Shown here one piece after another: positions 1 through 47,767 of a stretch of 47,767 nucleotides of DNA (position 1 is the first letter of the stretch; the number at the start of each line of letters is the position of its first letter). A program made the translations under genes and the position numbers. The stretch lies in assembly GCA_024546615.1 (NCBI GenBank), contig GCA_024546615.1_5040.1. The stretch is one strand, 5' to 3'. This stretch comes from Escherichia coli (GTDB taxonomy: Bacteria > Pseudomonadota > Gammaproteobacteria > Enterobacterales > Enterobacteriaceae). The notes under the pieces were generated by a model. The model had not been told where the DNA came from. It did no database searches and was given only the letters and a program-made list of their open reading frames with translations.

Positions 1-35
1 GACATACCCCGAACGAGTTTTAACGGGGTATGTGG
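1..35. repeat. Right end of repeat copy B (continues from 47502-47767 across the window junction); contains hairpin ATACCCCG-N12-CGGGGTAT (4-31)
   Basis: Bases 1-35 match 15476-15510 with one mismatch; 8-bp inverted repeat read directly. Confidence 0.8.
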
Positions 36-94
36 CAATGACGGGACAGTCATGTTAAAATCGTGGCATTAGAGACAATAGCGTGGGGGCTATC

Positions 95-535
95 ATGACA
101 AGACCTCTGACTGAGAAACAGGAAGCATTCTGCCGCGCGTTTGTGGAAACGGGTAACGCAAGTGAGGCATATCGTCGCTCGTATGATGCGAAGAACATGG
201 GGCAGAACACCATCGCCGTGAAAGCATCGGAAATGCTCAACAAGGATAATATTTCGGTAAGACTGCGACAGTTGCGCGAGGTTCACCAGAAGCGCCACAA
301 TGTGACGGTTGATTCGCTCGTTGCAGAACTGGAAGAAATTAAAAACGTCGCACTGTCTGCCGAGACGCCGCAATCATCCGCAGCTGTGGCGGCAGTTCTC
401 GGTAAAGCGAAACTGATGGGACTGGATAAGCAACTGGTTCAGTTGTCCGGCGGTCTGGATAATGTGAATACAAATATCAATATTACCGCCGAAGATGTGA
501 AAGTATTTAAAAAGGCGTTTAACGATGAATTTTAA
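95..535 (+). CDS. Terminase small subunit
   Basis: N-terminal LTEKQEAFCRAFVETGNASEAYRRSY motif typical of terS; RBS GGGGGC before ATG 95 (track ORF starts at GTG 83); directly upstream of terL with overlapping stop/start. Confidence 0.8.
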   Translation: MTRPLTEKQEAFCRAFVETGNASEAYRRSYDAKNMGQNTIAVKASEMLNKDNISVRLRQLREVHQKRHNVTVDSLVAELEEIKNVALSAETPQSSAAVAAVLGKAKLMGLDKQLVQLSGGLDNVNTNINITAEDVKVFKKAFNDEF

Positions 536-1973
536 TTCTCCAAAAGAATTGAAATTACTACGCCTCGCACTTGAGGAAGATTTTACTTTATTTGCCCGTT
601 TCTTCTTCAAAGTTTTAAAAGGGACTAAATTTGTATTCAGTGAGCACCATCATGTAATTTGTGATGCGTTGATGGATGTATTTTACGGTCGCACCACTCA
701 TTTAATAATTAACATGCCGCCCCGTTATTCAAAAACCGAACTGGCTGTTAAATTATTTTCCGCATGGTGTTACGTTAAAAATCCAAAGTGTGAATTTATT
801 CACCTGTCGTATGCTGATATTCTCGCACTGGATAACTCCGAATCAATTAAATCAGTTTTGAAGTCTGAAGAGTTTCAAAAACTGTGGCCTCATGTGACCA
901 TTAAGGCGAACAAGGATTCGAAGAAAGCGTGGGGTACTGAGCAGGGCGGGGTATTTTACGCGACGGCTGCGGGCGGTCCTATCACGGGTTTTGGTGCGGG
1001 TAAGCTGGACGACTTTGAGAACGGTAACGGATTCGGTGGTGCAATCATCATCGATGACCCGTTGAAGCCAGATGATGCGTATTCTGACCCAAAACGTAAC
1101 GGTGTTAACCGTCGATGGGATGAGACCATCAAATCGCGTTTTAACTCCACGAAGACGCCCTGCATCGTCATCATGCAGCGTCTCCACGAAGAGGACTTCT
1201 GCGGAACACTGCTGAAGGATGAGGAATATAATTTCCGTCACCTGGTACTCCCCGCCATTGTTGATGAGGGTTTACCGACAGAGCGCGCATTGTGGCCACA
1301 GAAACACTCTCTGGACGCTCTCAAAGCGATGCAGAAGAAAAACTCGTACATGTTTTCCGGTCAGATGCAGCAACGCCCCTCACCGCTCGGAGGCGGCATT
1401 CTGAAGGGGTCATGGTTCGGACGCTACACCGTTGTGCCAAAGCTGAAATACAGGGCGATATTCATCGATACGGCACAGAAAGCCAAAGAGCACAATGACT
1501 ACCAGGTTGCTGAACTGTGGGGGCTTGGTGAAGATGGATACCTGTATCTCCTCGACGTCATGCGTGACAAGTTCGAAGCGTATGAGCTTGAGGTAAAAAT
1601 CCCTGACTTCTGGAACAAGCATCGCAACGACAAAAACGGTCGTTTGCGTTATATGGCTGTCGAGGATAAATCATCCGGTACAGAACTTATCCAGAAGATT
1701 CGCCGCAAAATTAAGCCCGTGATACCTGTGCGGGAGATACCACGTGGACCGGCGGCAAATAAATTAACCCGTGTGATGGACGTACAGGGTTACATTGAGT
1801 CAGGATATGTTAAGATACCTGAAGATGCCCCATGGGTTCATGACTTCGTTACGGAGTGTGAAGCGTTTACTGCTGATGACACACACGCTCATGATGACCA
1901 GATTGACCCAATGTGTGACGCAATTAGTCAAATGCTCCACAATGGCAAAGCAACCGTTTCGGAGATTTTATAA
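525..1973 (+). CDS. Terminase large subunit (ATPase plus C-terminal nuclease)
   Basis: 482 aa; P-loop-like PPRYSKTE, acidic IIIDDP, C-terminal DDTHAHDDQID nuclease-type motif; position after terS. Confidence 0.8.
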   Translation: MNFNSPKELKLLRLALEEDFTLFARFFFKVLKGTKFVFSEHHHVICDALMDVFYGRTTHLIINMPPRYSKTELAVKLFSAWCYVKNPKCEFIHLSYADILALDNSESIKSVLKSEEFQKLWPHVTIKANKDSKKAWGTEQGGVFYATAAGGPITGFGAGKLDDFENGNGFGGAIIIDDPLKPDDAYSDPKRNGVNRRWDETIKSRFNSTKTPCIVIMQRLHEEDFCGTLLKDEEYNFRHLVLPAIVDEGLPTERALWPQKHSLDALKAMQKKNSYMFSGQMQQRPSPLGGGILKGSWFGRYTVVPKLKYRAIFIDTAQKAKEHNDYQVAELWGLGEDGYLYLLDVMRDKFEAYELEVKIPDFWNKHRNDKNGRLRYMAVEDKSSGTELIQKIRRKIKPVIPVREIPRGPAANKLTRVMDVQGYIESGYVKIPEDAPWVHDFVTECEAFTADDTHAHDDQIDPMCDAISQMLHNGKATVSEIL

Positions 1974-1975
1974 AC

Positions 1976-3388
1976 ATGGCTAAGGCTGCTAAAACAAACC
2001 TTCATCTCATGCCAGCCCGGACTACCGATGGGCTGGTAAACGTTGTGTCCGGCTTAGGAACATGGAAAGCGAAACGCTCCCACAACATGTTCCAGTATGC
2101 TGCGCTGAATAACTGGCAACAACTTGACGCGGCTTACCAGACGAACTGGCTGGCTCGTCAGATTGTGGAAATACCCGCAGAGGATATGTGTCGTGAGTGG
2201 CGCACCATCAAGTGCAAGGAAGCTGATGACATCCGTATCGAAGAGGACCGCCTGATGGTCCCTGCCACCGTCCAGGAGGCTCTCACATGGGCACGTCTGT
2301 ACGGTGGTGGTGGTATTCTCATGCTGACCGGTCAGGACTTGTCAAAGCCGCTCGACGTGCGCCGTATTCGTAAAGGTGATTTGAAGCGTTGTATCGTGTT
2401 TGACCGTCATGACATGTCACCGCTCACTATGAACACCTGGGACATTCTGGCACCCAACTACATGATGCCGGAGTATTACACCATCACCGGCGGTGGGCAG
2501 CAAATCCACTGGACCCATTTTGCGCGTTTCAATGGTAAGCGTATCCCACGTCGCCAGATGGTCCAGACTCAGGGGTGGGGCGACAGTGAGTTACGCGTGT
2601 GCCTCGATGACATCATGGACATGGTTGCGTCGAAGGACGGCATTGCAGAACTGATGCAGGAAGCTAACGTCGATGTGGTTAAACGTGAAGGGCTGTCCGA
2701 TGAGTTAGCCAGTGACCAGGATGACGCAATTGTGTCGCGTTACACCCTGTTCAGTCAGATGAAATCACTGGTGCAGATGGCCCTGCTGGACGGTGATGAA
2801 TCGTATGAACGCAAGACGCTCGACCTGGGCGGTGTTGCACCGGTGCTTGAGACGTTCATGACGTGGATCAGTGGTGCAGCTGACATTCCTGTTACGCGCC
2901 TGTTCGGTACTTCAGCCAAAGGTTTAAACGCCACGGGTGAAGGTGACATGAACAACTACAATAACTCCATCCGCGCCAAACAGTTAACACAGGTTGACCC
3001 TGGGCTGCGCCAGCTTGATGAGGTGCTGGTGCGTAGCGCACTGGGTTACTGGCCTGACGACTTTAACTATGAGTGGCGACCACTCGCGCAACCTAACGAA
3101 TTACAGATTGCACAGGCCGCCAAAATCCGCGCTGATAAGGATATGCTGTATCTTGCCGAGGGGATAGTGAAGCCGTCACAAATCATGCGCAATCTCGAAT
3201 CATCTGAAGAATATCAGTTTGAAGATGGTGAGATAGATAAACAAGCTTCAGTTGAGTTGGATTACATCGCGTCTCCGCCCGATGACGAACCGAAACTCAC
3301 GGAACAACAGGACGCATTCTGGATACGTTATAACCAGTACGCGACTGATGGCTTGTCTCACGATGAGATAATGGCAAAACTATCCTAA
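1976..3388 (+). CDS. Portal protein (putative)
   Basis: 470 aa ORF immediately after terL; size and position typical; no motif check possible. Confidence 0.6.
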   Translation: MAKAAKTNLHLMPARTTDGLVNVVSGLGTWKAKRSHNMFQYAALNNWQQLDAAYQTNWLARQIVEIPAEDMCREWRTIKCKEADDIRIEEDRLMVPATVQEALTWARLYGGGGILMLTGQDLSKPLDVRRIRKGDLKRCIVFDRHDMSPLTMNTWDILAPNYMMPEYYTITGGGQQIHWTHFARFNGKRIPRRQMVQTQGWGDSELRVCLDDIMDMVASKDGIAELMQEANVDVVKREGLSDELASDQDDAIVSRYTLFSQMKSLVQMALLDGDESYERKTLDLGGVAPVLETFMTWISGAADIPVTRLFGTSAKGLNATGEGDMNNYNNSIRAKQLTQVDPGLRQLDEVLVRSALGYWPDDFNYEWRPLAQPNELQIAQAAKIRADKDMLYLAEGIVKPSQIMRNLESSEEYQFEDGEIDKQASVELDYIASPPDDEPKLTEQQDAFWIRYNQYATDGLSHDEIMAKLS

Positions 3389-4000
3389 TCTACCCGAGAT
3401 GTACCTTGCATACAGTCTCGAAGCGGTACATCTCGGGTATTTTTTGAAAAAGTAGAAGTATGCTTCTTGGTCGAATTTATTACCTTTCGAACGATTTATT
3501 TCTCTCGGCAATAGGCAGAGATTTTCCGAAGTATGTAACCCTCTGACATCCACGCCGCGCAACGGAATGATGTGGTCTACTTCGAGATTACCGCCAAGTA
3601 GCTTCGCGTATCGGTAAAGTTGCGAATAGACTTTTTCCACATCTTTACCGATTGAGGCCTGTGTTAAGTTTGCTCTTCTTTTGACCACTCTGGTTGCGAA
3701 CTTATCCTTGTTGGAAAGATAATGCCTTTTTGATTTATCAGCATACTTCTTGGGATTTTTTCTTTGCCAATCAATCACCCTTTCAATAATGACGTGTTTG
3801 TTTTGTTTGTAATACTCTTCTCTATATCGTGAAACTTTTTCTACGTTCTCGGATTGCCATTTCTTGTTGTATTGGGAAGTATGTGATTGATTCTGCTCAT
3901 TCCACTTTCTCTTGTACTCTTTTCTCATCTCTTTCCATTCTGAAATTCTAAGAGCATATTCGCTGTCTGTTTCAGTTTCTTTTTGCTTTGGTTTAGTCAT
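3380..4000 (-). CDS. HNH homing endonuclease
   Basis: C-terminal LEVDHIIPL...NLCLLPREINRSKGNKF HNH motif; basic N-terminus; RBS AGGTGG; inserted antisense between portal and head genes. Confidence 0.8.
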   Translation of the reverse strand: MTKPKQKETETDSEYALRISEWKEMRKEYKRKWNEQNQSHTSQYNKKWQSENVEKVSRYREEYYKQNKHVIIERVIDWQRKNPKKYADKSKRHYLSNKDKFATRVVKRRANLTQASIGKDVEKVYSQLYRYAKLLGGNLEVDHIIPLRGVDVRGLHTSENLCLLPREINRSKGNKFDQEAYFYFFKKYPRCTASRLYARYISGRLG

Positions 4001-4062
4001 GCTGTGCCACCTGTGATAATGTCGAAGTTAAAAAAAATCCCGACTTCCGCCGGGACATGTGG

Positions 4063-4629
4063 TTATGCTTTCCGATACCCCGCATCATACAGAATCTTAA
4101 CCGCACCGATTGACACGCCGGACAGCCGAACCATCTCATCAATCGCGCGTTCCGCTTCGGTGCGGAGTGGGCGCAGACGACCCGGTGCAAAACATGCAGA
4201 CCGTCCAGCACCTTTATCGTCCCAGTAAACGACCGCTACATCATTTCCGTCACTTGTGGTTTTATGTGCGATGACCTCAACAATTTCACCTTCCGCCGGA
4301 AGAATACCGTCGAAGTCAGTCTCTATGTCGTATGTACCAATGGTGAATTCCACATCAATACCAACCGGCGGCAAACCTGTTCCATCCCAGCCGACTGCCT
4401 CGTACTGTTCACGTGTGACAATTGCTGTTGCATGATTACACACCTGAGGTAAGTGACCAAGTAGCTTGTGACTTACGTGACTATCCATCCACTCATCATC
4501 TTCGTCTTTCTCCGGCTTATGGACGAAACCCCATACACTTCCTTCCTCTTCCTGTGCGATGAATTTAACACCCTCCGGCCAACCGCCACGCTTTGGTAAT
4601 TCCTGACGCAATAGTTCAAGTAATGTCAT
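4063..4629 (-). CDS. Acidic hypothetical protein (188 aa)
   Basis: About 34 D/E versus about 19 K/R; ATGA stop/start overlap with next gene; member of minus-strand operon driven by promoter at 5390-5418. Confidence 0.5.
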   Translation of the reverse strand: MTLLELLRQELPKRGGWPEGVKFIAQEEEGSVWGFVHKPEKDEDDEWMDSHVSHKLLGHLPQVCNHATAIVTREQYEAVGWDGTGLPPVGIDVEFTIGTYDIETDFDGILPAEGEIVEVIAHKTTSDGNDVAVVYWDDKGAGRSACFAPGRLRPLRTEAERAIDEMVRLSGVSIGAVKILYDAGYRKA

Positions 4630-4883
4630 TTTGTCTCTCCTGTTGCTTTAGCGATGGCTGCGCTGGCAAGCGACATTTCAGACTCATAGTGCTCATTCCA
4701 GTTTTGTTTTTGACCAGCCCGAAGCATTCTCCGCAACGCTTCCAGTAGTTCCGGAGCGGCGCAGAACAGTCTGGCGTCAGATTCGGTTTCTACTTGACCA
4801 ACAACCGTTACCCATTTTTCTGTTTCATCGGCAATGGTATATTCGCCAATGCTATCTTGCGTGTATACGAGCTTACGTGTCAT
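4626..4883 (-). CDS. Small acidic protein, paralog of 5056-5352
   Basis: Shares ELLEAL and C-terminal AAIAKATGETK with 5056-5352; duplicated DNA segment at gene 3' ends; RBS AGGAGA; start trimmed to MTRK. Confidence 0.5.
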   Translation of the reverse strand: MTRKLVYTQDSIGEYTIADETEKWVTVVGQVETESDARLFCAAPELLEALRRMLRAGQKQNWNEHYESEMSLASAAIAKATGETK

Positions 4884-5059
4884 CTCTCTTCTCCTGTTGC
4901 TTTTTGGATGCAAATAGCATCGAAACCACTATAGTTTTTATTGAAAATTGCACTTATGTTTTCAGCTGCCTTTTCACATGCATCATGATTAGAAAACTCA
5001 GCCGTTGTTACCGCTGGTCCTTGATATGACGCAACAATGATAAACAGAATCCATGTCAT
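4880..5059 (-). CDS. Small protein with hydrophobic N-terminus (about 59 aa)
   Basis: MTWILFIIVASYQG... read from minus strand; ATGA overlaps with neighbours; not in ORF track (below cutoff). Confidence 0.3.
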   Translation of the reverse strand: MTWILFIIVASYQGPAVTTAEFSNHDACEKAAENISAIFNKNYSGFDAICIQKATGEER

Positions 5060-5352
5060 TTTGTCTCTCCTGTTGCTTTAGCAATGGCTGCTTCAGCTTT
5101 CGAAGTGTTGACGTAAATACATGCGCGAGCTTGCAAATCCTGCAACGCTTCCAGTAGTTCTGAATTGATTTGGTATACGTCCGTTGCTAGCTCAACAATG
5201 TCAATGGTCGCGGAACCATCGCGTCCTTGTTCATCTTCACCGTATACTTCGAACTCACCGTTTAAAAAGTCTTCCGAACCGGATTCATACTGTGAAAGTT
5301 CGTATAAAAAATACATTGCATTGTTACCGTAGGTCAGTTCTCGTTTACCCAT
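5056..5352 (-). CDS. Small very acidic protein (98 aa)
   Basis: About 20 D/E versus 7 K/R; first gene after promoter 5390-5418; RBS AGGAGA; start trimmed from track ORF to MGKRELT. Confidence 0.5.
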   Translation of the reverse strand: MGKRELTYGNNAMYFLYELSQYESGSEDFLNGEFEVYGEDEQGRDGSATIDIVELATDVYQINSELLEALQDLQARACIYVNTSKAEAAIAKATGETK

Positions 5353-5389
5353 CTCTCTTCTCCTGTGATAATATTTAACTAACACGTAC

Positions 5390-5418
5390 ACTCTATACCA
5401 CACTGACGGAGTCGTCAA
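5390..5418 (-). promoter_or_regulatory. Sigma70-like promoter TTGACG-17-TAGAGT overlapping palindrome TGACGGAGTCGTCA
   Basis: -35 is rc of 5413-5418, -10 is rc of 5390-5395, spacer 17; drives minus-strand acidic gene operon. Confidence 0.55.
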
Positions 5419-5420
5419 GC

Positions 5421-6206
5421 ATGTCACGACAAACAGAGCTGAATTATTATCGCCAGTTGAAACAGGTTGCCCGGCTTGTTCGTGAGGATGTGGACGCCAA
5501 CATCGTACCACTGGTGAAACAGCTTGCGCCGGAGTACACCGCTGACGGCTGGAGCGATACTATCACCTCGGCAATTAACCAGTTGCTTACACGGTGGCTT
5601 GGTGCGTTTGCTCGTCGTCAGGCTGAAACCATTGCGTCACAGTTTGTACAGACTGCGGCAAAGGATAACGCCCGTACATTCGCTATCAATCTGTACGGCG
5701 GTGATACACAGTTGCAGGAATATCTCAGCGCCGCATCGTATCAGAACGCTAAACTTATTCAGTCTATCCCGGCTCAGTATCTGGAGCAGGTGCAGAACAT
5801 TGTCATGACCAACATGCGTAACGGTATGCGCCCCAGCTACATTGAGCAGGCACTTGTTAAGCAATTTGGTATCACGGAACGTCGCGCTAAACTTATCGCC
5901 CGGGACCAGACCAGTAAAATACAGGGCGACATGAACCGCATTCGTCAGACGAACAGCGGTATTGAGTATTTCAAATGGGTAACGTCACAGGATGAGCGTG
6001 TGCGTCACAGTCATGTTGAAGTTGCAAAGCGTGATGTGGGATTCGGTGAAGGTGTATTCCGCTGGGATGATTTACCGGTTGTCGATGGTGTACCAACATT
6101 TCCCGGTCAGCCAATAAATTGCCGCTGTGTGGCAAGACCAGTTACAGCGGCACAGGTGGAGCGTAACAAAAAGGCCGGTAAAACCGACCCAAATGTTAAG
6201 CGTTAA
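5421..6206 (+). CDS. Head morphogenesis protein, Mu F / SPP1 gp7-like
   Basis: C-terminal motif ERRAKLIARDQT...YFKWVTSQDERVRHSH...NCRC typical of Phage_Mu_F family. Confidence 0.8.
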   Translation: MSRQTELNYYRQLKQVARLVREDVDANIVPLVKQLAPEYTADGWSDTITSAINQLLTRWLGAFARRQAETIASQFVQTAAKDNARTFAINLYGGDTQLQEYLSAASYQNAKLIQSIPAQYLEQVQNIVMTNMRNGMRPSYIEQALVKQFGITERRAKLIARDQTSKIQGDMNRIRQTNSGIEYFKWVTSQDERVRHSHVEVAKRDVGFGEGVFRWDDLPVVDGVPTFPGQPINCRCVARPVTAAQVERNKKAGKTDPNVKR

Positions 6207-6355
6207 TCCGTTACTTTTACAGAAGCTGTGACAAGAATCGCAACGAAGAGAAACCATCCCCATCCTTCTTTACCATTGAAAGCCAACCAAGCAGAGCACA
6301 CTATTGCAAAAAGTGTCGGTAATTTTATCAACGCAACAATAATTATGTCTTTCAT
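6203..6355 (-). CDS. Small membrane protein (about 50 aa)
   Basis: MKDIIIVALIKLPTLFAIVCSAWLAF...; RBS GAGGTGGG; below track cutoff. Confidence 0.3.
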   Translation of the reverse strand: MKDIIIVALIKLPTLFAIVCSAWLAFNGKEGWGWFLFVAILVTASVKVTD

Positions 6356-6510
6356 TTCCCACCTCGCACAATGCGGCACATATCGTTATAGATGACCGGG
6401 TGTTTGCGACAACCGCATAGATTATTGTTGTGACAAGCTATCAAACTGATGTCTTTTCCGGCATACCTTTTAAACCACCAACGACGCCACAGAAACCACC
6501 TGAGTACAGT
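6356..6510 (-). CDS. Small Cys/Trp-rich protein (about 51 aa)
   Basis: RBS GGAAGGG then ATG on minus strand; MTVLRWFLWRRWWFKRY... Confidence 0.25.
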
Positions 6511-6616
6511 CATTTTCCCTTCCACGTTTCAATTAAACTTTCAATACCCAGGAACAGTAAGTAACCGAATACCAACGTTCCGAACCAGTGGTCGGCAATG
6601 AAGTTGAGTACGTCAA

Positions 6617-6805
6617 TCATTTCCCACGTCCTCTGAACACACGGTTTATCACTTCCCACAGTCCGGCAAATACAGCAACCGGACCAAATGCAACAATTGC
6701 CCACGCCTGCCACTTATATTCCAGTTCCATAGGCAGCGTGTTGATTGTTACTATAATTACCCACCCTGCAAGCAGAATAATCAGTACACCTTTAACAATA
6801 CCCAT
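6617..6805 (-). CDS. Small two-TM membrane protein with basic C-terminus (holin-like topology)
   Basis: 62 aa, two hydrophobic segments, C-terminal RVFRGRGK. Confidence 0.35.
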   Translation of the reverse strand: MGIVKGVLIILLAGWVIIVTINTLPMELEYKWQAWAIVAFGPVAVFAGLWEVINRVFRGRGK

Positions 6806-7002
6806 TAACCCAACACCTTATTAACAAGTTGATTCATCTCGACCCAGCGCTGAGATACTGACCCATCCTCTTTGGTTGCGGTGAATGTCACAATATCTTC
6901 GAGGGAGTTCATTTTGAAGTTTGTCACGGTGATGACGCCGTCCACATCGATAAATTTGTCATTGTTGCGGAGCATTACCGCCTTGATTGGTTTACAATTC
7001 AT
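6805..7002 (-). CDS. Hypothetical protein (65 aa)
   Basis: Tightly packed minus-strand ORF with overlapping stop/start. Confidence 0.4.
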   Translation of the reverse strand: MNCKPIKAVMLRNNDKFIDVDGVITVTNFKMNSLEDIVTFTATKEDGSVSQRWVEMNQLVNKVLG

Positions 7003-7190
7003 TTTCCATACGCCTCACGTAATGTAGCGTTAGCGAGCGCCCAATCTTCATGCTTGCGTGCAATCTGTTGTGCGGCCTTTAACAGTTCTTTATCGACAAT
7101 GCGCGCCTCTGATGCAGGGCGGTTGTAGCCTGGAAGTAATGTGTTATCCAATGGCAAGCTCCCATGCGGCTTTATTGTTGAGATATGCAC
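6999..7190 (-). CDS. Hypothetical protein (63 aa)
   Basis: Minus-strand ORF, ATGA-type overlap with neighbour. Confidence 0.4.
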   Translation of the reverse strand: MHISTIKPHGSLPLDNTLLPGYNRPASEARIVDKELLKAAQQIARKHEDWALANATLREAYGK

Positions 7191-7350
7191 ACGTGAGTCC
7201 AGATTTTTCCGTGATTATGAATATTCTACAACCAACATCGTCGATAATATGTCCGTATTTGTACTCCGATGATGTTGGTTTGAATTCGTAACACTTGCCA
7301 TTCGTTAAGTAATCACAATTAGTCGGTACGTTGTTTGTAAATACTTTCAT
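7144..7350 (-). CDS. Hypothetical protein (68 aa)
   Basis: Minus-strand ORF in small-gene block. Confidence 0.35.
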   Translation of the reverse strand: MKVFTNNVPTNCDYLTNGKCYEFKPTSSEYKYGHIIDDVGCRIFIITEKSGLTCAYLNNKAAWELAIG

Positions 7351-7468
7351 CTCTCAAACCCTCTCTGCTGTTGATAAACTGAGTATACGTCATCCCTGAC
7401 GAACCCGTCAACATAAATATTTAACCCAAATCACAACGCCGACACAAAGTAGGAGGTAGTCCATAGTG

Positions 7469-7669
7469 TCACTCCTGCGGCGGCTCGGGTAACGGTTGCC
7501 AGTGGGTTACATATTTACCGTAGTGATTCCAGAACGACTTTCTCCCGTCGTCAGGAACAATGTAGTAGTCGTGCTGAACTGCGTTATTCAACGTTTCATA
7601 CACCAGGAACTCTTTATCGGTACTACCGTTACCCGGCAACATCTCACTACACTTAATCCAGTTTGCCAT
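7469..7669 (-). CDS. DUF551-like protein (paralog of 40954-41157)
   Basis: MANWIKCSEMLPGNG...W...PLPEPP matches MSEWIKCSEQMPEPG...W..MPEAP of 40954-41157. Confidence 0.55.
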   Translation of the reverse strand: MANWIKCSEMLPGNGSTDKEFLVYETLNNAVQHDYYIVPDDGRKSFWNHYGKYVTHWQPLPEPPQE

Positions 7670-7847
7670 ACAATGTCCCCACTCGTTTTAAATCGCGCCG
7701 TGCGTGACAGCTATAAGTACCATCGTCCCACTGCACATAGTAGCGCGGTGGCTCATCAGTCATTACGTTTGCGACAACACCCGTAACGACACCGTTGGGG
7801 AACAACTTCACAAGTGTTCCGGTTGGATAACGTGGAATGGTTGTCAT
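7653..7847 (-). CDS. Hypothetical protein (64 aa)
   Basis: Minus-strand ORF upstream of DUF551-like gene. Confidence 0.4.
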   Translation of the reverse strand: MTTIPRYPTGTLVKLFPNGVVTGVVANVMTDEPPRYYVQWDDGTYSCHARRDLKRVGTLYGKLD

Positions 7848-7974
7848 AATTACTCACCCTCATACAGCGGTTTCAGTTGATACCCGAACATGACAGCGTT
7901 GTTATGCGCCACACTGCCCGCGCGGACCAGATATGTCGTACCGCGGTTGGTTGTCACTTCGTATGCGTATGGTT

Positions 7975-8340
7975 TCATTTGTCACCCTCCGACAGTTCAT
8001 CAATCAGACGCTCCAGATACCAGCGGGCCTTTTTCACATCTTCCAGACCGTTCTTCTCTTCGTAGCGCCACAGGTATTTAACAACGTTTGCCACACATAC
8101 CGCCTCGATACCAGTTTTACCAACCGTGGCGGCTTCGATAGCATCGATACACTCAATACCACCTTGTGTGTAGTGTGACGGATGATTGACCATGTCATTG
8201 ACTGCTACGGGTTCACGTTGGGCGATGATTTTTGATGTTTCCTCATGACTATTATATTGACAAACATAGTCACTGTTTACATTTTTAAACCTATCACCCA
8301 GTGAATAACCCTCGGAGCAATAATGCCTATCGGAGTACAC
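7975..8340 (-). CDS. Hypothetical protein (121 aa)
   Basis: First gene of minus-strand block downstream of promoter at 8462-8490. Confidence 0.5.
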   Translation of the reverse strand: MYSDRHYCSEGYSLGDRFKNVNSDYVCQYNSHEETSKIIAQREPVAVNDMVNHPSHYTQGGIECIDAIEAATVGKTGIEAVCVANVVKYLWRYEEKNGLEDVKKARWYLERLIDELSEGDK

Positions 8341-8443
8341 GTCACGATATAGTGCCCAATCCGGCGCACCTTCGAAGTCCTTTTCGCTACCTTTAATGTA
8401 TCACCATGTGGTCATGTTGTATCTCCTATGAAATATATGTATT

Positions 8444-9586
8444 ATGTGTTTAACGATTATCACTATGGCATACTCTGACGGACTCGTCAACATGCAAATC
8501 ACCGTAACACACAATGACCGTAAAAGTTTTGCACTGAACTCCCAACGTGTTTACACGGATGAGGGATTCCTGCGTGTGCCGGGTAAAGCCGCTCGTACCG
8601 GTATTCAGGAGTATCTTGCTTTGGAACTGGGACTAAAAGACCGCGCACCGAATGACATTATCCGTGTATACCGTCCCGCCGAAGAAGTGTTTAACGATGC
8701 GTCGCTTCAGAGCTATCTCGGCGCAGATGTCACGAATAACCATCCTCCCACATTTGTCAACGCTTCCACGTACCGTAATACCTCCGTTGGTGTTGTAACG
8801 AGTATCGGTCGTCAGGACGGCGATTTTGTCATTGTGGATATGGTCATTAAGGATAAAGACGCGATTAAGGCTGTCGAAACCGGTAAGTGTGAGTTGTCAG
8901 CCGGTTACACGGCGGTGTATGATGATACACCAGGGACAACGCCGGAAGGTGAACCGTATGACTTCCGACAGACCCAGATTAAAATTAACCACGTTGCAAT
9001 TGTTGACCGTGCTCGTGCGGGTGCAATGGCGCGTATCTTCGATAATATGGAGAAAAAACCCATGTATCAAATCACCACTGACACCGGGGTAAAAGTCGAT
9101 GTGGCGGATGCTGTGGTAGTAGACGCGTTCAAACGCTTAGAACAGCGTGTCAGTGACGCAGAAGCCGCCAAAGAAACCGTACAGGCTCAACTCGACGCAG
9201 CACTGGAACAGGTTGCCGACCTGACCACCAAATGCAGCGATGAAGCCCTGAAAGCACGCGTGGAAGCAATTGCACGTGTTACCACCTCAGCACGTAAAGT
9301 TGCTGGCGATGAATTCACCTGTGACAGCGTGGACCCGGTTGCAATCAAACGTGCCGCTCTTGCTGTTAAACGTCCGTCTGTTGACTGGGCTGACAAATCT
9401 GCCGCCTATGTTGAAGCCGCTTTCGATATGGCCGTGGAAGAACCAGTGAAACCTGTGGTAGACTCACAACTTGAGCAACTGGCTAAAGATGGTGCTAAAG
9501 ACATCAAACAGCCGGTAGCCGACGCAAAACCTGTACTGTCCCGCGCACAAGAAGCACTGCTGCGTCAGACTGGCAAACTTAAATAA
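8444..9586 (+). CDS. Putative prohead protease/scaffold (DUF2213-like N-domain plus coiled-coil C-domain)
   Basis: Position before decoration-like and capsid genes; Ala/Glu-rich helical C-terminal half; true start uncertain (ATG 8444, 8465 or 8492). Confidence 0.55.
   Translation: MCLTIITMAYSDGLVNMQITVTHNDRKSFALNSQRVYTDEGFLRVPGKAARTGIQEYLALELGLKDRAPNDIIRVYRPAEEVFNDASLQSYLGADVTNNHPPTFVNASTYRNTSVGVVTSIGRQDGDFVIVDMVIKDKDAIKAVETGKCELSAGYTAVYDDTPGTTPEGEPYDFRQTQIKINHVAIVDRARAGAMARIFDNMEKKPMYQITTDTGVKVDVADAVVVDAFKRLEQRVSDAEAAKETVQAQLDAALEQVADLTTKCSDEALKARVEAIARVTTSARKVAGDEFTCDSVDPVAIKRAALAVKRPSVDWADKSAAYVEAAFDMAVEEPVKPVVDSQLEQLAKDGAKDIKQPVADAKPVLSRAQEALLRQTGKLK
8462..8490 (-). promoter_or_regulatory. 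Sigma70-like promoter TTGACG-17-CATAGT overlapping palindrome TGACGGACTCGTCAA (8476-8490)
   Basis: Spacing read directly; faces minus-strand small-gene block. Confidence 0.5.
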
Positions 9587-9597
9587 GGGTGACATAG

Positions 9598-10086
9598 ATG
9601 GCTATTACTGCAACCAGCTACGGTCTGAATCACGACGCAGCCTTTACCGGGATGGTCGCCGACGGACAAGTAGCAAATATCGTTTCTAAAATCAACGATG
9701 ACACCGCAACCGTCGCATACGGTAAAGGTGTTGTGCGTAGTGGTGAGAAAGGTTTTAAGGCTGCAACAGCCTCATCCACCGCTGATGACTTCGTGGGCGT
9801 ACTGGTCCGTGAACTGAACCGCTCTTACGCTGATGGTGCAACTTTCGGTGCTCCGGTTGACCGTCCGGCATCCGTACTCACCGCTGGCGTAATTTGGGTA
9901 ACCGTAGCGGAGGCTGTTGCCGTTGGTGACGCTGCATTCCTGCGTGTTGGTGCGACTCAGACCGGTGATTTCGCTAAAGCAGCGGGTTCTGCAGCAACTC
10001 TGTCGGTTGCAATTCCGGGCGCTAAATTTCTCACTGCCGCAACCGCCGGTGGTCTGGCTAAACTGTCTCTGGTTGTTGGGGGTTAA
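9598..10086 (+). CDS. Head decoration / DUF2190-like structural protein
   Basis: 162 aa Ala/Gly/Val-rich protein between scaffold and capsid; RBS AGGGTGA. Confidence 0.5.
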   Translation: MAITATSYGLNHDAAFTGMVADGQVANIVSKINDDTATVAYGKGVVRSGEKGFKAATASSTADDFVGVLVRELNRSYADGATFGAPVDRPASVLTAGVIWVTVAEAVAVGDAAFLRVGATQTGDFAKAAGSAATLSVAIPGAKFLTAATAGGLAKLSLVVGG

Positions 10087-10088
10087 TA

Positions 10089-11123
10089 ATGGATAAGTTA
10101 AACAGCGTTGTACTTGACGCACAGACTATCGCGGGTAACCCGTGGGTCAAACAGTATCTGGACGGTCAGAACGCTATCAACGTTCCGGCTGAATTCCGTG
10201 ATGCTGACGGTGGTATCGCGTTCTACATCTCTCAGCTGGCACAGGTTGAGCAGACCGTTTACGCGACTCCATATGCAGATATTACCTATCTGCAGGATAT
10301 TCCGGTTGTGTCCGGCATCCCGGAACATGCGAACCATTGGGTGTACCGCTCATATGATGGCGTCACGGTTGGGAAATTCATCGGCGCAAACGCTATGGAC
10401 CTGCCACACGTCGCCCAGTCTGCAAAACTCCACACTGTACCGCTGAACTACGGTGGTATCGAGTGTCACTACAGCATCGACGAGCTGCGTACCACTGCGT
10501 CTCAGAACATGCCGATTGACACCATGCAGCAACAGTTGGCGTATCGTGGCTATGAAGAACACAGTCAGAAAGTGGCTTACTTCGGTGACTCACAACTGGG
10601 AATGGCCGGTCTGTTTAATAACAGCAACGTTACAGCGACCAGTGCAACTGTTGACTACACCACTGCCACCGGTCAGGAGCTGTTCAACATGCTCAACGAC
10701 CCACTGTTCGACGTCATCAAACTGTCCAAAAACTTCCACCTGCCTAACACCGTTCGCGTATTCCCGGACCTGTGGAAGCGCATGAACAGCACGCTAATGA
10801 CTGGTTACTCCGACACCACCGTAATGGAGTTTTTCAAAACCAACAACGCGTACACTCTGATGACCGGTCAGGAAATTGACATTCAGGTTCGTTTCCAGCT
10901 GACCGCTGCGGAGCTGGCTGCGGGCGGTGTGTCCAACGGTTCGAAAGACCGCGTGCTCATTTACGAGAAGAACGACCGCAACCTGGGTGTTGCTAAGCCG
11001 ATTCCGTTCCGTATGTTGGCACCACAGAACAAAGGTCTGGCCGTAACTGTACCGGCAGAGTATAAGATTTCAGGCACCGAAATTCGCTATCCTCTGAGCG
11101 CAATCTATCTCGACATGCTGTAA
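10089..11123 (+). CDS. Major capsid protein (lambda gpE-like fold presumed)
   Basis: 344 aa; position after scaffold/decoration genes; followed by strong intrinsic terminator. Confidence 0.7.
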   Translation: MDKLNSVVLDAQTIAGNPWVKQYLDGQNAINVPAEFRDADGGIAFYISQLAQVEQTVYATPYADITYLQDIPVVSGIPEHANHWVYRSYDGVTVGKFIGANAMDLPHVAQSAKLHTVPLNYGGIECHYSIDELRTTASQNMPIDTMQQQLAYRGYEEHSQKVAYFGDSQLGMAGLFNNSNVTATSATVDYTTATGQELFNMLNDPLFDVIKLSKNFHLPNTVRVFPDLWKRMNSTLMTGYSDTTVMEFFKTNNAYTLMTGQEIDIQVRFQLTAAELAAGGVSNGSKDRVLIYEKNDRNLGVAKPIPFRMLAPQNKGLAVTVPAEYKISGTEIRYPLSAIYLDML

Positions 11124-11146
11124 TACCTACCCTCAGCGACATCCCA

Positions 11147-11172
11147 AGCCCTCTTCGGAGGGCTTTTCTTTT
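11147..11172 (+). terminator. Rho-independent terminator after capsid gene
   Basis: Hairpin AGCCCTC-TTCG-GAGGGCT followed by TTTCTTTT. Confidence 0.7.
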
Positions 11173-11219
11173 GTCTCCTCTTGGGTTATAGTTACCACCG
11201 TCTTAAGAGGAGGAATTCC

Positions 11220-12800
11220 ATGTTCGTAGAAAGAGCAAAAAAAATACATAAAGGGAAATACGACTATTCCAAAGTGGAATATGTAAATAATAAAACACCC
11301 GTGACGATAGTTTGTCCGGTGCACGGTGATTTCGTTCAAATACCGCAGGGACACCTGAACTGCGAAATAGCGTGTCCAAAATGTAGAATCGACGATGTTT
11401 ATGACCGAATGATACAGCGGGCACGGGAGATTCATGGTGACAGATACTCATACGTCCGGGAATCATTCGTTTCCGTAGTCAAGAAAATGTCTATAATTTG
11501 TCCTGTACACGGGGTGTATCGGATGACACTGAACAACCATGTTCACAATGGTGCGGAATGTAAACCATGCGCACTGGCGAAACGTGGAGAATCACAACGG
11601 AAGACACTTGACAGTTTTGTGGAAGACGCGAAAAAAGTTCATGGTGACAGATACGATTATTCCAAAGTTATTTACGAGGGCAACAAAAAGAAAATAACCA
11701 TCACTTGTGCAAAACATGGTGACTTCAAACAGGAACCATATTCACATCTTTCGGGAAGAGGTTGTCCAAAATGCGGTCTCGAATCCAGAGCAAGCAAAAG
11801 TATGAGTACTCTTGAAAGATTCATTCACAAAAGCAGAGCTATACACGGTGACAAGTATGATTATTCTAAAGCGGTGTATAAAGGTAGTGACCAAAAACTA
11901 ACCATAATTTGTCCGGTGCACGGTGAATTTTCCCAATACGCAAATAACCACTCTACTCTTGGTCATCAATGCCCGACGTGTTCAAAAGCGGGTGTGTCCC
12001 GAGGTGAATTTGAAGTCTTCAACTTCGTCCGTTCCATCTGTCCCGATGCGGTACAATCCGACCGTACAACCATTGGACCGCTGGAACTTGATGTTGTAGT
12101 GCCGTCGCGCAATCTGGCAATTGAATTTAACGGTCTGTACTGGCACGATGAGCGCACGAAAGACAAGAAGTATCACATCGCCAAGCGTCACCGCGTGGAA
12201 GCCGCAGGATACCGTCTGATAAGTATCCGTGAGGATGTCTGGAATGAGCGCCGTGAGCAGGTAGAAAATATCATTCGCAACGCGCTCGGCGTGACATCCG
12301 ACAAAGTGTTTGCCCGTAAATGTGACATCGTGGAAGTTTCGACGTCTGAAGCGAAGGTATTCATGGAGAAACACCACGTGCAGGGTTTCCGGGGTGCGAC
12401 CGTTCATTATGGTTTGCAACATGATGACACCTTAGTTGCTGTGATCAGTCTGACAAACTGGCAGAAAAAGAACGAATGGGAACTGGTACGATATGCAACC
12501 GCGTGTAATGTCCCGGGTGGACTGTCCCGCTTGTGGAAACATGCTACCACGGTTAACAGCATCGTCCGCGCCTATTCATACGTTGACCGGGATTTGTTCA
12601 GCGGTTCCAGTTACGCTAATGCCGGTTTCATACTTTCAGCCACAACAGTAGGATTCAGGATCGTAAATGGTTGCACAACCGAATCGCGTGAGAAGTGGAA
12701 CCGCGCACCAGACGGAATGACACAGACGCAATGGTACGAATCAGAAGGTGTATCACGCATCTACGATTCTGGACAGGACAAGCTGTTATGGGTAAAATGA
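11220..12800 (+). CDS. Homing-endonuclease-like protein: four tandem zinc-ribbon modules, Vsr/DUF559-like nuclease core, unknown C-domain
   Basis: Four repeats of ...HGDxYDYSKV.Y...K.TI.CP.HG.F.Q.P..HL.G.GCPKCG; then ELDVVVP...LAIEFNGLYWHDE resembling Vsr FVDGCFWH motif; RBS AGGAGG; inserted after capsid terminator. Confidence 0.6.
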   Translation: MFVERAKKIHKGKYDYSKVEYVNNKTPVTIVCPVHGDFVQIPQGHLNCEIACPKCRIDDVYDRMIQRAREIHGDRYSYVRESFVSVVKKMSIICPVHGVYRMTLNNHVHNGAECKPCALAKRGESQRKTLDSFVEDAKKVHGDRYDYSKVIYEGNKKKITITCAKHGDFKQEPYSHLSGRGCPKCGLESRASKSMSTLERFIHKSRAIHGDKYDYSKAVYKGSDQKLTIICPVHGEFSQYANNHSTLGHQCPTCSKAGVSRGEFEVFNFVRSICPDAVQSDRTTIGPLELDVVVPSRNLAIEFNGLYWHDERTKDKKYHIAKRHRVEAAGYRLISIREDVWNERREQVENIIRNALGVTSDKVFARKCDIVEVSTSEAKVFMEKHHVQGFRGATVHYGLQHDDTLVAVISLTNWQKKNEWELVRYATACNVPGGLSRLWKHATTVNSIVRAYSYVDRDLFSGSSYANAGFILSATTVGFRIVNGCTTESREKWNRAPDGMTQTQWYESEGVSRIYDSGQDKLLWVK

Positions 12801-12832
12801 CAACGGGTAAGTATTGCAACTAAAGGTGATTT

Positions 12833-13590
<758 letters not shown>

Positions 13591-13599
13591 GGTAATTGA

Positions 13600-14226
13600 A
13601 TGTCGGTAACAACTTACGAAGTTCTTTCTGCTAATACAGTTAGCGAACTCGTTGCGCTCGTCAATGCTGCAACAGGTAAAACGCCACTTGGTGAGATATT
13701 CATACAAGGTGGTGCGCCTCGACAGGTGGTTGTCACAGGTGAGCCGGTAAGCGGGTACATCTCTGACGATTATCAAGCAGTTGTTGGTGTAGACCCTCAG
13801 GGTCTGGCTGACGCTGTGACGGCTGTCATGACTGATGACATTCAGCCATTGGGTGCTCCAATCATCCGCAACAATACAATGATTCAAATGATGGGAACCG
13901 TGACCCCTTCAAGTGGCGGCTCTGTGGCGTGGGATAATATTACCGGGAAACCTGCTGTTATCGCCGCAGGTGCGAACGCCGCCGCAGCACGTACCGCAAT
14001 TGGCGCGGGTACTTCAAGTCTGGTCATTGGCACAACAGCATCAACGGCAATGGCTGGTAATAAGTTCACACAAGGGTCAGCGGTAACCAATGTCGGCTCG
14101 CAGACGGTATCGGGAGAGGATGCAACCTCCGTGGCCACCTCGGCAACCACGGCTGTTAACGTGGTTGCGACAAAATTAAATGACCTGCTTACCCAGCTGC
14201 GCGCCTCCGGCATTATCGCATCGTGA
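13600..14226 (+). CDS. Hypothetical structural protein (208 aa, Ala/Thr/Gly/Ser-rich C-terminus)
   Basis: RBS GAGGT; low-complexity C-terminal half. Confidence 0.4.
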   Translation: MSVTTYEVLSANTVSELVALVNAATGKTPLGEIFIQGGAPRQVVVTGEPVSGYISDDYQAVVGVDPQGLADAVTAVMTDDIQPLGAPIIRNNTMIQMMGTVTPSSGGSVAWDNITGKPAVIAAGANAAAARTAIGAGTSSLVIGTTASTAMAGNKFTQGSAVTNVGSQTVSGEDATSVATSATTAVNVVATKLNDLLTQLRASGIIAS

Positions 14227-14227
14227 G

Positions 14228-14677
14228 TTAACTTCCGGTACTCCCAAAACCACCCTGACGGTCAGTTTTCTGTTGGGGTGGTTCATTGATTTGCTTAAAC
14301 GTCACTTGTTCGACCGGAATCAACATCCCCTGTGCAATCCGGTCACCGTGATTAACCCAGAACACACCTTCACAATGGTCAACATCCTGCGTCAACTTGA
14401 CCATCAATTCACCGGTGTAGTCACTGTCAATGACGCCGGTGCAATTTGACAGACGGACATCACTGTTAAATCCGTGACCACTGCGTGAGTAAATCATCAA
14501 AGCGTACCCAACTGGTATATCAAATTTAAGCCCTGTAGGAATGATTACGGGCTCACCGTTGCGAACTGGTACTGGTTCATCAAGTACAGCATAAATATCG
14601 AAGCACGCGCTTCCTGACGTTGCATACGTTGGAATACGTGCGCCAGGGCGTGACAGGTAAATGTTCATCTCACTCAT
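14228..14677 (-). CDS. dut: dUTP diphosphatase (dUTPase)
   Basis: Motifs SRSGHG, GVIDSDYTGE and C-terminal GGFGSTG; track ORF trimmed to MSEMNIY start with RBS GGAGAG. Confidence 0.8.
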   Translation of the reverse strand: MSEMNIYLSRPGARIPTYATSGSACFDIYAVLDEPVPVRNGEPVIIPTGLKFDIPVGYALMIYSRSGHGFNSDVRLSNCTGVIDSDYTGELMVKLTQDVDHCEGVFWVNHGDRIAQGMLIPVEQVTFKQINEPPQQKTDRQGGFGSTGS

Positions 14678-14756
14678 TTCTTCAACTCTCCAGCCGTATT
14701 GTGCGCGGTTAAGCGCGATAAATTTATCTTTCGTTGTGAATAAAACTGTTCCAGAT

Positions 14757-15155
14757 TTATGCTTTACTGCCCACATATTTAATCACCATATATCCTGGTC
14801 TGGCGGAAAGTGAGACCTTGTGTCCGTATATCCACGCGGTTTTGTATACGTATGTTAACTGTGCGGTGCGCAATTTAATGTCCGAATATGTTGCTTTAGT
14901 TCTCCAGTTCCATGTGAACTCATCGCCCGGTTTTGCTCTTTCAAGGGCGTCAAGGAGGATGATACGCTCATACGACCTTACCCCACGTGATACGCGTCTC
15001 CTGGTTTTGGGCTTCCCTCGTGCCAGACTTCGTTTATCTGGTTTTCCACTTTTTGTAATTCGTATCAGTCTCTGTGATGGCTGTGCGACATCTTGAGGGA
15101 CACTCTCTTCTGGAACAGAATTTATTTTTTTTAAAATATAAGCTGCAAATGACAT
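14757..15155 (-). CDS. Basic hypothetical protein (132 aa)
   Basis: Lys/Arg-rich; first gene downstream of promoter at 15187-15215; RBS AGAGAGG. Confidence 0.5.
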   Translation of the reverse strand: MSFAAYILKKINSVPEESVPQDVAQPSQRLIRITKSGKPDKRSLARGKPKTRRRVSRGVRSYERIILLDALERAKPGDEFTWNWRTKATYSDIKLRTAQLTYVYKTAWIYGHKVSLSARPGYMVIKYVGSKA

Positions 15156-15186
15156 GGTGTTATTCCTCTCTGTAATTTACAAAATG

Positions 15187-15215
15187 AGTATATCAGTGGC
15201 TGACGCATTCGTCAA
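15187..15215 (-). promoter_or_regulatory. Sigma70-like promoter TTGACG-17-TATACT overlapping palindrome CTGACGCATTCGTCAA (15200-15215)
   Basis: Spacing read directly; at left boundary of repeat copy A. Confidence 0.55.
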
Positions 15216-15510
15216 TACCTCATTTACCCCGAAATACCCGAGGCATCGGGGTGGCGAATTTACTTTCACAATCATAGGTTTACGCGCATAACCGAAAACC
15301 ACGTACATTCTTCCCCTCTTCCCTCTTATAAACCCTATAATATATACATTATGTATTATACTACATTTATACTATATATTATATACTCTCTATTACTACT
15401 AATTACTATTTTATAAGGGTATAAGGGTAATAAGTAATAAGTAACAGAAAACTAAAGAGTTTTTTATACCCCGATGACATACCCCGAACGAGTTTCAACG
15501 GGGTATGTGG
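15211..15510. repeat. Repeat copy A (~300 bp, about 93% identical to 47502-47767 plus 1-35): hairpins, AT-rich TATA-rich core, TAAGGGTA/ATAAGTA short direct repeats
   Basis: Direct by-eye alignment of the two copies; hairpin CCCCGA-N13-TCGGGG near 15228-15252 and ATACCCCG-N12-CGGGGTAT at 15479-15506. Confidence 0.85.
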
Positions 15511-15559
15511 ATACCGGTGCAACGTTGTGTGATAATGTCTTGACAAATGAGGGCACACC

Positions 15560-16063
15560 ATGTCAGTCAATATTACAGAATTGCAAAAAGCTAAAGGTAT
15601 CATCCGCGACAGGCTCGGGCGATTTGTTAAAGCCAGTAATCGCGTCGTTACTGTTGGGATACATGAGGACGCTGGTGAACATCCTGACTCTGGTATGACG
15701 AATGCGCAGCTTGGTGCATTGCTGAATTACGGTAACCCGAGTAATAAATTGTATGGTAATCCCGCACCTATCCCTCCTCGTCCCTGGCTCGTCCCCGGAG
15801 TGGAGAGTGGTAAACAGGATATCGTGGACACCATCGCTCACGGTGTAGCTAATGATTTGCCGCTTGAACAGGTACTGGAGCAAGTAGGTGCATTTGCGGC
15901 TGGTGCGGTACAACAATACATGACTGATTTACATCAACCGCCAAACAGCGCGTACACTATTGCTCAAAAGGGTTCCAGCAATCCGCTTATTGACACGGGC
16001 GCTTTACGCGCGAGCGTGACATACAAGGTCAGTAACGAAAAACCTGATGAGGGTATCTTATGA
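15560..16063 (+). CDS. Tail completion / HK97 gp10-like virion morphogenesis protein
   Basis: C-terminal PLIDTGALRASVTYKV motif typical of gp10-like family; RBS GAGGG; first gene after repeat copy A. Confidence 0.5.
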   Translation: MSVNITELQKAKGIIRDRLGRFVKASNRVVTVGIHEDAGEHPDSGMTNAQLGALLNYGNPSNKLYGNPAPIPPRPWLVPGVESGKQDIVDTIAHGVANDLPLEQVLEQVGAFAAGAVQQYMTDLHQPPNSAYTIAQKGSSNPLIDTGALRASVTYKVSNEKPDEGIL

Positions 16064-16413
16064 GTCTGTCAATGCGTGGTCATATTGACAACGTGTTTAA
16101 ATCTGTACCGGCGACACACGTGGGTAAATCTGGCTCATACGTGGACGGTATCTGGACCCCCGTGACATCCGGACCGGTTGCATTCACGGTGAACATTCAA
16201 CCACTGAGCGACAAGGAAATTGATTTTATGCGTCAGGGCGGTCAGCGCATCGTTGACCCGCGCAAAATATACGTCAACAATGGTGACCTTGACTCAATCG
16301 CGCTCGATGGTGAATGGGTATTCCTGGGTCAGCGCTGGAAAGTCATTCGCACTGACAATCGCCCGTGGCGTAAATACTGTAAGGTAATTGTGGACCGCTA
16401 TGACCAACAATGA
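16060..16413 (+). CDS. Hypothetical tail-associated protein (117 aa)
   Basis: ATGA overlap with upstream gene; RBS GAGGG. Confidence 0.45.
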   Translation: MSLSMRGHIDNVFKSVPATHVGKSGSYVDGIWTPVTSGPVAFTVNIQPLSDKEIDFMRQGGQRIVDPRKIYVNNGDLDSIALDGEWVFLGQRWKVIRTDNRPWRKYCKVIVDRYDQQ

Positions 16414-16924
16414 AATCTTTGCGGCTCTCAGGCCGCATATACTCAACGTGACGGGCGTCAGCGAGTGTATCCTTGCCGACCCCAACGGACCGTCTCCGGA
16501 CGGCCCATACGCGTCTGTGCGTCCACGTCAAAGTATCCGTGAGCGCGGTCAGGCGAACATCATCATGACCGACGGTGCAAATGATACTATCGTGTACGAA
16601 GTCCGCGCGCAGATTGTCGCATCCTGTGAAATTAATTTCTTCCGTGGTGAAGCAATGCGGTACGCCGAAATGCTGAAGGAATGCCACAAGCGCCCGGACG
16701 TGTGCTGGTCCCTGTGGCAAAAGGGGATTGGCTGGGGTGGCACTGAACCGGTTAACAACCTGACAGCGCTGCAGGCGAGCAACTTTGAACAGCGTGCGCA
16801 GATCATCGTTAAACTGCTTTACGAAGCGGTGAATACGGTGACAGTGAATAACATTCTGCACGTTCCGGTTAATGTGTGGGACGAGTACAACAGAGTATTA
16901 CTTTCTGATGAAATTTCGATATAA
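16400..16924 (+). CDS. Hypothetical tail-associated protein
   Basis: Track ORF begins at TTG 16388; first ATG at 16400. Confidence 0.45.
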   Translation: MTNNEIFAALRPHILNVTGVSECILADPNGPSPDGPYASVRPRQSIRERGQANIIMTDGANDTIVYEVRAQIVASCEINFFRGEAMRYAEMLKECHKRPDVCWSLWQKGIGWGGTEPVNNLTALQASNFEQRAQIIVKLLYEAVNTVTVNNILHVPVNVWDEYNRVLLSDEISI

Positions 16925-16964
16925 TGGTCAACGTGTGCACACTGTAACTTACGAGGACTCGTAA

Positions 16965-18101
16965 ATGTCTTTTCCAGTTGAACAAATCATCCCAATCACG
17001 ACCCGGATTTCTCCGGCGGGATTGGGTACAGCAAACTTCGCTTCCGCGATGTTGTTTGCTAAAAACTCCGAACTCCCGAGCGGTTTCACCAAAGACACGG
17101 TTCGTACCTACTATTCCACCTCTTCTCTCGCCGCTGACTTTGCCCCCACGACCGAGACGTACCAGGCCGGTGCCAAGTTCCTCGGCTCCACCCCCGCGGT
17201 ACCGAAACTTACCGTGTGGGCCACCGCTGACGATGATGCGGATATCAAAGCGACGCTGGCTAAGGCGTTCGATAAGCATTACTGGTACTGGACGCTTTTC
17301 ACCAAAGACGTGCTGGCAACAGAGGCAAACGTATTGTCGATTGCATCCTGGTGTGAAGAGAACAGTGTCATGTTCCCGAACAGCCAGACCGGTGAGGCTG
17401 TGGCTAAAATTCGCAACCCTGACGCCAGCGATGACATCTGTTCACAGCTGAACACGCTGGGCTATCGTCACGCGTTTACCGTTGCTCATGCAACCGACCC
17501 GTATGCGGCCTATGCGCTCATCAAGCATTCTGCCTCAGTCAATTACAGCGCTGATAACAGCACTATTGACACTGAGTTTAAAAAATCTCCGGGTGTTGCT
17601 GCCGAAGACCTGTCCGACACCGAACAGAATGCGATGGTCACCAAACGTTGCGCATTCTACAGCGTGCTGGACCTGCAAGGTAGCACCGACAGCGGTCGCT
17701 GGCTGCAAACGTGGTCGCACAGTACCTACGGCGAGTCTATTTCCGATATCGTCGATTTGGACGCATTTGTGAACTCTCTGCGTGTGGAACTGTACAACAC
17801 TATCGTTAACCAGACCACCAAACTTCCGCAGACTCCGGTCGGTCAGGAAGCGCTCATCGGTGCGGCTAAACGTGTCGGTAAACAGTACATCCGTAACCGT
17901 TATCTCGGTCCGCGCAAATACACCAGTCCTGACACCGGTCTGGAAGCGTACACCGATGGCTTCGAAGTGCTGACCAAAGCGACGGATATTCTCGACCTGT
18001 CCGATTCTGACCGCGCGGCGCGTAAGTCTGCACCGATTAACATGCGCGTGTTCAAAGCTGGTAGTGTCCGTATCTGTGACGTCACAGTCGACGTTTATTA
18101 A
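16965..18101 (+). CDS. Putative tail sheath-like protein
   Basis: 378 aa gene immediately before a 138-aa tube-like gene, chaperone and tape measure; assignment by gene order and size only. Confidence 0.4.
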   Translation: MSFPVEQIIPITTRISPAGLGTANFASAMLFAKNSELPSGFTKDTVRTYYSTSSLAADFAPTTETYQAGAKFLGSTPAVPKLTVWATADDDADIKATLAKAFDKHYWYWTLFTKDVLATEANVLSIASWCEENSVMFPNSQTGEAVAKIRNPDASDDICSQLNTLGYRHAFTVAHATDPYAAYALIKHSASVNYSADNSTIDTEFKKSPGVAAEDLSDTEQNAMVTKRCAFYSVLDLQGSTDSGRWLQTWSHSTYGESISDIVDLDAFVNSLRVELYNTIVNQTTKLPQTPVGQEALIGAAKRVGKQYIRNRYLGPRKYTSPDTGLEAYTDGFEVLTKATDILDLSDSDRAARKSAPINMRVFKAGSVRICDVTVDVY

Positions 18102-18114
18102 TGGAGAATGACCG

Positions 18115-18531
18115 ATGTCATTAGAAAACTTTTCCACAAGTAACACGGTCATCACAATTAATGGCCGAATCATTACTGATTTTGGCGAGTCTGACCCGCC
18201 GTACACCGACGAGCCGATTGACGCATCCACTGCATTACGCCGTGGTCTGGGTGGTAACGCTATTCGTCTGGACCGCATCAACCCGGGTCGTCGTGTCACG
18301 CTGAACCTCAACCCCGGCTCGGCTGACTCCGCGTATATCAACGGGCTGTTTCTGAGCAAGGCCAACATTGAATTGACCTATACTCAGATTGGTACACTTG
18401 ATGCCGCCGTCGGTGCGGAAGGTGTGATTGTGAACGATGGTCCGCGTGGGCGTGGTGGTCAGACGATTACCGATGACCAGTGGATTTTTGAGTTCAATTC
18501 ATGGACTGCGACAAAGGGTCCGGCAAGCTAA
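18115..18531 (+). CDS. Putative tail tube protein
   Basis: 138 aa; follows sheath-like gene; RBS GGAGA. Confidence 0.45.
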   Translation: MSLENFSTSNTVITINGRIITDFGESDPPYTDEPIDASTALRRGLGGNAIRLDRINPGRRVTLNLNPGSADSAYINGLFLSKANIELTYTQIGTLDAAVGAEGVIVNDGPRGRGGQTITDDQWIFEFNSWTATKGPAS

Positions 18532-18536
18532 ATGAA

Positions 18537-18569
18537 AGGGGCCTGATGGCCCCTTAATTATTTTCTTTT
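18537..18569. terminator. Bidirectional intrinsic terminator
   Basis: Hairpin AGGGGCC-TGAT-GGCCCCT followed by T-rich tract; sits between convergent genes. Confidence 0.6.
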
Positions 18570-18806
18570 ACTCCGAATGTGAAAGTCTGCTTTACCCATC
18601 ATATCTTTACGCCAGCAAACGCCGGTACCCATATACGCCGGGTCGTCACTTTCCGCATAACCAAATTCATTTTCATGATATGTGCAAATCGTGTCGGTCT
18701 GCCCGTCATAAATCTGGAATTGCTCACCTTGTTCAGCGTGGGCGCTGTTGCAGTAAATTGTTACAGCCATGATGACTGCTAACTGAATTTTAAATTTGTG
18801 AATCAT
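18558..18806 (-). CDS. Small secreted protein (moron candidate) with signal peptide
   Basis: MIHKFKIQLAVIMAVTIYCNSAHA then EQ...; Cys-containing mature part; own promoter and terminator; antisense to tail genes. Confidence 0.5.
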   Translation of the reverse strand: MIHKFKIQLAVIMAVTIYCNSAHAEQGEQFQIYDGQTDTICTYHENEFGYAESDDPAYMGTGVCWRKDMMGKADFHIRSKRK

Positions 18807-18836
18807 TTTGTACTCTCCTGTTGTTCTGTTGGGGTA

Positions 18837-18865
18837 ACTATAGCTCATCTTGACGAGTCCGTCAA
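18837..18865 (-). promoter_or_regulatory. Sigma70-like promoter TTGACG-17-TATAGT overlapping palindrome TTGACGAGTCCGTCAA (18850-18865)
   Basis: Spacing read directly; drives secreted moron gene. Confidence 0.55.
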
Positions 18866-18925
18866 TAATTGATTGATGATTTCGCCAAGTGTACACTGTA
18901 ACGACTAACAACCGGAGAAATAACA

Positions 18926-19300
18926 ATGTCACTTGTTAAAACTTTTACCGCAGGCGATATCACAGTGAACGCCGCGATGCCTTCCGCAATTGAGCAGGAC
19001 GAACTGCTATCCCTGGTGAGCGCACAGTTTATCGCACACGCCGCTAACGTTTACAAAAACGGTGGTGAACTCGGTGTTAAAGATGTAACGCTGTTGCTCA
19101 CCGCTGTACCGCACCATATCAAGCAACGTATTGTCGAGGTGCTCCTGAGCAAAGCGATGGTAGCGGGTACCAACACGAAAATTACAGTGAATGATTTCCC
19201 CGGTAAAATGATGACGCTGAATACTCTGCTGGCTGAATTGTTTCTGTGGATTTACGCTGATTTTTTCGATTACGTGCAAAACGCAAACAAAGACGAGTAA
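18926..19300 (+). CDS. Tail assembly chaperone (gpG/gpE-like)
   Basis: 124 aa gene between tube and tape measure; slippery heptamer near 3' end. Confidence 0.55.
   Translation: MSLVKTFTAGDITVNAAMPSAIEQDELLSLVSAQFIAHAANVYKNGGELGVKDVTLLLTAVPHHIKQRIVEVLLSKAMVAGTNTKITVNDFPGKMMTLNTLLAELFLWIYADFFDYVQNANKDE
19261..19267 (+). promoter_or_regulatory. Putative -1 programmed ribosomal frameshift slippery site T_TTT_TTC
   Basis: Heptamer in X_XXY_YYZ register of chaperone frame; -1 frame is open from 19261 to 19521. Confidence 0.45.
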
Positions 19301-19521
19301 GGGGCACCGGTCGACCCAGCCCGGTCAACTGGTACTTCATGCGGGTTTGCACGGGTATCGAAGGAGTGTGTCCACCTCTTTGTACATGGGCGCAGTTAAA
19401 AGATGGTACAATATCGCTTGCTGAAGTCGAACAATTTCACTTTGCGATGGATGAATTGCAGGGTAAGTATATTGAGGCGATAAACAATGCAAGAAATTCC
19501 CCTAAACAACGGCGCGGCTAA
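19261..19521 (+). CDS. Frameshift extension of tail assembly chaperone (gpGT/E+E'-like product)
   Basis: -1 frame open for 86 codons from the slippery site; contains track ORF 19339-19521. Confidence 0.4.
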   Translation, partial: FFRLRAKRKQRRVRGTGRPSPVNWYFMRVCTGIEGVCPPLCTWAQLKDGTISLAEVEQFHFAMDELQGKYIEAINNARNSPKQRRG

Positions 19522-19783
19522 CGCCCATCAGACCTTCACGGTCAAGCTGGGCGACAACGTTCTCGACTTTGCGCTGGATTACATCAGCTATACCGACAAG
19601 CCCGCGTGGACAATGACTGTTTCACAGGATGGTATCAACTACATCACCGGTGCAATGCTTGTTCCAAACGCTGAGGTCAGCAAAGCATACCGCGCCGGAC
19701 TGGGTCGCTTCTTCTTTGTGGGCGATGAGGTAACCATCGACAACCTCGGCGTTGATAACCATCTTCTGTGGGTGCCTGAATAA
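19487..19783 (+). CDS. Hypothetical protein (98 aa)
   Basis: ORF between chaperone extension and tape measure; stop overlaps tape measure start. Confidence 0.4.
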   Translation: MQEIPLNNGAANAHQTFTVKLGDNVLDFALDYISYTDKPAWTMTVSQDGINYITGAMLVPNAEVSKAYRAGLGRFFFVGDEVTIDNLGVDNHLLWVPE

Positions 19784-21120
19784 TGGCTAATGTGATTACG
19801 CAGTTTCTGGTCGGTCTCGGCATCTCTTACGATGGTAAAGGTGCTGAACAGGCTGAAAAAGATATCGACAACCTCGGCAAATCGGCGGAGCAAGCCGGTA
19901 GTCGGATGGACGATGTTGGCAAGTCCCTCGACCAGGGTGTTAAAACTGGTGTAGAAAATTCAAAATCGCGCATCATGAGTCTGGTTGCCACATTTAAAGG
20001 TGCCGGACTTGCTATGTCCGGTGTTGCCGCAGGTGTCGGCGCAGCGTGGGCGTTTGAGTCGAAGAAAGCACAACAGGCTTACGACCTGAACAACCAGCTT
20101 GCAACCAGTCAGTTCGGACCGACTGAGGTTTACGGACTTGGCGCACTGGCTGAACAGCGTGGCGGCGACCGGCAAGCAACGACAAACAGTCTTTTAAATA
20201 TCGAGCGTGGAATTAACCGCATTCAGACCGGTGACGCCGGGATGATTCAGCAACTGGCGGTTGCAGGAATTCGTGTTGATAACCCCACAGGGCGTACACG
20301 CGAGGGTATTTACAGTGACATCGCCGGGCAGTTCCAGCGCCTCGATACGACACGTCAGAGCAACGTAGCGGATATTTTAGGTCTCGACCCGGCTACCGTC
20401 AGAGTATGGCAGGAGTTCGGCGCTACAACGCTGGAAGTGTCAAAAGCCCGCGCCGCTGAACTGGGTTACACCGAGAAGCATAATGCGGCACTGGATGCAA
20501 TCAATCAGACCATAATTGACACTCAACAGAAAATGGAAGGACTGGGTAACACTATTGCAGATGTTCTCGCACCCAGCATCAAAACCTTGTCCGACAGTTT
20601 CCTGTCTGCTGCCACTGGTTTTACAAACTGGCTGAAAGCACACCCCGATTTACCGACAGATATCATAAGTGGCAACTGGTACGATAAGTATATTGTTGGT
20701 AGTGCCAATGATACGGCAGAGTGGATCAAGGAGAAAACAGGCTTCGACACTCGGAACATTGGGAGGTCTTTTAGCGCTGAGAATAATCCACCAAAACCAG
20801 ATTACGACTATACCCGGAAGCCGGAAGATAAACCGTATCAATCATTCGTGTGGCAGCAACCAGCGAAAGATAAAAGTATAACCAACGACGGTTCGTATGG
20901 CGCTGAAGCGAGTCCGATGACCGATAACTACGCTCAGCAAAGTCGGCAGATGAGTCAGATTATGGAATCCATAAACCGTCCGATTCAGCTTAACGGCAAT
21001 TTCACCACACAGGGTGACGTGATACTGGACGGTAACGCAATTGGCCGCTACACCGTGAATCATCTCGAGACACAGGTGTATCCACAGGCGATTGACCAGA
21101 CCCGGCAAAGGAGTTATTGA
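19783..21120 (+). CDS. Tail tape measure protein (short, 445 aa)
   Basis: Position after chaperone pair; helical Ala/Gln-rich sequence with hydrophobic segment. Confidence 0.5.
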   Translation: MANVITQFLVGLGISYDGKGAEQAEKDIDNLGKSAEQAGSRMDDVGKSLDQGVKTGVENSKSRIMSLVATFKGAGLAMSGVAAGVGAAWAFESKKAQQAYDLNNQLATSQFGPTEVYGLGALAEQRGGDRQATTNSLLNIERGINRIQTGDAGMIQQLAVAGIRVDNPTGRTREGIYSDIAGQFQRLDTTRQSNVADILGLDPATVRVWQEFGATTLEVSKARAAELGYTEKHNAALDAINQTIIDTQQKMEGLGNTIADVLAPSIKTLSDSFLSAATGFTNWLKAHPDLPTDIISGNWYDKYIVGSANDTAEWIKEKTGFDTRNIGRSFSAENNPPKPDYDYTRKPEDKPYQSFVWQQPAKDKSITNDGSYGAEASPMTDNYAQQSRQMSQIMESINRPIQLNGNFTTQGDVILDGNAIGRYTVNHLETQVYPQAIDQTRQRSY

Positions 21121-21122
21121 CA

Positions 21123-22547
21123 ATGGATTTGCGCCAGTATGAAATACTCATTGATACAAAGAATTTCATTACACAGTCGTACCCGATGCTTCGGTGCTCG
21201 TTCGATGTGACAACGTATACCGGTGACAGCCTGAGTACCTGTGAGTTTCGCTTGTGGAACCTTGCGCCCACAACGAAGATTGAACCGAATCAGACCGTTG
21301 TTTTTCGCGCCGGGTATCAGTCGCGCATCGGTCAGATTTTTACCGGGTTTGTCACCAACGTTTTCACCATTCGTGACGGTACTGACATCATCACCCGTGT
21401 GACGTGTCGCAGCGGCAGTAACGTGCTCGACGGTGGGACAACGAGTGCGAGTTTCGGTAAGAGCGTGACATTATTTGACGTCTTGACCAGTCTCGCACAG
21501 GACTGGTCGAAACCGTTATATCTTGTCAATAGTGTGGACAAATTTACCTCCATTGTCATGGCTGGGGGCTATAACGTCAGCTCCGATATCAGTAAGGAAC
21601 TTGACATTCTGGCCAAAGCATACGGCTTCGAATGGCATCTGTACGCCGGACAGGTGTTCGTCGGATTTCCATCTGATGAACGTAAAGCCACGCCCATCAA
21701 AATCAGTTCCGCCACCGGGATGATTGACGCACCCACGCTTCACGGCGGCATTGATGGCGTATTCTGTGACGTTAAAATGCGTCTTGACCCCCGTATGACA
21801 CCCGCATCAGTGCTTAATATTGAATCTAAATGGCCTAAATTCGATTTCGGCGCGGTAGAATTCCAGTCAACCGTTGACGCTAAACTGGAAGGTGACTGGA
21901 ACGTTCAGACCATTCAACATACCGGCGACACACACGGTCCCGACTGGTACACGTTTGTCAAAGCTGTGCGCGCCGGGTCAATGGATACCACCACGACAAA
22001 TACTGATGTTGGTAATCGCCTCATTTACGGTCGTGTTGGCGTGCAGGGTGAGGACGCCAGTCAGCAGCAGGATTTCCGTACCGAGGTGCGTAAACTTGGG
22101 CAAAGTCTGGGTATCAGTCCAAACTGGATCATGGCTGTAATCTCTGCGGAGTCTAACTTCAATCCGCAATCAAAGAACAGTAAATCTGGCGCAGTGGGTC
22201 TGATTCAGTTTACTAATGCTGGTTGGACGAGTGCGTTTCAGAGTAAGTATGGTCGTAATAAAAATATCATACTGTCAATGACTGCAGCCGAACAGGTCAG
22301 AGGTCCTATTACTGATTATCTCAATCAGTACAAAGGGCGTTACAAAACGATGGGCGATGTGTACATGGCTGTATTTAGTCCGGCATTCATCGGTAAACCT
22401 TCCACTACCGTGATGTACACGTCACCGTCCAGAGCGTACAATCAGAACGCAGGGCTTGACACGGACCATAAAGGTTACATTACCGTCGGTGACGTGTGGC
22501 GGCGTGTTGAGGAACGATTCAGACAAGGTAAGGCGTACATGTTATGA
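21123..22547 (+). CDS. Tail protein with C-terminal lytic transglycosylase (SLT) domain
   Basis: C-terminal AVISAESNFNPQS...GAVGLIQF motif; RBS AAAGGAG; track ORF starts at TTG 21117. Confidence 0.6.
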   Translation: MDLRQYEILIDTKNFITQSYPMLRCSFDVTTYTGDSLSTCEFRLWNLAPTTKIEPNQTVVFRAGYQSRIGQIFTGFVTNVFTIRDGTDIITRVTCRSGSNVLDGGTTSASFGKSVTLFDVLTSLAQDWSKPLYLVNSVDKFTSIVMAGGYNVSSDISKELDILAKAYGFEWHLYAGQVFVGFPSDERKATPIKISSATGMIDAPTLHGGIDGVFCDVKMRLDPRMTPASVLNIESKWPKFDFGAVEFQSTVDAKLEGDWNVQTIQHTGDTHGPDWYTFVKAVRAGSMDTTTTNTDVGNRLIYGRVGVQGEDASQQQDFRTEVRKLGQSLGISPNWIMAVISAESNFNPQSKNSKSGAVGLIQFTNAGWTSAFQSKYGRNKNIILSMTAAEQVRGPITDYLNQYKGRYKTMGDVYMAVFSPAFIGKPSTTVMYTSPSRAYNQNAGLDTDHKGYITVGDVWRRVEERFRQGKAYML

Positions 22548-23194
22548 GTTTAATTAACCTTCTGGTAAAGCGCGGCCCACAGCTTGGGTCGCTTCAGTTC
22601 GATGCCGTCCTGTCTGATGACCTTGATGCCAGCGTGGATATCGTGCAGTACCCCATTGAGACAGGTACGCCAATTGCAGACCACATTATCTATCAGCCTA
22701 TTCGTTACACGATGACAGGTGCGGTATCGAACAACCCGTTGAAAGTTAGTATCACCGATTTCACCGGGGTATTGACAAATCTCGTCGATGATAATCCGTT
22801 CATTGCAGCGGGTGCCGGTCTGTTCGCGGGGTGGTTAAGCGGCTCGAATGAAACTCGCTCCAGTACGACACTGAACACTTTGCTTGATTTCATGTACTCC
22901 GGGCAGGTATTCACAGTGGATACGGGTGAAATCACGCTGAATAATATGGTCATTCAGCGTATCGGGCGCTCTAAAGACCCGGAGAATGAGAACGGACTGA
23001 TATTTGTTGCTGAACTACAGCAGATTGTCACGCTTGACCGCGTGGCGAACGGTTCACAACCGGCACAATATCAGCTGAACAGTAACGACGTTTCCAGCAC
23101 ATCCATATCAGGACTGATTGAGCGTGGTTACATCAATGTGAAAACAGCTGCAACGAATGTTGCTGACCAGGTTACGACACTTTTGGATTTGTAA
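22544..23194 (+). CDS. Putative baseplate/tail assembly protein (216 aa)
   Basis: Stop/start overlap with upstream gene; position in baseplate module. Confidence 0.45.
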   Translation: MSLINLLVKRGPQLGSLQFDAVLSDDLDASVDIVQYPIETGTPIADHIIYQPIRYTMTGAVSNNPLKVSITDFTGVLTNLVDDNPFIAAGAGLFAGWLSGSNETRSSTTLNTLLDFMYSGQVFTVDTGEITLNNMVIQRIGRSKDPENENGLIFVAELQQIVTLDRVANGSQPAQYQLNSNDVSSTSISGLIERGYINVKTAATNVADQVTTLLDL

Positions 23195-23220
23195 AAAAAA
23201 ATCCCGCCACGGAGGGCGGG
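23193..23220 (-). terminator. Minus-strand intrinsic terminator (A9 tract then CCCGCC-ACGGAG-GGCGGG)
   Basis: On minus strand reads hairpin followed by U9; on plus strand the hairpin lacks a U tract. Confidence 0.5.
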
Positions 23221-23229
23221 TGAACGCTA

Positions 23230-23745
23230 CAGAGAGATGATACAGCAGGCTGGGTAGTTCAGGTAAAGGCTGTCCCTTAACTCAACTATCTCGCTATCAT
23301 TGTCATGTTTCGCAACGTTACGTTGATAACTTCGGCTTAACCCTGCCGCTGGGAGATACAGGAATCACCTCCTGTCGGGATGTTTAAGGTTGTGGTGGTT
23401 GGAATCGAACCAACTCCCATCGGTGCGCTGCCGATTGCAATACGCGCGGTATTCCGCTACATGACTAGTATTTTCACAGATACCTATTTGCTAGCTCGCC
23501 ATTGAGCTTCACCACAACGGAAAGAGCACTGAGACACGCGTCCGTGTCGCCTGCGCAATGGGTTCGAGTTCCGCTGATATGCGCCAATGCTCTTACCTGT
23601 TATGTGGTCGAACCGCCACGGTGACCAACCGCATTCGTGCATGCCTGGCTACACATTTCGGCTACCCGCTGATGCGAAGGAATAGGACACCCCGGACCGC
23701 TAAAGACACATGTGCTATATGCCTGTGAATAAATAATTACATTGT
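23230..23745 (-). ncRNA. Candidate minus-strand non-coding transcript with tRNA-like T-arm/acceptor module
   Basis: No credible ORF; inverted repeats GTTGTGGTG (23390-23398) and CACCACAAC (23509-23517); T-loop-like GTTGG-TTCGATT-CCAAC on minus strand; upstream TTGACA-type promoter, downstream terminator. Confidence 0.25.
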
Positions 23746-23796
23746 TTGACGTGAGTGTCAATAGTATACTTGACATTATTTTCACAGGAGGGCGAC

Positions 23797-24471
23797 ATGA
23801 CCGACATTAACCAGCGCCGCTCGTTTTTACAGAACGTCACCAATGACACGTTTTTCGAGAACATGAAGGACGTGTACACATGTATCCCGGGTTACGTGCT
23901 GACGTTCGACCCAGACACACAGCGCGCACAAATTCAACTGGGAATTACCCGGACTGATGATGTCGCTAAAACTACGTTCGACCCACCGCCCATCGTGGAT
24001 GTTCCTGTAAGTTTTCCGGGTGACGACTTCGTACTGGAATTTGCCGTCAATCCGGGTTGTGAAGGTATGGTACATTTCAGTCAACGTTGCATTGATGGAT
24101 GGAAGCAGACTGGCGGTATTGCTGCTAATCCCGTTAAACGCTTTCACCACAAACAGGACGCAATGTTCGTACCGGGTATCCGTTCACTTGACAACCTGAT
24201 TGCAAGTTTTTCCAACGATGGGATACGCCTGCGTAATGCCGACGCGTCACAGCACGTCTGGTTAAAGGGTGATGGTTCATGCATAATGGCTAATAGGAAC
24301 GGCAACGTTCAACTTCTTGCAAACGGCACGGTGAGTATCAACGGCGTGACCATTGATAAAGACGGGAATATCACCGCTCTGAATTCTCTGGTGCTAGATG
24401 GCAAAGAACTCAACGGTCACACTCATGGCGGCGTTGCTTCCGGTGGTGCTAATACGGGGCCGAATAACTGA
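23797..24471 (+). CDS. Baseplate spike / gpV-like protein
   Basis: Position before gpW-like and gpJ-like genes; RBS AGGAGGG; track ORF trimmed to MTDINQ start. Confidence 0.5.
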   Translation: MTDINQRRSFLQNVTNDTFFENMKDVYTCIPGYVLTFDPDTQRAQIQLGITRTDDVAKTTFDPPPIVDVPVSFPGDDFVLEFAVNPGCEGMVHFSQRCIDGWKQTGGIAANPVKRFHHKQDAMFVPGIRSLDNLIASFSNDGIRLRNADASQHVWLKGDGSCIMANRNGNVQLLANGTVSINGVTIDKDGNITALNSLVLDGKELNGHTHGGVASGGANTGPNN

Positions 24472-24818
24472 TGACAGTACGCAAATTAGATGAAGACGGT
24501 GACATCGTTACCCAGGGTTCGATGTTCATCACTGAACAACTGGAAATAGAACAGACGATACGTACTCGTCTGCGCCTGTTTCTGGGTGAGTATTTCCGGG
24601 ATGTGACTGACGGCACACCGTGGTTTCAGGAGATACTCAACAAACAAACTTCTATGGATGTCCGCGAAGCGCGTCTTCGTGAACGCATCGCTGGTACTCC
24701 TGGTGTCCAGCAGTTAACCAGTTTTAGTACGAACTTTGACATCGACAACAAAACTTATACGGTCACCGCCAGCGTGTTGACCTCCTACGGATTATTAACG
24801 GTGACCGAGAATGGCTGA
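24471..24818 (+). CDS. Baseplate protein gpW / gp25-like
   Basis: 115 aa, size and position of P2 gpW; precedes J-like gene. Confidence 0.55.
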   Translation: MTVRKLDEDGDIVTQGSMFITEQLEIEQTIRTRLRLFLGEYFRDVTDGTPWFQEILNKQTSMDVREARLRERIAGTPGVQQLTSFSTNFDIDNKTYTVTASVLTSYGLLTVTENG

Positions 24819-26019
24819 ATTAACCAGTACCGGCTATAGTGTAAAATCACAGAATGACTGGTTCGACGAAGAAAAACAGTTATATCTGGATATTGACAGT
24901 AACTGGAATCTTGACCCGTCCACTCCTGATGGGTTGAAGATAGCACATGATGCTGAAATCTTCTCCGCGCTCGATGAGGTGTTGCAACAGGCGTACAACT
25001 CCAAAGACCCGAACAAAGCCAGCGGCTATGACCTCGATGTGATTTGCGCGCTGACGGGTACTGTACGGAGTGAAGGTACCGCATCTACTGTTACAGGGTT
25101 CGTGCTAACGGGTACCCCTGGTACTCAGGTTCCTGCAGGCACACGCTTTGAATCGTCTGTGACGGGTTATCGATTCACACTCGACCAGACGTGGACGCTG
25201 GATAGTTCAGGCACAGCAACGGTCAATATCACCTGTACCACGGTTGGCGAAATCGAAGCGGACGCTAATACCATCACAACCATTGTGGACACGGTTGCTG
25301 GATTGGTGTCAGTTAACAACCCTACTCCCGCAACACCCGGTACAGCTGCTGAATCGGATGGGTCGTTACGCCTTAAACGAGCAACGGCTGTAGGTCTGCC
25401 GGGTAGTAACCAGGTTGATTCAATGCTGGGTCAACTGTTCAATGTGGATGGTGTACGTCGAGTGCGTGTCTATGAGAATGACGAGTCCACAACCGACAGC
25501 AACGGTCAACCCGGCCACAGTATTGCACCCATCGTCGATGGTGGTACGGATGATGACGTAGCAATGGCTATCTACCTTAAAAAGAATCCGGGTGTCACAC
25601 TTTATCAGGCTGGAACACCAGTAACGGTAACTGTCACATCGCCTACTTACCCGACAATGTCCAAAGATATTAAATTCAGTCGTCCCGTATATGTGGACAT
25701 GGTGGTAGCTATTGAAATCAAAGATGACGGTACGCTACCGTCCCAGGCAACCCTTGAACCACTCATTCAAGATGCCATCATGGAATACGCTGCAGGTGGT
25801 CTGATTCCGACGGAGTACGGTTTTAAGCCGGACGGGTTCGATATCGGTGAAACAGTCCCGTACAGTTCACTTTACACGCCCATTAACAAAGTTATTGGTT
25901 CATATGGTAACAGTTACGTTAACAGCATGACGTTGAATGGCGGCACAGCGAATGTTACCATTGAGTTTAACGAATTATCCCGCTGGACAACATCAAACAT
26001 CACGGTGACCATCGTATGA
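24811..26019 (+). CDS. Baseplate J-like protein
   Basis: 402 aa; position and general resemblance to Baseplate_J proteins. Confidence 0.55.
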   Translation: MAELTSTGYSVKSQNDWFDEEKQLYLDIDSNWNLDPSTPDGLKIAHDAEIFSALDEVLQQAYNSKDPNKASGYDLDVICALTGTVRSEGTASTVTGFVLTGTPGTQVPAGTRFESSVTGYRFTLDQTWTLDSSGTATVNITCTTVGEIEADANTITTIVDTVAGLVSVNNPTPATPGTAAESDGSLRLKRATAVGLPGSNQVDSMLGQLFNVDGVRRVRVYENDESTTDSNGQPGHSIAPIVDGGTDDDVAMAIYLKKNPGVTLYQAGTPVTVTVTSPTYPTMSKDIKFSRPVYVDMVVAIEIKDDGTLPSQATLEPLIQDAIMEYAAGGLIPTEYGFKPDGFDIGETVPYSSLYTPINKVIGSYGNSYVNSMTLNGGTANVTIEFNELSRWTTSNITVTIV

Positions 26020-27650
26020 CCATTATCAAACGCGCAGACCTGGGTCGGCCTTTAACGTGGGACGAACTGGATGATAACTTTCAGCAGGTTGATGATTTGA
26101 CAGCCGCCGCATCGGCGGCTGTATCAAGTGCTGCTGCTTCAGCTACAGCCGCTGCCGGTAGCGCTGCGAATTCACTTAATAGTGCGAATAGTGCTGCTGC
26201 TTCTGCAGCTAACGCATCTGCAGCACTTGTGAGCGCTGTTAAGCGTACCATCACTTTCACGACCGGTGGTACTTTAAATAGTAATCTTGACCGTATCAGT
26301 GACGGTACTTATCTGTATTACTGGACTGGGTCTTACCCCGTAACTGTACCTGCTAATTCCACTGTGGATGGTACCGGTGGAATCGCCGTAGGATACTGGG
26401 CGGTTGATAACGACCTTTTACTTCGAGAATCGTTAAGTTCAGACGAAGGAACTACCAATGTCGCAAAGCTGGGTAATAAACCTCTTGTCGCGATCAGTTA
26501 TTACAAAAATCAGGGGCTGTCCGACCAGGATGCTGTACAGGCTGCTTTCGATGAATCCAGCAACATCACTTTTGATGTCAATGTAACTCTAACCAGCGCG
26601 ATAGCGTTTGATCGTTCGGAGCCGTGCACTGTTATTTTTTCCCCAGGAATTACAGTCACGAACACCAATTTCCTGCCTAGAATGATAACTCATCCGAACC
26701 ATAAAATATCAGGCACTACGTTCAGAACAAAACAATATAGCGCTGTGAATTCTGATGGGACATCGGTAACGCACCAGGCTATGGCTGTTGAAATGGCTGT
26801 CCATGACACGCTGTCCAGCGGGCCGAGCTATGAACCATTTGTTGCTCTCATGGCGGGCATTGAGTCTTTTAACTGTGAGCGGCAGAAATTGTGGGCAATG
26901 AACCTGTTAACTAACGCCCATAATCTGCAACCCGGAGACGAGGTTTACGGGGTTGAGATTGATTGCAATATTGATGGTGACGTGGGTAACGGTACTTATG
27001 TTGGCTGTTACATCGCTGGGATTGGAGATCTATCCACATCATCTGGGGCTGATGGTATTCGCGTTCAGCGTCTACGTAACGGAGTCGATAAGTGGAATTG
27101 TGGTATCAGAATTTTTGATTCGGTAACGGGGCTTAGCATTACGGATGCCGCAACCTACTCTATTTTTGCTTCAGGTGATGCCCCTATAGTACGCAGAAAA
27201 ACGACGCAGAATGGTAGCTGGTCATATATACATCAGATTTCGGCATCTGTAACGCCGTGGGGTGTGGATGATTATGGCGATACATATTCCCGTCGTTTGT
27301 ATCTGGGTACTGGAGATGGGAAGTCTAAAAACAGGGTCAACCTGGACGGTGGGGTAAAATTCTACACCACTAACGCCGCCGTTTCTTGGGGCGCTATCCC
27401 TGTAAATGGTTACGTGGACAAAGATGTAACGACACTGTTTGGCATTTCCATCGCTGACTGGACGAACTACACACTGGATGTAACGCCGTTTGGATACTCG
27501 GGAGCCATGCCAGTTGTAGCGGTACAGGTTTATATTAGCAGCGATAAAACGCAGGCTCACGTGCGCATAATTAACATTAGCGGCTCGGCTTTGTCCGCGT
27601 GCAATGTTGGATTGAATGCAAAGTTGTGCGGACACTCATCGACAAACTAA
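26016..27650 (+). CDS. Tail fibre / tailspike-like protein
   Basis: N-terminal Ala/Ser-rich tract AAASAAVSSAAASATAAAGSAANSLNSANSAAASAANASAAL typical of tail-fibre N-termini; follows J-like gene. Confidence 0.5.
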   Translation: MTIIKRADLGRPLTWDELDDNFQQVDDLTAAASAAVSSAAASATAAAGSAANSLNSANSAAASAANASAALVSAVKRTITFTTGGTLNSNLDRISDGTYLYYWTGSYPVTVPANSTVDGTGGIAVGYWAVDNDLLLRESLSSDEGTTNVAKLGNKPLVAISYYKNQGLSDQDAVQAAFDESSNITFDVNVTLTSAIAFDRSEPCTVIFSPGITVTNTNFLPRMITHPNHKISGTTFRTKQYSAVNSDGTSVTHQAMAVEMAVHDTLSSGPSYEPFVALMAGIESFNCERQKLWAMNLLTNAHNLQPGDEVYGVEIDCNIDGDVGNGTYVGCYIAGIGDLSTSSGADGIRVQRLRNGVDKWNCGIRIFDSVTGLSITDAATYSIFASGDAPIVRRKTTQNGSWSYIHQISASVTPWGVDDYGDTYSRRLYLGTGDGKSKNRVNLDGGVKFYTTNAAVSWGAIPVNGYVDKDVTTLFGISIADWTNYTLDVTPFGYSGAMPVVAVQVYISSDKTQAHVRIINISGSALSACNVGLNAKLCGHSSTN

Positions 27651-27668
27651 CACAACAGGAAAATAATT

Positions 27669-27899
27669 ATGGCGGGTGAAATGAATCAACTGACAGAAAA
27701 AGAACAGATTGTGTTGTCCTTAATGAATTTACTGGGGATGGATACGAATCTGACAGCGCAGGCGATGGAGTTTATTGGTAACAGCGTTCTCAACTATCAA
27801 CTTGTCATCAGATATTTTAGTGCCAGTGATTTAACTGATGATGCGTCTAAATTGACTGAGGCAATAGATAAAGCTACTGCCGCAAAAGTGCTATTCTAA
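27669..27899 (+). CDS. Hypothetical protein (76 aa)
   Basis: RBS AGGAAA; between fibre genes. Confidence 0.35.
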   Translation: MAGEMNQLTEKEQIVLSLMNLLGMDTNLTAQAMEFIGNSVLNYQLVIRYFSASDLTDDASKLTEAIDKATAAKVLF

Positions 27900-27944
27900 A
27901 ATTCACTCGAGGTATGGTTATATGAATTATCAACGGTACTCAGT

Positions 27945-28664
27945 GTGATGAACTTCTTCTTCTCCACATCCTACTTCGTACCGCTGACAATTGTCAGCGG
28001 CTACGTCACAACTGAGTCAGATGCTCCGAATCGCATCTACGCTCAATATCGCAACAAGCCAAAGGCCGCCGCGTGGTATAACATCGCGCGTAGCCTGGCT
28101 ACGCAGATTGCAGATGCGGCCACAGCTGTCCGCATCATGTACGCGATCGATGCGGCGCAAGGTGCACAACTTGACATTATTGGGCGCATTGTGGTGGTAC
28201 CTCGTGACTTTATGGGTGAAGTCACAATGGAAACGGCGATGTGCGCCAGTGATGTCAATGGTCCGGCTGAATTCGGTGACACCTCTGCAATGTGTAGTGC
28301 GCCATCTGTTGACCAGTCGATGGCAATGTCGGACACATTGTATCGTCTCGCAATTAAGTCCAAGATTTTAAAAAATAACTCGTATTCCACGATTGAAGAT
28401 ATTCTCGCCGGAATGAACTTCCTGTTACCCAATGCACAGGTTACCCGCCTGGTTGATGGTGAGGATATGAGTTTCTCTGTGGAATTCTACGGAAAAATCA
28501 CAGAGCTTGAACGGTGGGCGCTTCTCAATGCTTCTTTCGTTCCGAAGCCACAGGGTGTAAAATTCAATGGTTTCCTCGAGGCTTATGATTACGTACAGGC
28601 AGGTGACTCATCAACACAATTTGGTGACTCATTGGCACAAGCGACCGGATTTATAGGAGTTTAA
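27945..28664 (+). CDS. Putative baseplate/tail fibre-associated protein (239 aa)
   Basis: ORF possibly translationally coupled to 8-codon leader ORF (27923-27949); family not recognised. Confidence 0.4.
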   Translation: MMNFFFSTSYFVPLTIVSGYVTTESDAPNRIYAQYRNKPKAAAWYNIARSLATQIADAATAVRIMYAIDAAQGAQLDIIGRIVVVPRDFMGEVTMETAMCASDVNGPAEFGDTSAMCSAPSVDQSMAMSDTLYRLAIKSKILKNNSYSTIEDILAGMNFLLPNAQVTRLVDGEDMSFSVEFYGKITELERWALLNASFVPKPQGVKFNGFLEAYDYVQAGDSSTQFGDSLAQATGFIGV

Positions 28665-28667
28665 ATA

Positions 28668-29351
28668 ATGGCTTTAGACCGCAGCAACCGCTACCCGGGA
28701 CGGTTCGAGAATCCCACAAGTGCATCACCCCAGGGCGCATTTAAAAACCGCACATCACCAACAGCACAAGATGGCTCTTACTTTGAAGCGGACTGGGCTA
28801 ATGACTGGGATGGTTTTTTCGGGCGATTACTAACCCTCGCAGGGGTTTCTCCCAATGGTAACGTGGACACAGCTTCGTCCAGTCAATACTATGACGCACT
28901 GAAATCTCTGTTTCTTCAACGTACTGACCCATTCGGAGATATCAATTCGGATGGCACGGTGGAAACGGCTCTCGCAAATCTTGGTTTGGGAACAGCAGCA
29001 AAAAGGAATGCTGATGCAAGGCTAATTAATGGCATTCCGGACATGTCTTCATTTCGCGGGGATATGATAGGGAATGGCTATATTAAAATCCCAATTATCG
29101 GCGCTAGCGGAGGACCGCAGACATTTATTTTGCAGTGGGGTGTGCATTCGACTTCTCCGGGAAGCAATGCCGCCTATAACCTGAATATTGCTTTTCCCAC
29201 CAGCCTACTATGGGCCTCTGGGGGGCGCGGCGCCCCAGGGTCAAATGCACCAATGAATGTCGGACCTGAAGGGGCGCAACAAATTAGAATTCAAAACTAT
29301 GCACCTGGCGGCGTAAACGAAAATTGTTTCTGGATTGCGATTGGTTATTGA
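28668..29351 (+). CDS. Tail fibre protein (distal/receptor-binding candidate)
   Basis: GASGGPQTFILQWG resembles the conserved LIIQWG motif of side tail fibre C-domains; immediately precedes Tfa chaperone; RBS AGGAG. Confidence 0.5.
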   Translation: MALDRSNRYPGRFENPTSASPQGAFKNRTSPTAQDGSYFEADWANDWDGFFGRLLTLAGVSPNGNVDTASSSQYYDALKSLFLQRTDPFGDINSDGTVETALANLGLGTAAKRNADARLINGIPDMSSFRGDMIGNGYIKIPIIGASGGPQTFILQWGVHSTSPGSNAAYNLNIAFPTSLLWASGGRGAPGSNAPMNVGPEGAQQIRIQNYAPGGVNENCFWIAIGY

Positions 29352-29361
29352 GGGGATAAAG

Positions 29362-29781
29362 ATGAAAAATGTTTATAAGTTTCATAATGGTTTATTTTAT
29401 CCGCCAGAGGTGGAATATGAGGCAATACCTGCTGGCGCGGTAGACGTATCAGAGGGTGAGTACAGAAAAGCATTGGGCCGCGCCCCTGGCGCCACATTTT
29501 CTGTCGATGACTCCGGAATTGTTACTGTCATTCCTGTTCCAGAACCGACGCGAGAACAATATATTGCTCAGGCTGAGACGCATAAACAGTTCTTGCTGGA
29601 GGAGGCGAGGCAGAAGATTTACGTTTGGCAAACTAAGCTCCTGATGGGGCGCAAGCTCACTGAGACAGAATCAGTCAATCTAAATTCCTGGATGGATTAT
29701 ATTGAAGCTCTAACCGAGATTGACACTAGTACAGCGCCGGATATCAGTTGGCCCACATCTCCGGGGGAATCGGCCAGTTAA
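29362..29781 (+). CDS. Tail fibre assembly protein (Tfa)
   Basis: C-terminal LNSWMDYIEALTEIDTSTAPDISWPTSP matches Tfa signature ...W..Y...L..(I/V)D.S.APDI.WP; RBS GAGGGG. Confidence 0.7.
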   Translation: MKNVYKFHNGLFYPPEVEYEAIPAGAVDVSEGEYRKALGRAPGATFSVDDSGIVTVIPVPEPTREQYIAQAETHKQFLLEEARQKIYVWQTKLLMGRKLTETESVNLNSWMDYIEALTEIDTSTAPDISWPTSPGESAS

Positions 29782-29782
29782 C

Positions 29783-30167
29783 ATGCTCAGGGTCGGTTGT
29801 TACATCAGCCGACTTAACCTCGTTTTTATAAACCATCCACGCTGACAGCTTAGCTTTGTTGGCGTCGCTGATTTCACCCAGCATCAACTCTGTCCGCCAG
29901 TCTCTGACTATGATAACTGGGACGGTAGTCAGTGGGTAACAGACTCAGATGTCCAGCATGTTGCAGCCGTCACAGTCGCTGAACTGTACGCACAGCACCT
30001 CATTGATACAGCAATGCAGTCCGTTAGCGTCATTCAGCTAAAGCTACAAGCTGGCAGACGCGGAAAAGACGAAACTGAATAATGTTCTGGATTACATCGA
30101 TGCGGTGAATACTGTAGACAAGTCCAGCGCACCAGACATCACCTGGCCGACCCCCGCCAGTAATTAA
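29783..30167 (+). pseudogene. Decayed second tail-fibre-assembly gene (in-frame TGA at 29843-29845 plus frameshift near 30042-30082)
   Basis: Frame A encodes ...DYDNWDGSQWV...AELYAQHLIDTAMQSV...; frame B ends ...KLNNVLDYIDAVNTVDKSSAPDITWPTPASN with Tfa signature. Confidence 0.55.
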
Positions 30168-30427
30168 CGAAAAACCTGACATCCTTTCCACCACTGTTGC
30201 CACCGGGACACCCTGTCCCGGTCGTACATTAACACCTTCCCGTTATCACGCATGACATCGGCTGCAATGTTTGGATCACCACCCGTGGTTTTCAGTTCCC
30301 CACTCACTGTCATTAAATCATTCGCCGGGGGTGGACACAGTTGCGTCGTAGACGTCGAGCAACCCACTGTTACGCACACACTCAGCAATACCAGGGTCTT
30401 TGATACGGTCGCGATAAACTGTGACAT
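30164..30427 (-). CDS. o-spanin (Rz1-like outer-membrane lipoprotein), overlapping i-spanin gene in another frame
   Basis: MSQFIATVSKTLVLLSVCVTVGCS signal/lipobox-like then CPPPAN proline-rich region; starts inside i-spanin gene and extends beyond it. Confidence 0.5.
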   Translation of the reverse strand: MSQFIATVSKTLVLLSVCVTVGCSTSTTQLCPPPANDLMTVSGELKTTGGDPNIAADVMRDNGKVLMYDRDRVSRWQQWWKGCQVFR

Positions 30428-30656
30428 ATTTAACAACCTCTTTATCTCGTAATTCATTGCGCTCCCGCTGTGCTTCCAGCAGTGCTATATCTTTGTCGTT
30501 CAGTTCAGTCTGGAGGTTGTCACGCTTTTTGACGAGGGTTTTATACTCTTCAAAGTCATCCAGCTTGACCGCATTTTTACCCGAAAAATAACCCATAGCA
30601 TACACTGCAACCATTATGCTACCGATTACCCCGGCGAGTATCACGTTGCGCATCAT
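30318..30656 (-). CDS. i-spanin (Rz-like)
   Basis: N-terminal TM (VILAGVIGSIMVAVYAMG) then charged coiled-coil region; ATGA overlap with endolysin stop. Confidence 0.55.
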   Translation of the reverse strand: MMRNVILAGVIGSIMVAVYAMGYFSGKNAVKLDDFEEYKTLVKKRDNLQTELNDKDIALLEAQRERNELRDKEVVKYVTVYRDRIKDPGIAECVRNSGLLDVYDATVSTPGE

Positions 30657-31216
30657 TTCTCCCCCAGTGTATACAGGCACAAATACTCCTCCTGTTCCCG
30701 GCGAATTGGCTGTCCGGAACAGTTGTTACTTTTAATGCGGCAGTCTTTACCGCCATCGAATACCCAACGTGGGATCTGTTTGCACGCATTCTTCCAGTCG
30801 CCTTTTTGCAGCAACTTAAAGAATGTTGACCCCTTACATTTGGTAGGTCCGATATTGTATGGACAGAACGATGCGATGCCGACCTGTTGCACCGGGTTCA
30901 GTTTTACCGGAATATTCTCACGTACCCACTGTAACGACTTCTGTGCTTCTTTATCGTTCAGAAGGTCACACTGCTTTTCGGTAAGTCGCATACCCTTTGT
31001 CACCGGCTTACCATCGATGCGCGTCACACCCCGGCAGATGGTCCAGATACCTCTACCGTCCTGGTACGCAGTGGTGCGATTACCTTCTTTCTCGTTCAGA
31101 AATTGATTAAACAGGTCCGTTTGTGTGACCACTCCGCCCCCTAATGCAAATACTGCGAGGAGTGCCGTCATTTGCTTACTTAAAGGATTTTTCATTTTGT
31201 TACACTCGTTGTACAA
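30653..31216 (-). CDS. Endolysin, T4-lysozyme-like glycoside hydrolase with N-terminal SAR-like hydrophobic segment
   Basis: EGNRTTAYQDGRGIWTICRGVT catalytic-region motif; N-terminal MTALLAVFALGGGVV; true start may be ATG 31195. Confidence 0.75.
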   Translation of the reverse strand: MYNECNKMKNPLSKQMTALLAVFALGGGVVTQTDLFNQFLNEKEGNRTTAYQDGRGIWTICRGVTRIDGKPVTKGMRLTEKQCDLLNDKEAQKSLQWVRENIPVKLNPVQQVGIASFCPYNIGPTKCKGSTFFKLLQKGDWKNACKQIPRWVFDGGKDCRIKSNNCSGQPIRREQEEYLCLYTLGEK

Positions 31217-31268
31217 TTAAGCTTAATCCTAACATACAAAGGCGACAAAATGTACAAGACTAAACCAC

Positions 31269-31333
31269 GTAAAGCAGGTGACGCGGGCGGTGCATGTATT
31301 AAGCCCCGTGGTAAAGCAGGTGACGCGGGCGGT
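31269..31333. repeat. Two 23-bp direct repeats GTAAAGCAGGTGACGCGGGCGGT with 42-bp period
   Basis: Exact repeat at 31269-31291 and 31311-31333; lies within small ORF 31250-31360. Confidence 0.8.
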
Positions 31334-31363
31334 TCCAAAGTAAAACGCCGGACCAAATAAACA

Positions 31364-31774
31364 ATGTACACCTTCCTGATTGCCTCACTAATCGTCAGAC
31401 CCCGGAGAGCCTCGTTTCTCTTCGTGCTGGTGGCAACTCTCTTTCAGGAGTTATGTGGTAATCTGGATGGTTCGATTTATTTTTTCCTCGCCGCATTTTG
31501 TGATTTCATCGTAGCCGGTGTTCTGTACCATTTCGGAACATCCCGGAAGTCTCTCGACATGATGCTTATCAGCATTGTTTCCATGTCGATTAATCTGACA
31601 GGCTGGCTCCTGTGGTTTTTCTATCAACCGCTCGATGTCTATGTGGCAATGTTCACGGTGCTATACTGTGCGGCAATCCTCACGATACTGAAAAAGGATA
31701 GTGACGATGCTGGAGGTATTGCGGTTCATATCGACAACTCTGGTCATCATCCTTATGCTGGCGCAGGTCGTTGA
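31364..31774 (+). CDS. Multi-pass membrane protein (136 aa)
   Basis: Four hydrophobic segments; divergent from lysis genes. Confidence 0.45.
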   Translation: MYTFLIASLIVRPRRASFLFVLVATLFQELCGNLDGSIYFFLAAFCDFIVAGVLYHFGTSRKSLDMMLISIVSMSINLTGWLLWFFYQPLDVYVAMFTVLYCAAILTILKKDSDDAGGIAVHIDNSGHHPYAGAGR

Positions 31775-32082
31775 GTGGTACATCAAAGCGAGAAAACATT
31801 ATGAGCTTTACCGGAAACACACAGGTCGGAACGGCAGTGGCAAGCGGGACGACTGTGACGGGTCTAATGACTAAGTATAACATCACCCCGGAAACTATCG
31901 GTATCTTCGCAACACTAGTGGGTATCGTACTTTCTCTGGTGATGATTTACGGCCACATAAAGCGTATCAGAAATGAATCGGCGGAACGCAAGGAAAAGGA
32001 AGCCATTGCAAGAATTGAAAAGGAAAAGGCAGAGATTGAACTTGCTGAAATGCGCCGAAGGATGAACAACCCGGCGCAGTGA
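31771..32082 (+). CDS. Membrane protein with single TM and charged coiled-coil C-terminus (holin candidate)
   Basis: TM IGIFATLVGIVLSLVMIY then ERKEKEAIARIEKEKAEIELAEMRRR. Confidence 0.4.
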   Translation: MSGTSKRENIMSFTGNTQVGTAVASGTTVTGLMTKYNITPETIGIFATLVGIVLSLVMIYGHIKRIRNESAERKEKEAIARIEKEKAEIELAEMRRRMNNPAQ

Positions 32083-32100
32083 TGCGCCGGTATTCTTGTT
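32071..32100. terminator. Bidirectional terminator hairpin CCGGCGCA-GTGA-TGCGCCGG plus T-rich tail
   Basis: Between convergent genes ending at 32082 (+) and 32099 (-). Confidence 0.55.
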
Positions 32101-32314
32101 ACCACTCCGCAATTAGTACCGGATTAATCATATCTGCGCGGCGATTACCGGTATCGGCCCAATCACCTGTTTCTGATTTTTTAAAATAATTCAGAGCATT
32201 TTCTTTAGAACCCACAATTGATTTCACCAATGCAGTGTAACCCCCGACGCCATCGAAGAAAAAATAACAGATTACCCCATCGATTTTGTCCACTGCTTCA
32301 TAAGCTTGTTTCAT
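32099..32314 (-). CDS. Hypothetical protein (72 aa)
   Basis: RBS AGAGAGGG and ATG downstream of promoter 32347-32375; track ORF trimmed to MKQAYEA. Confidence 0.45.
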   Translation of the reverse strand: MKQAYEAVDKIDGVICYFFFDGVGGYTALVKSIVGSKENALNYFKKSETGDWADTGNRRADMINPVLIAEW

Positions 32315-32346
32315 CTTGTCTACCCTCTCTGTTGTTGATATGAATA

Positions 32347-32375
32347 ACTCTAAACTACTTTGACGCACTCGTCAA
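32347..32375 (-). promoter_or_regulatory. Sigma70-like promoter TTGACG-17-TAGAGT overlapping palindrome TTGACGCACTCGTCAA (32360-32375), embedded in 3' end of upstream gene
   Basis: Spacing read directly. Confidence 0.5.
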
Positions 32376-32948
32376 CGGTAAAACTAACTTTTCTGCTTCC
32401 TGAATGTACCAGTCGTAATTCAGTGCTCCCCAGTCGAAGTCTTTAGCGTCGGCACACTCTGTCACCTTCCATCCTGCACACATACTTGTTTCGCGCACTG
32501 CATCGTGCTTACTGCGACTCTTCGTGTGGATACGCTCGTCCCACGGTGTACCAATGCTGTCGAGGTCGCCCGGTTGACCTGTAATCTCACGCATTACCGC
32601 ATTGTACACATCGTCCTTGACACCATTCTTACGCTTCCATGTACCTGGTGTACCAGTGGGCGGTAACAGCTTGACCAGTGACCCACCGTTACGCGAGATA
32701 AATACACGTGTGGTATTCTGCATCTCCTGTTCAGCGCCCCACTCAGGCCAACGCATCACCAGACGTGCCGAACGAGGTACTTTGGCGCGCAGCATGAAGT
32801 CGAACGGGTCACGGTGCTGCGTGATGAACGTGCGGATGTCAGTGTCAAACAGAAGTGCGGCTTCAGCGGCGCGGGCAACAATCATCGCCGATGGGTCTTG
32901 ATGCCACTGGTATTTGTACTCGTAACACCCTTTTCTTTTAATTTTCAC
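32355..32948 (-). CDS. Hypothetical protein (197 aa) sharing GTPWDERIH motif with 37785-38834
   Basis: Motif DSIGTPWDERIHTKS versus DSTGTPWDERIHSTS in the 349-aa protein. Confidence 0.45.
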   Translation of the reverse strand: MKIKRKGCYEYKYQWHQDPSAMIVARAAEAALLFDTDIRTFITQHRDPFDFMLRAKVPRSARLVMRWPEWGAEQEMQNTTRVFISRNGGSLVKLLPPTGTPGTWKRKNGVKDDVYNAVMREITGQPGDLDSIGTPWDERIHTKSRSKHDAVRETSMCAGWKVTECADAKDFDWGALNYDWYIQEAEKLVLPLTSASK

Positions 32949-33828
32949 GGGTTGCCTCCAGCATTTCTAAAATTCGATTGTCCCATTTCAACCATTCGGT
33001 ACAACCATCAAAACCAGATAGTCCAGCATTAACGAAAGAAGAATGAGTTAGTTTTTCGATAAATTCCATTTTTCCACCTATGCCAGATAAAACTCGGAGT
33101 AACTGAAAATCAAATGGCGTACTTCTTTTCAATTTCCTCAAGCGATATTTATAATTATTGCTGATACCGACCTTCATATATTCCCCACCTTTGGAAGCAA
33201 GTACATAAAGGGAAGCCATCTGGTTACGTTTAAATCCACTCTTAGAACAGTCTTGACATCCTTGTCCACCGGATACGTGATCTATAGCCAATTTTTCAAA
33301 ACTACCGTGAACAGGGCAAATTATCTTTATTTTATGATGATTACCTTTATATTGAGATTCCGAATAATCATACTTATCCCCATGTACTGCGCGGGCTTTC
33401 TCAATCCATTCTTCGGTGTTATAAAGAGGAAGTCGTCCTTTTCCAGGACCTCCTGCGCATTTCGCGCACCCGTGGCCTTTTAGATGATTGCCGGCTAATT
33501 GGAGGAATTCCCCATGCTCTCGACAAATGATTATTATTTCTGAATGTCGTTTTTTATACTTAACCTTCGAATAATCATACTTATCTCCATGTACTGCACG
33601 GGCTTTCTCAATCCATTCTTCAGTGCTGGATTTTTTTGTCCCACCACAAACTGGGCAGCCGGAACCAGAACAGTGAGACGTGGGTTCTTGTCGGAAATCT
33701 CCATGCAATCGACAAACAATGGTCACTTTATGTTTTGAAGTACGATACTCGACCTTCGAATAATCATACTTATCTCCGTGTACCGCACGGGCTTTCTCAA
33801 TCCATTCTTCTGTGTTCAATCTTCTCAT
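32938..33828 (-). CDS. Homing-endonuclease-like protein: three tandem zinc-ribbon modules plus C-terminal T5orf172 (GIY-YIG-like) domain
   Basis: Three repeats of EEWIEKARAVHGDKYDYS...; C-terminal YVLASKGGEYMKVGISNNYKYRLRKL...GCTEWLKW; contains three ~55-bp DNA direct repeats. Confidence 0.6.
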   Translation of the reverse strand: MRRLNTEEWIEKARAVHGDKYDYSKVEYRTSKHKVTIVCRLHGDFRQEPTSHCSGSGCPVCGGTKKSSTEEWIEKARAVHGDKYDYSKVKYKKRHSEIIIICREHGEFLQLAGNHLKGHGCAKCAGGPGKGRLPLYNTEEWIEKARAVHGDKYDYSESQYKGNHHKIKIICPVHGSFEKLAIDHVSGGQGCQDCSKSGFKRNQMASLYVLASKGGEYMKVGISNNYKYRLRKLKRSTPFDFQLLRVLSGIGGKMEFIEKLTHSSFVNAGLSGFDGCTEWLKWDNRILEMLEATREN

Positions 33829-35348
33829 TCTATTACCATTATGTAATTATTCACATCTCGCTGATAGAGAGATTTCACAATATCAGTCTCCAGATTCAAC
33901 ATTGTTGTTTTTTCCCAAGACTTACATATGGATTCCACCAAAATTTCATATTTGTTTTCATAAAAAATGACGATTCCGTCAGTATTAGTTTGCGGTACGA
34001 TTAATCCGGGTACACGAGTTACAAGTTGGTCTACCAACATTGCCAAACAGAGTTGACCTGTAATAGTAATACTCAGGAGACACTTATGGTCACAAAATGG
34101 GCTAAATTTACTCCCCATGTTCCCAAATGTACCATTAAGAGCAAGTTTCAATGCCGCATCAACTGTTTTATCTCCCGCTCGTTTTGCATCACGACGACGA
34201 ATGAACAGTTGTTCATATACGTCGCAAAAAGTTTCACTAAGGTGTTCCGGATAGTACCTATTCTTTATACTAATGGAAGGGTACATACTTGTACAGTCTT
34301 TGTTTTGTAAATTGTGTGTTTGGGTAGAATGCACAACGTAGTTCGGAATACTACTGTGAATACCTCCCAATCCGAACGAATATTCGACACCATCAACTGT
34401 GACGGTCATATCACTAAACACACCTTTTGTGGTCAGTAATTCGTCCTGTTGTTTCTTCGTGAGTACAACCCCACGAATGCGTTCCAGAATTTGATTGAAC
34501 TCCGGTCGTTCGAATTTGATATAAGGGGGTATGCAATCTGCAAGTGCAATACGTTCACGAATGGTTACTCCGGAGCAATCTACCCCGGCCTTTTCCAGCT
34601 CGTGAACGAATATATCTTTGCCGATTTTAGTGTCGGCGTGGTTCATGAAGTTACGTCCGTATTGCTTTGTCAGTTCCTCACGGAAATGGATTTTGTCGAG
34701 TGAACGTACAAAGAATTTCAGCGTCTCTCGCACGTCGTGTTTGTTATATACGATGAGGATATCTTTCTGCGCATCGTTCAGCACCATTCCGACCGGGAAT
34801 GGCAGGTCTTTTACGTTGGGGGACTGCATGCCCACTTCCAACGCCTTCAGACTGGTGCGCCGGGCTTTATTATCAAAGTGATGAATTTTGTACAGGTCAA
34901 TCTGCTCGAAAATCTGGTCGCGGTCCCATACAATTTCGGGCCACTGACCTTCGGGTTTAATTTGTGATTGTGCTTTTGTGTAAATCTGTTCCAGTGTACA
35001 GCCTGGTGTATTGACCACGTAGTGCAACACCGGATAGTCGAATGCCAGGTTATTAAATCCAATCCCACGGGCCTTACTACATCCCAGGTTGAACACAAAT
35101 TCGATTAATTGCGGTTGCTCGTTTTTGCGGTCACTAATCTCGAAGATTAACTCCATACCCGTCGCAGCGTGAATAAATGAGGCAGTGAAGATATTCGGAT
35201 ACGTCTCGATGTCCCATCCCCAGTCCCGCGGGTCCAGTGGTGCAACGCTGGAGAACGCCGAATCAGCCCCACAGTGAGGGCAATTGTGGAGGTCAGCGGG
35301 ATAATTTTTACCGCAAGTTGCATCCTCGCATTTTGATAAATAGTGCAT
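33825..35348 (-). CDS. Compact family-B DNA polymerase with 3'-5' exonuclease motifs and N-terminal zinc finger
   Basis: Exo I WDIETY, Exo II FNNLAFDYPVL, Exo III YNKHDVRE; motif A DCTSMYPSI, motif B KLALNGTFG, motif C TNTDG; N-terminal C-x4-C-x11-C-x2-C. Confidence 0.7.
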   Translation of the reverse strand: MHYLSKCEDATCGKNYPADLHNCPHCGADSAFSSVAPLDPRDWGWDIETYPNIFTASFIHAATGMELIFEISDRKNEQPQLIEFVFNLGCSKARGIGFNNLAFDYPVLHYVVNTPGCTLEQIYTKAQSQIKPEGQWPEIVWDRDQIFEQIDLYKIHHFDNKARRTSLKALEVGMQSPNVKDLPFPVGMVLNDAQKDILIVYNKHDVRETLKFFVRSLDKIHFREELTKQYGRNFMNHADTKIGKDIFVHELEKAGVDCSGVTIRERIALADCIPPYIKFERPEFNQILERIRGVVLTKKQQDELLTTKGVFSDMTVTVDGVEYSFGLGGIHSSIPNYVVHSTQTHNLQNKDCTSMYPSISIKNRYYPEHLSETFCDVYEQLFIRRRDAKRAGDKTVDAALKLALNGTFGNMGSKFSPFCDHKCLLSITITGQLCLAMLVDQLVTRVPGLIVPQTNTDGIVIFYENKYEILVESICKSWEKTTMLNLETDIVKSLYQRDVNNYIMVIE

Positions 35349-35365
35349 CTCTGTTCCTCTCTGTA

Positions 35366-35392
35366 AGAAAAGCCCCGTGAGGGGCTTAATTG
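35366..35392 (-). terminator. Hairpin AAGCCCC-TCAC-GGGGCTT plus U-rich tail on minus strand, upstream of polymerase RBS (terminator/attenuator)
   Basis: Read directly; followed on minus strand by RBS AGAGAGGAACAGAG and polymerase ATG. Confidence 0.45.
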
Positions 35393-35527
35393 TTAACCTT
35401 TCGTATACTTATTTAAACCATTCTGGTTAATGTATTCCCGGCGTTGCTCCTGCACCTGTTTGATAGCCTTTTCCAGTTCGGCTAGCTTTTCATCAAACTG
35501 TTTCAGTCGCTGGTCATGTTCGGTCAT
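35393..35527 (-). CDS. Small coiled-coil protein (44 aa)
   Basis: MTEHDQRLKQFDEKLAELEKAIKQVQEQRREY...; RBS AGAGAGGTG; below track cutoff. Confidence 0.3.
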   Translation of the reverse strand: MTEHDQRLKQFDEKLAELEKAIKQVQEQRREYINQNGLNKYTKG

Positions 35528-35575
35528 GATGCACCTCTCTGTTAAATTACCCCGGCTTGCACCGGGGCGTTGTGG

Positions 35576-36388
35576 TTATGCTACTTTCTGACAGTGTTGC
35601 GCGATTAACTCTTCGCTCCAGCCGGGCATGCCGAGCAATTGTGCTTTGGTGTACACCGTGCCGTTGTAGCTGTACTTCTCTTCAACAACCGGCGGAGGTG
35701 TTACCAGCAGGTCAGTTGCTGGCGGCGGTGTTGCAGGTGCTGGGGCAGCCGGGGCTGGGGTTGATGCTACCTGAGCGGGTGCGCCAGCACCGAACACGCT
35801 TGCTGCATCCGGACCGCTGCCTTCACGAACAATCGCTTCGCCAGGACGTGACAGTTCGAGCAGGTTTGGGTTCAGATACACGCCCGGAGTTTTGGACGGC
35901 TTATTACCCTTCGCTACGATGTTCACGCGGACATAATCGCCGAGCTTAATAGCGTTTACGTCCTGAATCGCATCGAGCGGATTATATTTGCCAACATGAT
36001 AACAGTTGTACGGGATGCGGGTGTTCAGGTGTAATACCCAGTGACCGCGTTTGTATTCGTCGCTGTTTGGCGCGTGACCGGCTTTGTTTGGGATGTCGCT
36101 GTCACCGTCGATTACTTTCCAGGAAAAGTCCGGGCGACGAGTGGTAGCAACATCATAACCGTTCTCAGCGTCCAGTGCCGCCATAACAATTTGTTTACCC
36201 CATTCGGTATCTTTCCAGTCTGCTTCGCCAGTTTTAGGGATTGCGATACCGATGTAAATTTCTTTAACCGGCTGACCATCTTTACCAATAACCGGCTGCT
36301 TTGTGACATCATCAGTGCGTACATTTTGTTTCAGCGGGTGACCGTGAATCAGGCGAGCAACAGGGGTAACGAAAGTAAATTGAGCCAT
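35576..36388 (-). CDS. ssDNA-binding protein, DUF2815-like
   Basis: Pattern resembles DUF2815 phage SSBs; Pro/Ala-rich linker and conserved C-terminal tail; adjacent to Cas4-like nuclease. Confidence 0.55.
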   Translation of the reverse strand: MAQFTFVTPVARLIHGHPLKQNVRTDDVTKQPVIGKDGQPVKEIYIGIAIPKTGEADWKDTEWGKQIVMAALDAENGYDVATTRRPDFSWKVIDGDSDIPNKAGHAPNSDEYKRGHWVLHLNTRIPYNCYHVGKYNPLDAIQDVNAIKLGDYVRVNIVAKGNKPSKTPGVYLNPNLLELSRPGEAIVREGSGPDAASVFGAGAPAQVASTPAPAAPAPATPPPATDLLVTPPPVVEEKYSYNGTVYTKAQLLGMPGWSEELIAQHCQKVA

Positions 36389-36442
36389 CTTGTAAATCCT
36401 CTCTGCTAAGTGTGGGAGACCCTCTGTCTCCCGGTGATTTGA

Positions 36443-36471
36443 ATACTACGTTAGTTTGACGAGTGCGTCAA
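36443..36471 (-). promoter_or_regulatory. Sigma70-like promoter TTGACG-17-TAGTAT overlapping palindrome TTGACGAGTGCGTCAA (36456-36471); 5'-UTR hairpin GGGAGAC/GTCTCCC at 36414-36432
   Basis: Spacing and hairpin read directly. Confidence 0.5.
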
Positions 36472-36474
36472 CAG

Positions 36475-37602
36475 TTATTTTCGGGAAAATACATTTTTAA
36501 TTGCACGTTCATCGACCTGTTCCAGTTTGACACCCGTGACAGGTGTTTCAGCGTACTGCTCCACTACGGACGGATCGATACCCTTTTTGACACACTGTGC
36601 GGGTGTGTCCAGTTCCTGCGGCTTACGCACATCAACACCCTGCAACTCCGCCATGAATATAACCTGGTCCACCGGAACATCTTTCTTCCAGCGCTTGCGA
36701 CCATACGTGGTTTTAGCGCTGTAGAATGTCACGTGTTGCCCCTGTTTAATCTCGTGTAGGGCTTGTTCTTCCAGACCGCTGAGACGCATTTTAATCATCT
36801 CCTGTGCACGCTGCAGAAGTCGCAGTTCGACACCCAACGCATGACCGGACAAGTTGTGCGTCTGCAGCGATGTCACGTAATCGATACCGGCGTAACTCTG
36901 TTGCTTCAGTGTGTCACAGTGCGCACGTGCGCTACAGTCGAGACAGTGTGGTCCGGGTGTACACAGTGGGGCGGCGTCCAGTACGCGGGGCATCGTCTCG
37001 TTCACCTGCTGTCGGTATGCGCACAGTTCATCGTATGTGAGCGCCCATTTGCGCACTGTACCCTCACTGGTGAATCCGCGAGGCTGCACGATGACCAGTT
37101 CGATAATGTCCGGCGGTGTCTGGAATTGCTCGCAAATGCTGAATGCTTCAATTAACAGCTGCCAGTTTTCAAACGGGTCAACAATGCGGTGACCGAATTT
37201 AGCGTCCCAGACGCGTAACACCTTCGCTTCCGGTACATATACCCACGCATCGGGGATACAGTACCAGTCGCTGTAACCTGGTACAGGACACACTTCCTCA
37301 ACGTGAAGGTCATGTAGTCGCTCATGACTGTTACAGTAACCCCATACCTCGTTAAAATACTCGCGGGCTGCGTCAAACAGTTCGTCCGTGATAACAATGC
37401 CATCCTTTGACAGACTACCTACCAGGTCACTGAATGGCTCATTTTTGAATAACTTCTGAGCCACTTCGTGTGCTGCCCGGCCCTCAAGCCGGGATTGTGA
37501 CGGTTCGACGTCCAGTGGTGGATAAGCCTGCTGCGCCCGGAATGACCCATTACAGGTCATCCATTGTCCGGCATCAGATACTTTGGGTAGTTGTGTGGTC
37601 AT
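36475..37602 (-). CDS. Cas4/RecB-family PD-(D/E)XK nuclease (DUF2800-like) with Cys4 cluster
   Basis: N-terminal Cys (MTCNG) plus C-terminal C-x2-C-x5-C (CLDCSARAHC); VWDAKFG resembling motif III. Confidence 0.6.
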   Translation of the reverse strand: MTTQLPKVSDAGQWMTCNGSFRAQQAYPPLDVEPSQSRLEGRAAHEVAQKLFKNEPFSDLVGSLSKDGIVITDELFDAAREYFNEVWGYCNSHERLHDLHVEEVCPVPGYSDWYCIPDAWVYVPEAKVLRVWDAKFGHRIVDPFENWQLLIEAFSICEQFQTPPDIIELVIVQPRGFTSEGTVRKWALTYDELCAYRQQVNETMPRVLDAAPLCTPGPHCLDCSARAHCDTLKQQSYAGIDYVTSLQTHNLSGHALGVELRLLQRAQEMIKMRLSGLEEQALHEIKQGQHVTFYSAKTTYGRKRWKKDVPVDQVIFMAELQGVDVRKPQELDTPAQCVKKGIDPSVVEQYAETPVTGVKLEQVDERAIKNVFSRK

Positions 37603-37781
37603 TTCAACACCTTTGATTTCACGGTGTATTCATATTTTCTGTTATTACTCTTATTCTTTTCAGAAGCGATATTGACAGCCTCTTTCTTATCAACATAAAC
37701 ATCAACCACTTCTGGTTCGAATTTACGTCCAAACGGTGATTGATATTCTTTCATTAAAATATAAACTTTAGCCCCTTGCAT
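37599..37781 (-). CDS. Hypothetical protein (60 aa)
   Basis: RBS GGGGGAGTGAGA; ATGA overlap with downstream gene. Confidence 0.45.
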   Translation of the reverse strand: MQGAKVYILMKEYQSPFGRKFEPEVVDVYVDKKEAVNIASEKNKSNNRKYEYTVKSKVLK

Positions 37782-37784
37782 CTC

Positions 37785-38834
37785 TCACTCCCCCAAATGC
37801 GCTTTAACACGTGCCACGAACGGACCGATTTTATCCGGGTGGGCGTTCAGTTCCTGTACCGACGACATGCCATCCTGCGCCAGTAGCATATTCACCGTTA
37901 CCACATCAATCTTGCCGTGACGCTCGGTCAGGAAGGTCATGAGGCGCGGGAAGTCCCATATGGTGTGGTCTACCATACGCTCTAACGCTGGAGAGACAGT
38001 GCCCGACGGTGGGAAAGGAACGCCGTCATCGAATTGCGGCACAGGTGGTGCAACAACTACCGGCGGCGGTACAGGCAGTGGCGGAATACCCGCAACGGTT
38101 TGCTCGGTTACCACACCTGCGTCAGTGTGGAAGTCGTCACCCGGAGGTGTTACAGCTGGTTCGACGTCGTCGCTTTCCCCAACACCAACACCACCGTTGC
38201 CGCCAGAGCCGGGTCGGCGGTCTGTATCCCAGGATTCATCGCCCGGCGGTGTTACGGGTGGTTCTAGCATCTTGTTAGAAGCTTCGATGAGTTCGTCGAC
38301 TTCTTCTCGTGTGGGTTCACCAATTTCCACGGGTTCCAGGGCTTTAACTTCTTCATCAGTCATTACTGGTGTTTGAGTATGCGACTCAGCTTTCACCGAC
38401 TCAACAAATGCTGCCCACTCTTCTTCATCCATATCCTTCGGCTTACGACGCAAACGCCACGTACCGTCCACATTGAGCGCTTTGCTGGTAGAGTGGATAC
38501 GCTCATCCCACGGTGTACCGGTTGAGTCGGTAGTGGGTGGGTCGATATCCGGTTTAACTGGTACGCACAATTCAACCATTTCGCGAGTTACTTCAATACT
38601 TCTCCCGTCACGGGGAGCCAGTGACTCAACCTGTTGAGCGGTCGTGTCGATTTCCGGCTCATCCATCATTTGTGGCGCGGGTTGTTGCAGTGCTTCAGTG
38701 CCGATAACCAGTGGGGTTACGGTCACATCGACCGGGTAACCATCTTTTTTGCTGGCAATTTCGATAAGCGCTTTACCGAATTGAAACAATGCGATGGTAT
38801 CATCGTTCGGGATGGTCAGTGTGATGTTACTCAT
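37785..38834 (-). CDS. Acidic, proline-rich hypothetical protein (349 aa)
   Basis: First gene of leftward replication block; low-complexity Pro/Glu/Asp-rich regions; shares GTPWDERIH motif with 32355-32948. Confidence 0.5.
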   Translation of the reverse strand: MSNITLTIPNDDTIALFQFGKALIEIASKKDGYPVDVTVTPLVIGTEALQQPAPQMMDEPEIDTTAQQVESLAPRDGRSIEVTREMVELCVPVKPDIDPPTTDSTGTPWDERIHSTSKALNVDGTWRLRRKPKDMDEEEWAAFVESVKAESHTQTPVMTDEEVKALEPVEIGEPTREEVDELIEASNKMLEPPVTPPGDESWDTDRRPGSGGNGGVGVGESDDVEPAVTPPGDDFHTDAGVVTEQTVAGIPPLPVPPPVVVAPPVPQFDDGVPFPPSGTVSPALERMVDHTIWDFPRLMTFLTERHGKIDVVTVNMLLAQDGMSSVQELNAHPDKIGPFVARVKAHLGE

Positions 38835-38868
38835 GTCTCTCTGTTCTCCGTTGTTGTCGATGTGGTGA

Positions 38869-38897
38869 ACTCTATATCACCATGACGCAGCCGTCAA
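38869..38897 (-). promoter_or_regulatory. Sigma70-like promoter TTGACG-17-TAGAGT overlapping palindrome ATGACGCAGCCGTCAA (38882-38897)
   Basis: Spacing read directly. Confidence 0.5.
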
Positions 38898-38911
38898 TAC
38901 TAATTTTAAAT

Positions 38912-38954
38912 TTGACACGGGGTGGGTGGTGCGACATAATGACGCCATCGTCAA
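38912..38954 (+). promoter_or_regulatory. Sigma70-like promoter TTGACA-17-CATAAT with palindrome ATGACGCCATCGTCAA (38939-38954) overlapping -10/+1
   Basis: Near-consensus hexamers; palindrome in operator-like position. Confidence 0.55.
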
Positions 38955-38974
38955 TATTTGAGAAGGAGTGAGAG

Positions 38975-39151
38975 ATGAGCCAAATTAAACGCAAAGTAAC
39001 ACATCGTGTTTGCCCTTTATGTGGGTATGTAATGACTCAACTGGAAATAGACAGACTTCGTTTTCCGGTTGAGTGCCCCAGATGTGGCGAACACAACACA
39101 AACGAGTTTCAACCTCTCAAATGGGAGTCCGACAACAGTGACACAAATTAA
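38975..39151 (+). CDS. Small zinc-ribbon protein (58 aa, C-x2-C ... C-x2-C)
   Basis: RBS GAAGGAG; VCPLCG and ECPRCG pairs; below track cutoff. Confidence 0.45.
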   Translation: MSQIKRKVTHRVCPLCGYVMTQLEIDRLRFPVECPRCGEHNTNEFQPLKWESDNSDTN

Positions 39152-39298
39152 ACAACTGCTCCGGCCTTCTTACGGCTGGTACAACTCGGTCAGTAAGAAG
39201 GACAAATGGTTCCTCGACGATGTGCAGATACCGATGTATGTGGCACGTAAACTAATCAGAAAAGCACGTATGGTTGAATCGAACAGCGTGCGCAAAGT

Positions 39299-40957
39299 GT
39301 GGGAGATGTGATGCAACTGCGCCCATATCAGTCCAGTCTTGTGACTGGGATCAATAATTATTGGTCAACAAACCCACGGGGTAAAGTGCTGGCGGTGCTT
39401 GCGACAGGTGGTGGGAAGACTGTTATTTTCTCATCTATTATCGCTGCCGAACAAGGTGCGACATGTGCCATTGCACACCGCCAGGAACTCGTCAGTCAGA
39501 TGAGTCTCACGCTTGCCAAAAACGGTATCTATCACCGCATTGTCGGTTCGAATAAAACCGTGAAAAACTGTGTGAAGATTCACATGGATGAATTAGGTAA
39601 GACATTTTACGACGCTGGAAGTAAACACGCGGTCGCCAGTGTGGACACAATCATCCGGCGTGGCGAGCAACTTGCCAACTGGTTACCGTCTGTTCGTCTG
39701 TGGGTTATCGATGAGGCACACCATGTACTTAAAGATAACAAATGGGGCAAAGCCGTGCAGATGTTCCCCAATGCTCGCGGGCTGGGGGTTACAGCTACAC
39801 CGTGTCGTGCGGATGGTAACGGTCTGGGAAGTCATGCAGATGGCGTGTTTGATACTATGTTCGAAGGCGTGGCAATGGGGGAACTCATACGAGATGGGTA
39901 TCTGACCGATTACAAAATTTTCGCACCTCCCAGTAGTTTCTCACGTGAACAAATTAAGGTGAGCGAGTCCACGGGGGATTTCAACCTGAACCAGATGAGG
40001 GAGGTCGTTAACGGCTCATCACTGGTGACACACGATGAGAAAACCATCACCGGTGATGTTGTTGCTCAATATCTGAAAATTGCCCGTGGTAAATCCGGCG
40101 TGACATTCACTGTCGACGTGGCGAGCGCTGAGGAAATCGCGGAACAGTATAATAAAGCAGGTGTCCCGGCAGCGGCAATAAGCTGTAACACTCCTGACCT
40201 TGAACGATTCGCAGCGGTGCGAAAATTTAAAAATAAAGAGATATTACAATTAGTTAACTCCGAGATTCTGACCGAGGGCTTCGATTGTCCCGGCATTGAG
40301 GTTGTTTCATTCGGTCGTCCAACCGAATCGTACAGTATGTATAGTCAAATGTTTGGCCGCGCCCTCAGACCATTACCAGGTAAAACCCACGCAATTATTA
40401 TTGACCATGTGGGTAACGTCATGCGCCACGGTTTACCGGATGCACCGCGTGAGTGGAGTCTTGACCGTCGGGAGCGTCGCACGGGTAAAAGTGAACCATC
40501 TACGGTGCGTGTGTGTACAGCTTGCGCGGCAGTGTATGAGCGGTTCCGTGACGCGTGTCCTGACTGTGGCGAACCTGTGCCAAAACCGGCGCAACGTAGT
40601 GGTCCCGAATTCGTAGACGGTGACCTGTACGAGCTTGACCCGGACGTACTGGCGCAGATGCGTAACGAGGTTGTGGGAGCACGTGAGACACCCGAGGCAA
40701 TGCGTGACAGACTGACTGGTCGCTACATGCCACAAGCTGGTGTCATAAGTGAGGTACGAAAACAAATAAAACGTCTTGACGCGCTCGTCAAACTGGACCA
40801 TACTCTTGCTCAGTGGGCCGGTTATCGCCGTGCGGAAGGTCTGAGCGACAGCGAAATATTTCGTAAATTTTACCTGACGTATGGTGTGTCATGGCTGGAG
40901 GCGCAGGCGCTCAAAGCGGCTGATGCGGATAAATTACGGGAGAGGATTGGATTGTGA
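39299..40957 (+). CDS. SF2 DEAD/DEAH-box helicase
   Basis: Walker A LATGGGKT, motif II VIDEAHH; RBS GGGAGA. Confidence 0.75.
   Translation: MGDVMQLRPYQSSLVTGINNYWSTNPRGKVLAVLATGGGKTVIFSSIIAAEQGATCAIAHRQELVSQMSLTLAKNGIYHRIVGSNKTVKNCVKIHMDELGKTFYDAGSKHAVASVDTIIRRGEQLANWLPSVRLWVIDEAHHVLKDNKWGKAVQMFPNARGLGVTATPCRADGNGLGSHADGVFDTMFEGVAMGELIRDGYLTDYKIFAPPSSFSREQIKVSESTGDFNLNQMREVVNGSSLVTHDEKTITGDVVAQYLKIARGKSGVTFTVDVASAEEIAEQYNKAGVPAAAISCNTPDLERFAAVRKFKNKEILQLVNSEILTEGFDCPGIEVVSFGRPTESYSMYSQMFGRALRPLPGKTHAIIIDHVGNVMRHGLPDAPREWSLDRRERRTGKSEPSTVRVCTACAAVYERFRDACPDCGEPVPKPAQRSGPEFVDGDLYELDPDVLAQMRNEVVGARETPEAMRDRLTGRYMPQAGVISEVRKQIKRLDALVKLDHTLAQWAGYRRAEGLSDSEIFRKFYLTYGVSWLEAQALKAADADKLRERIGL
40776..40804 (+). 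promoter_or_regulatory. Internal promoter TTGACG-17-CATACT with palindrome TTGACGCGCTCGTCAA inside helicase 3' coding region
   Basis: Spacing read directly. Confidence 0.4.
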
Positions 40958-41157
40958 GTGAGTGGATTAAGTGTAGTGAGCAGATGCCTGAACCTGGTGT
41001 TCCGGTGTTAGTAGTCAGTATGATTGGTAACGCCGTTCAAAACAATGTGTACGAATGGGACGGTCGAACATGGAGCGATTTTCGAAACGATTATGGCGAA
41101 TATGAACCAGAAGTATTTACACACTGGATGTCAATGCCGGAGGCTCCGCGTCTATGA
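40954..41157 (+). CDS. DUF551-like protein
   Basis: MSEWIKCSEQMPEPG... paralogous to 7469-7669. Confidence 0.55.
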   Translation: MSEWIKCSEQMPEPGVPVLVVSMIGNAVQNNVYEWDGRTWSDFRNDYGEYEPEVFTHWMSMPEAPRL

Positions 41158-41627
41158 CACCAACACTTCTCGAATGGCAACGTAAACACGGTATCACGGC
41201 TGAGGCGCTGGCTGACCTTGTGACAATGGTGGGACTGGATGTCCCACGCTCAAGCAAAGGTACGCCTGAAGCGCGTGTACAGGATGAGGCGCGACTACTG
41301 GCAAGCAAAATGGGCTGGCGACTTTTTCGCAATAATGTGGGTGTTCTGAAAGATGAGCGGGGTGTACCGGTACGCTACGGCATCTGCAACGACTCCCCGG
41401 CGATGAACAAGCGTATCAAGTCGAGCGACCTCATCGGTATCCGCCCCGTGGTTATCACGCCCGATATGGTCGGGTCAACCATTGGACAGTTTGTGGCGCG
41501 TGAGGTAAAGAAAGCCGGGTGGAAGTATAAAGGTACGGAACACGAACAGGCACAGCTTGCATTTGGGACACTTATTATCGGGCTGGGCGGTGATTTTAAA
41601 TTTTGGTCAGGGGAGGGGGAGTTGTAA
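41154..41627 (+). CDS. VRR-NUC domain nuclease
   Basis: WRLFRNNVG...SDLIGIRP...REVKKAG pattern; typical neighbour of phage helicase/primase. Confidence 0.55.
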   Translation: MTPTLLEWQRKHGITAEALADLVTMVGLDVPRSSKGTPEARVQDEARLLASKMGWRLFRNNVGVLKDERGVPVRYGICNDSPAMNKRIKSSDLIGIRPVVITPDMVGSTIGQFVAREVKKAGWKYKGTEHEQAQLAFGTLIIGLGGDFKFWSGEGEL

Positions 41628-41631
41628 GGGA

Positions 41632-41660
41632 TTGACCACTCCGTCAACCTGTGCCATACT
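41632..41660 (+). promoter_or_regulatory. Sigma70-like promoter TTGACC-17-CATACT overlapping palindrome TTGACCACTCCGTCAA (41632-41647)
   Basis: Spacing read directly. Confidence 0.5.
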
Positions 41661-41689
41661 GCAACAAATCACCTAATGGAACCGAATTT

Positions 41690-41968
41690 ATGAGCAAAGA
41701 ATACATTTTAGAAGTAGCTTACACAATGGCGCAGCGCGACGGCTTTGGCACTCTTACCCGCGACGGCGTTGCGGCTGAGGCTGGCGTGGCGATGGGTTCA
41801 GTTAACCATCACTGGGTCAGGATGTCCGCACTTCGTGAAGCAGTGATGCAACGGGCAGTGGAAGAAGAAAACCTCGAATTGATTGGACAGGGAATGGCGC
41901 TGGGTGATAGCGTTGCCAAATCCGCACCACTGGAGCTACGCACCCGCGCACTGACCACCCTGCTTTAA
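41690..41968 (+). CDS. Small HTH protein, TetR-like N-terminal fold (candidate transcriptional regulator)
   Basis: TLTRDGVAAEAGVAMGSVNHHW resembles TetR-family HTH; track ORF trimmed to MSKEY start. Confidence 0.45.
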   Translation: MSKEYILEVAYTMAQRDGFGTLTRDGVAAEAGVAMGSVNHHWVRMSALREAVMQRAVEEENLELIGQGMALGDSVAKSAPLELRTRALTTLL

Positions 41969-41990
41969 TAACTAAAACAGAGAGACAGAG

Positions 41991-44348
41991 ATGACACATA
42001 TGAATCCCCCTGTGCAGGGGGCTGATTCCCTGCACTTTATCGTCTGCAAAACAGTACCTTCACAGAAGAAGCCGGGACGTACGGAGAAGATGCCATGTAA
42101 CGCTGCCGGTGATGTGGTCAGTCTGCACGTTGCGGACCGGATGTCTCACGCTCAGGCAGTTGCGGCGGCTTCCGCACTGGGTGAGTCATATCGTCCCGCG
42201 GTTATTCTTACGGGTGACGGACGTTTCTGCGTGGATATCGACGGCGCACTGCAGGACGACAACACCTGGTCGCCGCTTGCGCTGGAGTTATGCACCACTT
42301 TTGCCGGTTGTTACGTGGAAGTGAGCAACAGCGGTAAAGGCTTGCACATTTTTGGTTACAGCCCGTCCATCCCCGAACATGCCTGTAAAAATATTCCACT
42401 ACACATTGAACTGTACACCTCTGACCGTTTTATCTGCCTGGGGAGCAACGCACGAGGTGACATGATGTTCAACGCATCTGCGCCGCTCAACGCCACGGTT
42501 GCACGTTATTTCCCGCAGACCGAACAAGTTGCGGCGGTGGAGTGGACAACGACTCACGCTGAAGGTTCGTGTCCGATTGAGGATGATGTGAAACTCATCG
42601 AAAAAGCCTGTTCCAGTAAAGGCGGTGTCGCGGCTGTTTTCGGTGGTAAAGCAACATTCAAAGACCTGTGGACGCGCAACGTTGAGGTACTGAGTGATGC
42701 GTATCCGGATGAGGACCGTGAATATGACGGGTCAAGCGCTGATGCAGCATTAGCCCAGCATCTGGCGTTCTGGTGCGGCGGTAACTGTCAACGTATTGAG
42801 CGTCTGATGCGTCTCAGTGCCCTTGTCAGACCAAAATGGGACAGCCATAAGAGTTACCTTCAACGCACCATCCTGGGCGCTTGCGCACGTCAGACGACTT
42901 ATTACAGCGTCGGTGCACCAATTGAACTGGTAACTCCCGCGCAGGTTGTCGAGACGGGTGCGCCGGTTATCCGCAGTGGGTATCAGTTCATTGGAGGCTC
43001 ACAGCTTGTTGACCACTTCAAAGGCTGCGTGTATGTGGCAGACAGTCACCGCATTCTCACACCTAACGGTCAGATGCTGAAGTCCGAGCAGTTTAACGCG
43101 ATGTACGGTGGTTATGTGTTTGCACTGGATGACGGTAACGAAAAGACCACCAAAAAGGCTTTTGAAGCGTTCACCGAGAATCAGTGCATCATGTTCCCGA
43201 AGGTTGATCGCTCGACATTTCGTCCGGATTTGCCACAGGGTGCAATCATTGAGGAGGATGGTCTGCGTCACGTCAATACGTACATACCGGTGACGGTGGC
43301 GAGCGCCCCCGGCGATGTGACACCTTTCCTCACTCATCTGGCCAAACTGTTACCCGTCGAGCGCGACCGTGACATTCTGTTGTCCTACATGGCAGCGTGT
43401 GTACAGTACAAGGGTGTAAAATTTAAATGGGCACCATTGTTACAGGGTGTTGAAGGTAACGGTAAAACACTGTTCACACTGTGCGTAATGGAAGCGGTCG
43501 GGTCACGTTACAGCCACATGCCGCCAGCGCAGGAAATTGGTGAGAAGTTCAACGCCTGGTTGTTCGATAAAATATTTATCGGCGTGGAGGATATTTATGT
43601 CCCGGAGCAAAAACTCGAACTGATTGAGACGCTCAAGCCGATGATTACCGGCGAGTACCTCGCCAAGCGTGCGATGCAACAGGACCAGGTAATGCACCGC
43701 CTGTGTGCTAACTTCATGTTTAACAGTAACCACAAGAACGCCGTGCGCAAGACCGCTAATGACCGCCGGTTCGCCATTTTCTACACCGCGCAGCAGGAGC
43801 ATATGGACATTGTGCGCGATGGTATGGGTGGCGACTACTTCCCCAACCTGTATGACTGGCTCAAACGTGGCGGTGGATTTGCAGCCGTAACGCATTATCT
43901 GGAGAACTACGCCATTCCCACACAACTTAACCCGGCGACACATTGTCAGCGTGCCCCGGAAACAAGTAGTACCCACGAGGCTGTGACAGCATCACTCGGC
44001 AGTGTCGAGCAGGAAATTATGGAAGCAATCGACGAGGGTCGCACGGGCTTCGCGGGGGGCTGGGTGAGTAGTAAAGCACTGGATAATCTGTTACGCCAGA
44101 TGCGCGCTGACCGCGCTGTGCCGGTGGGTAAACGTCGCGACATGATGCGCCAACTGGGTTACGACTGGCACCCGGCGCTTAAAGACGGGCGTGTGAATAA
44201 CGTAATAATGATTGATGGTGGTAAACCGCGTCTCTACATCAAGATTGGACATATTCATGCTAACCTCACAAATGCGGCGGACGTGGCGCGCCATTACGCA
44301 GCAGCACAGGGTGATACAAGTGCGTTAGCCTTTGCAGAAACTAAATAA
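41991..44348 (+). CDS. Primase-helicase (P4 alpha/D5-like, SF3 helicase C-domain)
   Basis: 785 aa; Walker A GVEGNGKT, Walker B FIGVEDIYV; N-terminal primase-like domain; RBS AGAGAGACAGAG. Confidence 0.7.
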   Translation: MTHMNPPVQGADSLHFIVCKTVPSQKKPGRTEKMPCNAAGDVVSLHVADRMSHAQAVAAASALGESYRPAVILTGDGRFCVDIDGALQDDNTWSPLALELCTTFAGCYVEVSNSGKGLHIFGYSPSIPEHACKNIPLHIELYTSDRFICLGSNARGDMMFNASAPLNATVARYFPQTEQVAAVEWTTTHAEGSCPIEDDVKLIEKACSSKGGVAAVFGGKATFKDLWTRNVEVLSDAYPDEDREYDGSSADAALAQHLAFWCGGNCQRIERLMRLSALVRPKWDSHKSYLQRTILGACARQTTYYSVGAPIELVTPAQVVETGAPVIRSGYQFIGGSQLVDHFKGCVYVADSHRILTPNGQMLKSEQFNAMYGGYVFALDDGNEKTTKKAFEAFTENQCIMFPKVDRSTFRPDLPQGAIIEEDGLRHVNTYIPVTVASAPGDVTPFLTHLAKLLPVERDRDILLSYMAACVQYKGVKFKWAPLLQGVEGNGKTLFTLCVMEAVGSRYSHMPPAQEIGEKFNAWLFDKIFIGVEDIYVPEQKLELIETLKPMITGEYLAKRAMQQDQVMHRLCANFMFNSNHKNAVRKTANDRRFAIFYTAQQEHMDIVRDGMGGDYFPNLYDWLKRGGGFAAVTHYLENYAIPTQLNPATHCQRAPETSSTHEAVTASLGSVEQEIMEAIDEGRTGFAGGWVSSKALDNLLRQMRADRAVPVGKRRDMMRQLGYDWHPALKDGRVNNVIMIDGGKPRLYIKIGHIHANLTNAADVARHYAAAQGDTSALAFAETK

Positions 44349-44370
44349 GCCCTTCGGGGCTTTTTTTTTT
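44347..44370 (+). terminator. Intrinsic terminator GCCC-TTCG-GGGC plus T10
   Basis: Read directly. Confidence 0.75.
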
Positions 44371-44380
44371 GCAATTAGTA

Positions 44381-44409
44381 TTGACGGACTCGTCAATAGG
44401 GCGTATATT
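44381..44409 (+). promoter_or_regulatory. Near-consensus sigma70 promoter TTGACG-17-TATATT with palindrome TTGACGGACTCGTCAA (44381-44396)
   Basis: Read directly; preceded by conserved GCAATTAGT. Confidence 0.65.
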
Positions 44410-44458
44410 TAATCACATGAAAGGCGGAACTGTTCCACCCCACGGGGAGAATAAGAAA

Positions 44459-44584
44459 ATGAATTATCAACCACTCAAAAATAAATGTCGTGCTGCGGTC
44501 ATTCGAAAAGCATGGCGTGACGCACCAGAAGGAAAAGCCAAAGTGGCAATGCTTACTTGGGCGGACAAGTTGTGGAATAGTTGA
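44459..44584 (+). CDS. Small basic protein (41 aa)
   Basis: RBS GGGGAGA 8 nt before ATG; flanked by promoter and terminator. Confidence 0.35.
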   Translation: MNYQPLKNKCRAAVIRKAWRDAPEGKAKVAMLTWADKLWNS

Positions 44585-44590
44585 CAATGA

Positions 44591-44616
44591 CAGCCCCTGA
44601 ATGGGGCTTTTTTTTT
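44591..44616 (+). terminator. Intrinsic terminator AGCCCC-TGAAT-GGGGCT plus T9
   Basis: Read directly. Confidence 0.75.
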
Positions 44617-44626
44617 GCAATTAGTG

Positions 44627-44655
44627 TTGACGAGTCCGTCAAGGTAGGTTATCTT
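44627..44655 (+). promoter_or_regulatory. Sigma70-like promoter TTGACG-17-TATCTT with palindrome TTGACGAGTCCGTCAA (44627-44642)
   Basis: Read directly; same GCAATTAGT upstream context as 44381. Confidence 0.6.
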
Positions 44656-44689
44656 TAACTCATCGGAACAACAACAGAGAGGAATACAA

Positions 44690-44881
44690 ATGCGTAAGTT
44701 TCAAAAGAAGACGATAAAAGAATTTCAAATGTTTCTTGAAGAGATGGGACTTTCTATTTACGGCCCACACATGGTCGGAAATACACAATATCACGGGTGT
44801 ATGGATTACTCAGCGGAAGAAATCGTTAAACGTAGAAAGTTATTTGATAAAAACCAGATTGATATCTCAGAGGATTACTAA
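44690..44881 (+). CDS. Hypothetical protein (63 aa)
   Basis: RBS AGAGGAA. Confidence 0.45.
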   Translation: MRKFQKKTIKEFQMFLEEMGLSIYGPHMVGNTQYHGCMDYSAEEIVKRRKLFDKNQIDISEDY

Positions 44882-44885
44882 CCAA

Positions 44886-45059
44886 ATGAAAAACATTATC
44901 AGTCATCACAAACTATCTGACATGTTGGGTAATATGACCGAGGTTCAGGCACTGACCATGCTGTCACGTATGCGTACACAGGCTGACCGGGAAGGGCTAT
45001 GTGTCACTCGTCTCATTGTTGGAGGTAAGGTACGGGAGATGTGGATATGGAAACACTAA
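44886..45059 (+). CDS. Hypothetical protein (57 aa)
   Basis: First ATG of track ORF 44736-45059 after upstream stop; weak RBS. Confidence 0.3.
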   Translation: MKNIISHHKLSDMLGNMTEVQALTMLSRMRTQADREGLCVTRLIVGGKVREMWIWKH

Positions 45060-45262
45060 GTTACTGCCAGTTGATGGAGCGCTGTTTGGCAGCTGAGGCG
45101 CGGGTGGTGGAACTGGAGAAATATAAAGCTGCATTTATAACGTGGCAAGACAAAACAGAATGGGTGCAGAAGGATTCACGCTTTGATATTTTGTTACCCT
45201 GGGGCAAGCATCGAGCGGACGTACTGAAAGAGTACATTGAATTGCTGGAGCGTAAACCATGA
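45041..45262 (+). CDS. Hypothetical protein (73 aa)
   Basis: Overlapping start/stop arrangement in operon. Confidence 0.4.
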   Translation: MDMETLSYCQLMERCLAAEARVVELEKYKAAFITWQDKTEWVQKDSRFDILLPWGKHRADVLKEYIELLERKP

Positions 45263-45555
45263 TTAAATATTTACCACTTGTAGCGCTCCTGGTGGGCGCT
45301 CAGGCTCACGCGGGTGTGATTGCAGTGAGTGATGAAGCACAGGTCGCTAACATGCTCTTTAACGGATGCAGCGCTCAACGTGCACAAATGGGCGTGCAGG
45401 AAATTATTAAACAGGCTAACCCGGGCGATAATCCTGCGGTGACTGACCTTATCATTAAAGGTTACAAGTTCGGCATTGATTACCCGAATGTCGGATGCAA
45501 CCAGTTCTTTACAGTTGTTATCGACCAGTTAGTTAACGCCAGGAGCAAAGCGTAA
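45259..45555 (+). CDS. Secreted/periplasmic protein with signal peptide (98 aa)
   Basis: MIKYLPLVALLVGAQAHA then GVIAV...; two Cys. Confidence 0.5.
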   Translation: MIKYLPLVALLVGAQAHAGVIAVSDEAQVANMLFNGCSAQRAQMGVQEIIKQANPGDNPAVTDLIIKGYKFGIDYPNVGCNQFFTVVIDQLVNARSKA

Positions 45556-45656
45556 TGACTATTCTGACGGAAGAGAAATTACTGGCCGATGTGAGTGCGG
45601 GGATGAGTGGTCACGCCATTGCGAGAAAGTATGGTATGACCCCCCGGCAATATTAA
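45555..45656 (+). CDS. HTH-containing N-terminal segment (33 codons) ending at stop just after a C6 tract; likely 5' part of the downstream gene
   Basis: RBS AGGAG; ...AGMSGHAIARKYGMTP then stop; the +1 frame continues as GNINRRIKRLGARGL... into the 45706 ORF. Confidence 0.4.
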   Translation: MTILTEEKLLADVSAGMSGHAIARKYGMTPRQY

Positions 45657-45705
45657 CCGCCGCATCAAACGTCTCGGTGCGCGCGGTCTTGGTCACGGTG
45701 GTGAT

Positions 45706-46680
45706 GTGTCCCGCTTTGTGCCGGACGGTTACAAGGTAAAAGGTACATCGTCACTAGTGAAGGAGGATGGGACTGTAGCGCTGCAATGGGTTAAAACCGA
45801 TGTGGACGCCGAGCGCCAGTTGAAAATGATGCAGGAAGCGATTGCGGCGCTTACAGCGGATATTAAGCCGGTTAAATTACCCGGGTTTACCGGACACCCC
45901 ACCTCGGAGAATCTTTGTAACCTGTACACTGTAAGTGATTTTCATCTGGGGATGCTGGCGTGCCTGGAAGAGTCCGGTGAGGACTGGGATATCAAAATAG
46001 CGGAGGACATGTTTGTTAAGTGGTTCAGCGCTGCCGTTGAGATATCACCGTGGTCACATACAGCCGTAGTGTCACTACTGGGCGACCTGATGCACAGTGA
46101 CTCGCTGGCCCCGGTAACTCCGGCGAGTGGGCATGTGCTGGATGCAGACAGCCGGTATTTTAAAATGATCCAGGTAACAATGCGAATGGTGCGCCGGGCG
46201 ATTGAAATTGTCGCGCTGAAACACCCGCAGGTGCACATCGTTGTATCACAAGGTAACCACGACGAGACAGGTATGTTATGGCTCACCAGCGCGCTTGAGA
46301 TGATGTACGGACACGATGACCGTGTGACTGTGGACACATCGCCGGACGTGTTCAAAATGTTCCGCCACGGCGACACGGTACTCTTTTTCCACCATGGTCA
46401 CAAGGTGCGATTTGCCAGCATTGAGCCGGTAATGATTTCCCGGTTCCGCCGCGACTATGGTGAGACAAGTTACGCATACGCCCACGTGGGTCATCTGCAT
46501 CACCAGAAAATTGTCGAGAGTAATTGTATGGTGGTCGAACAACACCGCACGCTGGCGGCTAAAGATGCGTATGCGGCCCGGGGAGGATGGTTCAGTGGGC
46601 GCAGCGCCAATGTCATTACATATCACAAGCAATACGGTGAAGTCAGTCGTCAGTCAATCAGTCCGGAGATGTTGAAATGA
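45706..46680 (+). CDS. Calcineurin-like metallophosphoesterase
   Basis: Motifs DFHLG, LLGDLMHSD, GNHDE, FHHGH, GHLHH; track start is GTG; reading frame is open upstream to 45640. Confidence 0.6.
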   Translation: MSRFVPDGYKVKGTSSLVKEDGTVALQWVKTDVDAERQLKMMQEAIAALTADIKPVKLPGFTGHPTSENLCNLYTVSDFHLGMLACLEESGEDWDIKIAEDMFVKWFSAAVEISPWSHTAVVSLLGDLMHSDSLAPVTPASGHVLDADSRYFKMIQVTMRMVRRAIEIVALKHPQVHIVVSQGNHDETGMLWLTSALEMMYGHDDRVTVDTSPDVFKMFRHGDTVLFFHHGHKVRFASIEPVMISRFRRDYGETSYAYAHVGHLHHQKIVESNCMVVEQHRTLAAKDAYAARGGWFSGRSANVITYHKQYGEVSRQSISPEMLK

Positions 46681-46840
46681 TTAGTTATGATTTCGATGCG
46701 GGTTGTATCTGGTTTCGCGTGTTCGGTAAAGGGATTTTAATTATTGACCGGTCTATTCATCCTCCGCTGTTTAGTGTGAGGACCGGAAGGAAAAAGGAAT
46801 TCAGAATAGGGAAATACGGAATACAGTTAATCAGGTAAAT

Positions 46841-46871
46841 AAAAGGCCCGCATTTAGCGGGCTTTGTTTTT
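46841..46871. terminator. Bidirectional terminator GCCCGC-ATTTA-GCGGGC flanked by A- and T-tracts
   Basis: Between convergent genes ending at 46680 (+) and 46873 (-). Confidence 0.65.
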
Positions 46872-46872
46872 A

Positions 46873-47451
46873 TTATCTCCCACAGTTGCGACATTTGCCA
46901 TTCGCCACATAACGTTCTGCAATAATATTACAGTGCTTGCAAGGCTCATACGGAATATACCAGCGTTTGCCATCAGCGATAGCTTGCTGGCGCGGCGATT
47001 TAATTTTAATGATGCCGACGTGGATTCCTGCTTCACTCAGTAACAGGGCGTTTTTCATCGTCTCTAACTGTTCATTCAAAACGGAAATATTGTGCTCAAT
47101 CATTGCGATGTTCTCACGCAGTGCATCGGCTTCACCAGTAGTGCTAACAACGGCTGATTTTGGTTTTTTCCATTCCCCTGTCATGCGCTGCTCGGTTAAG
47201 CAGAAGACACATTTGCCAGCAGTGTTACGGACACCCGGATGTCCACATTCACTGTTCGGTTTCTTCTGCACCCTCCACGAACGACCATCGTTAAGACCGT
47301 CGAGAACTTTCTGATAGAGTTCATTACGTGCAGGAAGACCCATGTTTTTCGCTTTCACAAAATTATAGTGGTCATCAAGTGTACAAATACTGCACAATTC
47401 TGTTTCTTTAAATTTTGTATCGCCGTGACAATTATCTCTGAGATGAATCAT
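46873..47451 (-). CDS. Cys-pair-rich (zinc-finger-like) hypothetical protein (192 aa)
   Basis: Three C-x2-C pairs; RBS AGGAGAGAAAC; first gene downstream of promoter at repeat B boundary. Confidence 0.5.
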   Translation of the reverse strand: MIHLRDNCHGDTKFKETELCSICTLDDHYNFVKAKNMGLPARNELYQKVLDGLNDGRSWRVQKKPNSECGHPGVRNTAGKCVFCLTEQRMTGEWKKPKSAVVSTTGEADALRENIAMIEHNISVLNEQLETMKNALLLSEAGIHVGIIKIKSPRQQAIADGKRWYIPYEPCKHCNIIAERYVANGKCRNCGR

Positions 47452-47476
47452 GTTTCTCTCCTTCTGTAGAGTATAT

Positions 47477-47506
47477 ACTATAAAACAATAGAGAATTACG
47501 GGTCAA
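47477..47506 (-). promoter_or_regulatory. Sigma70-like promoter TTGACC-18-TATAGT at left boundary of repeat copy B (half palindrome only)
   Basis: Read directly. Confidence 0.45.
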
Positions 47507-47767
47507 TACCTCATTTTACCCCGAAATACCCGAGGCATCGGGGTAGCGAATTTACTTTCACAATCAGCAGCTTACGCGCATAACCGAAAACCCCGTACAT
47601 TCCTCCCCTCTTCCCTCTTATAAACCCTATAATATATACATTATGTATTATACTACATTTATACTATATATTATATACTCTCTATTACTACTAATTACTA
47701 TTTATTAGGGGTATAGGGGTAATAAGTAGTATAGTACTGAAAGGTAAAGAGTTTTTTATACCCCGAT
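47502..47767. repeat. Repeat copy B (continues into 1-35), about 93% identical to 15211-15510
   Basis: Direct alignment by eye; same hairpins and AT-rich core as copy A. Confidence 0.85.

What the first reader, a model, noticed from the sequence alone, without database searches (positions are those of the whole stretch)
3380..4000. Third endonuclease family (HNH) inserted antisense between portal and head-morphogenesis genes
A clear HNH motif (EVDHIIPL...N...N) in a basic 206-aa protein. Together with the Vsr-like and T5orf172-like genes, the genome carries three different free-standing endonuclease families, each placed next to a conserved essential gene (portal, capsid, polymerase). This is unusual density for a genome under 50 kb.
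Basis: partly seen in the sequence, partly recalled or inferred. Interest (0 to 1): 0.4.

Follow-up and report, generated by a model that had tools for sequence, protein, structure and literature searches.

The report
Optional HNH nuclease gene beside portal
A Klebsiella-type phage genome carries a real, optional HNH nuclease gene next to its portal gene; it looks like an ordinary selfish homing-endonuclease cassette, a kind of element already well documented in phages.

Summary
The ORF is real: 3380-4000, minus strand, 206 aa, pI 9.9. It is under strong purifying selection (dN/dS 0.04-0.13). The window is a Jedunavirus-type myophage genome.

The HNH call holds, but only with family-level evidence. 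The protein alone falls below Pfam thresholds. An alignment of 120 homologues shows D142, H143 and N160 invariant, with N169 and N174 in at least 90%. One homologue passes the Pfam HNH cut-off. A domain-only profile hits only Cas9 HNH domains in the PDB (E=1.7e-4).

The gene is optional. About 12 related phages carry it and at least 25 lack it. Three empty sites show a clean junction: about 680 bp (3382-4062) replaces a roughly 25-bp terminator hairpin. The cassette is AT-rich (39% vs 49% GC). It always travels with a distinct allele of the portal 3' end. One relative has a deleted copy and another has lost the catalytic histidine.

The best reading is a free-standing homing endonuclease gene. 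Cleavage and homing are inferred, not shown.

The other two nuclease-like genes also exist, but their nuclease-domain matches are weak. The "unusual density" claim fails, because relatives carry as many or more. This is a new member of a known kind, of low to moderate interest.

The parts
3380..4000 (-). HNH endonuclease ORF (206 aa, including stop codon)
   Evidence: ORF list. PHROG 1035 at E=7e-19. dN/dS 0.04-0.13. Family alignments.
3473..3589 (-). Catalytic HNH core, residues 138-176 (LEVDHIIPL...GLH..N...N.SKGNK), with predicted beta-beta-alpha secondary structure
   Evidence: D142, H143 and N160 are invariant; N169 and N174 are in at least 90% of 120 homologues. The region aligns to Cas9 HNH domains with the DH motif and FnCas9 N995 in register. 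AF2 secondary structure is E-E-H.
3668..3892 (-). Five tandem 15-residue basic helical repeats (residues 37-111), each starting with Asn. Presumed DNA-binding region (inferred).
   Evidence: Repeat register. AF2 gives a chain of 14-residue helices with pLDDT above 90. The family consensus shows the same N..E..(15) periodicity.
3383..3442 (-). C-terminal tail, residues 187-206. This is incidental read-through of the ORF into the portal terminator hairpin and the last portal codons.
   Evidence: The tail is frameshifted in KpV79 and RCIP0080 while the hairpin is kept. Its pLDDT is below 50. Distant homologues end shortly after GNKF.
3391..3445 (+). Strong hairpin plus U-run: terminator for the portal transcript. 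It is carried by the cassette and replaces the hairpin of the empty site.
   Evidence: 15-bp stem, -27.8 kcal/mol, z=-6.55. Sequence shown.
4007..4012 (-). Shine-Dalgarno AGGTGG, 6 nt upstream of the ATG
   Evidence: Read directly from the sequence.
4027..4056 (-). Intrinsic terminator of the upstream antisense operon. It lies between the 188-aa ORF and the HNH gene.
   Evidence: Terminator scan. -13.5 kcal/mol. Annotated as a terminator in KpV79. The same element flanks an unrelated 84-aa ORF in pKp383.
3382..4062 (.). Inserted segment relative to the empty sites of FZ14, KB2 and Geezett
   Evidence: The two anchor sequences are 697 bp apart here and 38-40 bp apart in the empty sites.
3126..3388 (+). 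Portal 3' tract linked to the HNH gene. It is a distinct allele, with HNH+-specific substitutions concentrated in about 3332-3388.
   Evidence: Identity over 100-column blocks is 97-99% to the two closest HNH+ genomes (82-89% in the HHU1 remnant) and 61-64% to ZCEC13, KB2 and Geezett, while the body of the portal gene is mostly 84-97%. Other HNH+ alleles are 75-97% over 40-nt blocks. Fixed differences and the FZ14 recombinant are shown. The allele is found by megablast only in HNH+ records plus FZ14.

Best explanation
The gene is a free-standing homing endonuclease gene (HEG) of the HNH (beta-beta-alpha-metal) superfamily.

The protein has two parts. The N-terminal part is basic and built from 15-residue helical repeats; it presumably binds DNA. 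The C-terminal part is a cysteine-free HNH core of the Cas9/McrA type.

The gene forms an AT-rich cassette of about 680 bp. The cassette sits at the convergent junction between the portal gene and an antisense accessory operon of a Jedunavirus-type phage. On insertion it replaced the short bidirectional terminator hairpin of the empty site. It supplies a new portal terminator on one side and lies behind the antisense operon's terminator on the other. The nuclease is therefore probably made at a low level by read-through transcription.

Proposed mechanism (inferred): in a mixed infection with an HNH-less relative, the enzyme nicks or cuts that genome in or near the last roughly 60 bp of its portal gene or the adjoining hairpin. 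Recombinational repair from the HNH+ genome then copies in the cassette together with the adjoining portal 3' allele (co-conversion). The HNH+ genome is protected by its own substitutions at that site.

Shown here: a real gene under selection, the HNH motifs, the presence/absence polymorphism with exact junctions, the linked flank, and decayed copies.

Inferred: nuclease activity, the target site, homing itself, and the mode of expression.
For: HNH identity:
- D142, H143 and N160 are invariant and N169/N174 are in at least 90% of 120 homologues.
- PHROG 1035 matches at E=7e-19.
- 13 of 120 members hit PF01844 at E<0.01, and P0221 exceeds its cut-off.
- All 14 PDB hits of the domain profile are Cas9 HNH domains, with the catalytic residues aligned.
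- The predicted secondary structure is beta-beta-alpha.

Mobility:
- The gene is present in 16 records (about 12 distinct phages, one of them the HHU1 remnant). It is absent from at least 25 other relatives that share the locus.
- The junction is clean: 697 bp against 38-40 bp between the same anchors.
- GC is 0.39 against 0.487 for the genome.
- Whatever the rest of the variable block contains, the gene always abuts the portal 3' end.
- It is linked to a divergent portal 3' allele: 12 of 12 HNH+ phages carry it against 1 of 26 HNH- phages. Fisher p=5e-9, not corrected for shared ancestry.
- The life-cycle signs expected of a HEG are present: the HHU1 copy is deleted and out of frame, and the JustaPhage copy has H143R.
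- Four distant family members sit next to TerL, portal or the major capsid gene. One of them is antisense after the capsid gene.
- The same interval in sister phages holds other HEG types.

The general behaviour of free-standing HEGs is established knowledge (PMC2988022, PMC10448857).
Against: - No cleavage or homing data exist for this protein or for any member of its family that I could find.
- The single sequence is below Pfam and NCBIfam thresholds.
- The interval is a generally hypervariable mosaic region. Unrelated small ORFs occupy the same site in pKp383, KpV52 and ZCEC13. Ordinary recombination could therefore produce the presence/absence pattern and the linked flank without any nuclease-driven drive.
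- Purifying selection is strong over dS up to 0.38. This could equally mean a function that benefits the phage.
- The linkage statistics ignore phylogenetic non-independence.
Confidence: 0.62

Rival explanations
1. The gene is a passive accessory ('moron-like') nuclease gene. It is shuffled with its neighbours by ordinary homologous recombination in a hypervariable region. The nuclease serves the phage, for example by degrading host or competitor DNA, excluding co-infecting phages or countering a defence system. It does not drive its own spread.
For: The site carries alternative unrelated cargo in relatives: an 84-aa ORF in pKp383, a 73-aa ORF in KpV52 and a 40-aa zinc-ribbon ORF in ZCEC13. 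The right-hand terminator is shared between the HNH cassette and the pKp383 cassette. Conserved 39-nt junction repeats in the antisense block could mediate shuffling. dN/dS is very low, 0.04-0.13, over substantial divergence.
Against: The gene always abuts the conserved portal gene whatever else the block contains. A cluster of HNH+-specific substitutions lies in the last roughly 55 bp of the portal gene. Decayed copies, including loss of the catalytic His, are tolerated. Distant family members also sit beside TerL, portal or capsid genes. PADLOC was not run, so any link to defence or anti-defence is untested.
Confidence: 0.22
2. The protein is a packaging-associated HNH protein like HK97 gp74. 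It would be a cofactor of the terminase for cutting the genome ends, which would explain its place in the terminase-portal module.
For: The gene lies next to the TerS-TerL-portal cluster. Cos-adjacent HNH proteins are common in phages (PMC3592412; Kala et al. 2014, as cited in PMC10276810). Some distant family members sit just upstream of TerL or after the portal gene on the same strand.
Against: The gene is absent from most close relatives, which package DNA without it. It tolerates deletion (HHU1) and H143R (JustaPhage). It is antisense to the packaging genes and sits behind a terminator. TerL has its own RNaseH-like nuclease domain. The core lacks the [CxxC]2 zinc site described for cos-adjacent HNH enzymes in PMC3592412; the protein has only 2 Cys, neither in a CxxC pair.
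Confidence: 0.05
3. The protein is a structure-specific resolvase of the T4 endonuclease VII type, as the PHROG 1035 label implies. It would resolve branched DNA before packaging.
For: The best PHROG match carries the label 'endonuclease VII', and several GenBank homologues are annotated that way. T4 endonuclease VII also belongs to the His-Me finger superfamily (established knowledge).
Against: Neither the protein nor any of the 120 homologues matches Pfam Endonuclease_7. There are no zinc-binding cysteines. The gene is optional within the genus. The closest solved relatives by profile are Cas9 HNH domains, not endonuclease VII.
Confidence: 0.04

Closest known systems
Free-standing HNH homing endonucleases of T-even phages (mobA-E; MobE is the characterised one)
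   Same: They are intergenic, optional HNH genes next to a conserved essential gene. They spread together with flanking markers, and their expression is limited by the surrounding transcription signals (PMC2988022, PMC2790892).
   Different: The architecture and sequence family differ. Mob proteins have the HNH domain at the N-terminus and a distinct C-terminal region. Here the HNH core is C-terminal, cysteine-free, and preceded by 15-residue helical repeats. No activity data exist for this protein.
HNH domain of Cas9 (FnCas9 9ehf/5b2o, SaCas9 7enh); McrA-type HNH (COG1403)
   Same: These are the only solved structures found by the domain profile. The D-H, N and N catalytic positions are in register, and neither has a zinc-cysteine site. 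JGI names some family members 'McrA'.
   Different: The similarity covers only about 40 residues, at E=1.7e-4. The protein is a small stand-alone phage protein with no RNA guide and no other Cas9 domains.
PHROG 1035 ('endonuclease VII') phage protein family
   Same: This is the best family match, E=7e-19 over residues 2-194. Homologues occur in Jersey-like Salmonella phages and in Vibrio, Ralstonia, Xanthomonas and Shewanella phages.
   Different: The label is an annotation, not a tested function. The family does not match Pfam Endonuclease_7. Most members also have an N-terminal CxxC...CxxC zinc ribbon that this protein lacks.
HEG hot spots next to essential genes (ICP1, T5-like and other phages; Barth et al. 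2023)
   Same: Several HEG classes (T5orf172, HNH) sit near or inside structural, terminase and polymerase genes. Repetitive DNA-binding modules (DUF723/CapR-like) are present. The HEGs mark boundaries of genetic exchange (PMC10448857).
   Different: That study did not mention Klebsiella phages or portal genes and did not treat this HNH family.
HK97 gp74-like, cos-adjacent HNH proteins
   Same: An HNH protein encoded within the packaging gene cluster.
   Different: Those proteins are conserved, co-oriented with the terminase genes, and carry a [CxxC]2 zinc site (PMC3592412). This one is optional, antisense and cysteine-free.

Membership tests
HNH / His-Me finger (beta-beta-alpha-metal) nuclease superfamily | A catalytic His, usually preceded by Asp, at the end of the first strand | tested here: met
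   D142-H143 within VDHIIPL is invariant in the 22- and 120-sequence alignments. It aligns with the DHIIP motif of Cas9 HNH domains.
HNH / His-Me finger (beta-beta-alpha-metal) nuclease superfamily | A structural Asn and a metal-ligand Asn/His at the characteristic spacing | tested here: met
   N160 is invariant and N169 is in at least 90% of sequences. The spacing is H+17 and then +9. N169 aligns with FnCas9 N995, the residue that is Ala in the 5b2o/5b2q chains.
HNH / His-Me finger (beta-beta-alpha-metal) nuclease superfamily | A score above the curated threshold of an HNH profile | tested here: inconclusive
   The query scores 16.4-18.3 bits on HNH_4 against a cut-off of 22, and 14 bits on HNH against 21.4. 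NCBIfam gives nothing. Family member P0221 passes PF01844 with 24.8 bits against 21.4, and 13 of 120 members reach E<0.01. The PDB profile hit has E=1.7e-4.
HNH / His-Me finger (beta-beta-alpha-metal) nuclease superfamily | The beta-beta-alpha fold | tested here: inconclusive
HNH / His-Me finger (beta-beta-alpha-metal) nuclease superfamily | Metal-dependent DNA cleavage | not testable with these tools
   Needs biochemistry.
T4 endonuclease VII family (Pfam PF02945) | A match to the Endonuclease_7 profile | tested here: not met
   Neither the query nor any of the 120 homologues hits it.
T4 endonuclease VII family (Pfam PF02945) | A Cys4 zinc site around the catalytic motif | tested here: not met
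   The protein has only two Cys (C162, C191), and neither is in a CxxC pair.
Free-standing homing endonuclease genes (functional class) | Presence/absence polymorphism at one locus among close relatives, with a defined junction | tested here: met
   The anchors are 697 bp apart here and 38-40 bp apart in the empty sites. The gene is present in about 12 phages and absent in at least 25.
Free-standing homing endonuclease genes (functional class) | An intergenic position beside a conserved essential gene | tested here: met
   The gene abuts, and overlaps by 9 bp, the 3' end of the portal gene.
Free-standing homing endonuclease genes (functional class) | Flanking sequence inherited together with the gene (co-conversion tract) | tested here: met
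   The portal 3' allele is linked to the gene, and FZ14 is the single recombinant. This is a correlation only. It is compatible with co-conversion but does not prove it.
Free-standing homing endonuclease genes (functional class) | Site-specific cleavage of the endonuclease-less allele and biased inheritance in mixed infection | not testable with these tools
   Needs cleavage assays and phage crosses.
Packaging-associated HNH (HK97 gp74-like) | Conserved across the phage group and co-oriented with the terminase genes | tested here: not met
   The gene is absent from most relatives. It is antisense and sits behind a terminator.

The most novel reading that the evidence does not exclude
This gene belongs to a very large family of small phage nucleases: 82,937 cluster representatives at E<=1e-3. 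The family has almost no Pfam coverage and no solved structure. Its members carry a variable number of 15-residue Asn-initiated basic helical repeats, usually preceded by a zinc ribbon. These repeats might form a previously undescribed modular DNA-recognition array fused to a cysteine-free, Cas9-like HNH core. In Jedunaviruses the enzyme would then act as a driver that spreads a particular portal C-terminal allele through the population.
Probability: 0.2. Interest if true: 0.55.

Novelty: new member of a known kind. Interest (0 to 1): 0.25.

Why it matters
- For annotation: this gene is labelled 'hypothetical protein' in most of the related records examined. It can be named an HNH endonuclease and probable homing endonuclease. 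The PHROG label 'endonuclease VII' should not be read as a resolvase function.
- For phage therapy genomics: Jedunaviruses are candidates against Klebsiella. The result explains part of the mosaicism around the portal gene and flags a nuclease that is dispensable.
- For biology: it adds one more example to the established picture that homing endonuclease genes sit at recombination boundaries next to essential phage genes.
- A possible wider interest lies in the family itself. It is large and unstudied, and its repeat-built N-terminal region has an unknown mode of DNA recognition.

Tried and rejected
- Single-sequence and full-length-profile searches of the PDB found nothing useful. The best relevant hit was a Cas9 HNH domain at E=0.2. 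Only the domain-trimmed profile worked.
- NCBIfam gave no hit.
- No sigma-70-like promoter was found between the upstream terminator and the ATG. An autonomous promoter was therefore not assumed.
- The packaging-HNH and endonuclease-VII/resolvase readings were considered and set aside; see the rival explanations.
- The idea that the ORF's C-terminal 20 residues are functional was rejected, because they are frameshifted in two alleles while the underlying hairpin is conserved.
- Kala et al. 2014 could not be read because it is not held. It is cited only through PMC10276810 and from general knowledge.
Full report
**1. What is there**

The window starts with terminase small (83-535) and large (525-1973) subunit genes. 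A Phage_portal_3 portal gene follows (1976-3388), then a Mu-F-like head-morphogenesis gene (5421-6206). By nucleotide identity of about 91% it is a Jedunavirus-type myophage; the relatives are Klebsiella phages JD001, KpV79 and RCIP0030 and Escherichia phage ZCEC13.

The ORF named in the finding is exactly where stated: 3380-4000 on the minus strand, 206 aa, ATG start. AGGTGG lies 6 nt upstream of the start. EVDHIIPL occupies residues 140-147. The protein has pI 9.9.

It is the last gene of an antisense block that also holds ORFs at 4063-4629, 4626-4913, 4880-5059 and about 5056-5350. So it is not a lone insertion between the portal and head-morphogenesis genes.

**2. Is it a real gene?**

Yes.
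- Seven alleles from related phages differ by dS up to 0.38 while dN/dS is only 0.04-0.13.
- A profile of first-round homologues finds 82,937 cluster representatives at E<=1e-3 and 9,510 at E<=1e-30 in the 1.84-billion-protein library.
- Almost none of the listed homologues has a precomputed Pfam domain.

**3. Is it an HNH nuclease?**

The single sequence does not pass curated thresholds.
- Pfam HNH_4 scores 16.4 bits against a cut-off of 22, and Pfam HNH scores 14 bits against 21.4.
- NCBIfam gives nothing.
- The PDB search by sequence gives nothing.

The family-level evidence is consistent.
- PHROG 1035 (labelled 'endonuclease VII') matches at E=7e-19 over residues 2-194.
- In 120 homologues the columns D142, H143, P146, G154, N160 and K172 are invariant. 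V141, I144, I145, L147, H156, N169 and N174 are at least 90% conserved.
- 13 of the 120 members hit PF01844 at E<0.01, and one (P0221) exceeds the gathering score with 24.8 bits against 21.4.
- A profile trimmed to the roughly 60-residue core hits 14 PDB sequences, and all of them are Cas9 HNH domains. The best is FnCas9 at E=1.7e-4. DH aligns to DH, and the family's N169 aligns to FnCas9 N995, which is Ala in the 5b2o/5b2q chains.
- AF2 predicts strand-strand-helix across the motif.

Structure searches were uninformative.

The protein has only two cysteines, neither in a CxxC pair. It therefore lacks the zinc site of T4 endonuclease VII and of the cos-adjacent zinc-ribbon HNH enzymes (PMC3592412). 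No member matches Pfam Endonuclease_7. I conclude that it is an HNH-superfamily nuclease of the cysteine-free Cas9/McrA-like type. It is not an endonuclease VII family member.

**4. Architecture**

- Residues 37-111 are five tandem 15-residue units, each beginning with Asn.
- AF2 models them as a chain of 14-residue helices with pLDDT above 90.
- The family consensus shows the same periodicity. Longer members match the profile in 2-4 stretches, which points to variable repeat number.
- Most members also start with a CxxC...CxxC zinc ribbon, which this protein lacks.
- That the repeats bind DNA is an inference from their basic composition and position.

**5. The last 20 residues are an accident of position**

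The ORF runs through a 15-bp-stem hairpin (3391-3438; -27.8 kcal/mol, z=-6.55) followed by a U-run. This is the portal terminator. The ORF ends 9 bp inside the portal gene. KpV79 and RCIP0080 have frameshifts in this tail while keeping the hairpin. The tail's pLDDT is below 50. Distant homologues end just after GNKF.

**6. It is an optional cassette with exact junctions**

tblastn finds the protein at 90% identity or more in 16 phage records, about 12 distinct phages. The shared right flank of the locus is found in 51 records.

Two anchors frame the site: CACGATGAGATAATGG (portal) and CCGATACCCCGCATCATAC (the end of the 188-aa ORF). They are 697 bp apart in the window, RCIP0030 and KpV79. They are 38-40 bp apart in FZ14, KB2 and Geezett.

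The empty site is a single hairpin, CTGGCCCAGTAACGGGCCAG, of about -17 kcal/mol on either strand. It contains the portal stop codon. The KpV52 authors annotate it as a terminator.

The cassette (about 3382-4062) replaces that hairpin and changes the portal C-terminus from ...KLAQ* to ...KLS*. It has a terminator for each of the two convergent transcription units:
- the portal hairpin at 3391-3445;
- a minus-strand terminator at 4027-4056.

The right-hand terminator is not specific to the HNH cassette. In pKp383 it flanks an unrelated 84-aa ORF at the same site. KpV52 has a 73-aa ORF there and ZCEC13 a 40-aa zinc-ribbon ORF. The site is therefore a general hot spot for insertions.

The HNH ORF has 39% GC against 48.7% for the genome. 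That places it among the lowest 600-bp windows.

**7. Linkage to a portal allele**

Over 100-column blocks, identity to relatives across the body of the portal gene (about 2167-3066) is mostly 84-97%. In the last roughly 220-260 bp it changes:
- 97-99% to the two closest HNH+ genomes (RCIP0030, KpV79) and 82-89% to the HHU1 remnant over 100-column blocks; other HNH+ alleles (JD001, JustaPhage, KLPPOU148, RCIP0080) are 75-97% over 40-nt blocks;
- 61-64% to ZCEC13, KB2 and Geezett, and down to about 30% in one 40-nt block that contains an indel.

There are two clear protein alleles of the portal C-terminus. By megablast, the HNH-type allele is found only in the HNH+ records and in FZ14. FZ14 is a recombinant: it carries the HNH-type allele up to about position 3310-3332, then the HNH-less sequence and an empty site.

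Within the last roughly 55 bp, all HNH+ genomes share a set of substitutions that every HNH-less genome lacks. Two of these change amino acids (G to Q and A to T). The association is 12 of 12 against 1 of 26 (Fisher p=5e-9). This counts related genomes as independent.

This pattern is what co-conversion of flanking markers by a free-standing homing endonuclease would produce. The clustered substitutions are candidate immunity changes at the target (mechanism from PMC2988022). It is also what a simple mosaic boundary would look like. Barth et al. note that nuclease genes often sit at such boundaries (PMC10448857).

**8. Signs of a selfish-element life cycle**

- HHU1 retains only a deleted, out-of-frame remnant, fused near the divergent promoter region.
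- JustaPhage carries VDRIIPL, so the catalytic His is lost. Its dN/dS is somewhat higher, 0.08-0.20.
- In JustaPhage the HNH is the only gene in the antisense block, and in JD001 one other gene is present. Yet the HNH always abuts the portal gene.

**9. The same neighbourhood holds other endonuclease genes in sister phages**

- In KB2, the homologue of the 188-aa protein carries an HNH_3 domain inserted in frame (E=3.6e-11). KB2 also has a T5orf172 gene before the head protease gene.
- Geezett has a T5orf172 gene between TerL and the portal gene.

Four distant members of the present HNH family were located on metagenomic contigs:
- one sits directly upstream of TerL (P0003);
- two sit between the portal and scaffold genes (P0011, P0009);
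- one is antisense right after the major capsid gene (P0008).

**10. The other two nucleases and the density claim**

- ORF 11181-12800 (+, 539 aa) follows the major head gene. It has DUF723-type zinc-finger repeats and a weak MTES_1575 (Vsr-like restriction endonuclease fold) match of 21.8 bits against a cut-off of 38.2. It matches PHROG 559/3339, labelled 'HNH/homing endonuclease', at E=5e-128.
- ORF 32938-33828 (-, 296 aa) has the same kind of zinc-finger repeats plus T5orf172/MUG113, only just above the Pfam cut-offs (21.8 against 20, and 24.9 against 22.3). It lies between two DNA polymerase ORFs, 33825-35348 and 32355-32948.
- Many relatives have an unsplit polymerase gene, so this gene is optional too.

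Three nuclease-like families are therefore present, although two of the nuclease-domain assignments are weak. The number is ordinary for the genus:
- KpV79 has this HNH plus three genes annotated 'endonuclease'.
- KB2 has an HNH_3 gene, a T5orf172 gene and a gene annotated 'endonuclease VII'.

It is also ordinary for HEG-rich phages in general. T4 has 15, which is 11% of its coding potential (PMC2988022), and other HEG-dense lineages are described in PMC10448857.

**11. Expression (inferred)**

No promoter-like site lies between the terminator at 4027-4056 and the ATG. Transcription most likely comes by read-through from the antisense promoter near 5390-5418 (KpV79 annotates the corresponding promoter). 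That would keep nuclease levels low, as is described for T4 free-standing endonucleases (PMC2988022).

**12. Verdict**

- The HNH interpretation is supported once family-level profiles are used.
- The 'unusual density' interpretation is not supported.
- The element is best explained as a free-standing HNH homing endonuclease cassette. Homing is inferred from comparative anatomy, not demonstrated.
- It is a new member of a known kind.
- The only part with wider potential is the large, uncharacterised protein family and its repeat-built N-terminal region.

Noticed in passing
window 32355-35348 (-): The DNA polymerase is encoded as two ORFs (33825-35348 and 32355-32948). A 296-aa T5orf172/MUG113 gene with DUF723-type zinc fingers (32938-33828) separates them and overlaps both neighbours by a few bases. 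Many relatives (KB2, KpV52, MEW1, PEAT2) have an unsplit polymerase about 0.8 kb shorter. Their polymerase flanks are only about 79-80% identical, against 87-93% in relatives that match through the insert region. Whether splicing or two-subunit assembly restores the polymerase was not examined.
   Followed up: partly
window 11181-12800 (+): A 539-aa protein lies directly after the major head gene. It has repeated DUF723/DUF4379 zinc fingers and a weak MTES_1575 (Vsr-like PD-(D/E)xK) match, and it matches PHROG 559/3339. It shares its zinc-finger module with the T5orf172 protein but has a different nuclease domain. It is absent from KpV79 at this position.
   Followed up: partly
window 4623-4661, 4877-4915, 5053-5091: A 39-nt sequence (97% identical between two copies, 64% in the third) recurs at the stop/start junctions of consecutive antisense ORFs. 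It covers the last codons (…AIAKATGETK), the Shine-Dalgarno sequence and the overlapping ATG. It could serve as a recombination linker for shuffling ORFs in this hypervariable block.
   Followed up: no
L006 (KB2) 3806-4681: KB2 gp53 keeps the N- and C-termini of the window's 188-aa protein (4063-4629). In between it has an HNH_3 nuclease segment inserted in frame (E=3.6e-11). This is a HEG fused into a host ORF. The KB2 paper noted the chimerism (PMC10276810).
   Followed up: partly
window 4063-4629 (-) and homologues in L002, L005, L006, L007: The 188-aa protein (PHROG 7798, function unknown) has N- and C-terminal ends that are nearly identical in all relatives. Its middle 80-100 residues are completely different in each phage. 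This is a hypervariable-core protein of unknown role.
   Followed up: no
L011 (JustaPhage) 1731-2351: The JustaPhage allele of the HNH gene has Arg in place of the catalytic His143 (VDRIIPL) but is otherwise intact. It is probably an inactive copy.
   Followed up: partly
L008 (HHU1) 3374-3741: HHU1 has an internally deleted, out-of-frame remnant of the HNH gene, and the rest of the antisense block is missing. The deletion end-points share short repeats (CTTTTTG; ATTATCACAGG).
   Followed up: partly
window 41154-41627 (+): A 157-aa ORF upstream of the primase gene matches part of PHROG 93, 'endonuclease' (positions 311-432 of 613, E=1e-19). It has no Pfam hit. It may be a fragment of a fourth nuclease gene. 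KpV79 has a full 'endonuclease' gene just before its primase.
   Followed up: no
window 14757-15600: This is the lowest-GC stretch of the genome (0.37 in 600-bp windows). It lies next to the dUTPase gene (14228-14776, -). The 132-aa ORF at 14757-15155 has no Pfam or PHROG match.
   Followed up: no

Follow-up and report, generated by a model that had tools for sequence, protein, structure and literature searches.

A predicted dispensable operon of reshuffled gene cassettes between the portal and head-morphogenesis genes of a Jedunavirus-type phage genome

The region studied here appears to be a dispensable four-gene operon, located between the portal and head-morphogenesis genes, that is reshuffled cassette by cassette in related phages. 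The window (the whole stretch of 47,767 nucleotides that was analysed, from an assembly assigned to Escherichia coli) is a complete Jedunavirus-type genome of the JD001/KpV79/SBP group, a Klebsiella-type phage. It found no match among the complete E. coli genomes searched, and the flanks of the island are 90-96% identical to Jedunaviruses. The reading we favour, which we hold to be probable rather than assured, is that the region is a dispensable, hypervariable array of accessory-gene cassettes in a fixed expression slot, with non-late products that would bind host or host-defence components in an arms race. The features of the locus are collected in Table 1.

Table 1. Features of the island and its surroundings, in window coordinates
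Feature	Position	Strand	Description
Island extent	4021-5342	.	From comparison with the empty site of phage JustaPhage
Promoter	5390-5418	-	TTGACG-17-TAGAGT, 9/12 match; same site annotated as promoter in KpV79
Leader	5350-5372	-	11-nt direct repeat and type-1 RBS cassette
11-nt direct repeat ATTATCACAGG	5362-5372; copy 2 at 4010-4020	-	Copy 2 lies ahead of the HNH gene
Type-1 RBS cassette ACAGGAGAAGAGAGATG	5350-5366	-	
Gene A	5056-5352	-	98 aa, pI 4.1; borderline PF27050 / phrog_1273 member
Junction cassette, copy 1 GCAGCCATTGCTAAAGCAACAGGAGAGACAAAATGACAT	5053-5091	-	Encodes AAIAKATGETK, stop codon, RBS and ATG of the next gene
Gene B	4880-5059	-	59 aa; phrog_3766; hydrophobic N-terminus, two Cys, 37.8% GC
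Gene C	4626-4883	-	85 aa; PF27050 (Phage_P22_Y8K6) member
Junction cassette, copy 2	4623-4661	-	39 nt, 97% identical to 5053-5091; directly upstream of and overlapping the start of D
Gene D	4063-4629	-	188 aa, mosaic: N, HV1, linker, HV2 and C-terminal segments
D, N segment	4570-4629	-	20 aa; 98% family identity
D, HV1	4435-4569	-	24% family identity
D, linker	4351-4434	-	78% family identity
D, HV2	4177-4350	-	35% family identity; within the region modelled as an SH3/Tudor-like barrel
D, C-terminal two helices	4066-4176	-	89% family identity
Intrinsic terminator	4037-4056	-	8-bp stem, GGAA loop, U8 tail, -13.5 kcal/mol; KpV79 has one annotated at the equivalent position
HNH endonuclease gene	3380-4000	-	Neighbour outside the operon; pI 9.9 (basic), 39% GC; presence polymorphic among relatives

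An earlier note on this DNA had described the operon as an insertion in the head module, antisense to the flanking structural genes, and both descriptions held. The island is exactly missing from JustaPhage, which has 0 island genes and in which the HNH gene comes immediately after the promoter. In the window, the operon runs on the strand opposite to that of the flanking portal and Mu-F head genes. The island comprises 1 gene in JD001 and KLPPOU148, 2 genes in each of KpV79, FZ14, KB2, BUCT_49532 and Geezett, 4 in the window and 6 in SBP, so that both presence and content of this block between core genes are polymorphic (0 to 6 genes in 10 Jedunaviruses). None of the phage records searched covers at least 80% of the island. 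SBP matches the window at 4550-6163 (95.5%), 4351-4434 and 4069-4173 and leaves HV1 and HV2 of gene D unmatched, and KpV79 matches it at 3001-4428 and 5140-6113; the breakpoints between relatives fall at the junction cassettes, at the 19-mer that codes for ELLEAL, and at the linker and the near-invariant ends of D. Three minus-strand genes had been proposed; all three (A, C and D) are where they had been placed, and a fourth, B, had been missed. NCBI calls the same four proteins under consecutive accessions (MCQ6539863-66). Genes A, B, C and D are joined by three ATGA stop/start overlaps and, as read from the sequence, are translationally coupled.

The locus resembles the accessory regions, 'morons' and anti-defence islands of other phages, such as those at lambdoid mosaic boundaries and in T4 hyperplastic regions, in being a polymorphic block between core genes with its own promoter and terminator (both by prediction and conservation), a partly deviant GC content, and recombination at short conserved boundaries. 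The comparison draws on accessory-gene screens such as PMC12373910 and on anti-defence clustering (PMC7648647). Different from those regions, the boundaries here are coding, as translated RBS/ATGA junctions, and the shuffling reaches inside genes, at ELLEAL and at the linkers of D.

The sigma70-type promoter that had been proposed was found at the expected site. In 10 related Jedunaviruses both of its hexamers are invariant and the spacer is variable; its -35 hexamer forms the left half of a palindrome, TTGACGACTCCGTCA (5404-5418), and it abuts the start codon (5421) of the divergent Mu-F gene. Sites of the class TTGACG-N17-TAnnnT occur 8 times in the window, against 0.68 expected by chance. 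They front genes in or next to the replication region and other antisense islands, and none of the eight stands in front of a sense-strand structural gene. This class would fit non-late expression of the operon, the timing being read solely from the promoter class; the palindrome might just as well bind an activator, in which case the promoter would be of the middle class. For gp119 of PAK_P3, a distant homologue of D, the published transcriptome sets the early region at gp74-gp112 without mention of gp119.

We propose, from these sequence features, the following working model. A conserved host-type promoter (5418-5390) with its operator-like palindrome would drive one transcript through the coupled genes A, B, C and D to the intrinsic terminator (4056-4037), each downstream RBS lying within the final codons of the gene before it. 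Comparison of relatives shows that whole genes as well as sub-gene modules are swapped at the junction cassettes, the ELLEAL 19-mer, and the ends and linker of D. The products would be non-late proteins binding host or host-defence components, and their diversification would reflect an arms race, a reading that is drawn from the patterns of diversity only. An early host-interaction or counter-defence role of the island is plausible.

The duplicated DNA segments common to A and C, to which the earlier note had drawn attention, are real and non-random. They consist of three repeats, namely the junction cassette, a 19-nt ELLEAL-coding repeat at 4733-4751 and 5142-5160 (100% identity) and a 17-nt repeat at 4881-4897 and 5350-5366 (100% identity), and all three are family-wide junction motifs. 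A recent tandem duplication of A and C, which these segments had been taken to suggest, was ruled out, since the DNA of the two genes is only ~50% identical outside the three repeats. The common C-terminus KATGETK arises by translation of the next gene's ribosome-binding site and start codon. Because the final codons of each upstream gene contain the RBS of the gene that follows, three island proteins and an unrelated BUCT_49532 protein all end in KATGE(T/E)(K/R). BUCT_03 has neither the ELLEAL nor the AAIAKA motif, yet its C-terminus is KATGETK. A conserved tail of this kind can thus be the imprint of a portable RBS/start junction, not evidence of protein homology, and the case urges care when paralogues are called from raw sequence.

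Protein C was assigned to PF27050 through the identical protein P0121, which carries PF27050.1, and in the alignment it has the motifs (A)APELLEAL and AAIAKA(T/L)GE of that family. PF27050 proteins consist of a variable N-terminal part and a shared C-terminal part, and the pI within the family of C ranges from 4.05 to 9.99. Protein A is laid out as an acidic N-terminal part, ELLEAL, a variable tail and AAIAKATGETK. It carries the PF27050 motif forms SELLEAL and AAIAKATGETK near its C-terminus, matches phrog_1273 at E 0.0017, and has a tail 94% identical to PF27050 members such as P0147; in its predicted model the shared C-terminal part is a helical hairpin. The cluster of A itself is unflagged for PF27050, and flagged proteins include P0244-P0247, which have the same N-terminal part, and P0147 and others, which have the same tail. 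Over codons 1-70, A and KpV79 gp06 differ at 9 synonymous and 2 non-synonymous sites, which argues that A is a real gene under purifying selection. C is a member of the family named 'Phage_P22_Y8K6' (PHROG 1273), whose small proteins occur in phages and prophages; A has in common with this family the ELLEAL motif, the tail and the C-terminus, and differs in having its own acidic N-terminal part and an unflagged cluster. The genes described here belong to a virulent myophage, where they are set within the head module, whereas in Enterobacter lambdoid prophages the PF27050 gene lies between N and cIII/kil, in an early operon. Membership in PF27050 explains nothing mechanistically: the PHROGs search gave no functional label for the families matched by A-D, and a search of the literature on PF27050 and on the peptide motifs found nothing relevant.

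In protein D, as modelled, a conserved helix at the N-terminus and two helices at the C-terminus enclose a pair of exchangeable beta domains. Its family is very large (1435 clusters at 90% identity; 3091 representatives at 50%) and has been conserved in a wide range of phage genera. The 105 members compared fall into 28 HV1 types and 25 HV2 types; 77 combinations of the two occur, and 85 four-gamete violations were counted. The cassettes, of at least 28 × 25 types in this sample, recombine freely. The codon differences in the N segment are 26 synonymous and 0 non-synonymous. A Pfam search of all 105 D-family members found nothing. The family is a clear case, from nature, of domain shuffling in two slots on a scaffold that stays fixed.

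The earlier note had regarded these genes as encoding small, markedly D/E-rich proteins and had suggested DNA mimics of the Ocr/ArdA class. The acidic richness stands for A (19 D/E, 7 K/R, pI 4.10), the only strongly acidic protein of the four, and for D (34 D/E, 19 K/R, pI 4.72), and fails for C, which has only 14 D/E against 10 K/R and a pI of 4.94. Among the 75 ORFs called in the window, A, with a net charge of -12.5 over 98 aa, ranks first in net negative charge per residue (0.122) and D ranks fourth (0.080), and the charges of C and of B (7 D/E, 4 K/R) are unremarkable. Ocr has an acidic excess (34 acidic against 6 basic residues over 116 aa; PMC3439906) that none of the four reaches, with 19/7 in the 98 aa of A and 34/19 in the 188 aa of D; residues 18-58 of A alone, with 13 D/E and 1 basic residue as counted from the sequence, approach the acidic density of Ocr. 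Charge is not conserved in the D family (net negative 0.00-0.10 per residue, pI 4.3-6.9). The A-type N-terminal part departs from this: it is both acidic and conserved, and its acidic positions are retained in A-type homologues, even in the distant P0255 and P0256.

Neither sequence nor fold searches linked A-D to a solved mimic. In phmmer searches of all PDB chains with E up to 10, A and D had no match, and C matched only coiled-coil and histidine-kinase noise at E 0.22 or worse; the PDB was taken to include Ocr, ArdA and other solved mimics. The profile searches that had been suggested as a check (A-D against Pfam, NCBIfam and PADLOC) gave no matches, the Pfam copy used being one from which the PF27050 model is absent. 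What the island proteins share with T7 Ocr and ArdA is that they are small net-negative proteins of phages or mobile elements; A and D have a smaller acidic excess than Ocr, no similarity in sequence or fold was found, and charge is unconserved in the D family. The island proteins as a class are probably not Ocr/ArdA-like DNA mimics, and the option may be kept only by the acidic N-terminal part of A.

It is quite unlikely, in our judgement, that DNA mimicry by the acidic proteins, A in particular, serves to block type I/III restriction, BREX or further DNA-binding defences at an early stage of infection. Apart from the charge of A and the retention of its acidic positions, the non-late promoter class and the accessory-island site fit such a role, and a net charge of -12.5 over 98 aa falls within the range spanned by small mimics, for example Ugi or AcrIIA4. 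Ocr, for its part, is expressed before the host can restrict incoming DNA. Solved DNA mimics have unrelated folds, which makes the absence of a fold match weak counter-evidence. Protein A is the only one of the four worth testing at the bench as a candidate DNA mimic.

A different reading is that the PF27050-type proteins, and perhaps D, are packaged in the capsid and enter the cell together with the injected DNA, in the manner of P1 Dar or the T4 internal proteins, with the C-terminal hairpin or the invariant termini of D as virion-association signals. We hold this to be unlikely, although one observation points towards a packaged rather than a purely intracellular early protein. MEW1_57 (MMNM_57), the first island gene of the Jedunavirus MMNM (MEW1), encodes a protein of the PF27050 type whose C-terminal 55 aa are 51% identical to C, and is among the 25 proteins detected by mass spectrometry in CsCl-purified MMNM virions (PMC8269216, Table S4; PMC11633184, Table 1). 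This homologue occupies the same slot, and the island has the portal gene on one side and the Mu-F/SPP1 gp7-like minor head gene on the other. The invariant 20-aa N-terminus of D ahead of its hypervariable segments recalls the capsid-targeting sequences of T4. The likeness to T4 internal proteins (IPI*) and P1 Dar lies in hypervariable payloads behind a conserved terminal segment, a site in the head module and the virion-detected MMNM homologue. However, the promoter of the island is of the replication-region type, a class that does not front structural genes, and the virion signal of MMNM may be contamination: MMNM_47, the other unexpected small protein in the virion list, is also encoded by the first gene behind such a promoter, and both may be abundant co-purifying proteins. 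A protease site or capsid targeting is without support in the island proteins. Moreover, JustaPhage forms virions without the island, and JD001 keeps only the C-terminal half of D.

Recombination by nearby homing endonucleases could yield mosaicism without selection for diversity. On this account the mosaicism is a by-product of endonuclease traffic and the small genes are near-neutral hitch-hikers without a specific role. The HNH gene lies directly beside the island, and relatives vary in whether they carry it; KB2 and P0360 carry a complete HNH_3 endonuclease in frame inside D, replacing HV2, with what appears from the sequence to be an AP2 domain; an HNH_3 gene also adjoins the PF27050 gene in lambdoid prophages, and Geezett has a further endonuclease-like gene beside the portal gene. 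We nevertheless regard hitch-hiking as very unlikely, given the purifying selection on A and on the N segment of D described above, the size and conservation of the D family across many phage genera, and expression signals that are well conserved in 10 related phages.

Beyond the favoured reading of an accessory cassette array, a more specific version can be imagined, in which the island is a recombination-shuffled arsenal of counter-defence binders: the PF27050 hairpin would act as a dimerisation or virion handle presenting swappable N-terminal parts, including the DNA-like acidic one of A, and D would present two swappable beta domains on an invariant helical scaffold. In this full form it is speculative, and we doubt it. 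If it were true, the island alleles would set the intracellular host range of near-identical therapeutic Klebsiella phages. Isolation of Jedunaviruses as candidates for therapy against Klebsiella is under way; their backbones are ~90-96% identical, and the island is one of several places of wholesale difference. Cassettes acting on host defences would help to explain host-range differences beyond those due to capsule depolymerases.

Two further sources of the diversity of D were considered and rejected. A diversity-generating retroelement is excluded, as the window has no second copy of any D segment and the HV types differ in length and are mutually unalignable. Nor is a homing endonuclease present in all long forms of D (260-316 aa): in a scan of 20 long or multi-stretch forms, HNH_3 was found only in P0360. 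P0047 and P0053 of the D family carry HNH_3 in precomputed annotation, and other long forms carry extra beta-domain modules. A similar GLPPVG...YDAGYRK module may be present in the Ea22-like prophage proteins of E. coli.

The island of four minus-strand genes (A to D) between the portal and Mu-F head genes is best read as a hypervariable array of accessory cassettes in a fixed, non-late expression slot. It adds one more case to a known kind of genome feature, and it is noteworthy mainly for the way D is shuffled in two slots, for junction cassettes that are translated and for a virion lead. The features described in the earlier note, namely the open reading frames, the promoter and the shared DNA segments, are all real.

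Positions of the features in the window and, where marked L013, in Jedunavirus MMNM (GenBank MEW1)
Feature	Position	Strand	Remark
Small terminase	83-535	plus	
Large terminase	525-1973	plus	
Portal	1976-3388	plus	
HNH endonuclease gene	3380-4000	minus	converges on portal; 9-nt overlap with portal 3′ end
Stem-loop and U8 tail	4056-4037	minus	after D; -13.5 kcal/mol
D	4063-4629	minus	188 aa
C	4626-4883	minus	85 aa
B	4880-5059	minus	59 aa; missed in the earlier note
A	5056-5352	minus	98 aa
Promoter TTGACG-17-TAGAGT	5418-5390	minus	
Mu-F-type head morphogenesis gene	5421-6206	plus	PF04233, E 8e-16
Palindrome sites 1-5	5404-5418, 7397-7411, 8476-8490, 15201-15215, 18851-18865		
Palindrome sites 6-10	23747-23761, 32361-32375, 33968-33982, 36457-36471, 38883-38897		
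Palindrome sites 11-15	38940-38954, 40777-40791, 41633-41647, 44382-44396, 44628-44642		
MEW1_57 (MMNM)	L013 42005-42319		PF27050-type
MMNM gene 47	L013 35117-35290		57 aa

Four-base ATGA overlaps occur at A/B, B/C and C/D, and the pattern ACAGGAGA-N6-ATG, found five times in the window against 0.25 expected, marks each of the four starts. The island promoter matches only 9 of the 12 consensus positions; it is made credible by its two hexamers, unchanged in ten Jedunaviruses (four spacer positions vary), by the excess of TTGACG-N17-TAnnnT in the window (eight sites against 0.68 expected) and by its -35 hexamer being half of a palindrome, TTGACG-N4-CGTCA(A). In KpV79, the homologous positions were marked by its authors as terminator and promoter. 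Each of the eight sites lies ~25-50 nt 5′ of an ATG with a purine-rich, RBS-like stretch; they precede genes in or adjoining the replication region and other antisense mini-operons, and none stands before a sense-strand structural gene. The operon therefore belongs to the non-structural promoter class of the phage. The palindrome occurs at 15 sites in the window (30 strand-matches against about 1.4 expected), and at eight of them its left half doubles as the -35 hexamer in a TTGACG-N17-TAnnnT promoter, or at nine if the site at 7411 with an 18-nt spacer is included. At the island promoter, 10 phages share identical half-sites and differ in the N4 spacer. It looks like an operator or activator site for a dimeric phage regulator of all non-structural transcription units. 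The class could be early, served by host RNA polymerase alone with operator shut-off, or middle and activator-dependent, the sequence fitting either.

In JustaPhage the HNH gene comes straight after the promoter and leader, with window positions 4021-5342 missing exactly, and the slot holds between one and six genes in other relatives, so that the island is dispensable. Pairwise breakpoints between relatives fall on conserved junction segments. The 11-mer ATTATCACAGG brackets the island: of its only two window copies, one is in the leader that precedes A and the other stands before the HNH gene. Relative to SBP, A, B and C differ by 1-3 nt each and both variable segments of D are completely replaced. 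The GC contents of A, B, C and D are 43%, 38%, 48% and 50%, respectively, against 48.7% for the whole window.

A and C had been taken for recently duplicated tandem paralogs. They are indeed distant members of one family (38% protein identity, E 6e-4) with shared 3′ DNA, but recent duplication is ruled out by a DNA identity of about 50% outside exactly three common segments: a 17-nt RBS cassette and 19 nt encoding ELLEAL, both 100% identical, and 39 nt at the 3′ end, 97% identical. The last, GCAGCCATYGCTAAAGCAACAGGAGAGACAAAATGAC, codes for AAIAKATGETK and the stop codon and also supplies the next gene with its Shine-Dalgarno sequence and ATG. B ends in KATGEER because its coding end also carries the next gene's Shine-Dalgarno sequence and ATG, and BUCT_49532 gp03, in which neither ELLEAL nor AAIAKA is present, nevertheless has KATGETK at its end, directly 5′ of the D gene of that phage. 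Given this double use of the tail, and gp03, the conserved KATGETK-type tail is largely the imprint of a portable translational-coupling junction. In the family alignments, A-type, C-type and 'GTPGPW'-type N-terminal parts are each joined to many different tails, exchanged between ELLEAL and AAIxKATGETK; the tail of A itself is also found on C-type and GTPGPW-type N-terminal parts.

D is a still more extreme mosaic. When 105 relatives are compared with the window protein, identity is 98% in residues 1-20 but 24% in 21-65; it is 78% in 66-93, 35% in 94-151 and 89% in 152-188. The two variable segments, HV1 and HV2, fall into at least 28 and at least 25 types, and their 77 combinations with 85 four-gamete violations indicate that the two slots recombine freely. 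Residues 1-20 show 26 synonymous and no non-synonymous codon differences in eight phages, and are thus constrained as protein. JD001 gp31 is the second half only, modules are repeated in the relative P0358, and further domains are added in P0385 and P0421. In P0358 (386 aa), three tandem first modules (KLIDLLV.ELP..GGWP, beta domain, ..REEYE) precede one second module, which makes the halves independent, repeatable units. In KB2 gp040 (L007 794-1669) and P0360, the second variable domain of D is replaced, in frame, by a complete HNH_3 homing endonuclease that seems to include an AP2 domain, and the N-terminus, first domain, linker and C-terminal helices of D are kept. Among 20 long or multi-stretch D-family forms scanned, P0360 was the only one positive for HNH_3; P0047 and P0053 carry it in precomputed annotation.

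The D family is large, forming 1435 clusters at 90% identity and having 3091 representatives at 50%. It reaches phages of Klebsiella, Salmonella and E. coli with sizes of about 45-48 kb, Phapecoctavirus, the Pseudomonas PAK_P3 group and phages of Aeromonas and Vibrio, and is annotated 'hypothetical protein' in every case. The island members belong to uncharacterised but widespread phage families: the PHROGs matches, 1273 (A and C), 3766 (B) and 7798 (D), are all of 'unknown function'. No match to A-D was found among Pfam, NCBIfam and PADLOC profiles, nor to A and D among PDB sequences, where C gave coiled-coil noise only. Relatives of C carry PF27050, which a second tool names Phage_P22_Y8K6. 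In Enterobacter lambdoid prophages (L010 5466-6503 in one of them), the PF27050 gene is part of the early-left operon: it is placed between N and cIII/kil, an HNH_3 endonuclease gene immediately precedes it, and cIII, kil and recT lie downstream. B, whose N-terminus is hydrophobic (MTWILFIIVASY...) and which has two cysteines and, at 37.8%, the lowest GC among the island genes, may be membrane-anchored or secreted.

The earlier note saw a strongly acidic operon of candidate DNA mimics. Acidity describes A well (19 D/E, 7 K/R, pI 4.10, net -12.5) and D moderately (34 D/E, 19 K/R, pI 4.72), but not C (14 D/E, 10 K/R, pI 4.94) or B (7 D/E, 4 K/R); of the 75 ORFs called in the window, A has the highest net negative charge per residue and D the fourth highest. 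Searches of Pfam, NCBIfam, PADLOC, PDB and PHROGs gave no link to a known mimic. Ocr, whose 116 aa include 34 acidic and 6 basic residues (PMC3439906), has about twice the density of A. Net negative charge per residue in the D family ranges from 0.00 to 0.10 (pI 4.3-6.9) and sits in the variable segments, the conserved framework being neutral to basic; charge is therefore not what this family conserves. DNA mimicry is thus unsupported, A alone being a possibility, since residues 18-58 hold 13 acidic residues and 1 basic, the acidic positions being kept in A-type homologues. For the island as a whole, we may reasonably infer an early host-interaction or counter-defence role.

The window appears to be a single whole phage-genome contig. 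Region 3300-6300 matched 73 phage records, nearly all from Klebsiella myophages belonging to Jedunavirus (KpV79, JD001, SBP and others), with 90-96% identity in the island flanks; none covered 80% or more of the query. No similar sequence was found in complete E. coli genomes, and C is identical to an NCBI protein labelled Escherichia coli. The window proteins are deposited as Escherichia coli (MCQ6539863-66), although the genome is that of a Jedunavirus, and the records of this genus here are almost all from Klebsiella phages. The explanation may be a draft assembly with a contaminating or a carried phage. The HNH gene beside the island (39% GC; product basic, pI 9.9) is carried by JD001, KLPPOU148, KpV79 and JustaPhage and replaced or absent in SBP, BUCT_49532, FZ14, KB2 and Geezett, a patchiness pointing to a mobile homing endonuclease. 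The plus-strand structural module contains further antisense mini-operons of small genes (6203-8340, 14228-15155 and 18558-18848), all of them preceded by promoters of the island promoter's class (7411, 8490, 15215 and 18865), so that the structural region is interrupted by several accessory islands. ORF 7469-7669 looks DUF551-like by sequence, and its BUCT_49532 counterpart is annotated DUF551.

In Jedunavirus MMNM the first island gene is MEW1_57, whose product, MMNM_57, was identified by mass spectrometry as one of 25 proteins of CsCl-purified virions (PMC8269216 Table S4; PMC11633184). PF27050 proteins could accordingly be packaged. However, the small protein MMNM_47 is unexpectedly on the same list (PMC8269216; PMC11633184), and both are encoded by the first gene behind a TTGACG-N4-CGTCA-type promoter (TTGACG-N4-CGTCAA for MMNM_47). 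In view of this parallel, high abundance and co-purification explain the MMNM_57 signal equally well.

Follow-up and report, generated by a model that had tools for sequence, protein, structure and literature searches.

Which function is served by a 16-bp palindrome, TTGACG-N4-CGTCAA, that recurs at promoters of a phage genome, and which protein reads it? The stretch of DNA analysed here (47,767 nucleotides, referred to as the window) is a complete Klebsiella phage genome of the Jedunavirus (JD001-like) type, and the phage looks virulent. In the literature on Jedunavirus/JD001 and AAM22 promoters and on phage TetR operators no description of the motif was found, nor were reports of binding, footprints or transcripts found for these phages. 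The tandem repeats described in Comeau 2012 are unrelated to the motif. The answer that we favour, with moderate confidence, is that the palindrome is a composite promoter-operator of early-type genes and that its binder is a dimeric phage repressor, for which a 92-aa protein with a TetR_N domain (mini-TetR) is the best candidate.

Number, position and direction of the sites

The exact 14-bp core TGACG-N4-CGTCA is present at 13 sites against 0.08 expected, and none of 100 shuffled sequences reached 13, which bears out the proposed enrichment over chance. The exact 16-mer is found at six sites (18850, 32360, 36456, 40776, 44381 and 44627; 0.02 in shuffles), and 16 sites are obtained when up to two mismatches are allowed (3.0 expected). 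The 13 "full palindromes" of the original prediction comprise these six perfect 16-mers and seven one-mismatch 16-mers, in which the outer T is replaced by C or A (5403, 8475, 15200, 38882 and 38939) or an inner base differs (23746 and 41632). One of them, given as 8476-8490, is present with 8475-8490 as its correct coordinates, and two exact cores, 7396-7411 and 33967-33982, had been overlooked, hence that list was not complete. The one- and two-mismatch matches at 22410 and 18873 are likely due to chance. The term "genome-wide" used for the motif should be narrowed as well: it is absent from the structural and lysis blocks and marks early-type promoters, located upstream of the replication genes and of small leftward gene clusters which interrupt the structural genes. 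Many of the predicted early promoters are oriented antisense to the structural genes. The sites are collected in Table 1.

Table 1. Palindromic sites, associated promoters and the mini-TetR gene in the window (promoter and operator assignments are predictions)
Feature	Position	Strand	Sequence elements	Genes and remarks
Putative promoter-operator CTGACGGAGTCGTCAA	5403..5418	-	TTGACG-ACTC-CGTCA, 17-bp spacer, -10 TAGAGT (5390-5395)	Heads leftward cluster 5352 to 3380; plus-strand head-protein ATG (5421) 3 nt past the site
Putative promoter-operator	7396..7411	-	TTGACG-GGTT-CGTCA, 18-bp spacer, -10 TATACT	Heads leftward cluster 7350 to ~6203
Putative promoter-operator	8475..8490	-	TTGACG-AGTC-CGTCA, 17-bp spacer, -10 CATAGT	Heads leftward cluster 8340 to 7469 (DUF3310 and DUF551 proteins); plus-strand ATG 2 nt past the site
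Putative promoter-operator	15200..15215	-	TTGACG-AATG-CGTCA, 17-bp spacer, -10 TATACT	Heads 15155 to 14228, containing a homologue of the ZCEC13 dUTPase
Putative promoter-operator, perfect 16-mer	18850..18865	-	17-bp spacer, -10 TATAGT	Heads 18806 to 18558
Variant site	23746..23761	-	TTGACA-CTCA-CGTCAA, weak -10 (AATTAT/TAATTA)	Intergenic region 23194-23797; kept in ZCEC13 and Geezett
Putative promoter-operator, perfect 16-mer	32360..32375	-	17-bp spacer, -10 TAGAGT	Heads 32314 to 32099; overlaps 3' end of the DNA polymerase reading frame
Orphan exact core ATGACGATTCCGTCAG	33967..33982	.	No -10	Within coding sequence (polymerase N-terminal fragment), just upstream of an inserted homing-endonuclease-like ORF; sole site with a half-site substitution in an orthologue
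Putative promoter-operator, perfect 16-mer	36456..36471	-	-10 TAGTAT	Heads 36388 to 35576 (SSB-like gene)
Putative promoter-operator	38882..38897	-	TTGACG-GCTG-CGTCA, 17-bp spacer, -10 TAGAGT	Heads leftward replication/recombination operon 38834 to 36475
Rightward promoter	38912..38940	+	TTGACA-17-CATAAT, 11/12 consensus matches, no palindrome in spacer	Predicted to drive 38975 onward (Zn-ribbon protein, then helicase)
Putative operator-only site ATGACGCCATCGTCAA, not a -35 box	38939..38954	+	About -8 to +8 of the 38912 promoter	Identical in ZCEC13, Geezett, L009 and L012
Putative promoter-operator, perfect 16-mer	40776..40791	+	17-bp spacer, -10 CATACT	Inside helicase gene; conserved in AAM22
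Imperfect site, promoter of mini-TetR gene	41632..41647	+	TTGACC-ACTC-CGTCAA, 17-bp spacer, -10 CATACT	Imperfection conserved in every lineage examined
Gene of 92-aa TetR_N-only protein	41690..41968	+		Candidate palindrome binder
Putative promoter-operator, perfect 16-mer	44381..44396	+	17-bp spacer, -10 TATATT	Directly after terminator (44347-44362) and GCAATTAGTA
Putative promoter-operator, perfect 16-mer	44627..44642	+	17-bp spacer, -10 TATCTT	Directly after terminator (44592-44608) and GCAATTAGTG; heads 44690 onward
Control promoter	47477..47506	-	TTGACC-18-TATAGT; -35 half only, no CGTCA partner	For 47451 to 46873
One-mismatch core ATGACGGGACAGTCAT	38..53	+	In spacer of GTGGCA-18-TGtTAAAAT promoter-like site	Upstream of terS; kept in ZCEC13 and Geezett

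Promoters were regarded as sigma70-type when a -35 near TTGACA and a -10 near TATAAT lay 16-18 bp apart. The promoter scan detected TTGACG or TTGACC followed by a 17-bp (once 18-bp) spacer and a TAnnnT-type -10 on the minus strand at 5418, 7411, 8490, 15215, 18865, 32375, 36471 and 38897, and with a 17-bp spacer on the plus strand at 40776, 41632, 44381 and 44627. In these 12 sites one half is, as had been proposed, the -35 hexamer, mostly 17 bp from the -10, and every -10 matches at least four of the six TATAAT positions, including the A of position 2 and the T of position 6. In a test blind to the palindrome, TTGAC-N19-A-N3-T was found at 17 places, 12 of them with CGTCA at offset 10-14 (about 0.02 by chance). 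Judged from its sequence, the window is predicted to contain 12-13 palindrome-bearing, unidirectional, sigma70-type promoters of the form TTGACG-N4-CGTCA-N8-TAnnnT. The half-site reported at 47501-47506 is the minus-strand -35 of the TTGACC-18-TATAGT control promoter, which has no second half. The site at 38939-38954 does lie at a separate TTGACA-17-CATAAT promoter, and since it spans -8 to +8 of that promoter (38912-38940), it cannot itself act as a -35.

The original prediction had also offered a simpler alternative, a -35 element shared by two divergent promoters, which on the present data is extremely improbable. Although TTGACG can be read on both strands at the six perfect sites, no acceptable -10 was found in the opposite direction at 16-18 bp from any site, the non-promoter half often has C, A or G in place of its outer T and would make a weaker second -35, and on the far side there is usually a terminator, a co-directional gene that ends there, or a start codon at a distance of 1-3 nt. 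The sites at 44381 and 44627 follow terminators just as stated earlier, with terminator-like hairpins at 44347-44362 and 44592-44608. A bidirectional promoter was consequently rejected, with neither two usable -10s nor divergent genes at the sites and with a one-directional gene layout.

Conservation of both halves and occurrence in other phages

Orthologous sites were paired by flank similarity alone, which gave 38 pairs. Positions 0-5 and 10-14 are 100% identical in them with one exception at a non-promoter site, and at the -10 the key positions, T, A and T, show 100% identity too. The N4, at 55-74% identity, is the least conserved stretch of the surrounding 40 nt or so to each side. The non-promoter half varies no more than the -35 and -10 bases, in agreement with the claim that the partner half is conserved beyond the needs of the promoter, and these alignments indicate that both halves are under selection.

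Comparison with related phage genomes, suggested earlier as a check, extends the motif to phages of Pantoea, Vibrio, Edwardsiella and Shewanella, at matching genome positions. There are 10 copies in AAM22, 8-9 in the Vibrio phages 138 and CP-T1 and at least five in PEi21, and in SppYZU01 the motif is present at five of five strong promoters, though the structural module differs. In AAM22 one palindrome forms a leftward -35 and at the same time follows a possible rightward -10 (TAATCT, identified by eye). The Pseudoalteromonas phage PY6, whose homologue of the mini-TetR is diverged (32% identical), has a palindrome of the same 6-N4-6 geometry and of different sequence, TAGCGC-N4-GCGCTA, placed in the spacers of five TTGACn-17-TACACT promoters, beside rather than in the -35 box. 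CKB-S1 and R9Y2 did not yield a clean palindrome family, the only element seen being GCTAGATTAGCGC at two CKB-S1 -10 regions. The motif travels with the mini-TetR gene across phage lineages.

This pattern also bears on the idea that there is no protein operator at all and that the second half is an extended promoter element, read by the polymerase or a phage factor, or else forms a DNA cruciform or, in late transcripts that read through, an RNA hairpin (with a role, for instance, in processing or late-gene translation start). We consider it very unlikely. The stem is the same at every site and never shows compensatory changes, an identity which a structure would not require, and the RNA hairpins, which do fold at -4.6 to -8.6 kcal/mol, are weak, one of them being no better than shuffles. 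Several plus-strand late genes start 1-3 nt past a palindrome, where the GGAG- or GGAC-like N4 might act as a hairpin-loop ribosome-binding site; most sites, however, do not adjoin a plus-strand start codon. Moreover, site 38939 is outside any spacer, the PY6 palindrome occupies another promoter position, and we know of no base-specific reading by sigma70 polymerase at -25 to -21. A hairpin function, of RNA or DNA, was set aside as unlikely on the grounds of identical stems, lack of compensation and weak energies.

The TetR_N-only protein as candidate binder

The 92-aa protein matches Pfam TetR_N (PF00440) over residues 6-52 with 27.7 bits (cut-off 24) and aligns with the N-terminal domains of solved TetR proteins (phmmer, E = 4e-5); NCBIfam matches cover only residues 2-59 and are far below the cut-offs. 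The C-terminal helical domain of the TetR family (about 130-150 aa; ligand binding, dimerisation) is missing, as the protein ends at residue 92, and homologues, close and distant, are about 90-115 aa long, except that those with an additional HTH at the N-terminus have about 165 aa. Because the canonical dimerisation domain is absent, dimer formation is assumed. The AlphaFold2 model of the monomer is moderate (pLDDT 75, pTM 0.53), and a Foldseek search of the PDB with it returned nothing significant. A scan of about 30 early proteins showed no other HTH domain. The five motif-bearing lineages (the window, AAM22, 138, PEi21 and SppYZU01) have only six complete genes in common; five are replication enzymes, and the mini-TetR is the only regulator.

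At the start of its recognition helix the mini-TetR has G36 (corresponding to RutR T52 and QacR G37), a residue that all motif-bearing lineages retain and that the three motif-less ones have replaced. The PEi21 and 138 homologues are 33-35% identical and as diverged as that of PY6, yet they keep the motif, so identity alone does not predict the operator. The apparent co-variation of operator and mini-TetR comes from few lineages. Related loci that could have widened the comparison were sought with a three-sequence alignment and with the PY6 protein, and neither query produced any; a second profile search gave for the most part the close relatives already known. The wider TetR_N-only phage family (1,187 clusters at 50% identity, E <= 1e-10) is, as far as we found, apparently uncharacterised, its members having been labelled "TetR regulator" or taken, as a guess, for stress regulators co-opted from the host (PMC3391216).

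There is some chance, not a large one, that the operator is bound by another phage protein of unrecognised fold, such as a small early ORF or the 58-aa Zn-ribbon (38975), and that the mini-TetR does something else. Such a protein must be common to the five lineages, which limits the choice to the six shared genes, and at E <= 1e-4 no homologue of the Zn-ribbon ORF was detected in AAM22, 138, PEi21 or SppYZU01, even though it is the first gene after the rightward promoter with the presumed operator. Most small early proteins have no Pfam match and a novel DNA-binding fold is conceivable.

A host regulator is the other option. RutR, a TetR-family protein of E. coli, binds TTGACCAnnTGGTCAA as a single dimer with A at position 4 and T at position 13 as key bases (PMC2475637, PMC2952853). 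This box and the phage site have in common the 16-bp frame TTGAC-N6-GTCAA and 10 of 12 specified bases, with TTGAC/GTCAA, A4/T13 and the spacing identical; they differ at two symmetric positions, 6 and 11, which are G and C in the phage instead of C and G. RutR prefers CCA..TGG inside, whereas the phage site has G-N4-C with positions 7 and 10 free. Unlike RutR, which has 212 aa, the phage protein has 92 aa and no ligand domain, and its presumed sites are built into -35 boxes. RutR responds to uracil and most of its targets are inside genes (PMC2475637). By analogy, the geometry of the phage site fits RutR-type dimer binding (PMC2952853). It is nevertheless unlikely that RutR or another conserved host factor binds the sites and ties the early promoters to host physiology, for the G at position 6 and the C at position 11 never vary among the Klebsiella and Pantoea phages, the motif persists in Vibrio, Edwardsiella and Shewanella phages, whose hosts may or may not have RutR, the phages encode a TetR-type HTH protein of their own with a different recognition helix, and RutR is not among the solved structures matched by its sequence. 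In favour of the host factor, RutR tolerates 9-11 of 14 matches in vivo (PMC2475637), and the mini-TetR promoter site carries a RutR-type half, TTGACC.

A proposed promoter-operator regulon and its meaning

The original prediction of a regulon under a dimeric DNA-binding protein with its operator fused to the -35 gains support from the invariant non-promoter half, the operator-only site at 38939, the TetR_N gene travelling with the motif and the PY6 palindrome; we infer the binding itself, the mini-TetR as the binder, its dimeric mode, and repression or timing control as the outcome. According to the proposed mechanism, host sigma70 RNA polymerase would read the upstream half TTGACG as the -35, 17 bp from the TAnnnT -10, and the core TGACG-N4-CGTCA (about -34 to -21) would be the symmetric binding site of the repressor. 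Two sources, the rightward early operon and the gene's own promoter, would supply the mini-TetR, and while accumulating it would fill the sites and keep out sigma region 4, or at 38939 block the start site instead. All 12-13 early promoters would thereby be damped or shut off together (shut-off or feedback), its own promoter being repressed last because the conserved site there is imperfect. The imperfect site upstream of terS is unexplained by a repressor that accumulates with time, and repressor on sites crossed by late transcripts could hinder late transcription.

Scattered operators are known from other phages. Stoperators of cluster A mycobacteriophages (L5 gp71, D29) occur in many genome-spread, -35-like copies, some at promoters (PMC12266134, citing Bhawsinghka 2018). 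The putative operators of the window share with them the many copies of one repressor site, the -35 resemblance and the promoter overlap. Stoperators are 13-bp asymmetric elements, mostly in transcribed regions and in one orientation; their binder, the immunity repressor of a temperate phage, is no TetR protein, and they act partly by stopping elongation, whereas the present sites are two-fold symmetric and located at the -35/spacer or +1 of promoters of a virulent-looking phage. In phiC31 (conserved inverted repeats) and P1 (C1 operators) one repressor likewise serves many early promoters through a repeated operator scattered over the genome, but these repressors serve lysogeny and come from other protein families, with operators that lie apart from the -35 hexamer. 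The terminator and promoter modules at 44347-44412 and 44592-44658 resemble the PeSL (promoter-early stem-loop) cassettes of T4, repeated terminator plus early-promoter modules which flank small variable gene clusters and are described as a recombination/shuffling module, not a symmetric operator. The scheme resembles lambda Cro and phi29 p4/p6 (PMC3100819) in that an early protein turns down early promoters; those act at one or few control regions, while in the window phage each of about 13 promoters has its own putative operator copy. From its sequence, the system appears to be a new form of dispersed-operator phage regulon, with half of the operator doubling as the -35 box.

It is rather unlikely, though worth mentioning, that the mini-TetR and its dispersed promoter-operators constitute a non-canonical immunity system, in which a single small ligand-less repressor would silence every early promoter and, with no need of an integrase, transposase or partition gene, keep the genome quiescent as a (pseudo)lysogen or in a carrier state. 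The Vibrio phage CP-T1, recovered from a lysogen after induction, has been called temperate yet lacks the genes of the three known lysogeny mechanisms (PMC3391216); it shares its mini-TetR with the lytic phage 138 and has nine TGAC-N6-GTCA sites. The marks of a lysogeny (immunity) repressor, that is a prophage or plasmid state with integrase, partition or transposition functions, were not found for the window phage. No integrase is annotated in ZCEC13 or Geezett, and all contigs encoding the 92-aa protein are of at most 75 kb. The replication arm of the window had no match among PLSDB plasmids and 5,426 complete E. coli genomes, and within these two collections a prophage or plasmid state was rejected.

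Should the immunity reading be true, the puzzling temperate behaviour of CP-T1 would be explained, the mini-TetR model being a concrete candidate for it, and a large TetR_N-only family of phage regulators would be defined. If the promoter-operator model is true, it would give the TetR_N-only proteins a function and would provide a testable full wiring diagram of early transcription (comprising a 92-aa repressor, a single 14-bp site and some 13 promoters) for Jedunavirus, whose phages are in use as Klebsiella therapy candidates, and for its Pantoea, Vibrio, Edwardsiella and Shewanella relatives. A design so compact that half of the operator is the -35 box may also offer a small orthogonal repressor-promoter pair.

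A dispersed palindrome in a Jedunavirus genome

The window, 47.8 kb long, comprises the complete genome, circularly permuted, of a Klebsiella myovirus that is JD001-like and belongs to the genus Jedunavirus; it has ~90-92% identity to phages SBP, 1611E-K2-1, JD001 and Escherichia phage ZCEC13, and its gene order is collinear with that of ZCEC13. According to the ZCEC13 annotation, rightward structural blocks (terminase and portal; head; neck and tail; baseplate) are broken up by short clusters of small leftward genes, and the last third of the genome is a divergent replication region with DNA polymerase, exonuclease and an SSB-like gene leftward and helicase, nuclease, a 'TetR' gene (mini-TetR below) and primase rightward. 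The phage appears virulent, because no match to its replication arm was found among PLSDB plasmids and complete E. coli genomes, and all contigs with mini-TetR are at most 75 kb long. An inserted ORF with MUG113/T5orf172 domains, which are typical of homing endonucleases, interrupts the polymerase gene and leaves reading frames of 507 and 197 aa, and a 79-nt repeat lies within this ORF; the ZCEC13 polymerase is a single 704-aa protein, and the insertion is also present in a metagenomic relative (L012).

The core TGACG-N4-CGTCA occurs exactly 13 times in the window against 0.08 expected, a number reached by no shuffle, and the perfect 16-mer TTGACG-N4-CGTCAA six times against 0.02 expected. The palindrome family is in essence as described in the original prediction; of its 13 "full palindromes" six are perfect and seven have one mismatch, mostly in the outermost T, while one coordinate was off by one and the exact-core sites 7396 and 33967 had been overlooked. 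Two further sites of that list, 23746 and 41632, are gained when one mismatch is allowed.

Coordinates of the palindromes and associated features (in the window unless another phage is named)
Feature	Coordinates	Direction	Remark
Leftward palindrome promoters (n=9)	5403, 7396, 8475, 15200, 18850, 23746, 32360, 36456, 38882	leftward	
Rightward palindrome promoters (n=4)	40776, 41632, 44381, 44627	rightward	all in right arm
Palindrome at a start site	38939-38954		about -8 to +8
One-mismatch core ATGACGGGACAGTCAT	38-53		upstream of terS
Degenerate palindrome TTGATGATTTCGCCAA	18873-18888		7 bp right of 18850 site
Terminator-promoter cassettes	44347-44412, 44592-44658		56 nt, 75% identical
Late-gene starts at palindrome	5403-5423, 8475-8494	rightward	
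Late-gene starts, PEi21 (L004)	4735, 19894		
Late-gene starts, phage 138 (L003)	21407, 30085		
Direct repeat, ~300 bp	15212-15510; 47504-47767 running on into 1-35		~92% identity
DNA polymerase gene	32355-35348	-	split
Inserted ORF	32938-33828		296 aa
79-nt repeat	33349-33823		3 copies
mini-TetR gene	41690-41968	+	92 aa; Pfam TetR_N 27.7 bits (threshold 24)
Two-HTH protein, SppYZU01 (L005)	38065-38565		
Palindromes, PY6 (L008)	7108, 8015, 12383, 19993, 28189		TAGCGC-N4-GCGCTA
GCTAGATTAGCGC, CKB-S1 (L006)	36479-36520, 40804-40840		over -10

Promoter architecture and conservation of both halves

When each site was oriented by its best -10, the arrangement TTGACG-N4-CGTCA-N8-TAnnnT was found at 12-13 sites, and the same promoters were listed independently by a promoter scan. 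The predicted 17-bp spacing holds for these sites, except for 18 bp at 7396. Searching with a palindrome-free pattern, TTGAC-N19-A-N3-T, gave 17 matches, 12 of them with CGTCA at offset 10-14 (~0.02 expected). The nine leftward sites stand in front of the small gene clusters and the replication operon that run leftward. Palindrome promoters are absent from all rightward structural blocks and from the lysis cluster, so the motif is a mark of early-type promoters and not of all promoters.

It had also been proposed that the palindrome is a -35 element shared by two opposite promoters. This was rejected and has practically no probability left, because there is no usable -10 in the opposite direction at any site and the far side typically holds a terminator (at 44347 and 44592, as predicted for sites 44381 and 44627), the last part of a gene running the same way, or a start codon at a distance of 1-3 nt. 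Both terminators are part of a cassette composed of terminator, GCAATTAGTR and palindrome promoter, which is found after primase in the phages AAM22 (Pantoea), PEi21 (Edwardsiella) and 138 (Vibrio) as well and bears some resemblance to mobile promoter-stem-loop cassettes in T4-type phages. At several junctions (see table) rightward late genes begin 1-3 nt past the palindrome, a gap too short to hold a separate promoter, so late transcripts must come from upstream; those reaching the junctions are antisense to the early cluster. N4 starts with G there, creating GGAG, GGAC, GGGC or GGTG ~10 nt ahead of ATG, which might serve as a ribosome-binding site placed in the palindrome's hairpin loop.

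Orthologous sites were found by flank similarity alone in ZCEC13, Geezett, three metagenomic relatives and AAM22, giving 38 site pairs. Positions 0-5 (TTGACG) and 10-14 (CGTCA) differ in no pair, with a single exception at the non-promoter site 33967, which bears out the predicted conservation of the partner half. Invariance extends to the T, A and T within the -10, and N4, at 55-74% identity, is the most variable stretch within ~40 nt either side. This pattern is characteristic of a symmetric protein that reads two half-sites over an uncontacted spacer. Recent duplication does not fit invariant halves around a variable N4. Nor does the pattern fit a hairpin function, under which compensatory change would be tolerated and the same stem everywhere would be needless; hairpins at the sites have little stability (-4.6 to -8.6 kcal/mol), and it is very unlikely that the palindrome is a polymerase-read or structural element.

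Site 38939 is not a -35 box. It starts at the last -10 base of a separate TTGACA-17-CATAAT promoter (38912-38940), the strongest consensus promoter of its region, just where the original prediction had placed it, and is identical in four relatives. One palindrome of AAM22 is the -35 of a leftward promoter; reading by eye places it also immediately downstream of TAATCT, a possible rightward -10. The rightward promoter of PEi21 has its own palindrome as -35. The element shifts relative to the promoter hexamers and yet keeps its own sequence.

Further elements were noticed near late genes. Upstream of terS the one-mismatch core ATGACGGGACAGTCAT, conserved in ZCEC13 and Geezett, takes up the spacer of a promoter-like site, GTGGCA-18-TGtTAAAAT; an early-repressor model leaves this core unexplained. 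The spacer of TTGATT-17-TACACT, a rightward promoter-like site that precedes the tail chaperone gene (18926), contains the degenerate palindrome TTGATGATTTCGCCAA; its counterpart in ZCEC13 and Geezett, TTGATGATTTCGTCA, is nearer to consensus. The ~300-bp direct repeat comprises a GC hairpin (CCCCGA...TCGGGG), very AT-rich tatact/tattat repeats and the hairpin GACATACCCCGAACGAGTTTYAACGGGGTATGT, its copies diverging mostly in the stretch immediately ahead of the hairpin. Each copy lies directly right of a leftward early promoter, and beyond it come a promoter-like site with extended -10 and then a late block (neck/tail at 15560, terS at 83); at the place matching 38-53 the other copy is followed by a different sequence. 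The repeat could represent an origin or else a control region of late genes that has been duplicated.

A short TetR-like protein as candidate binder

Judged by its distribution, the motif is old. AAM22 has 10 exact cores, PEi21 at least five motif copies, and the V. cholerae phages 138 and CP-T1 8-9 TGAC-N6-GTCA sites, in matching places: at the heads of leftward clusters, within the end of the genes for helicase or exonuclease, at the TetR promoter and in the terminator-promoter cassettes that follow primase. Shewanella phage SppYZU01 has only the replication module in common and a different structural module, and all five of its strong promoters read TTGACG/T-N4-(C/G)G(T/G)CA, so the motif travels with the replication module.

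Six complete genes are common to all five motif-bearing lineages by tblastn (SSB-like, exonuclease, helicase, nuclease, primase and mini-TetR), among which mini-TetR is the only regulator; no HTH domain was detected by Pfam in ~30 other early proteins. It is unlikely that a different phage protein, of unknown fold, binds the palindrome. Residues 3-67 of mini-TetR can be aligned with the DNA-binding domains at the N-termini of TetR proteins of known structure (~200 aa; E = 4e-5), and the place of the ligand-binding domain is taken by ~35 conserved C-terminal residues, predicted to be helical and modelled with the highest confidence in the protein. Homologues occur in 95 phage records. The library-wide profile search yielded 1,187 clusters at E <= 1e-10, the best 150 of which are all short (most ~90-115 aa). 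In 49 of the 149 closest clusters (proteins P0129-P0277), mostly of ~165 aa, an extra N-terminal HTH (profile positions 1-43) precedes the full 92-aa module, making two HTH domains per chain; the SppYZU01 protein is a member of this group. No NCBIfam model describes the mini-TetR clusters, and no description of the motif or of mini-TetR function was found in the searchable literature. In all lineages the site at the promoter of mini-TetR itself deviates by one mismatch, with TTGACC or TTGACA in one half or CGGCA in the other, which is how an autoregulated repressor shutting its own promoter last would be expected to look.

The TetR-family protein RutR of E. coli binds as a single dimer to the 16-bp palindrome TTGACCAnnTGGTCAA, with A4 and T13 as critical bases (PMC2475637, PMC2952853), and this box has its frame in common with the phage palindrome TTGACGnnnnCGTCAA. 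Binding by RutR itself or by a comparable factor of the host is rather improbable, as G6/C11 are invariant and the motif spans a wide host range. The TGACG motif is missing from Pseudoalteromonas phage PY6, whose mini-TetR homologue is 32% identical; five TTGACn-17-TACACT promoters of this phage contain another 6-N4-6 palindrome within the spacer, 3 bp past the -35 and overlapping the first two -10 bases. Vibrio phage CKB-S1 has GCTAGATTAGCGC at its divergent promoter and its TetR promoter. These elements may be lineage-specific operators of diverged mini-TetR proteins. G36 of mini-TetR, at the start of the recognition helix, is the counterpart of the DNA-contacting residues RutR T52 and QacR G37 (PMC2475637, PMC2952853); it is kept in all five motif-bearing lineages and is S, Q or P in all three lineages without the motif, a suggestive co-variation in a small sample.

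Probable dispersed operators and a possible carrier state

As the most likely mechanism we infer, with moderate confidence, that mini-TetR is a repressor which binds the palindrome and damps or shuts off early transcription. The sequences themselves show the motif, its enrichment, the promoter arrangement, selection on both halves, the shifting of the element and its occurrence together with the mini-TetR gene; the identity of the binder, its oligomeric state and the direction of its effect are inferred. Host sigma70 polymerase would fire the near-consensus promoters right after infection; mini-TetR would build up and bind across -34..-21, presumably as a dimer, where it would clash with sigma region 4, and at 38939 it would sit across the start site. 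Early transcription, much of it antisense to late genes, would be lowered or stopped in a coordinated way.

One phage repressor acting on many dispersed operators is a known general kind, and mycobacteriophage stoperators even resemble the -35 box. The present case departs from this kind in three respects: the operator is symmetric and supplies the -35 box with one of its halves, a ligand-less TetR_N protein of 92 aa is predicted as regulator, and the phage appears virulent. Comeau et al. (2012) recorded tetR genes in phiPLPE, CP-T1 and 138, suggesting co-opted host stress regulators, and the sole repeats they reported are unrelated tandem repeats. CP-T1 was isolated from an induced lysogen and described as temperate, and genes for every known lysogeny mechanism are absent from it (PMC3391216); its mini-TetR and sites are the same as in lytic phage 138. 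There is a slim chance that mini-TetR, by silencing all early promoters, leads to a non-canonical carrier or pseudolysogenic state, and in CP-T1, temperate and devoid of lysogeny genes, it would thus be a repressor of the kind that a carrier state would need.

Follow-up and report, generated by a model that had tools for sequence, protein, structure and literature searches.

What kind of gene has settled between the major capsid gene and the next structural gene of a Klebsiella phage, and is it still able to move? The question arises in a 47,767-nucleotide stretch of DNA, here called the window, from a Klebsiella Jedunavirus with a 48-kb genome. Jedunaviruses are considered for phage therapy against Klebsiella, and homing endonuclease genes beside capsid genes are common in phages. 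The annotation itself is routine and the family already has a name: the gene is an intact member of the Hef-like family, and its product is, we conclude, probably a functional homing endonuclease encoded by a free-standing gene. Such genes mark recombination hot spots, and they are to be expected whenever Jedunaviruses are compared or engineered. The features discussed below are collected in Table 1.

Table 1. Features of the capsid-adjacent locus and of the second endonuclease gene (window positions).
Feature	Position	Strand	Evidence or remark
Major capsid (head) protein gene	10089..11123	+	upstream neighbour, outside the inserted element
Intrinsic terminator of the capsid gene	11146..11173	+	terminator scan: 8-bp stem (11146-11165), 4-nt loop, T-run
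Inserted homing-endonuclease cassette, about 1.6 kb	11172..12789	+	alignment of occupied and empty sites
Shine-Dalgarno sequence GAGGAGG	11208..11214	+	read from the sequence; 5 nt upstream of ATG 11220
Hef-like homing endonuclease CDS, 526 aa	11220..12800	+	PHROG 559 / phrog_3339 matches
Zinc module 1 (CPVH...CPKC)	11220..11384	+	Pfam DUF723, best stretch aa 18-55
Zinc module 2 (CPVH...CKPC), most divergent of the four	11406..11570	+	motif
Zinc module 3 (CAKH...CPKC)	11613..11774	+	Pfam DUF4379 and CapR stretch, aa 152-186
Zinc module 4 (CPVH...CPTC)	11817..11981	+	motif
Predicted Vsr-like 'EDxHD' nuclease domain, aa 258-358	11991..12293	+	family profile match to I-Bth0305I
Predicted Mom-like GNAT-fold domain, aa 359-526	12294..12797	+	Foldseek and profile-profile match
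Promoter-like site for the downstream structural genes	12770..12798	+	promoter scan, 10/12 positions
Downstream 105-aa gene (phrog_10035)	12833..13150	+	directly after the capsid gene in insert-free relatives
Second free-standing homing endonuclease, 296 aa	32938..33828	-	Pfam MUG113/T5orf172; phrog_681
Three zinc modules of the second gene	33807-33646, 33618-33457, 33411-33247	-	same type as those of the first gene
T5orf172/MUG113 nuclease domain of the second gene	about 33210-32968	-	Pfam

The initial annotation had placed a free-standing gene behind the capsid terminator and ahead of the next structural gene, and both the terminator scan and the alignment of the site across phages bear this out. 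The ortholog of the upstream gene is annotated 'major head protein' in the phages JD001, 1611E-K2-1, KpV52 and HF1013, and in the window its stop codon lies at 11121-11123. JD001 and HF1013 have empty sites, in which the terminator and the promoter stand about 13 bp apart in place of the cassette. Against these sites, the left homology edge comes after GGGCTTTTCTTT, ending at 11171, and homology restarts at the -10 region of the putative downstream promoter; the cassette junctions are 11171/11172 and about 12789/12790. The spans recorded for the site were 994 or 1931 bp when empty versus 2601 bp when occupied. The -35 element of the putative promoter (TGGACA) lies within the endonuclease coding sequence and its -10 element (TAAAAT) overlaps the stop codon TGA (12798-12800). 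We call this site promoter-like, a candidate recognized by its consensus match only. In the region from the capsid terminator to the endonuclease ATG, the promoter scan found no canonical sigma-70 promoter. The open reading frame, which ends at 12800 on the plus strand, could start at 11181 (TTG) or at 11220 (ATG). The ATG, which was also the start chosen initially, is the likely one because of the Shine-Dalgarno sequence just upstream of it, and the 526 codons that follow run without interruption. A search of the whole window against Rfam at gathering thresholds found no group I intron near this gene or near a second endonuclease gene, so both genes were treated as free-standing.

As to the insertion proposed initially, the gene does not stand at the identical position in all relatives. 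Among 60 listed relatives the site is occupied in about 35 and not in about 25; the gene is missing there from JD001, which represents the type species, from HF1013 and from at least 20 other listed relatives. Where the gene is present, dN/dS is 0.05-0.12 over the finger array, the nuclease and the C-terminal domain (0.05-0.12 for the nuclease and 0.06-0.07 for the C-terminal domain), as low as for the capsid gene. The endonuclease gene equals the capsid gene in the strength of purifying selection. The dS of the endonuclease, 0.27-0.54, is equal to that of the capsid gene, a value that fits long vertical residence as well as repeated homing.

The protein consists of four CxxH...CxxC modules of 54-55 aa, a Vsr-like nuclease core and a tail of about 168 aa. 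It matched PHROG 559 (E 2e-126; aa 64-525 aligned to profile positions 128-600 of 607) and phrog_3339 'homing endonuclease' (E 8.5e-71), and the closest protein, 93.9% identical, is that of phage 1611E-K2-1, annotated "putative Hef-like homing endonuclease". A Hef-like protein of the Tequatrovirus SG1 (ASZ76141), whose gene lies between nrdA and nrdB (mobE), is 37% identical (E 2e-29) to aa 269-440 of the window protein, which cover the nuclease and part of the Mom-like domain described below. Searched by itself, the C-terminal domain matched 380 phage records; Hef-like or homing endonuclease is the annotation of many of those listed. Among its closest known counterparts are Hef of the T4-like phage U5 (Sandegren et al. 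2005) and Hef-like endonucleases such as F-LimIII, VII, VIII and X of the Dickeya phage LIMEstone1. Hef of U5, described as a homing endonuclease, is located at the nrdA-nrdB locus (review PMC2988022); the link of the window protein to it rests on annotation, locus and reviews. Hef and Hef-like proteins resemble the window protein in having a Vsr-like nuclease followed by a C-terminal Mom-like core and in being encoded by a free-standing gene that adjoins an essential gene. The T-even locus is nrdA-nrdB, however, and not the downstream side of the capsid gene, and the T-even Hef-like protein has no DUF723/DUF4379 zinc modules, so its DNA-binding front end differs from that of the window protein.

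Four tandem zinc modules had been proposed for this front end, and four were found. The profile phrog_4605 matched four separate stretches of the protein (E 1.9e-38), and two Pfam families were above their cut-offs: DUF723 (E 1e-12; 48.2 bits versus 20.9) and DUF4379, the 'probable treble clef zinc finger' (25.0 bits versus 24.5). Pfam CapR was below its cut-off (17.3 bits versus 24.2). Each of the four modules follows the consensus HG(D/K)xYxY...C(P/A)xHG...CxxC, and the four metal ligands (CxxH...CxxC) are kept in seven of the seven modules of the two endonuclease genes. The earlier label of zinc ribbon stands as regards the zinc module but not as regards the fold. An AF2 model (pLDDT 86.6) places the first ligand pair, CxxH, on the knuckle of a beta-hairpin and has a helix whose N-terminus carries the CxxC pair, so that the modules look like treble-clef fingers and not like classical zinc ribbons. 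When the modelled four-finger array was compared with the PDB by Foldseek, there was no meaningful match (best E 0.0086, TM 0.12), and the treble-clef reading therefore rests on the topology of the model and on the Pfam description. We conclude that the array consists of four independently folding zinc fingers of the CapR/DUF723/DUF4379 type. Barth et al. 2023 (PMC10448857) have described homing nucleases with repeated arrays of such fingers, which are shuffled and cluster near capsid genes. The T5orf172 nucleases of ICP1 and other phages in that study carry the same type of finger in tandem, like beads on a string, vary in array length, shuffle their domains and tend to adjoin capsid genes. 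They differ from the capsid-adjacent gene of the window in their back end, which is T5orf172 (GIY-YIG-related) instead of EDxHD plus a Mom-like domain.

The initial proposal that the stretch with the ELDVVVP motif, behind the zinc modules, resembles a Vsr-type nuclease held up. The only match of the nuclease family profile was I-Bth0305I (PDB 3R3P, EDxHD family; E 4e-9). The motif ELDVVVP...LAIEFNGLYWH lies at aa 289-309, and the predicted catalytic residues, E263, D291, N304, H309 and D339, are all present. In 22 relatives, N304 and H309 are conserved without exception, E263 and D291 in 21 each, and D339 in 17. Curated models scored lower (MTES_1575 21.8-25.5 bits versus a cut-off of 38.2; NCBIfam Vsr E 0.079), and the protein did not reach the gathering score of Pfam Vsr, DUF559 or MTES_1575. 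The domain is related to these curated models, though it scores under their thresholds. Hef-type enzymes were assigned to the EDxHD family, of which I-Bth0305I is the prototype, by Taylor et al. 2011. I-Bth0305I has a homologous nuclease with the same E, D, N, H, D active-site pattern, but it is encoded in a group I intron, binds DNA through NUMOD/HTH motifs and is without a Mom-like domain.

The intact nuclease bears on two other explanations of the gene. The protein might be a domesticated DNA-binding regulator, whose array would attach close to the capsid operon and control transcription, while nuclease activity would be irrelevant or lost. Its fingers are of the CapR/DUF723 type, and the satellite protein CapR, which controls in this way as a capsid-gene repressor, arose from nucleases with such fingers (Barth et al. 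2023, PMC10448857); the gene lies between a terminator and a promoter-like site, and purifying selection together with a capsid-like dS would suit a gene that has become resident and serves its host. Yet every catalytic residue of the nuclease is intact and conserved, its dN/dS is as low as stated above, many relatives including JD001 are without the gene, and CapR itself falls under the Pfam cut-off, all of which makes a regulator very unlikely. The gene might also be an inactive, decaying remnant that hitch-hikes beside the capsid gene, as homing genes are expected to decay once fixed. This we consider highly improbable, because the reading frame runs without a break behind a good ribosome-binding site, no catalytic residue has been lost, dN/dS is low in all three parts of the protein despite a dS of up to 0.54, and homing targets remain, with the site still polymorphic across the genus.

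Behind the nuclease, the initial annotation had counted about 190 aa of unknown function. The tail exists, but it measures about 168 aa, and comparisons of sequence profiles and of predicted structure identify it as a putative Mom-like GNAT domain. Pfam and NCBIfam searches of the whole endonuclease gave nothing for these last 168 aa. The window protein had no match to Pfam Mom (PF25680, gathering score 27.1 bits) at E<=1, and the family was matched by 7 of 21 relatives, with up to 32.4 bits in a scan of full-length relatives. The link to Mom was made only because of these more distant relatives and of structure: the top Foldseek match in the PDB was Mom of phage Mu (8BV8), and profile-profile comparison of the domain with the Mom family alignment gave a probability of 92%. 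When hhalign set the C-terminal profile against Mu Mom as a single sequence, the match was weak (probability 5%), and only the family alignment made it convincing. A sequence profile search of the PDB with the domain found GCN5 (0.004) and not Mom. Mom of Mu is a Gly-tRNA-dependent DNA adenine-modifying GNAT, and its homology with the tail is at profile level; it is a stand-alone anti-restriction enzyme, whereas the window domain is fused to a nuclease, with which it was modelled as one confidently packed unit (pTM 0.89). The tRNA-dependent chemistry of Mom was worked out only in 2023-2026. The Hef-like family couples a Vsr-like nuclease to a Mom-related domain.

Of seven proposed active-site residues of Mom, R111, S124 and R151 are required, and mutating D149, H58, Y59 or Y159 lowers activity. 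Equivalents of five of these seven are kept in the window protein, namely R424 (R111), S436 (S124), D456 (D149), H386 (H58) and Y465 (Y159), and the equivalent of Mom E108 is kept as well. The other two are changed: D458 stands at the essential R151 position and V387 at the Y59 position. Mom activity also depends on an HTH-like insertion (residues 175-209), and the alignment of the two profiles ends at Mom residue 180, so that it does not show this insertion in the window domain.

A tail of this kind could mean that the protein is a single-chain weapon resembling a restriction-modification system, instead of or besides a homing enzyme, which we regard as rather unlikely. An active Mom-like domain would then put a glycyl- or carbamoylmethyl-type mark on the phage's own adenines and the nuclease would attack host or competitor-phage DNA that lacks the mark. 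Exactly such a function was predicted for the Mom-REase fusions of jumbo phages, which share the combination of nuclease and Mom-like domain (Iyer et al. 2021), and our C-terminal domain matched, among others, RaK2 and Muenster-type jumbo phages. Equivalents of Mom H58, E108, R111, D149, G156 and Y159 are found in 19-21 of 21 diverse relatives; the kept R111 is essential and specific to the Mom family, and the essential S124 is kept in the window protein. The low dN/dS of the domain points the same way, as does the observation that nuclease and Mom-like domains always occur together, even in proteins of 268-285 aa without a finger array. Nevertheless, the essential R151, replaced in the window protein, is Arg in only 9 of the 21 relatives, only 14 have Ser where Mom has S124 (the others have G, Q, T, D, K or E), and the Y59 position is hydrophobic in all. 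The lack of a Pfam Mom match at E<=1 for the window protein and an alignment that does not span the needed HTH-like insertion also speak against it. Moreover, presence and absence at one precise intergenic site is a homing signature, and Hef of U5 counts in the literature as a homing endonuclease. The Mom-REase fusions were read as a restriction-modification-like conflict system (Iyer et al. 2021), whereas the window gene behaves genomically as a homing gene.

For a homing endonuclease, we infer that the most likely role of the Mom-like domain is to help engage DNA, where it may act as a reader that flips or binds adenine, or else provide a platform for oligomerisation. Hef-like endonucleases could be bifunctional, with an active Mom-like domain that marks adenine of the carrier DNA at or near the recognition site, possibly in an aminoacyl-tRNA-dependent manner; we give this only a small chance. 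If true, it would make the protein a selfish nuclease with its own immunity, in which a single chain serves both as homing endonuclease and as modification enzyme. Our search of the literature found no experimental study of the role of the Mom-like domain in a homing enzyme.

How would a homing endonuclease of this build spread? During co-infection, the zinc-finger array would read an extended DNA site in a genome without the gene, presumably at or near the 3' end of the capsid gene, the terminator or the promoter. Target reading by the array is suggested because of what is known on Hef of U5, on I-Bth0305I and on T5orf172 nucleases with the same fingers. Once the array has bound, the EDxHD domain would cut the gene-less genome, and recombinational repair from the gene-carrying genome would copy the gene together with flanking markers of the capsid region into it. 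The cassette may be nearly harmless to its carrier, with the terminator left intact and the downstream promoter rebuilt from the 3' end of the cassette. A signature of co-conversion was not demonstrated in the flanks: measured per 200 bp, they form a mosaic of 82-98% identity to the window, in which occupied and empty genomes do not fall apart into two groups. The flanks of HF1013, which is without the gene, are as similar to the window as are those of occupied genomes, which speaks for mobility.

The occupied sites form an allelic series, in which arrays of 3, 4 or 5 zinc modules (3 in KpV52, 4 in the window, 5 in RCIP0047) are joined to a catalytic half of at least 94% identity. The finger arrays differ strongly between alleles at exactly the same site (30-40% identity), which is odd if the array alone sets the landing site. 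Swapping of these arrays while the catalytic half stays the same may retarget or broaden specificity. The natural alleles with 3, 4 and 5 modules, together with the empty sites, are a ready-made system for studying how fingers set the specificity of a nuclease.

The same module had been reported initially as fused to a T5orf172 nuclease in the second gene, and this was confirmed: the gene encodes three modules, and both MUG113 (24.9 bits versus 22.3) and T5orf172 (21.8 bits versus 20) are above the Pfam cut-offs. It also matched phrog_681 'endonuclease' (E 6e-67), and it splits the DNA polymerase gene. A search of the window with the module profile found the zinc module in no open reading frame beyond these two genes. 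The domain shuffling that had been suggested between the two nuclease families stands in so far as they have modules in common. The modules of the two genes are 36-61% identical in amino acids and 42-62% in nucleotides, and since the nucleotide identity is only this high, we rejected a recent exchange of DNA between them; the shuffling is evolutionary and not recent. The second gene is a direct member of the T5orf172 nucleases with CapR/DUF723/DUF4379 fingers described by Barth et al. 2023.

The sequence identifies the window as a phage of Klebsiella that belongs to the genus Jedunavirus, and the 5-kb stretch around the capsid-adjacent endonuclease gene matched 71 phage records at 80-95% identity, 65 of which were Klebsiella phages. 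The ATG at 11220, 5 nt downstream of a GAGGAGG ribosome-binding site, is most likely the start codon, which gives a predicted protein of 526 aa.

Features of the window and of related phages at the same loci
Feature	Coordinates	Strand	Remark
Capsid-adjacent endonuclease ORF	start 11181 or 11220, end 12800	+	ORF listing
Zinc modules	11220-11384, 11406-11570, 11613-11774, 11817-11981	+	N-terminal repeats, 54-55 aa each
Endonuclease allele, window	11220-12800		same locus
Endonuclease allele, KpV52	L006:2035-3432		same locus
Endonuclease allele, RCIP0047	L009:2028-3794		same locus
Endonuclease allele, RCIP0030	L008:2021-3601		same locus
Endonuclease allele, 1611E-K2-1	L005:2021-3601		same locus
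105-aa gene, 5' half	window 12833-13000; L004:2029-2200 (JD001)
Downstream indel hot spot	window 13150-13171; L004:2365-3302 (JD001); L005:3970-4907 (1611E-K2-1)
HF1013 'endonuclease'	L003:2781-3713	-
Second endonuclease gene	32938-33828	-
DNA polymerase gene	32355-35348	-	ORFs 33825-35348 (507 aa) and 32355-32948 (197 aa)
Putative portal gene	1976-3388		470 aa
Endonuclease VII-like ORF	3380-4000	-	phrog_1035, 7e-19
'Endonuclease' ORF	41154-41627	+	157 aa; phrog_93, 1e-19
Small ORF blocks	4063-5511, 6070-8340	-	ORFs of 62-188 aa
Head-morphogenesis ORF	5421-6206

Downstream of the capsid gene, JD001 (the type species) and HF1013 have the terminator, a stretch of about 13 bp, a -10-like box and the 105-aa gene, in this order. 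This gap is taken up by the endonuclease gene in the window and in 1611E-K2-1, KpV52, RCIP0030 and RCIP0047, as had been proposed for its position between the capsid terminator and the downstream structural genes. Of the top 60 related records, about 35 have a gene at this position and about 25 have none. Homology with the empty sites ends at 11171 and restarts at about 12790. The 3' end of the endonuclease gene (12770-12800) bears on the promoter-like site of the downstream structural genes: the last codons contain its -35-like TGGACA, and the stop codon shares bases with its -10-like TAAAAT. With these junctions and this 3' end, the insertion would leave the terminator and the putative promoter usable. 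The cassette appears to rebuild the promoter-like site that the insertion displaced.

A profile of the nuclease region (aa 258-361), built from 22 relatives, matched a single PDB sequence, the catalytic domain of I-Bth0305I (3R3P, E 4e-9). The 'EDxHD' family of Vsr-like homing endonucleases has I-Bth0305I as its prototype, and 'bacteriophage Hef type homing endonucleases' are explicitly placed in it (Taylor et al. 2011). Residues E263, D291, N304, H309 and D339 are counterparts of the active-site residues of this family and are conserved in relatives. This match and these residues bear out the Vsr-like core claimed in the initial annotation; matches of the region to the curated Pfam/NCBIfam models MTES_1575, Vsr and DUF559 all stayed below cut-off.

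The N-terminal part had been described as four tandem zinc-ribbon modules. Four zinc modules were indeed found as repeats, by Pfam DUF723 (E 1e-12, 48.2 bits, cut-off 20.9), by DUF4379, 'probable treble clef zinc finger' (25.0 bits, cut-off 24.5), and by phrog_4605, which matched in four separate stretches. Each comprises a helix with HG(D/K)xYxYS at its end, a C(P/A)xHG hairpin and a CxxC. When aa 1-262 were modelled with AlphaFold2 (pLDDT 86.6), the CxxH pair fell on a beta-hairpin and the CxxC pair where a helix begins, a predicted treble clef and not the classical ribbon that had been named. No solved structure resembling the four-module array was matched.

The C-terminal region, previously given as about 190 aa of unknown function, is 168 aa long and had no Pfam match of its own. 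More distant relatives from the protein search reach PF25680, 'Mom protein family'; a Foldseek search of the PDB with the modelled tail gave Mom of phage Mu, a DNA-modifying enzyme, as the best match (8BV8, E 3e-7), with generic GNAT acetyltransferases ranking lower; and profile-profile comparison with 30 Mom homologues gave 92% probability (E 6.5e-7). In this alignment, Mom H58/E108/R111/S124/D149/G156/Y159 correspond to H386/E421/R424/S436/D456/G462/Y465. Six of these seven positions are kept in 19-21 of 21 diverse relatives, the Arg being invariant, and the Ser is kept in 14. Together, these results make the tail a Mom-clade GNAT domain, which may or may not be catalytic. Neither Mom Y59 nor the essential R151 is retained, D458 standing in place of the latter (residue roles from PMC13219725 and PMC7261163). 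Nuclease-Mom fusions have been interpreted as restriction-modification-like (Iyer et al. 2021). Because the catalytic residues are partly retained, we allow a modest chance, though an unlikely one, that the endonuclease also modifies DNA.

PHROG 559 covered aa 64-525 (E 2e-126), and the nearest protein, from 1611E-K2-1 (93.9% identity), is annotated 'putative Hef-like homing endonuclease'. The C-terminal domain alone retrieved 380 phage records. Many of the matches listed carry Hef-like or homing endonuclease annotation, among them LIMEstone1 F-LimVII and F-LimX, Campylobacter phages (9-11 copies each) and jumbo phages. Tequatrovirus SG1 has a Hef-like gene between nrdA and nrdB, the locus of Hef of U5 according to reviews (PMC2988022). 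The SG1 protein shares the nuclease and Mom-like core (37% identity, E 2e-29) but lacks the DUF723 fingers, which makes nuclease plus Mom-like domain the conserved unit, with a DNA-binding front end that differs among lineages. The capsid-adjacent gene is a new allele of this already known, Hef-like kind of element.

Alleles at the locus carry three (KpV52, 465 aa), four (window) or five modules (RCIP0047, 588 aa). Their nuclease and Mom-like halves are at least 94% identical, and their finger arrays are mutually only 30-70% identical. A target set by the array alone is hard to square with such different arrays at an identical site. Between alleles, dN/dS was 0.05-0.12 for the array, nuclease and Mom-like domain alike. 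The dS of the endonuclease gene (0.27-0.54) was the same as that of the neighbouring capsid gene (0.38-0.56; dN/dS 0.07-0.12). The low dN/dS and capsid-like dS indicate that the gene is functional, not a decaying remnant, and diverged in step with its neighbourhood.

We consider it quite probable that the gene encodes an active free-standing Hef-like homing endonuclease, and the initial annotation was correct in observation and interpretation. By analogy with homologues, the zinc-finger array would read the target DNA, the EDxHD domain would cut it, and repair would copy the gene into empty-site genomes. Occupied and empty genomes could not be told apart by flank identity, and a co-conversion tract was accordingly not demonstrated.

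Within the 105-aa gene, which adjoins the insertion site, JD001 is only 56-64% identical to the window in the 5' half but 80-95% in the 3' half; in HF1013, likewise empty, the 5' half is window-type (98.8%). The divergence in JD001 may point to a recombination breakpoint or to a target allele that is resistant. Another indel hot spot follows one gene further on: in JD001 and 1611E-K2-1, two additional genes (585 and 357 nt) separate the 105-aa gene from the 139-aa virion protein gene, and these two are missing in the window, KpV52 and HF1013. HF1013 lacks the capsid-adjacent gene, yet has an annotated 'endonuclease' two genes downstream on the opposite strand, where the window has none.

The second endonuclease gene carries three modules with 36-61% aa and 42-62% nt identity to those of the first, and its MUG113/T5orf172 domain exceeds Pfam cut-offs, in agreement with the earlier claim of a module shared with a T5orf172 nuclease. 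T5orf172 homing nucleases with CapR/DUF723/DUF4379 fingers in tandem are already described, as are the shuffling of these fingers and the proximity to capsid genes (Barth et al. 2023, PMC10448857). The gene divides the DNA polymerase gene: fragment A ends in ...RDVNNYIMVIE* and fragment B begins with VKIKRKGCYEYK, whereas phage MEW1 has an uninterrupted 724-aa polymerase reading ...RDVNNYLALDNKGNVKRKGAYEYK. This difference indicates that the second gene, too, is a mobile insertion. Relatives either have other nucleases (HNH) here or have nothing inserted, and Rfam detected no group I intron anywhere in the window. Stop and start codons overlap at the polymerase-endonuclease junctions (ATGA; GTGAAAATTAA), which suggests translational coupling, and the split polymerase presumably acts as two chains.

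The endonuclease VII-like ORF, directly preceded by the putative portal gene, and the 157-aa 'endonuclease' ORF are candidates for further mobile nuclease genes. The plus-strand head-gene module is broken up by blocks of small ORFs on the minus strand, and the head-morphogenesis ORF matches only positions 75-334 of a 624-position head-morphogenesis profile.

Follow-up and report, generated by a model that had tools for sequence, protein, structure and literature searches.

A duplicated intergenic element of Jedunavirus genomes as a candidate early/late switch region for the two late operons

Among the closest described systems to the element considered here is the switch region of phage phi29 (A2c/A2b, A3; p4 with p6), in which 200-300 bp of intergenic DNA lie between leftward early and rightward late promoters. 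The phi29 late promoter lacks a -35 hexamer, one small phage protein has several inverted-repeat sites in the region, and bendable AT-rich DNA together with a histone-like partner gives rise to a looped complex that represses early and activates late transcription. The late promoters of Mu (C and Mor, with a site near -43.5) and of P2, P4 and 186 (Ogr, Delta and B, with a TGT-N12-ACA dyad near -55) offer a second comparison. They combine a good -10 with a -35 that is poor or missing, have a dyad with a spacer of 12 nt immediately upstream of where the -35 would be, and share one activator among several late operons, the P2-family activator being a small zinc-finger protein. Further comparisons are ori/crr of P4 (octamer iterons, alpha primase-helicase), where two separated cis elements combine one short motif, clustered in both orientations, with AT-rich DNA in a phage that encodes a fused primase-helicase; the pac sites of P1 and SPP1, where short-repeat clusters flank a central segment (with an IHF site in P1) directly upstream of the terminase genes; and putL/putR of HK022, two similar copies that each head a long operon.

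The window analyzed here, the whole stretch of 47,767 nucleotides, is a complete, circularly permuted Jedunavirus genome (Klebsiella/Escherichia phage, ~49% G+C) containing a non-coding element of ~300 bases twice. Copy A occupies 15211-15511 (301 nt), and copy B runs from 47502-47767 into 1-36 (302 nt). In a global alignment 283 of 303 columns are identical (93.4%), with a longest exact match of 100 nt (15312-15411), and no other repeat in the window approaches the element in length. The flanks of the two copies are unrelated, aligning at 57% over 60 nt on the left and 50% over 48 nt on the right. An assembly duplication or a collapsed terminal redundancy might be suspected, given that the window begins within copy B and that the ZCEC13 record carries a 77-bp end duplication at copy B. 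We consider such an artifact practically out of the question, however, as 20 of 303 columns differ between the copies, their flanks are unrelated, and the pair recurs in 71 independent records and in distant lineages; the alignment and the 71 Jedunavirus records each refute it. The preliminary description of this DNA, which had put the identity of two ~300-bp copies at ~93% and had used their divergence to argue against an assembly artifact, was right on both counts.

Each copy stands at the start of a rightward late operon. Copy B lies just upstream of terS (83-535, + strand; Terminase_2, PF03592, by Pfam match), the first gene of the packaging/head operon, and copy A lies just upstream of the Neck1/tail-completion gene (15560-16063, + strand; ZCEC13 annotation and tblastn), the first gene of a tail operon that continues to about 29.8 kb, bearing out the placement first given for them. 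Both copies are present in 71 of 71 Jedunavirus records in the phage collection, and phage D (L186/L187) and a clade V contig (L267/L268) also have two; conservation and position in related phages, which had been put forward as a check, therefore hold in the genus and in two more distant lineages. Wherever a genome has two copies, they immediately precede terS and Neck1 and point the same way, and single copies with the same architecture precede terS or Neck1 in L036, L272, L226, L227, L229, L237 and L240. The regions upstream of terS and Neck1 in Vibrio phage CP-T1 contain neither the element nor any repeat in common, and Vibrio phage 1.278.O has merely a 91-nt intergenic gap before its neck/tail operon; therefore, the feature does not extend to all relatives.

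The recurring component of the element is a short half-site, TACCCC/GGGGTA, of which each copy holds about 8-10 in three clusters: two direct sites and one inverted site on the left, two tandem sites in the center, and two direct sites and one inverted site on the right. The left cluster of copy A (15225-15253) consists of TACCCC at 15225 and TACCCG at 15235 on the + strand and CACCCC at 15248-15253 on the - strand, and that of copy B (47517-47545) of TACCCC at 47517 and TACCCG at 47527 (+) and TACCCC at 47540-47545 (-); every lineage retains these two direct sites and the single inverted one, with a variable loop sequence. The central sites, whose GGGTA corresponds to TACCC on the - strand, are at 15414-15443 in copy A (+; TAAGGGTA twice, then ATAAGTA twice) and at 47706-47728 in copy B (+; TAGGGGTA twice, then a single ATAAGTA), such that the short direct repeats described earlier hold for copy A and fail in part for copy B. 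As a tandem pair, RGGGGTAWA is retained in every lineage, including those with Neck1 at ~40% identity. The right cluster has TACCCC at 15467 and 15480 (+) and at 15500-15505 (-) in copy A (15467-15508), and at 47759-47764 and 5-10 (+) and 25-30 (-) in copy B, where it spans the window junction (47759-47767 and 1-36) and the repeat ends at 36. The sequence TACCCCGA occurs seven times in the genome against 0.9 expected, every time within one of the two elements.

Two hairpins had been described in each copy, and both are present: CCCCGA-N13-TCGGGG at 15227-15251 and 47519-47543, and the terminal ATACCCCG-N12-CGGGGTAT at 15479-15506 and 4-31. Folded as DNA, the terminal hairpin reaches -10.2 kcal/mol (z = -3.9), and the first is weaker (z = -1.2 in copy A and -2.2 in copy B). 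Both appear better read as clusters of the repeated TACCCC half-site, as the spacer of the inverted repeat varies (12, 13, 16 or 21 nt) while the position of its proximal arm is fixed. This combination fits a promoter-anchored site better than it fits a symmetric operator or a simple hairpin.

A candidate for the promoter concerned lies just beyond the right boundary of each repeat; all promoter calls in this study are consensus matches. Upstream of the tail operon, the putative extended -10 TGTGATAAT (15528-15536, +; TGT then GATAAT) has no usable -35 and its hexamer begins 29 nt before the ATG of the Neck1 gene, and upstream of the packaging/head operon the corresponding sequence is TGTTAAAAT (53-61, +; TGT then TAAAAT), each lying 27 nt downstream of the proximal half-site. 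At both loci TGn directly precedes a hexamer close to TATAAT, the available -35 candidates (TGGATA, GTGGCA) match at 3-4 of 6 positions, and no -35 is conserved between lineages. The extended -10 TGTGATAAT is kept in all A copies, and TGGTAAAAT/TGGTAGAAT in all B copies. When -10 placement was assessed by an unbiased weight-matrix scan of the 140 nt before each gene, 12 of 15 lineage-copies, from both loci, had their best -10 at 26-29 nt from a preceding GGG(T/A) half-site, a distance that can be summarized as 27±1 nt, and most had TGn before the hexamer; in two the distance is 37 nt, and spacings of 37-38 nt are those of the clade V B copies and L272. The nearest half-site lies at about -39 to -45, a fixed position upstream of the -35 region that is common to both late promoters, and the sequence between half-site and -10 is unrelated between the loci and between clades. 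Beyond the two elements, a half-site followed at 27 nt by a -10 was found nowhere in the genome, and no other rightward virion-gene start in the window has this element-plus-promoter architecture.

The scan also bears on where late transcripts might begin. On neither strand does the TA-rich core contain a promoter satisfying both hexamers, and the likely promoter is not one of the many TATAAT-like hexamers there but the one just outside the repeat. A sigma54-type -24/-12 promoter (GG-N10-GC) downstream of the element was considered and rejected, as TGGATACCGGTGCA and TGGCAATGACGGGAC have the wrong GG-to-GC spacing when inspected by eye.

These comparisons enabled us to propose a model, to which we give a probability of roughly one half, in which the element serves the two late operons as an early/late switch region that has multiple sites and depends on an activator. 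The preliminary description had suggested a duplicated late-promoter/activator-response region; the conserved extended -10 at the right end and its 26-29 nt spacing favor that general assignment, as does the lack of other such promoters before the rightward virion genes, with two corrections: the likely promoter lies outside the TA-rich core, and the hairpins are better read as half-site clusters. In this model, copy B would be the cis control region of the terS-terL-portal-head operon and copy A that of the neck-tail-baseplate operon. The half-sites would be occupied by an early, phage-encoded, sequence-specific protein made from host-type promoters, and the promoter-proximal protomer would recruit or stabilize RNA polymerase at the extended -10 in a class II-like manner (cf. 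Mu C/Mor or P2 Ogr). It is plausible that the distal clusters are joined through IHF bending and the flexible TA-rich spacer, resulting in a higher-order looped complex. By extending over the upstream side of the divergent early promoter as well, such a complex could generate an early-to-late switch of the phi29 p4 type.

Neither sequence nor protein homology links the element to phi29, whose host is Gram-positive; the region is present twice per genome here, the proximal site is placed at about -42 instead of -82, the histone-like partner would be host IHF, and for the present element the looped mechanism is only a proposal. When compared with the Mu and P2 types, the half-site is TACCCC, the dyad spacer is variable, and no protein of the activator families was matched among 43 ORFs. 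Moreover, the present element extends over an additional 250 nt for which those promoters offer no counterpart, comprising 5-7 more sites, the IHF-like site and the G-free core. A promoter role for the right-hand 60 nt leaves unexplained both the conservation and duplication of ~250 nt farther upstream and the extreme strand asymmetry of the core. Furthermore, an extended -10 can work without an activator, and thus the half-sites need not be activator sites.

The left edges of the two copies supply the early side of the proposed switch. A leftward sigma70-like promoter had been described at each, and the scan recovered both, with 10 of 12 positions matching. At copy A (15187-15215, - strand; -35 TTGACG at 15210-15215, 17-nt spacer, -10 TATACT at 15187-15192; 10/12 match with TG) the predicted early-type promoter would drive 14757-15155 and the dUTPase gene. 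The palindrome TGACGCATTCGTCA (15201-15214), an operator-like motif of early promoters, overlaps its -35 hexamer and the first bases of the repeat, and the TTGACG-N4-CGTCA promoter class to which it belongs has 13 sites in the genome (that of copy A and 12 others), mostly leftward. At copy B (47477-47506, - strand; TTGACC-18-TATAGT) the promoter is predicted to drive the gene for p192.

We regard p192 as the best candidate for half-site binding. This protein of 192 aa (46873-47451, - strand; phrog_20468) has a coiled coil at its center and zinc fingers of the patterns CxH..CxxC and CxxC..CxxC, and its gene, which is conserved, is always linked to copy B and runs divergently from the left edge of that copy. 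The link between p192 and the element is one of synteny: the gene accompanies the element and terS in at least five lineages, down to 34% identity, and CP-T1 lacks the gene as well as the element. The C-terminal finger of p192 is invariant, and likewise the CCCC core of the half-site. The protein belongs to no Pfam family and to no recognizable DNA-binding family, a PDB sequence search gave no informative match, and its AlphaFold model (pLDDT 83.5) had no fold match in the PDB with Foldseek; p192 is unrelated to phi29 p4. Likewise, searches of the 43 window ORFs against Pfam and PHROGs identified no homologue of C/Mor or Ogr/Delta, the sole regulator-family match being TetR_N-like. Were p192 the binding protein, the looped complex at copy B could also bring about its autoregulation.

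Between the left and central clusters lie the features that might bend or open the DNA. Copy B contains a perfect IHF consensus, AATCAGCAGCTTA (47562-47574, +), and copy A an IHF-like site, AATCATAGGTTTA (15270-15282, +), with one mismatch to WATCARNNNNTTR; among 18 related elements, 9 carry the perfect consensus where 1.2 would be expected, and two positions recur. The mismatch in copy A, together with the spacings of 37-38 nt, counts against the late-switch reading. A box TTACGCGCATAACCGAAAACC(A/C)CGTACATT (15280-15308, +) is nearly invariant among the Jedunavirus copies having the left half, and its GAAAACCCCGTACAT is found in L036 too. The core follows at 15309-15411 in copy A (+; 103 nt, A32 C23 G1 T47), beginning with a polypyrimidine tract and continuing as TA-rich sequence, and at 47601-47703 in copy B (+), equally TA-rich and G-poor with 1 G in 103 nt. 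Its A+T content, 77% over the 103 nt and ~85% in the TA-rich part, is that of an AT-rich unwinding element, and between phage subgroups the composition is kept and the sequence differs.

Repeated sites around a TA-rich region with an IHF site are just as much the textbook layout of iteron origins and of pac sites of the P1/SPP1 type, and the preliminary description was right to mention origin and packaging roles as alternatives. As an origin, either present twice or divided into ori and enhancer as in P4 ori/crr, the element would use TACCCC as iterons and the core as the unwinding element, with IHF assisting; the initiator might be, for example, the PrimPol-D5-type helicase (41991-44348) or p192, and the flanking hairpins might prime, like RSF1010 ssiA/ssiB for RepB'. 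Several copies of one short motif, confined to the elements and clustered on both sides of a ~85% A+T, TpA-rich segment of 100 nt with IHF-like sites, are what such an origin would show, and a core that keeps its composition rather than its sequence between subgroups is as expected for an unwinding element. The phage PrimPol/helicase has an NrS-1-type helix-bundle domain, which recognizes specific template sites in known systems (PMC8718748); the recognition sequences of NrS-1 PrimPol proved uninformative for the element. In addition, the polypurine tract that strand asymmetry places on the - strand could favor a stable R-loop, and the syntenic primase-terS region of CP-T1 holds three 23-bp tandem repeats and an AT-rich segment. 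Even so, we judge an origin unlikely, as it has no need of a conserved distance to a -10 or of a constant orientation to late operons, and as the copies stand at the starts of those operons rather than in or beside the replication module. No predicted promoter transcribes into the core, and two origins 15.5 kb apart have no obvious rationale. Cumulative GC skew, when considered as support for an origin at the elements, gave instead one clear minimum at 38-39 kb, in the divergent early region, a signal that is weak and confounded by transcription. The parallel with P4 is likewise partial: the P4 regions differ from one another in structure and lie beside replication genes, whereas the present copies are near-identical and precede late operons; alpha is another type of primase, and the fixed promoter spacing has no parallel in P4.

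A pac site for headful packaging would account for the same anatomy in another way, with TerS binding the repeats, IHF bending the TA-rich DNA, TerL cutting nearby, and the second copy serving as a second series start. Copy B is immediately upstream of a terS of the Terminase_2, SPP1 G1P-like family, the arrangement of two site clusters to either side of a center that contains an IHF site resembles P1 pac as generally known, and phages of the group are circularly permuted and terminally redundant (PMC3391216). Conversely, copy A, equally conserved, precedes the tail operon 15.5 kb from copy B and terS, a second copy for which P1 and SPP1 have no equivalent, and some genomes have B copies without the canonical left half. 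The fixed spacing to the -10 is left unexplained, the Dam-site hexamers are lacking here, and terminus analysis of the Jedunavirus IME346 did not find fixed termini (PMC9007800). Taken together, a pac function strikes us as highly improbable.

The element might instead act as RNA, whether as a structured leader, as a small regulatory RNA, or as a cis antitermination RNA like HK022 putL/putR that permits read-through of embedded leftward clusters and of the post-capsid terminator. Either strand folds more stably than shuffled sequences do (z about -3), one copy heads each long operon, both operons have antisense clusters, and the packaging/head operon has a + strand terminator at 11146-11165; some stem variants, moreover, are G-U-compatible only on the + strand, a weak indication. 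However, put acts as RNA downstream of a promoter, whereas the best-supported promoters here are located downstream of the element and directed away from it. Predicted long-range pairing shows no covariation: a fold joining the left inverted arm to the first right half-site was rejected, since the variants in other phages do not covary, as was pairing of the polypyrimidine tract with the GGGTA repeats, which by eye is not kept in D or L036. The single compensatory change in the terminal stem (CCCTG..CAGGG in the L034 right cluster) would be equally expected for a protein target of two half-sites, and the loop sequence is conserved where spacer length varies. Rfam 15 gave no match in the whole window at the gathering score, and the one match to the element at a permissive threshold, to an miRNA, is at chance level (E = 0.7). 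A bidirectional intrinsic terminator (46843-46865), which separates the rightward early operon from the end of the p192 gene, is predicted to keep transcription from upstream out of copy B, and none of the predicted promoters is directed into the element; taken with the Rfam result, this fits a role at the DNA level, and we hold an RNA function to be very unlikely.

Finally, the repeats could be a linker of no regulatory role: a recombination hot spot, a module boundary, or a selfish repeat kept by gene conversion, with exchange of the 15.5-kb head module between co-infecting phages as a side effect. Alleles of the segment at 15430-15455 are common to locus A and locus B in different genomes, and copies within a genome are 90-98% alike whereas those of distant genomes can barely be aligned. 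PEAT2 is mosaic around the elements, and metagenome assemblies break there, falling into pieces of ~33 kb and ~15 kb because of the repeat. What speaks against a mere linker is that the ordered architecture of clusters, tandem motif, IHF-like site and -10 distance is kept where the sequences are nearly unalignable, which argues for selection on function and not mere homogenization; moreover, useless direct repeats would be lost from a circular replicon, where they incur a deletion cost. The linker explanation is therefore one to which we attach very little weight indeed, and under the late-switch model it is gene conversion that would maintain the likeness of the two copies.

A broader and distinctly doubtful proposal can be entertained. 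p192, ~10 TACCCC sites and IHF would together form a previously unrecognized regulatory system of the phiPLPE-like/Jedunavirus "dwarf myoviruses", in which an enhancer-like complex fires both late operons and may double as an origin or replication-coupling site that ties late transcription to replication. Unwinding or R-loop formation would then take place in the G-free core, and copy identity would be kept by gene conversion.

The element appears not to have been described before. We found no account of the repeat, the promoters or any transcriptome in the literature on Jedunavirus and phiPLPE-like phages, and one paper stating "no repeats" drew on tandem-repeat software only (PMC10276810). 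If our reading is right, the two elements would be the only switches for all virion genes. Of the Klebsiella phages isolated for therapeutic use, Jedunaviruses belong to the most frequent, and several groups already engineer them. On the same reading, the elements would provide a natural handle for controlling or re-wiring late expression, and should be left intact in tail-module swaps. In addition, p192 is a concrete candidate late activator that would found a new family and have a simple recognition motif, and the element represents a clean natural example of the concerted evolution of regulatory DNA within a 48-kb virus.

The window, 47,767 bases long, consists of the whole genome of a Jedunavirus in circularly permuted form. 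This is a "dwarf" myovirus of Klebsiella and Escherichia, and its nearest records, 91% identical around the element, are the Escherichia phages ZCEC13 and CWW26, followed by the Klebsiella phages KpV52 and JD001. The virion genes run rightward, with terS, terL, the portal and the head genes from 83 to about 14.4 kb and the neck, tail and baseplate genes from 15.56 to about 29.8 kb; these operons contain embedded short leftward clusters of small genes, and the replication genes occupy 30-47 kb. A non-coding element precedes each virion operon, copy A (15211-15511) lying before Neck1 and copy B (47502-47767 continuing into 1-36) before terS. The copies are identical at 283 of 303 aligned columns (93.4%, in agreement with the roughly 93% of the preliminary description), including an exact run of 100 nt, their flanks are unrelated to each other, and the genome holds no other long repeat. 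An assembly artefact, which that description had already argued against, is excluded because all 71 Jedunavirus records carry two copies. Metagenome contigs of Jedunavirus-type phages often end within the element, as expected of a true repeat. At the IMG/VR loci L003, L005, L007, L008, L013, L019-L021, L231 and L232, many contigs begin or end inside it, 100-190 nt upstream of Neck1, and many of these are about 33-35 kb, the size of the larger arc between the copies. The RefSeq record of ZCEC13 (L001, NC_071140.1) carries one stretch of its copy B, about 77 bases, at each end (47948-48021 versus 4-77), probably a leftover of circularisation, and small "hypothetical protein" genes are annotated within its non-coding element.

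Hairpins, short direct repeats and leftward sigma70-like promoters at the left edges had been described beforehand, and all were found on re-examination of both copies, but the inverted repeats belong to a larger pattern, in which the hexamer TACCCC (GGGGTA on the opposite strand; the half-site) is grouped in three clusters per element. In copy A, the left (15225-15253) and right (15467-15505) clusters each comprise two direct and one inverted half-site, and the central cluster (15414-15429) consists of two tandem copies, TAAGGGTATAAGGGTA, which read TAGGGGTATAGGGGTA in copy B. The octamer TACCCCGA occurs seven times in the genome against 0.9 expected, every time inside the elements. Between the left cluster and the centre lie an IHF-like site (a perfect consensus in copy B, 47562-47574, with one mismatch in copy A), a conserved box (TTACGCGCATAACCGAAAACC...) and a polypyrimidine and TA-rich core of 103 nt, whose + strand has just one G; the next 55 nt have only one or two C. 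This extreme strand asymmetry (15309-15466 and 47601-47758) is accompanied by a threefold enrichment of TAC on the + strand of the core and an enrichment of GTA in the purine-rich part; its polarity is identical in distant lineages, and none of the models considered accounts for it. At the right boundary of copy A, TGTGGATAC (15506-15514) agrees with TGTGGATAA, the complement of the DnaA box, in 8 of 9 bases and coincides in part with the -35 position of the presumed promoter of the tail operon. The A copies of nearly all Jedunavirus genomes keep it (GTGGATAC), and B copies carry TGTGGCAAT there.

Our promoter scan found no two-hexamer promoter inside the core. Directly to the right of each copy stands an extended -10 without a convincing -35 (TGTGATAAT, 15528-15536, for copy A; TGTTAAAAT, 53-61, for copy B), conserved among orthologues in both cases. 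When the 140 nt before each downstream gene were scanned without bias with a weight matrix, the best-scoring -10 fell 26-29 nt past a GGG(T/A) half-site in 12 of 15 lineage-copies, and 37 nt past it in two. Between loci A and B, and from clade to clade, the intervening sequence shows no relationship, and the terminal inverted repeat has a spacer of variable length (12, 13, 16 or 21 nt). What stays fixed is therefore where the promoter-proximal half-site lies, about -39 to -45, which is how a class II-type activator site is placed. That the element acts instead as an RNA is very unlikely, given that no predicted promoter reads into it and that it shows neither an Rfam match nor covariation.

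The half-site and -10 arrangement has no further instance in the genome. Thirteen other recognisable promoters, mostly driving leftward clusters, carry the palindrome TTGACG-N4-CGTCA (more generally T(T)GACG-N4-CGTCA(A)), in which the -35 hexamer meets its mirror image (5404, 7397, 8476, 15201, 18851, 32361, 33968, 36457, 38883, 38940, 40777, 44382 and 44628), in most cases with a TATAnT-type -10 7-8 nt further on. These look like phage early promoters with a built-in operator, for which a TetR_N-like protein (41651-41968) is a candidate ligand. Consequently, no promoters other than the two elements are evident for the rightward virion genes. Distant relatives have related palindromes at the corresponding site (TTGACTCATGAGTCAA in L187, a locus of phage D; TTGACGGACGTGTCAA in the Vibrio phage CP-T1).

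Several further features bear on the layout of transcription units and genes. An intrinsic terminator (GGGGCTTTTTTTTT) and the immediately adjoining early promoter form a cassette duplicated 246 nt apart (44357-44412 and 44603-44658), so that the transcription units of the early region are very short. A strong intrinsic terminator (AAGCCCTCTTCGGAGGGCTT plus a T-run; 11146-11165, + strand) lies directly 3' of the major capsid gene within the first late operon, and genes past it therefore need read-through or another promoter. Just beyond is a 539-aa ORF (DUF723, REase-like; 11181-12800, + strand), a segment of which (11814-11924) recurs in inverted copies as the three 79-nt repeats of a 296-aa ORF (32938-33828) that encodes zinc-finger repeats and a nuclease domain of the T5orf172/MUG113 kind; the two look like related homing-endonuclease-like genes. 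The latter splits the DNA polymerase gene (32355-35348, - strand) into parts of 507 and 197 aa, whose summed size equals the single 704-aa gene of ZCEC13.

The right 115 nt of the element are about 95% conserved across all Jedunavirus copies, including those of the Pectobacterium phage PEAT2, at whose terS locus they stand out as an island, 83-95% identical where the flanks reach 40-70%. In some genomes the left half of the B copy has been swapped for a different sequence, yet two direct and one inverted half-site are kept, and for the TA-rich core at least two different sequences of the same composition occur. The same order recurs outside the genus, ahead of terS or Neck1, in lineages whose Neck1 has an identity of just about 40% and whose elements can barely be aligned: left cluster, IHF consensus, polypyrimidine tract, TA-rich core, tandem RGGGGTAWA and right cluster. 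Such retention of architecture after sequence divergence contradicts a functionless recombination linker and makes that reading extremely improbable. Both copies are demonstrable in two distant lineages, phage D (L186/L187, 16 kb from each other and 97% identical over 165 nt) and a contig of clade V (L267/L268). The two copies of one genome thus resemble each other far more closely than orthologous copies from distant genomes do, and alleles of one variable segment are found at either locus. This is concerted evolution, with gene conversion as its simplest explanation. CP-T1 shares the gene order but not the element; the syntenic interval between its primase and terS (L263, 17341-17807) contains a 23-bp sequence repeated three times in tandem (GGGGTGTTATAAATTATATGA) and, around an AT-rich segment, two long inverted repeats nested one inside the other, and nothing like this region lies upstream of its Neck1.

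Leftward from copy B runs the gene for p192, a protein of 192 aa (46873-47451, - strand) with two conserved zinc-finger motifs (CxH...CxxC and an invariant C-terminal CxxC-x12-CxxC), a central coiled coil and a third, N-terminal CxxC. In all lineages examined, down to 34% identity, this gene occupies the interval from the end of the early operon to the element and points away from terS, which lies on the element's other side; CP-T1 has neither the gene nor the element. A search of 5.8 billion protein clusters returned only 28 matching clusters, all from this phage group wherever genomic context is visible, and p192 has no Pfam, PDB or Foldseek match. Synteny and co-occurrence make p192 a candidate half-site-binding protein.

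The anatomy, the fixed spacing and the synteny can be read directly from the sequences; to the proposal built on them, that the element and p192 form an activator-type switch of the late operons, we assign a probability of roughly one half. An iteron origin resembling P4 ori/crr would share the repeats, the AT-rich segment and the IHF sites, and is made attractive by the phage's own PrimPol-helicase, but it leaves promoter spacing, orientation and location unaccounted for and the GC-skew minimum lies elsewhere, so we consider it unlikely. A pac site would fit copy B only, and termini analysis of Jedunavirus IME346 found no fixed termini (PMC9007800), which renders this function highly improbable. 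Our literature search returned no account of the repeat, nor of promoters or a transcription programme in these phages.

In the activator model, host RNA polymerase would transcribe the early genes, p192 among them, from consensus promoters. p192 would then bind the TACCCC sites, its proximal protomer activating the -35-less extended -10 promoter of each late operon, and the distal clusters, IHF bending and the flexible TA-rich spacer would build a looped complex. The complex might in addition down-regulate the early promoters that diverge from the element, the left edge of each copy being their -35 hexamer. The element would thus work like known activator-dependent late promoters and the phi29 switch region, and it falls outside those classes where membership requires homologous regulators. 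If the complex were also to couple replication to late transcription, the switch would be of greater interest.
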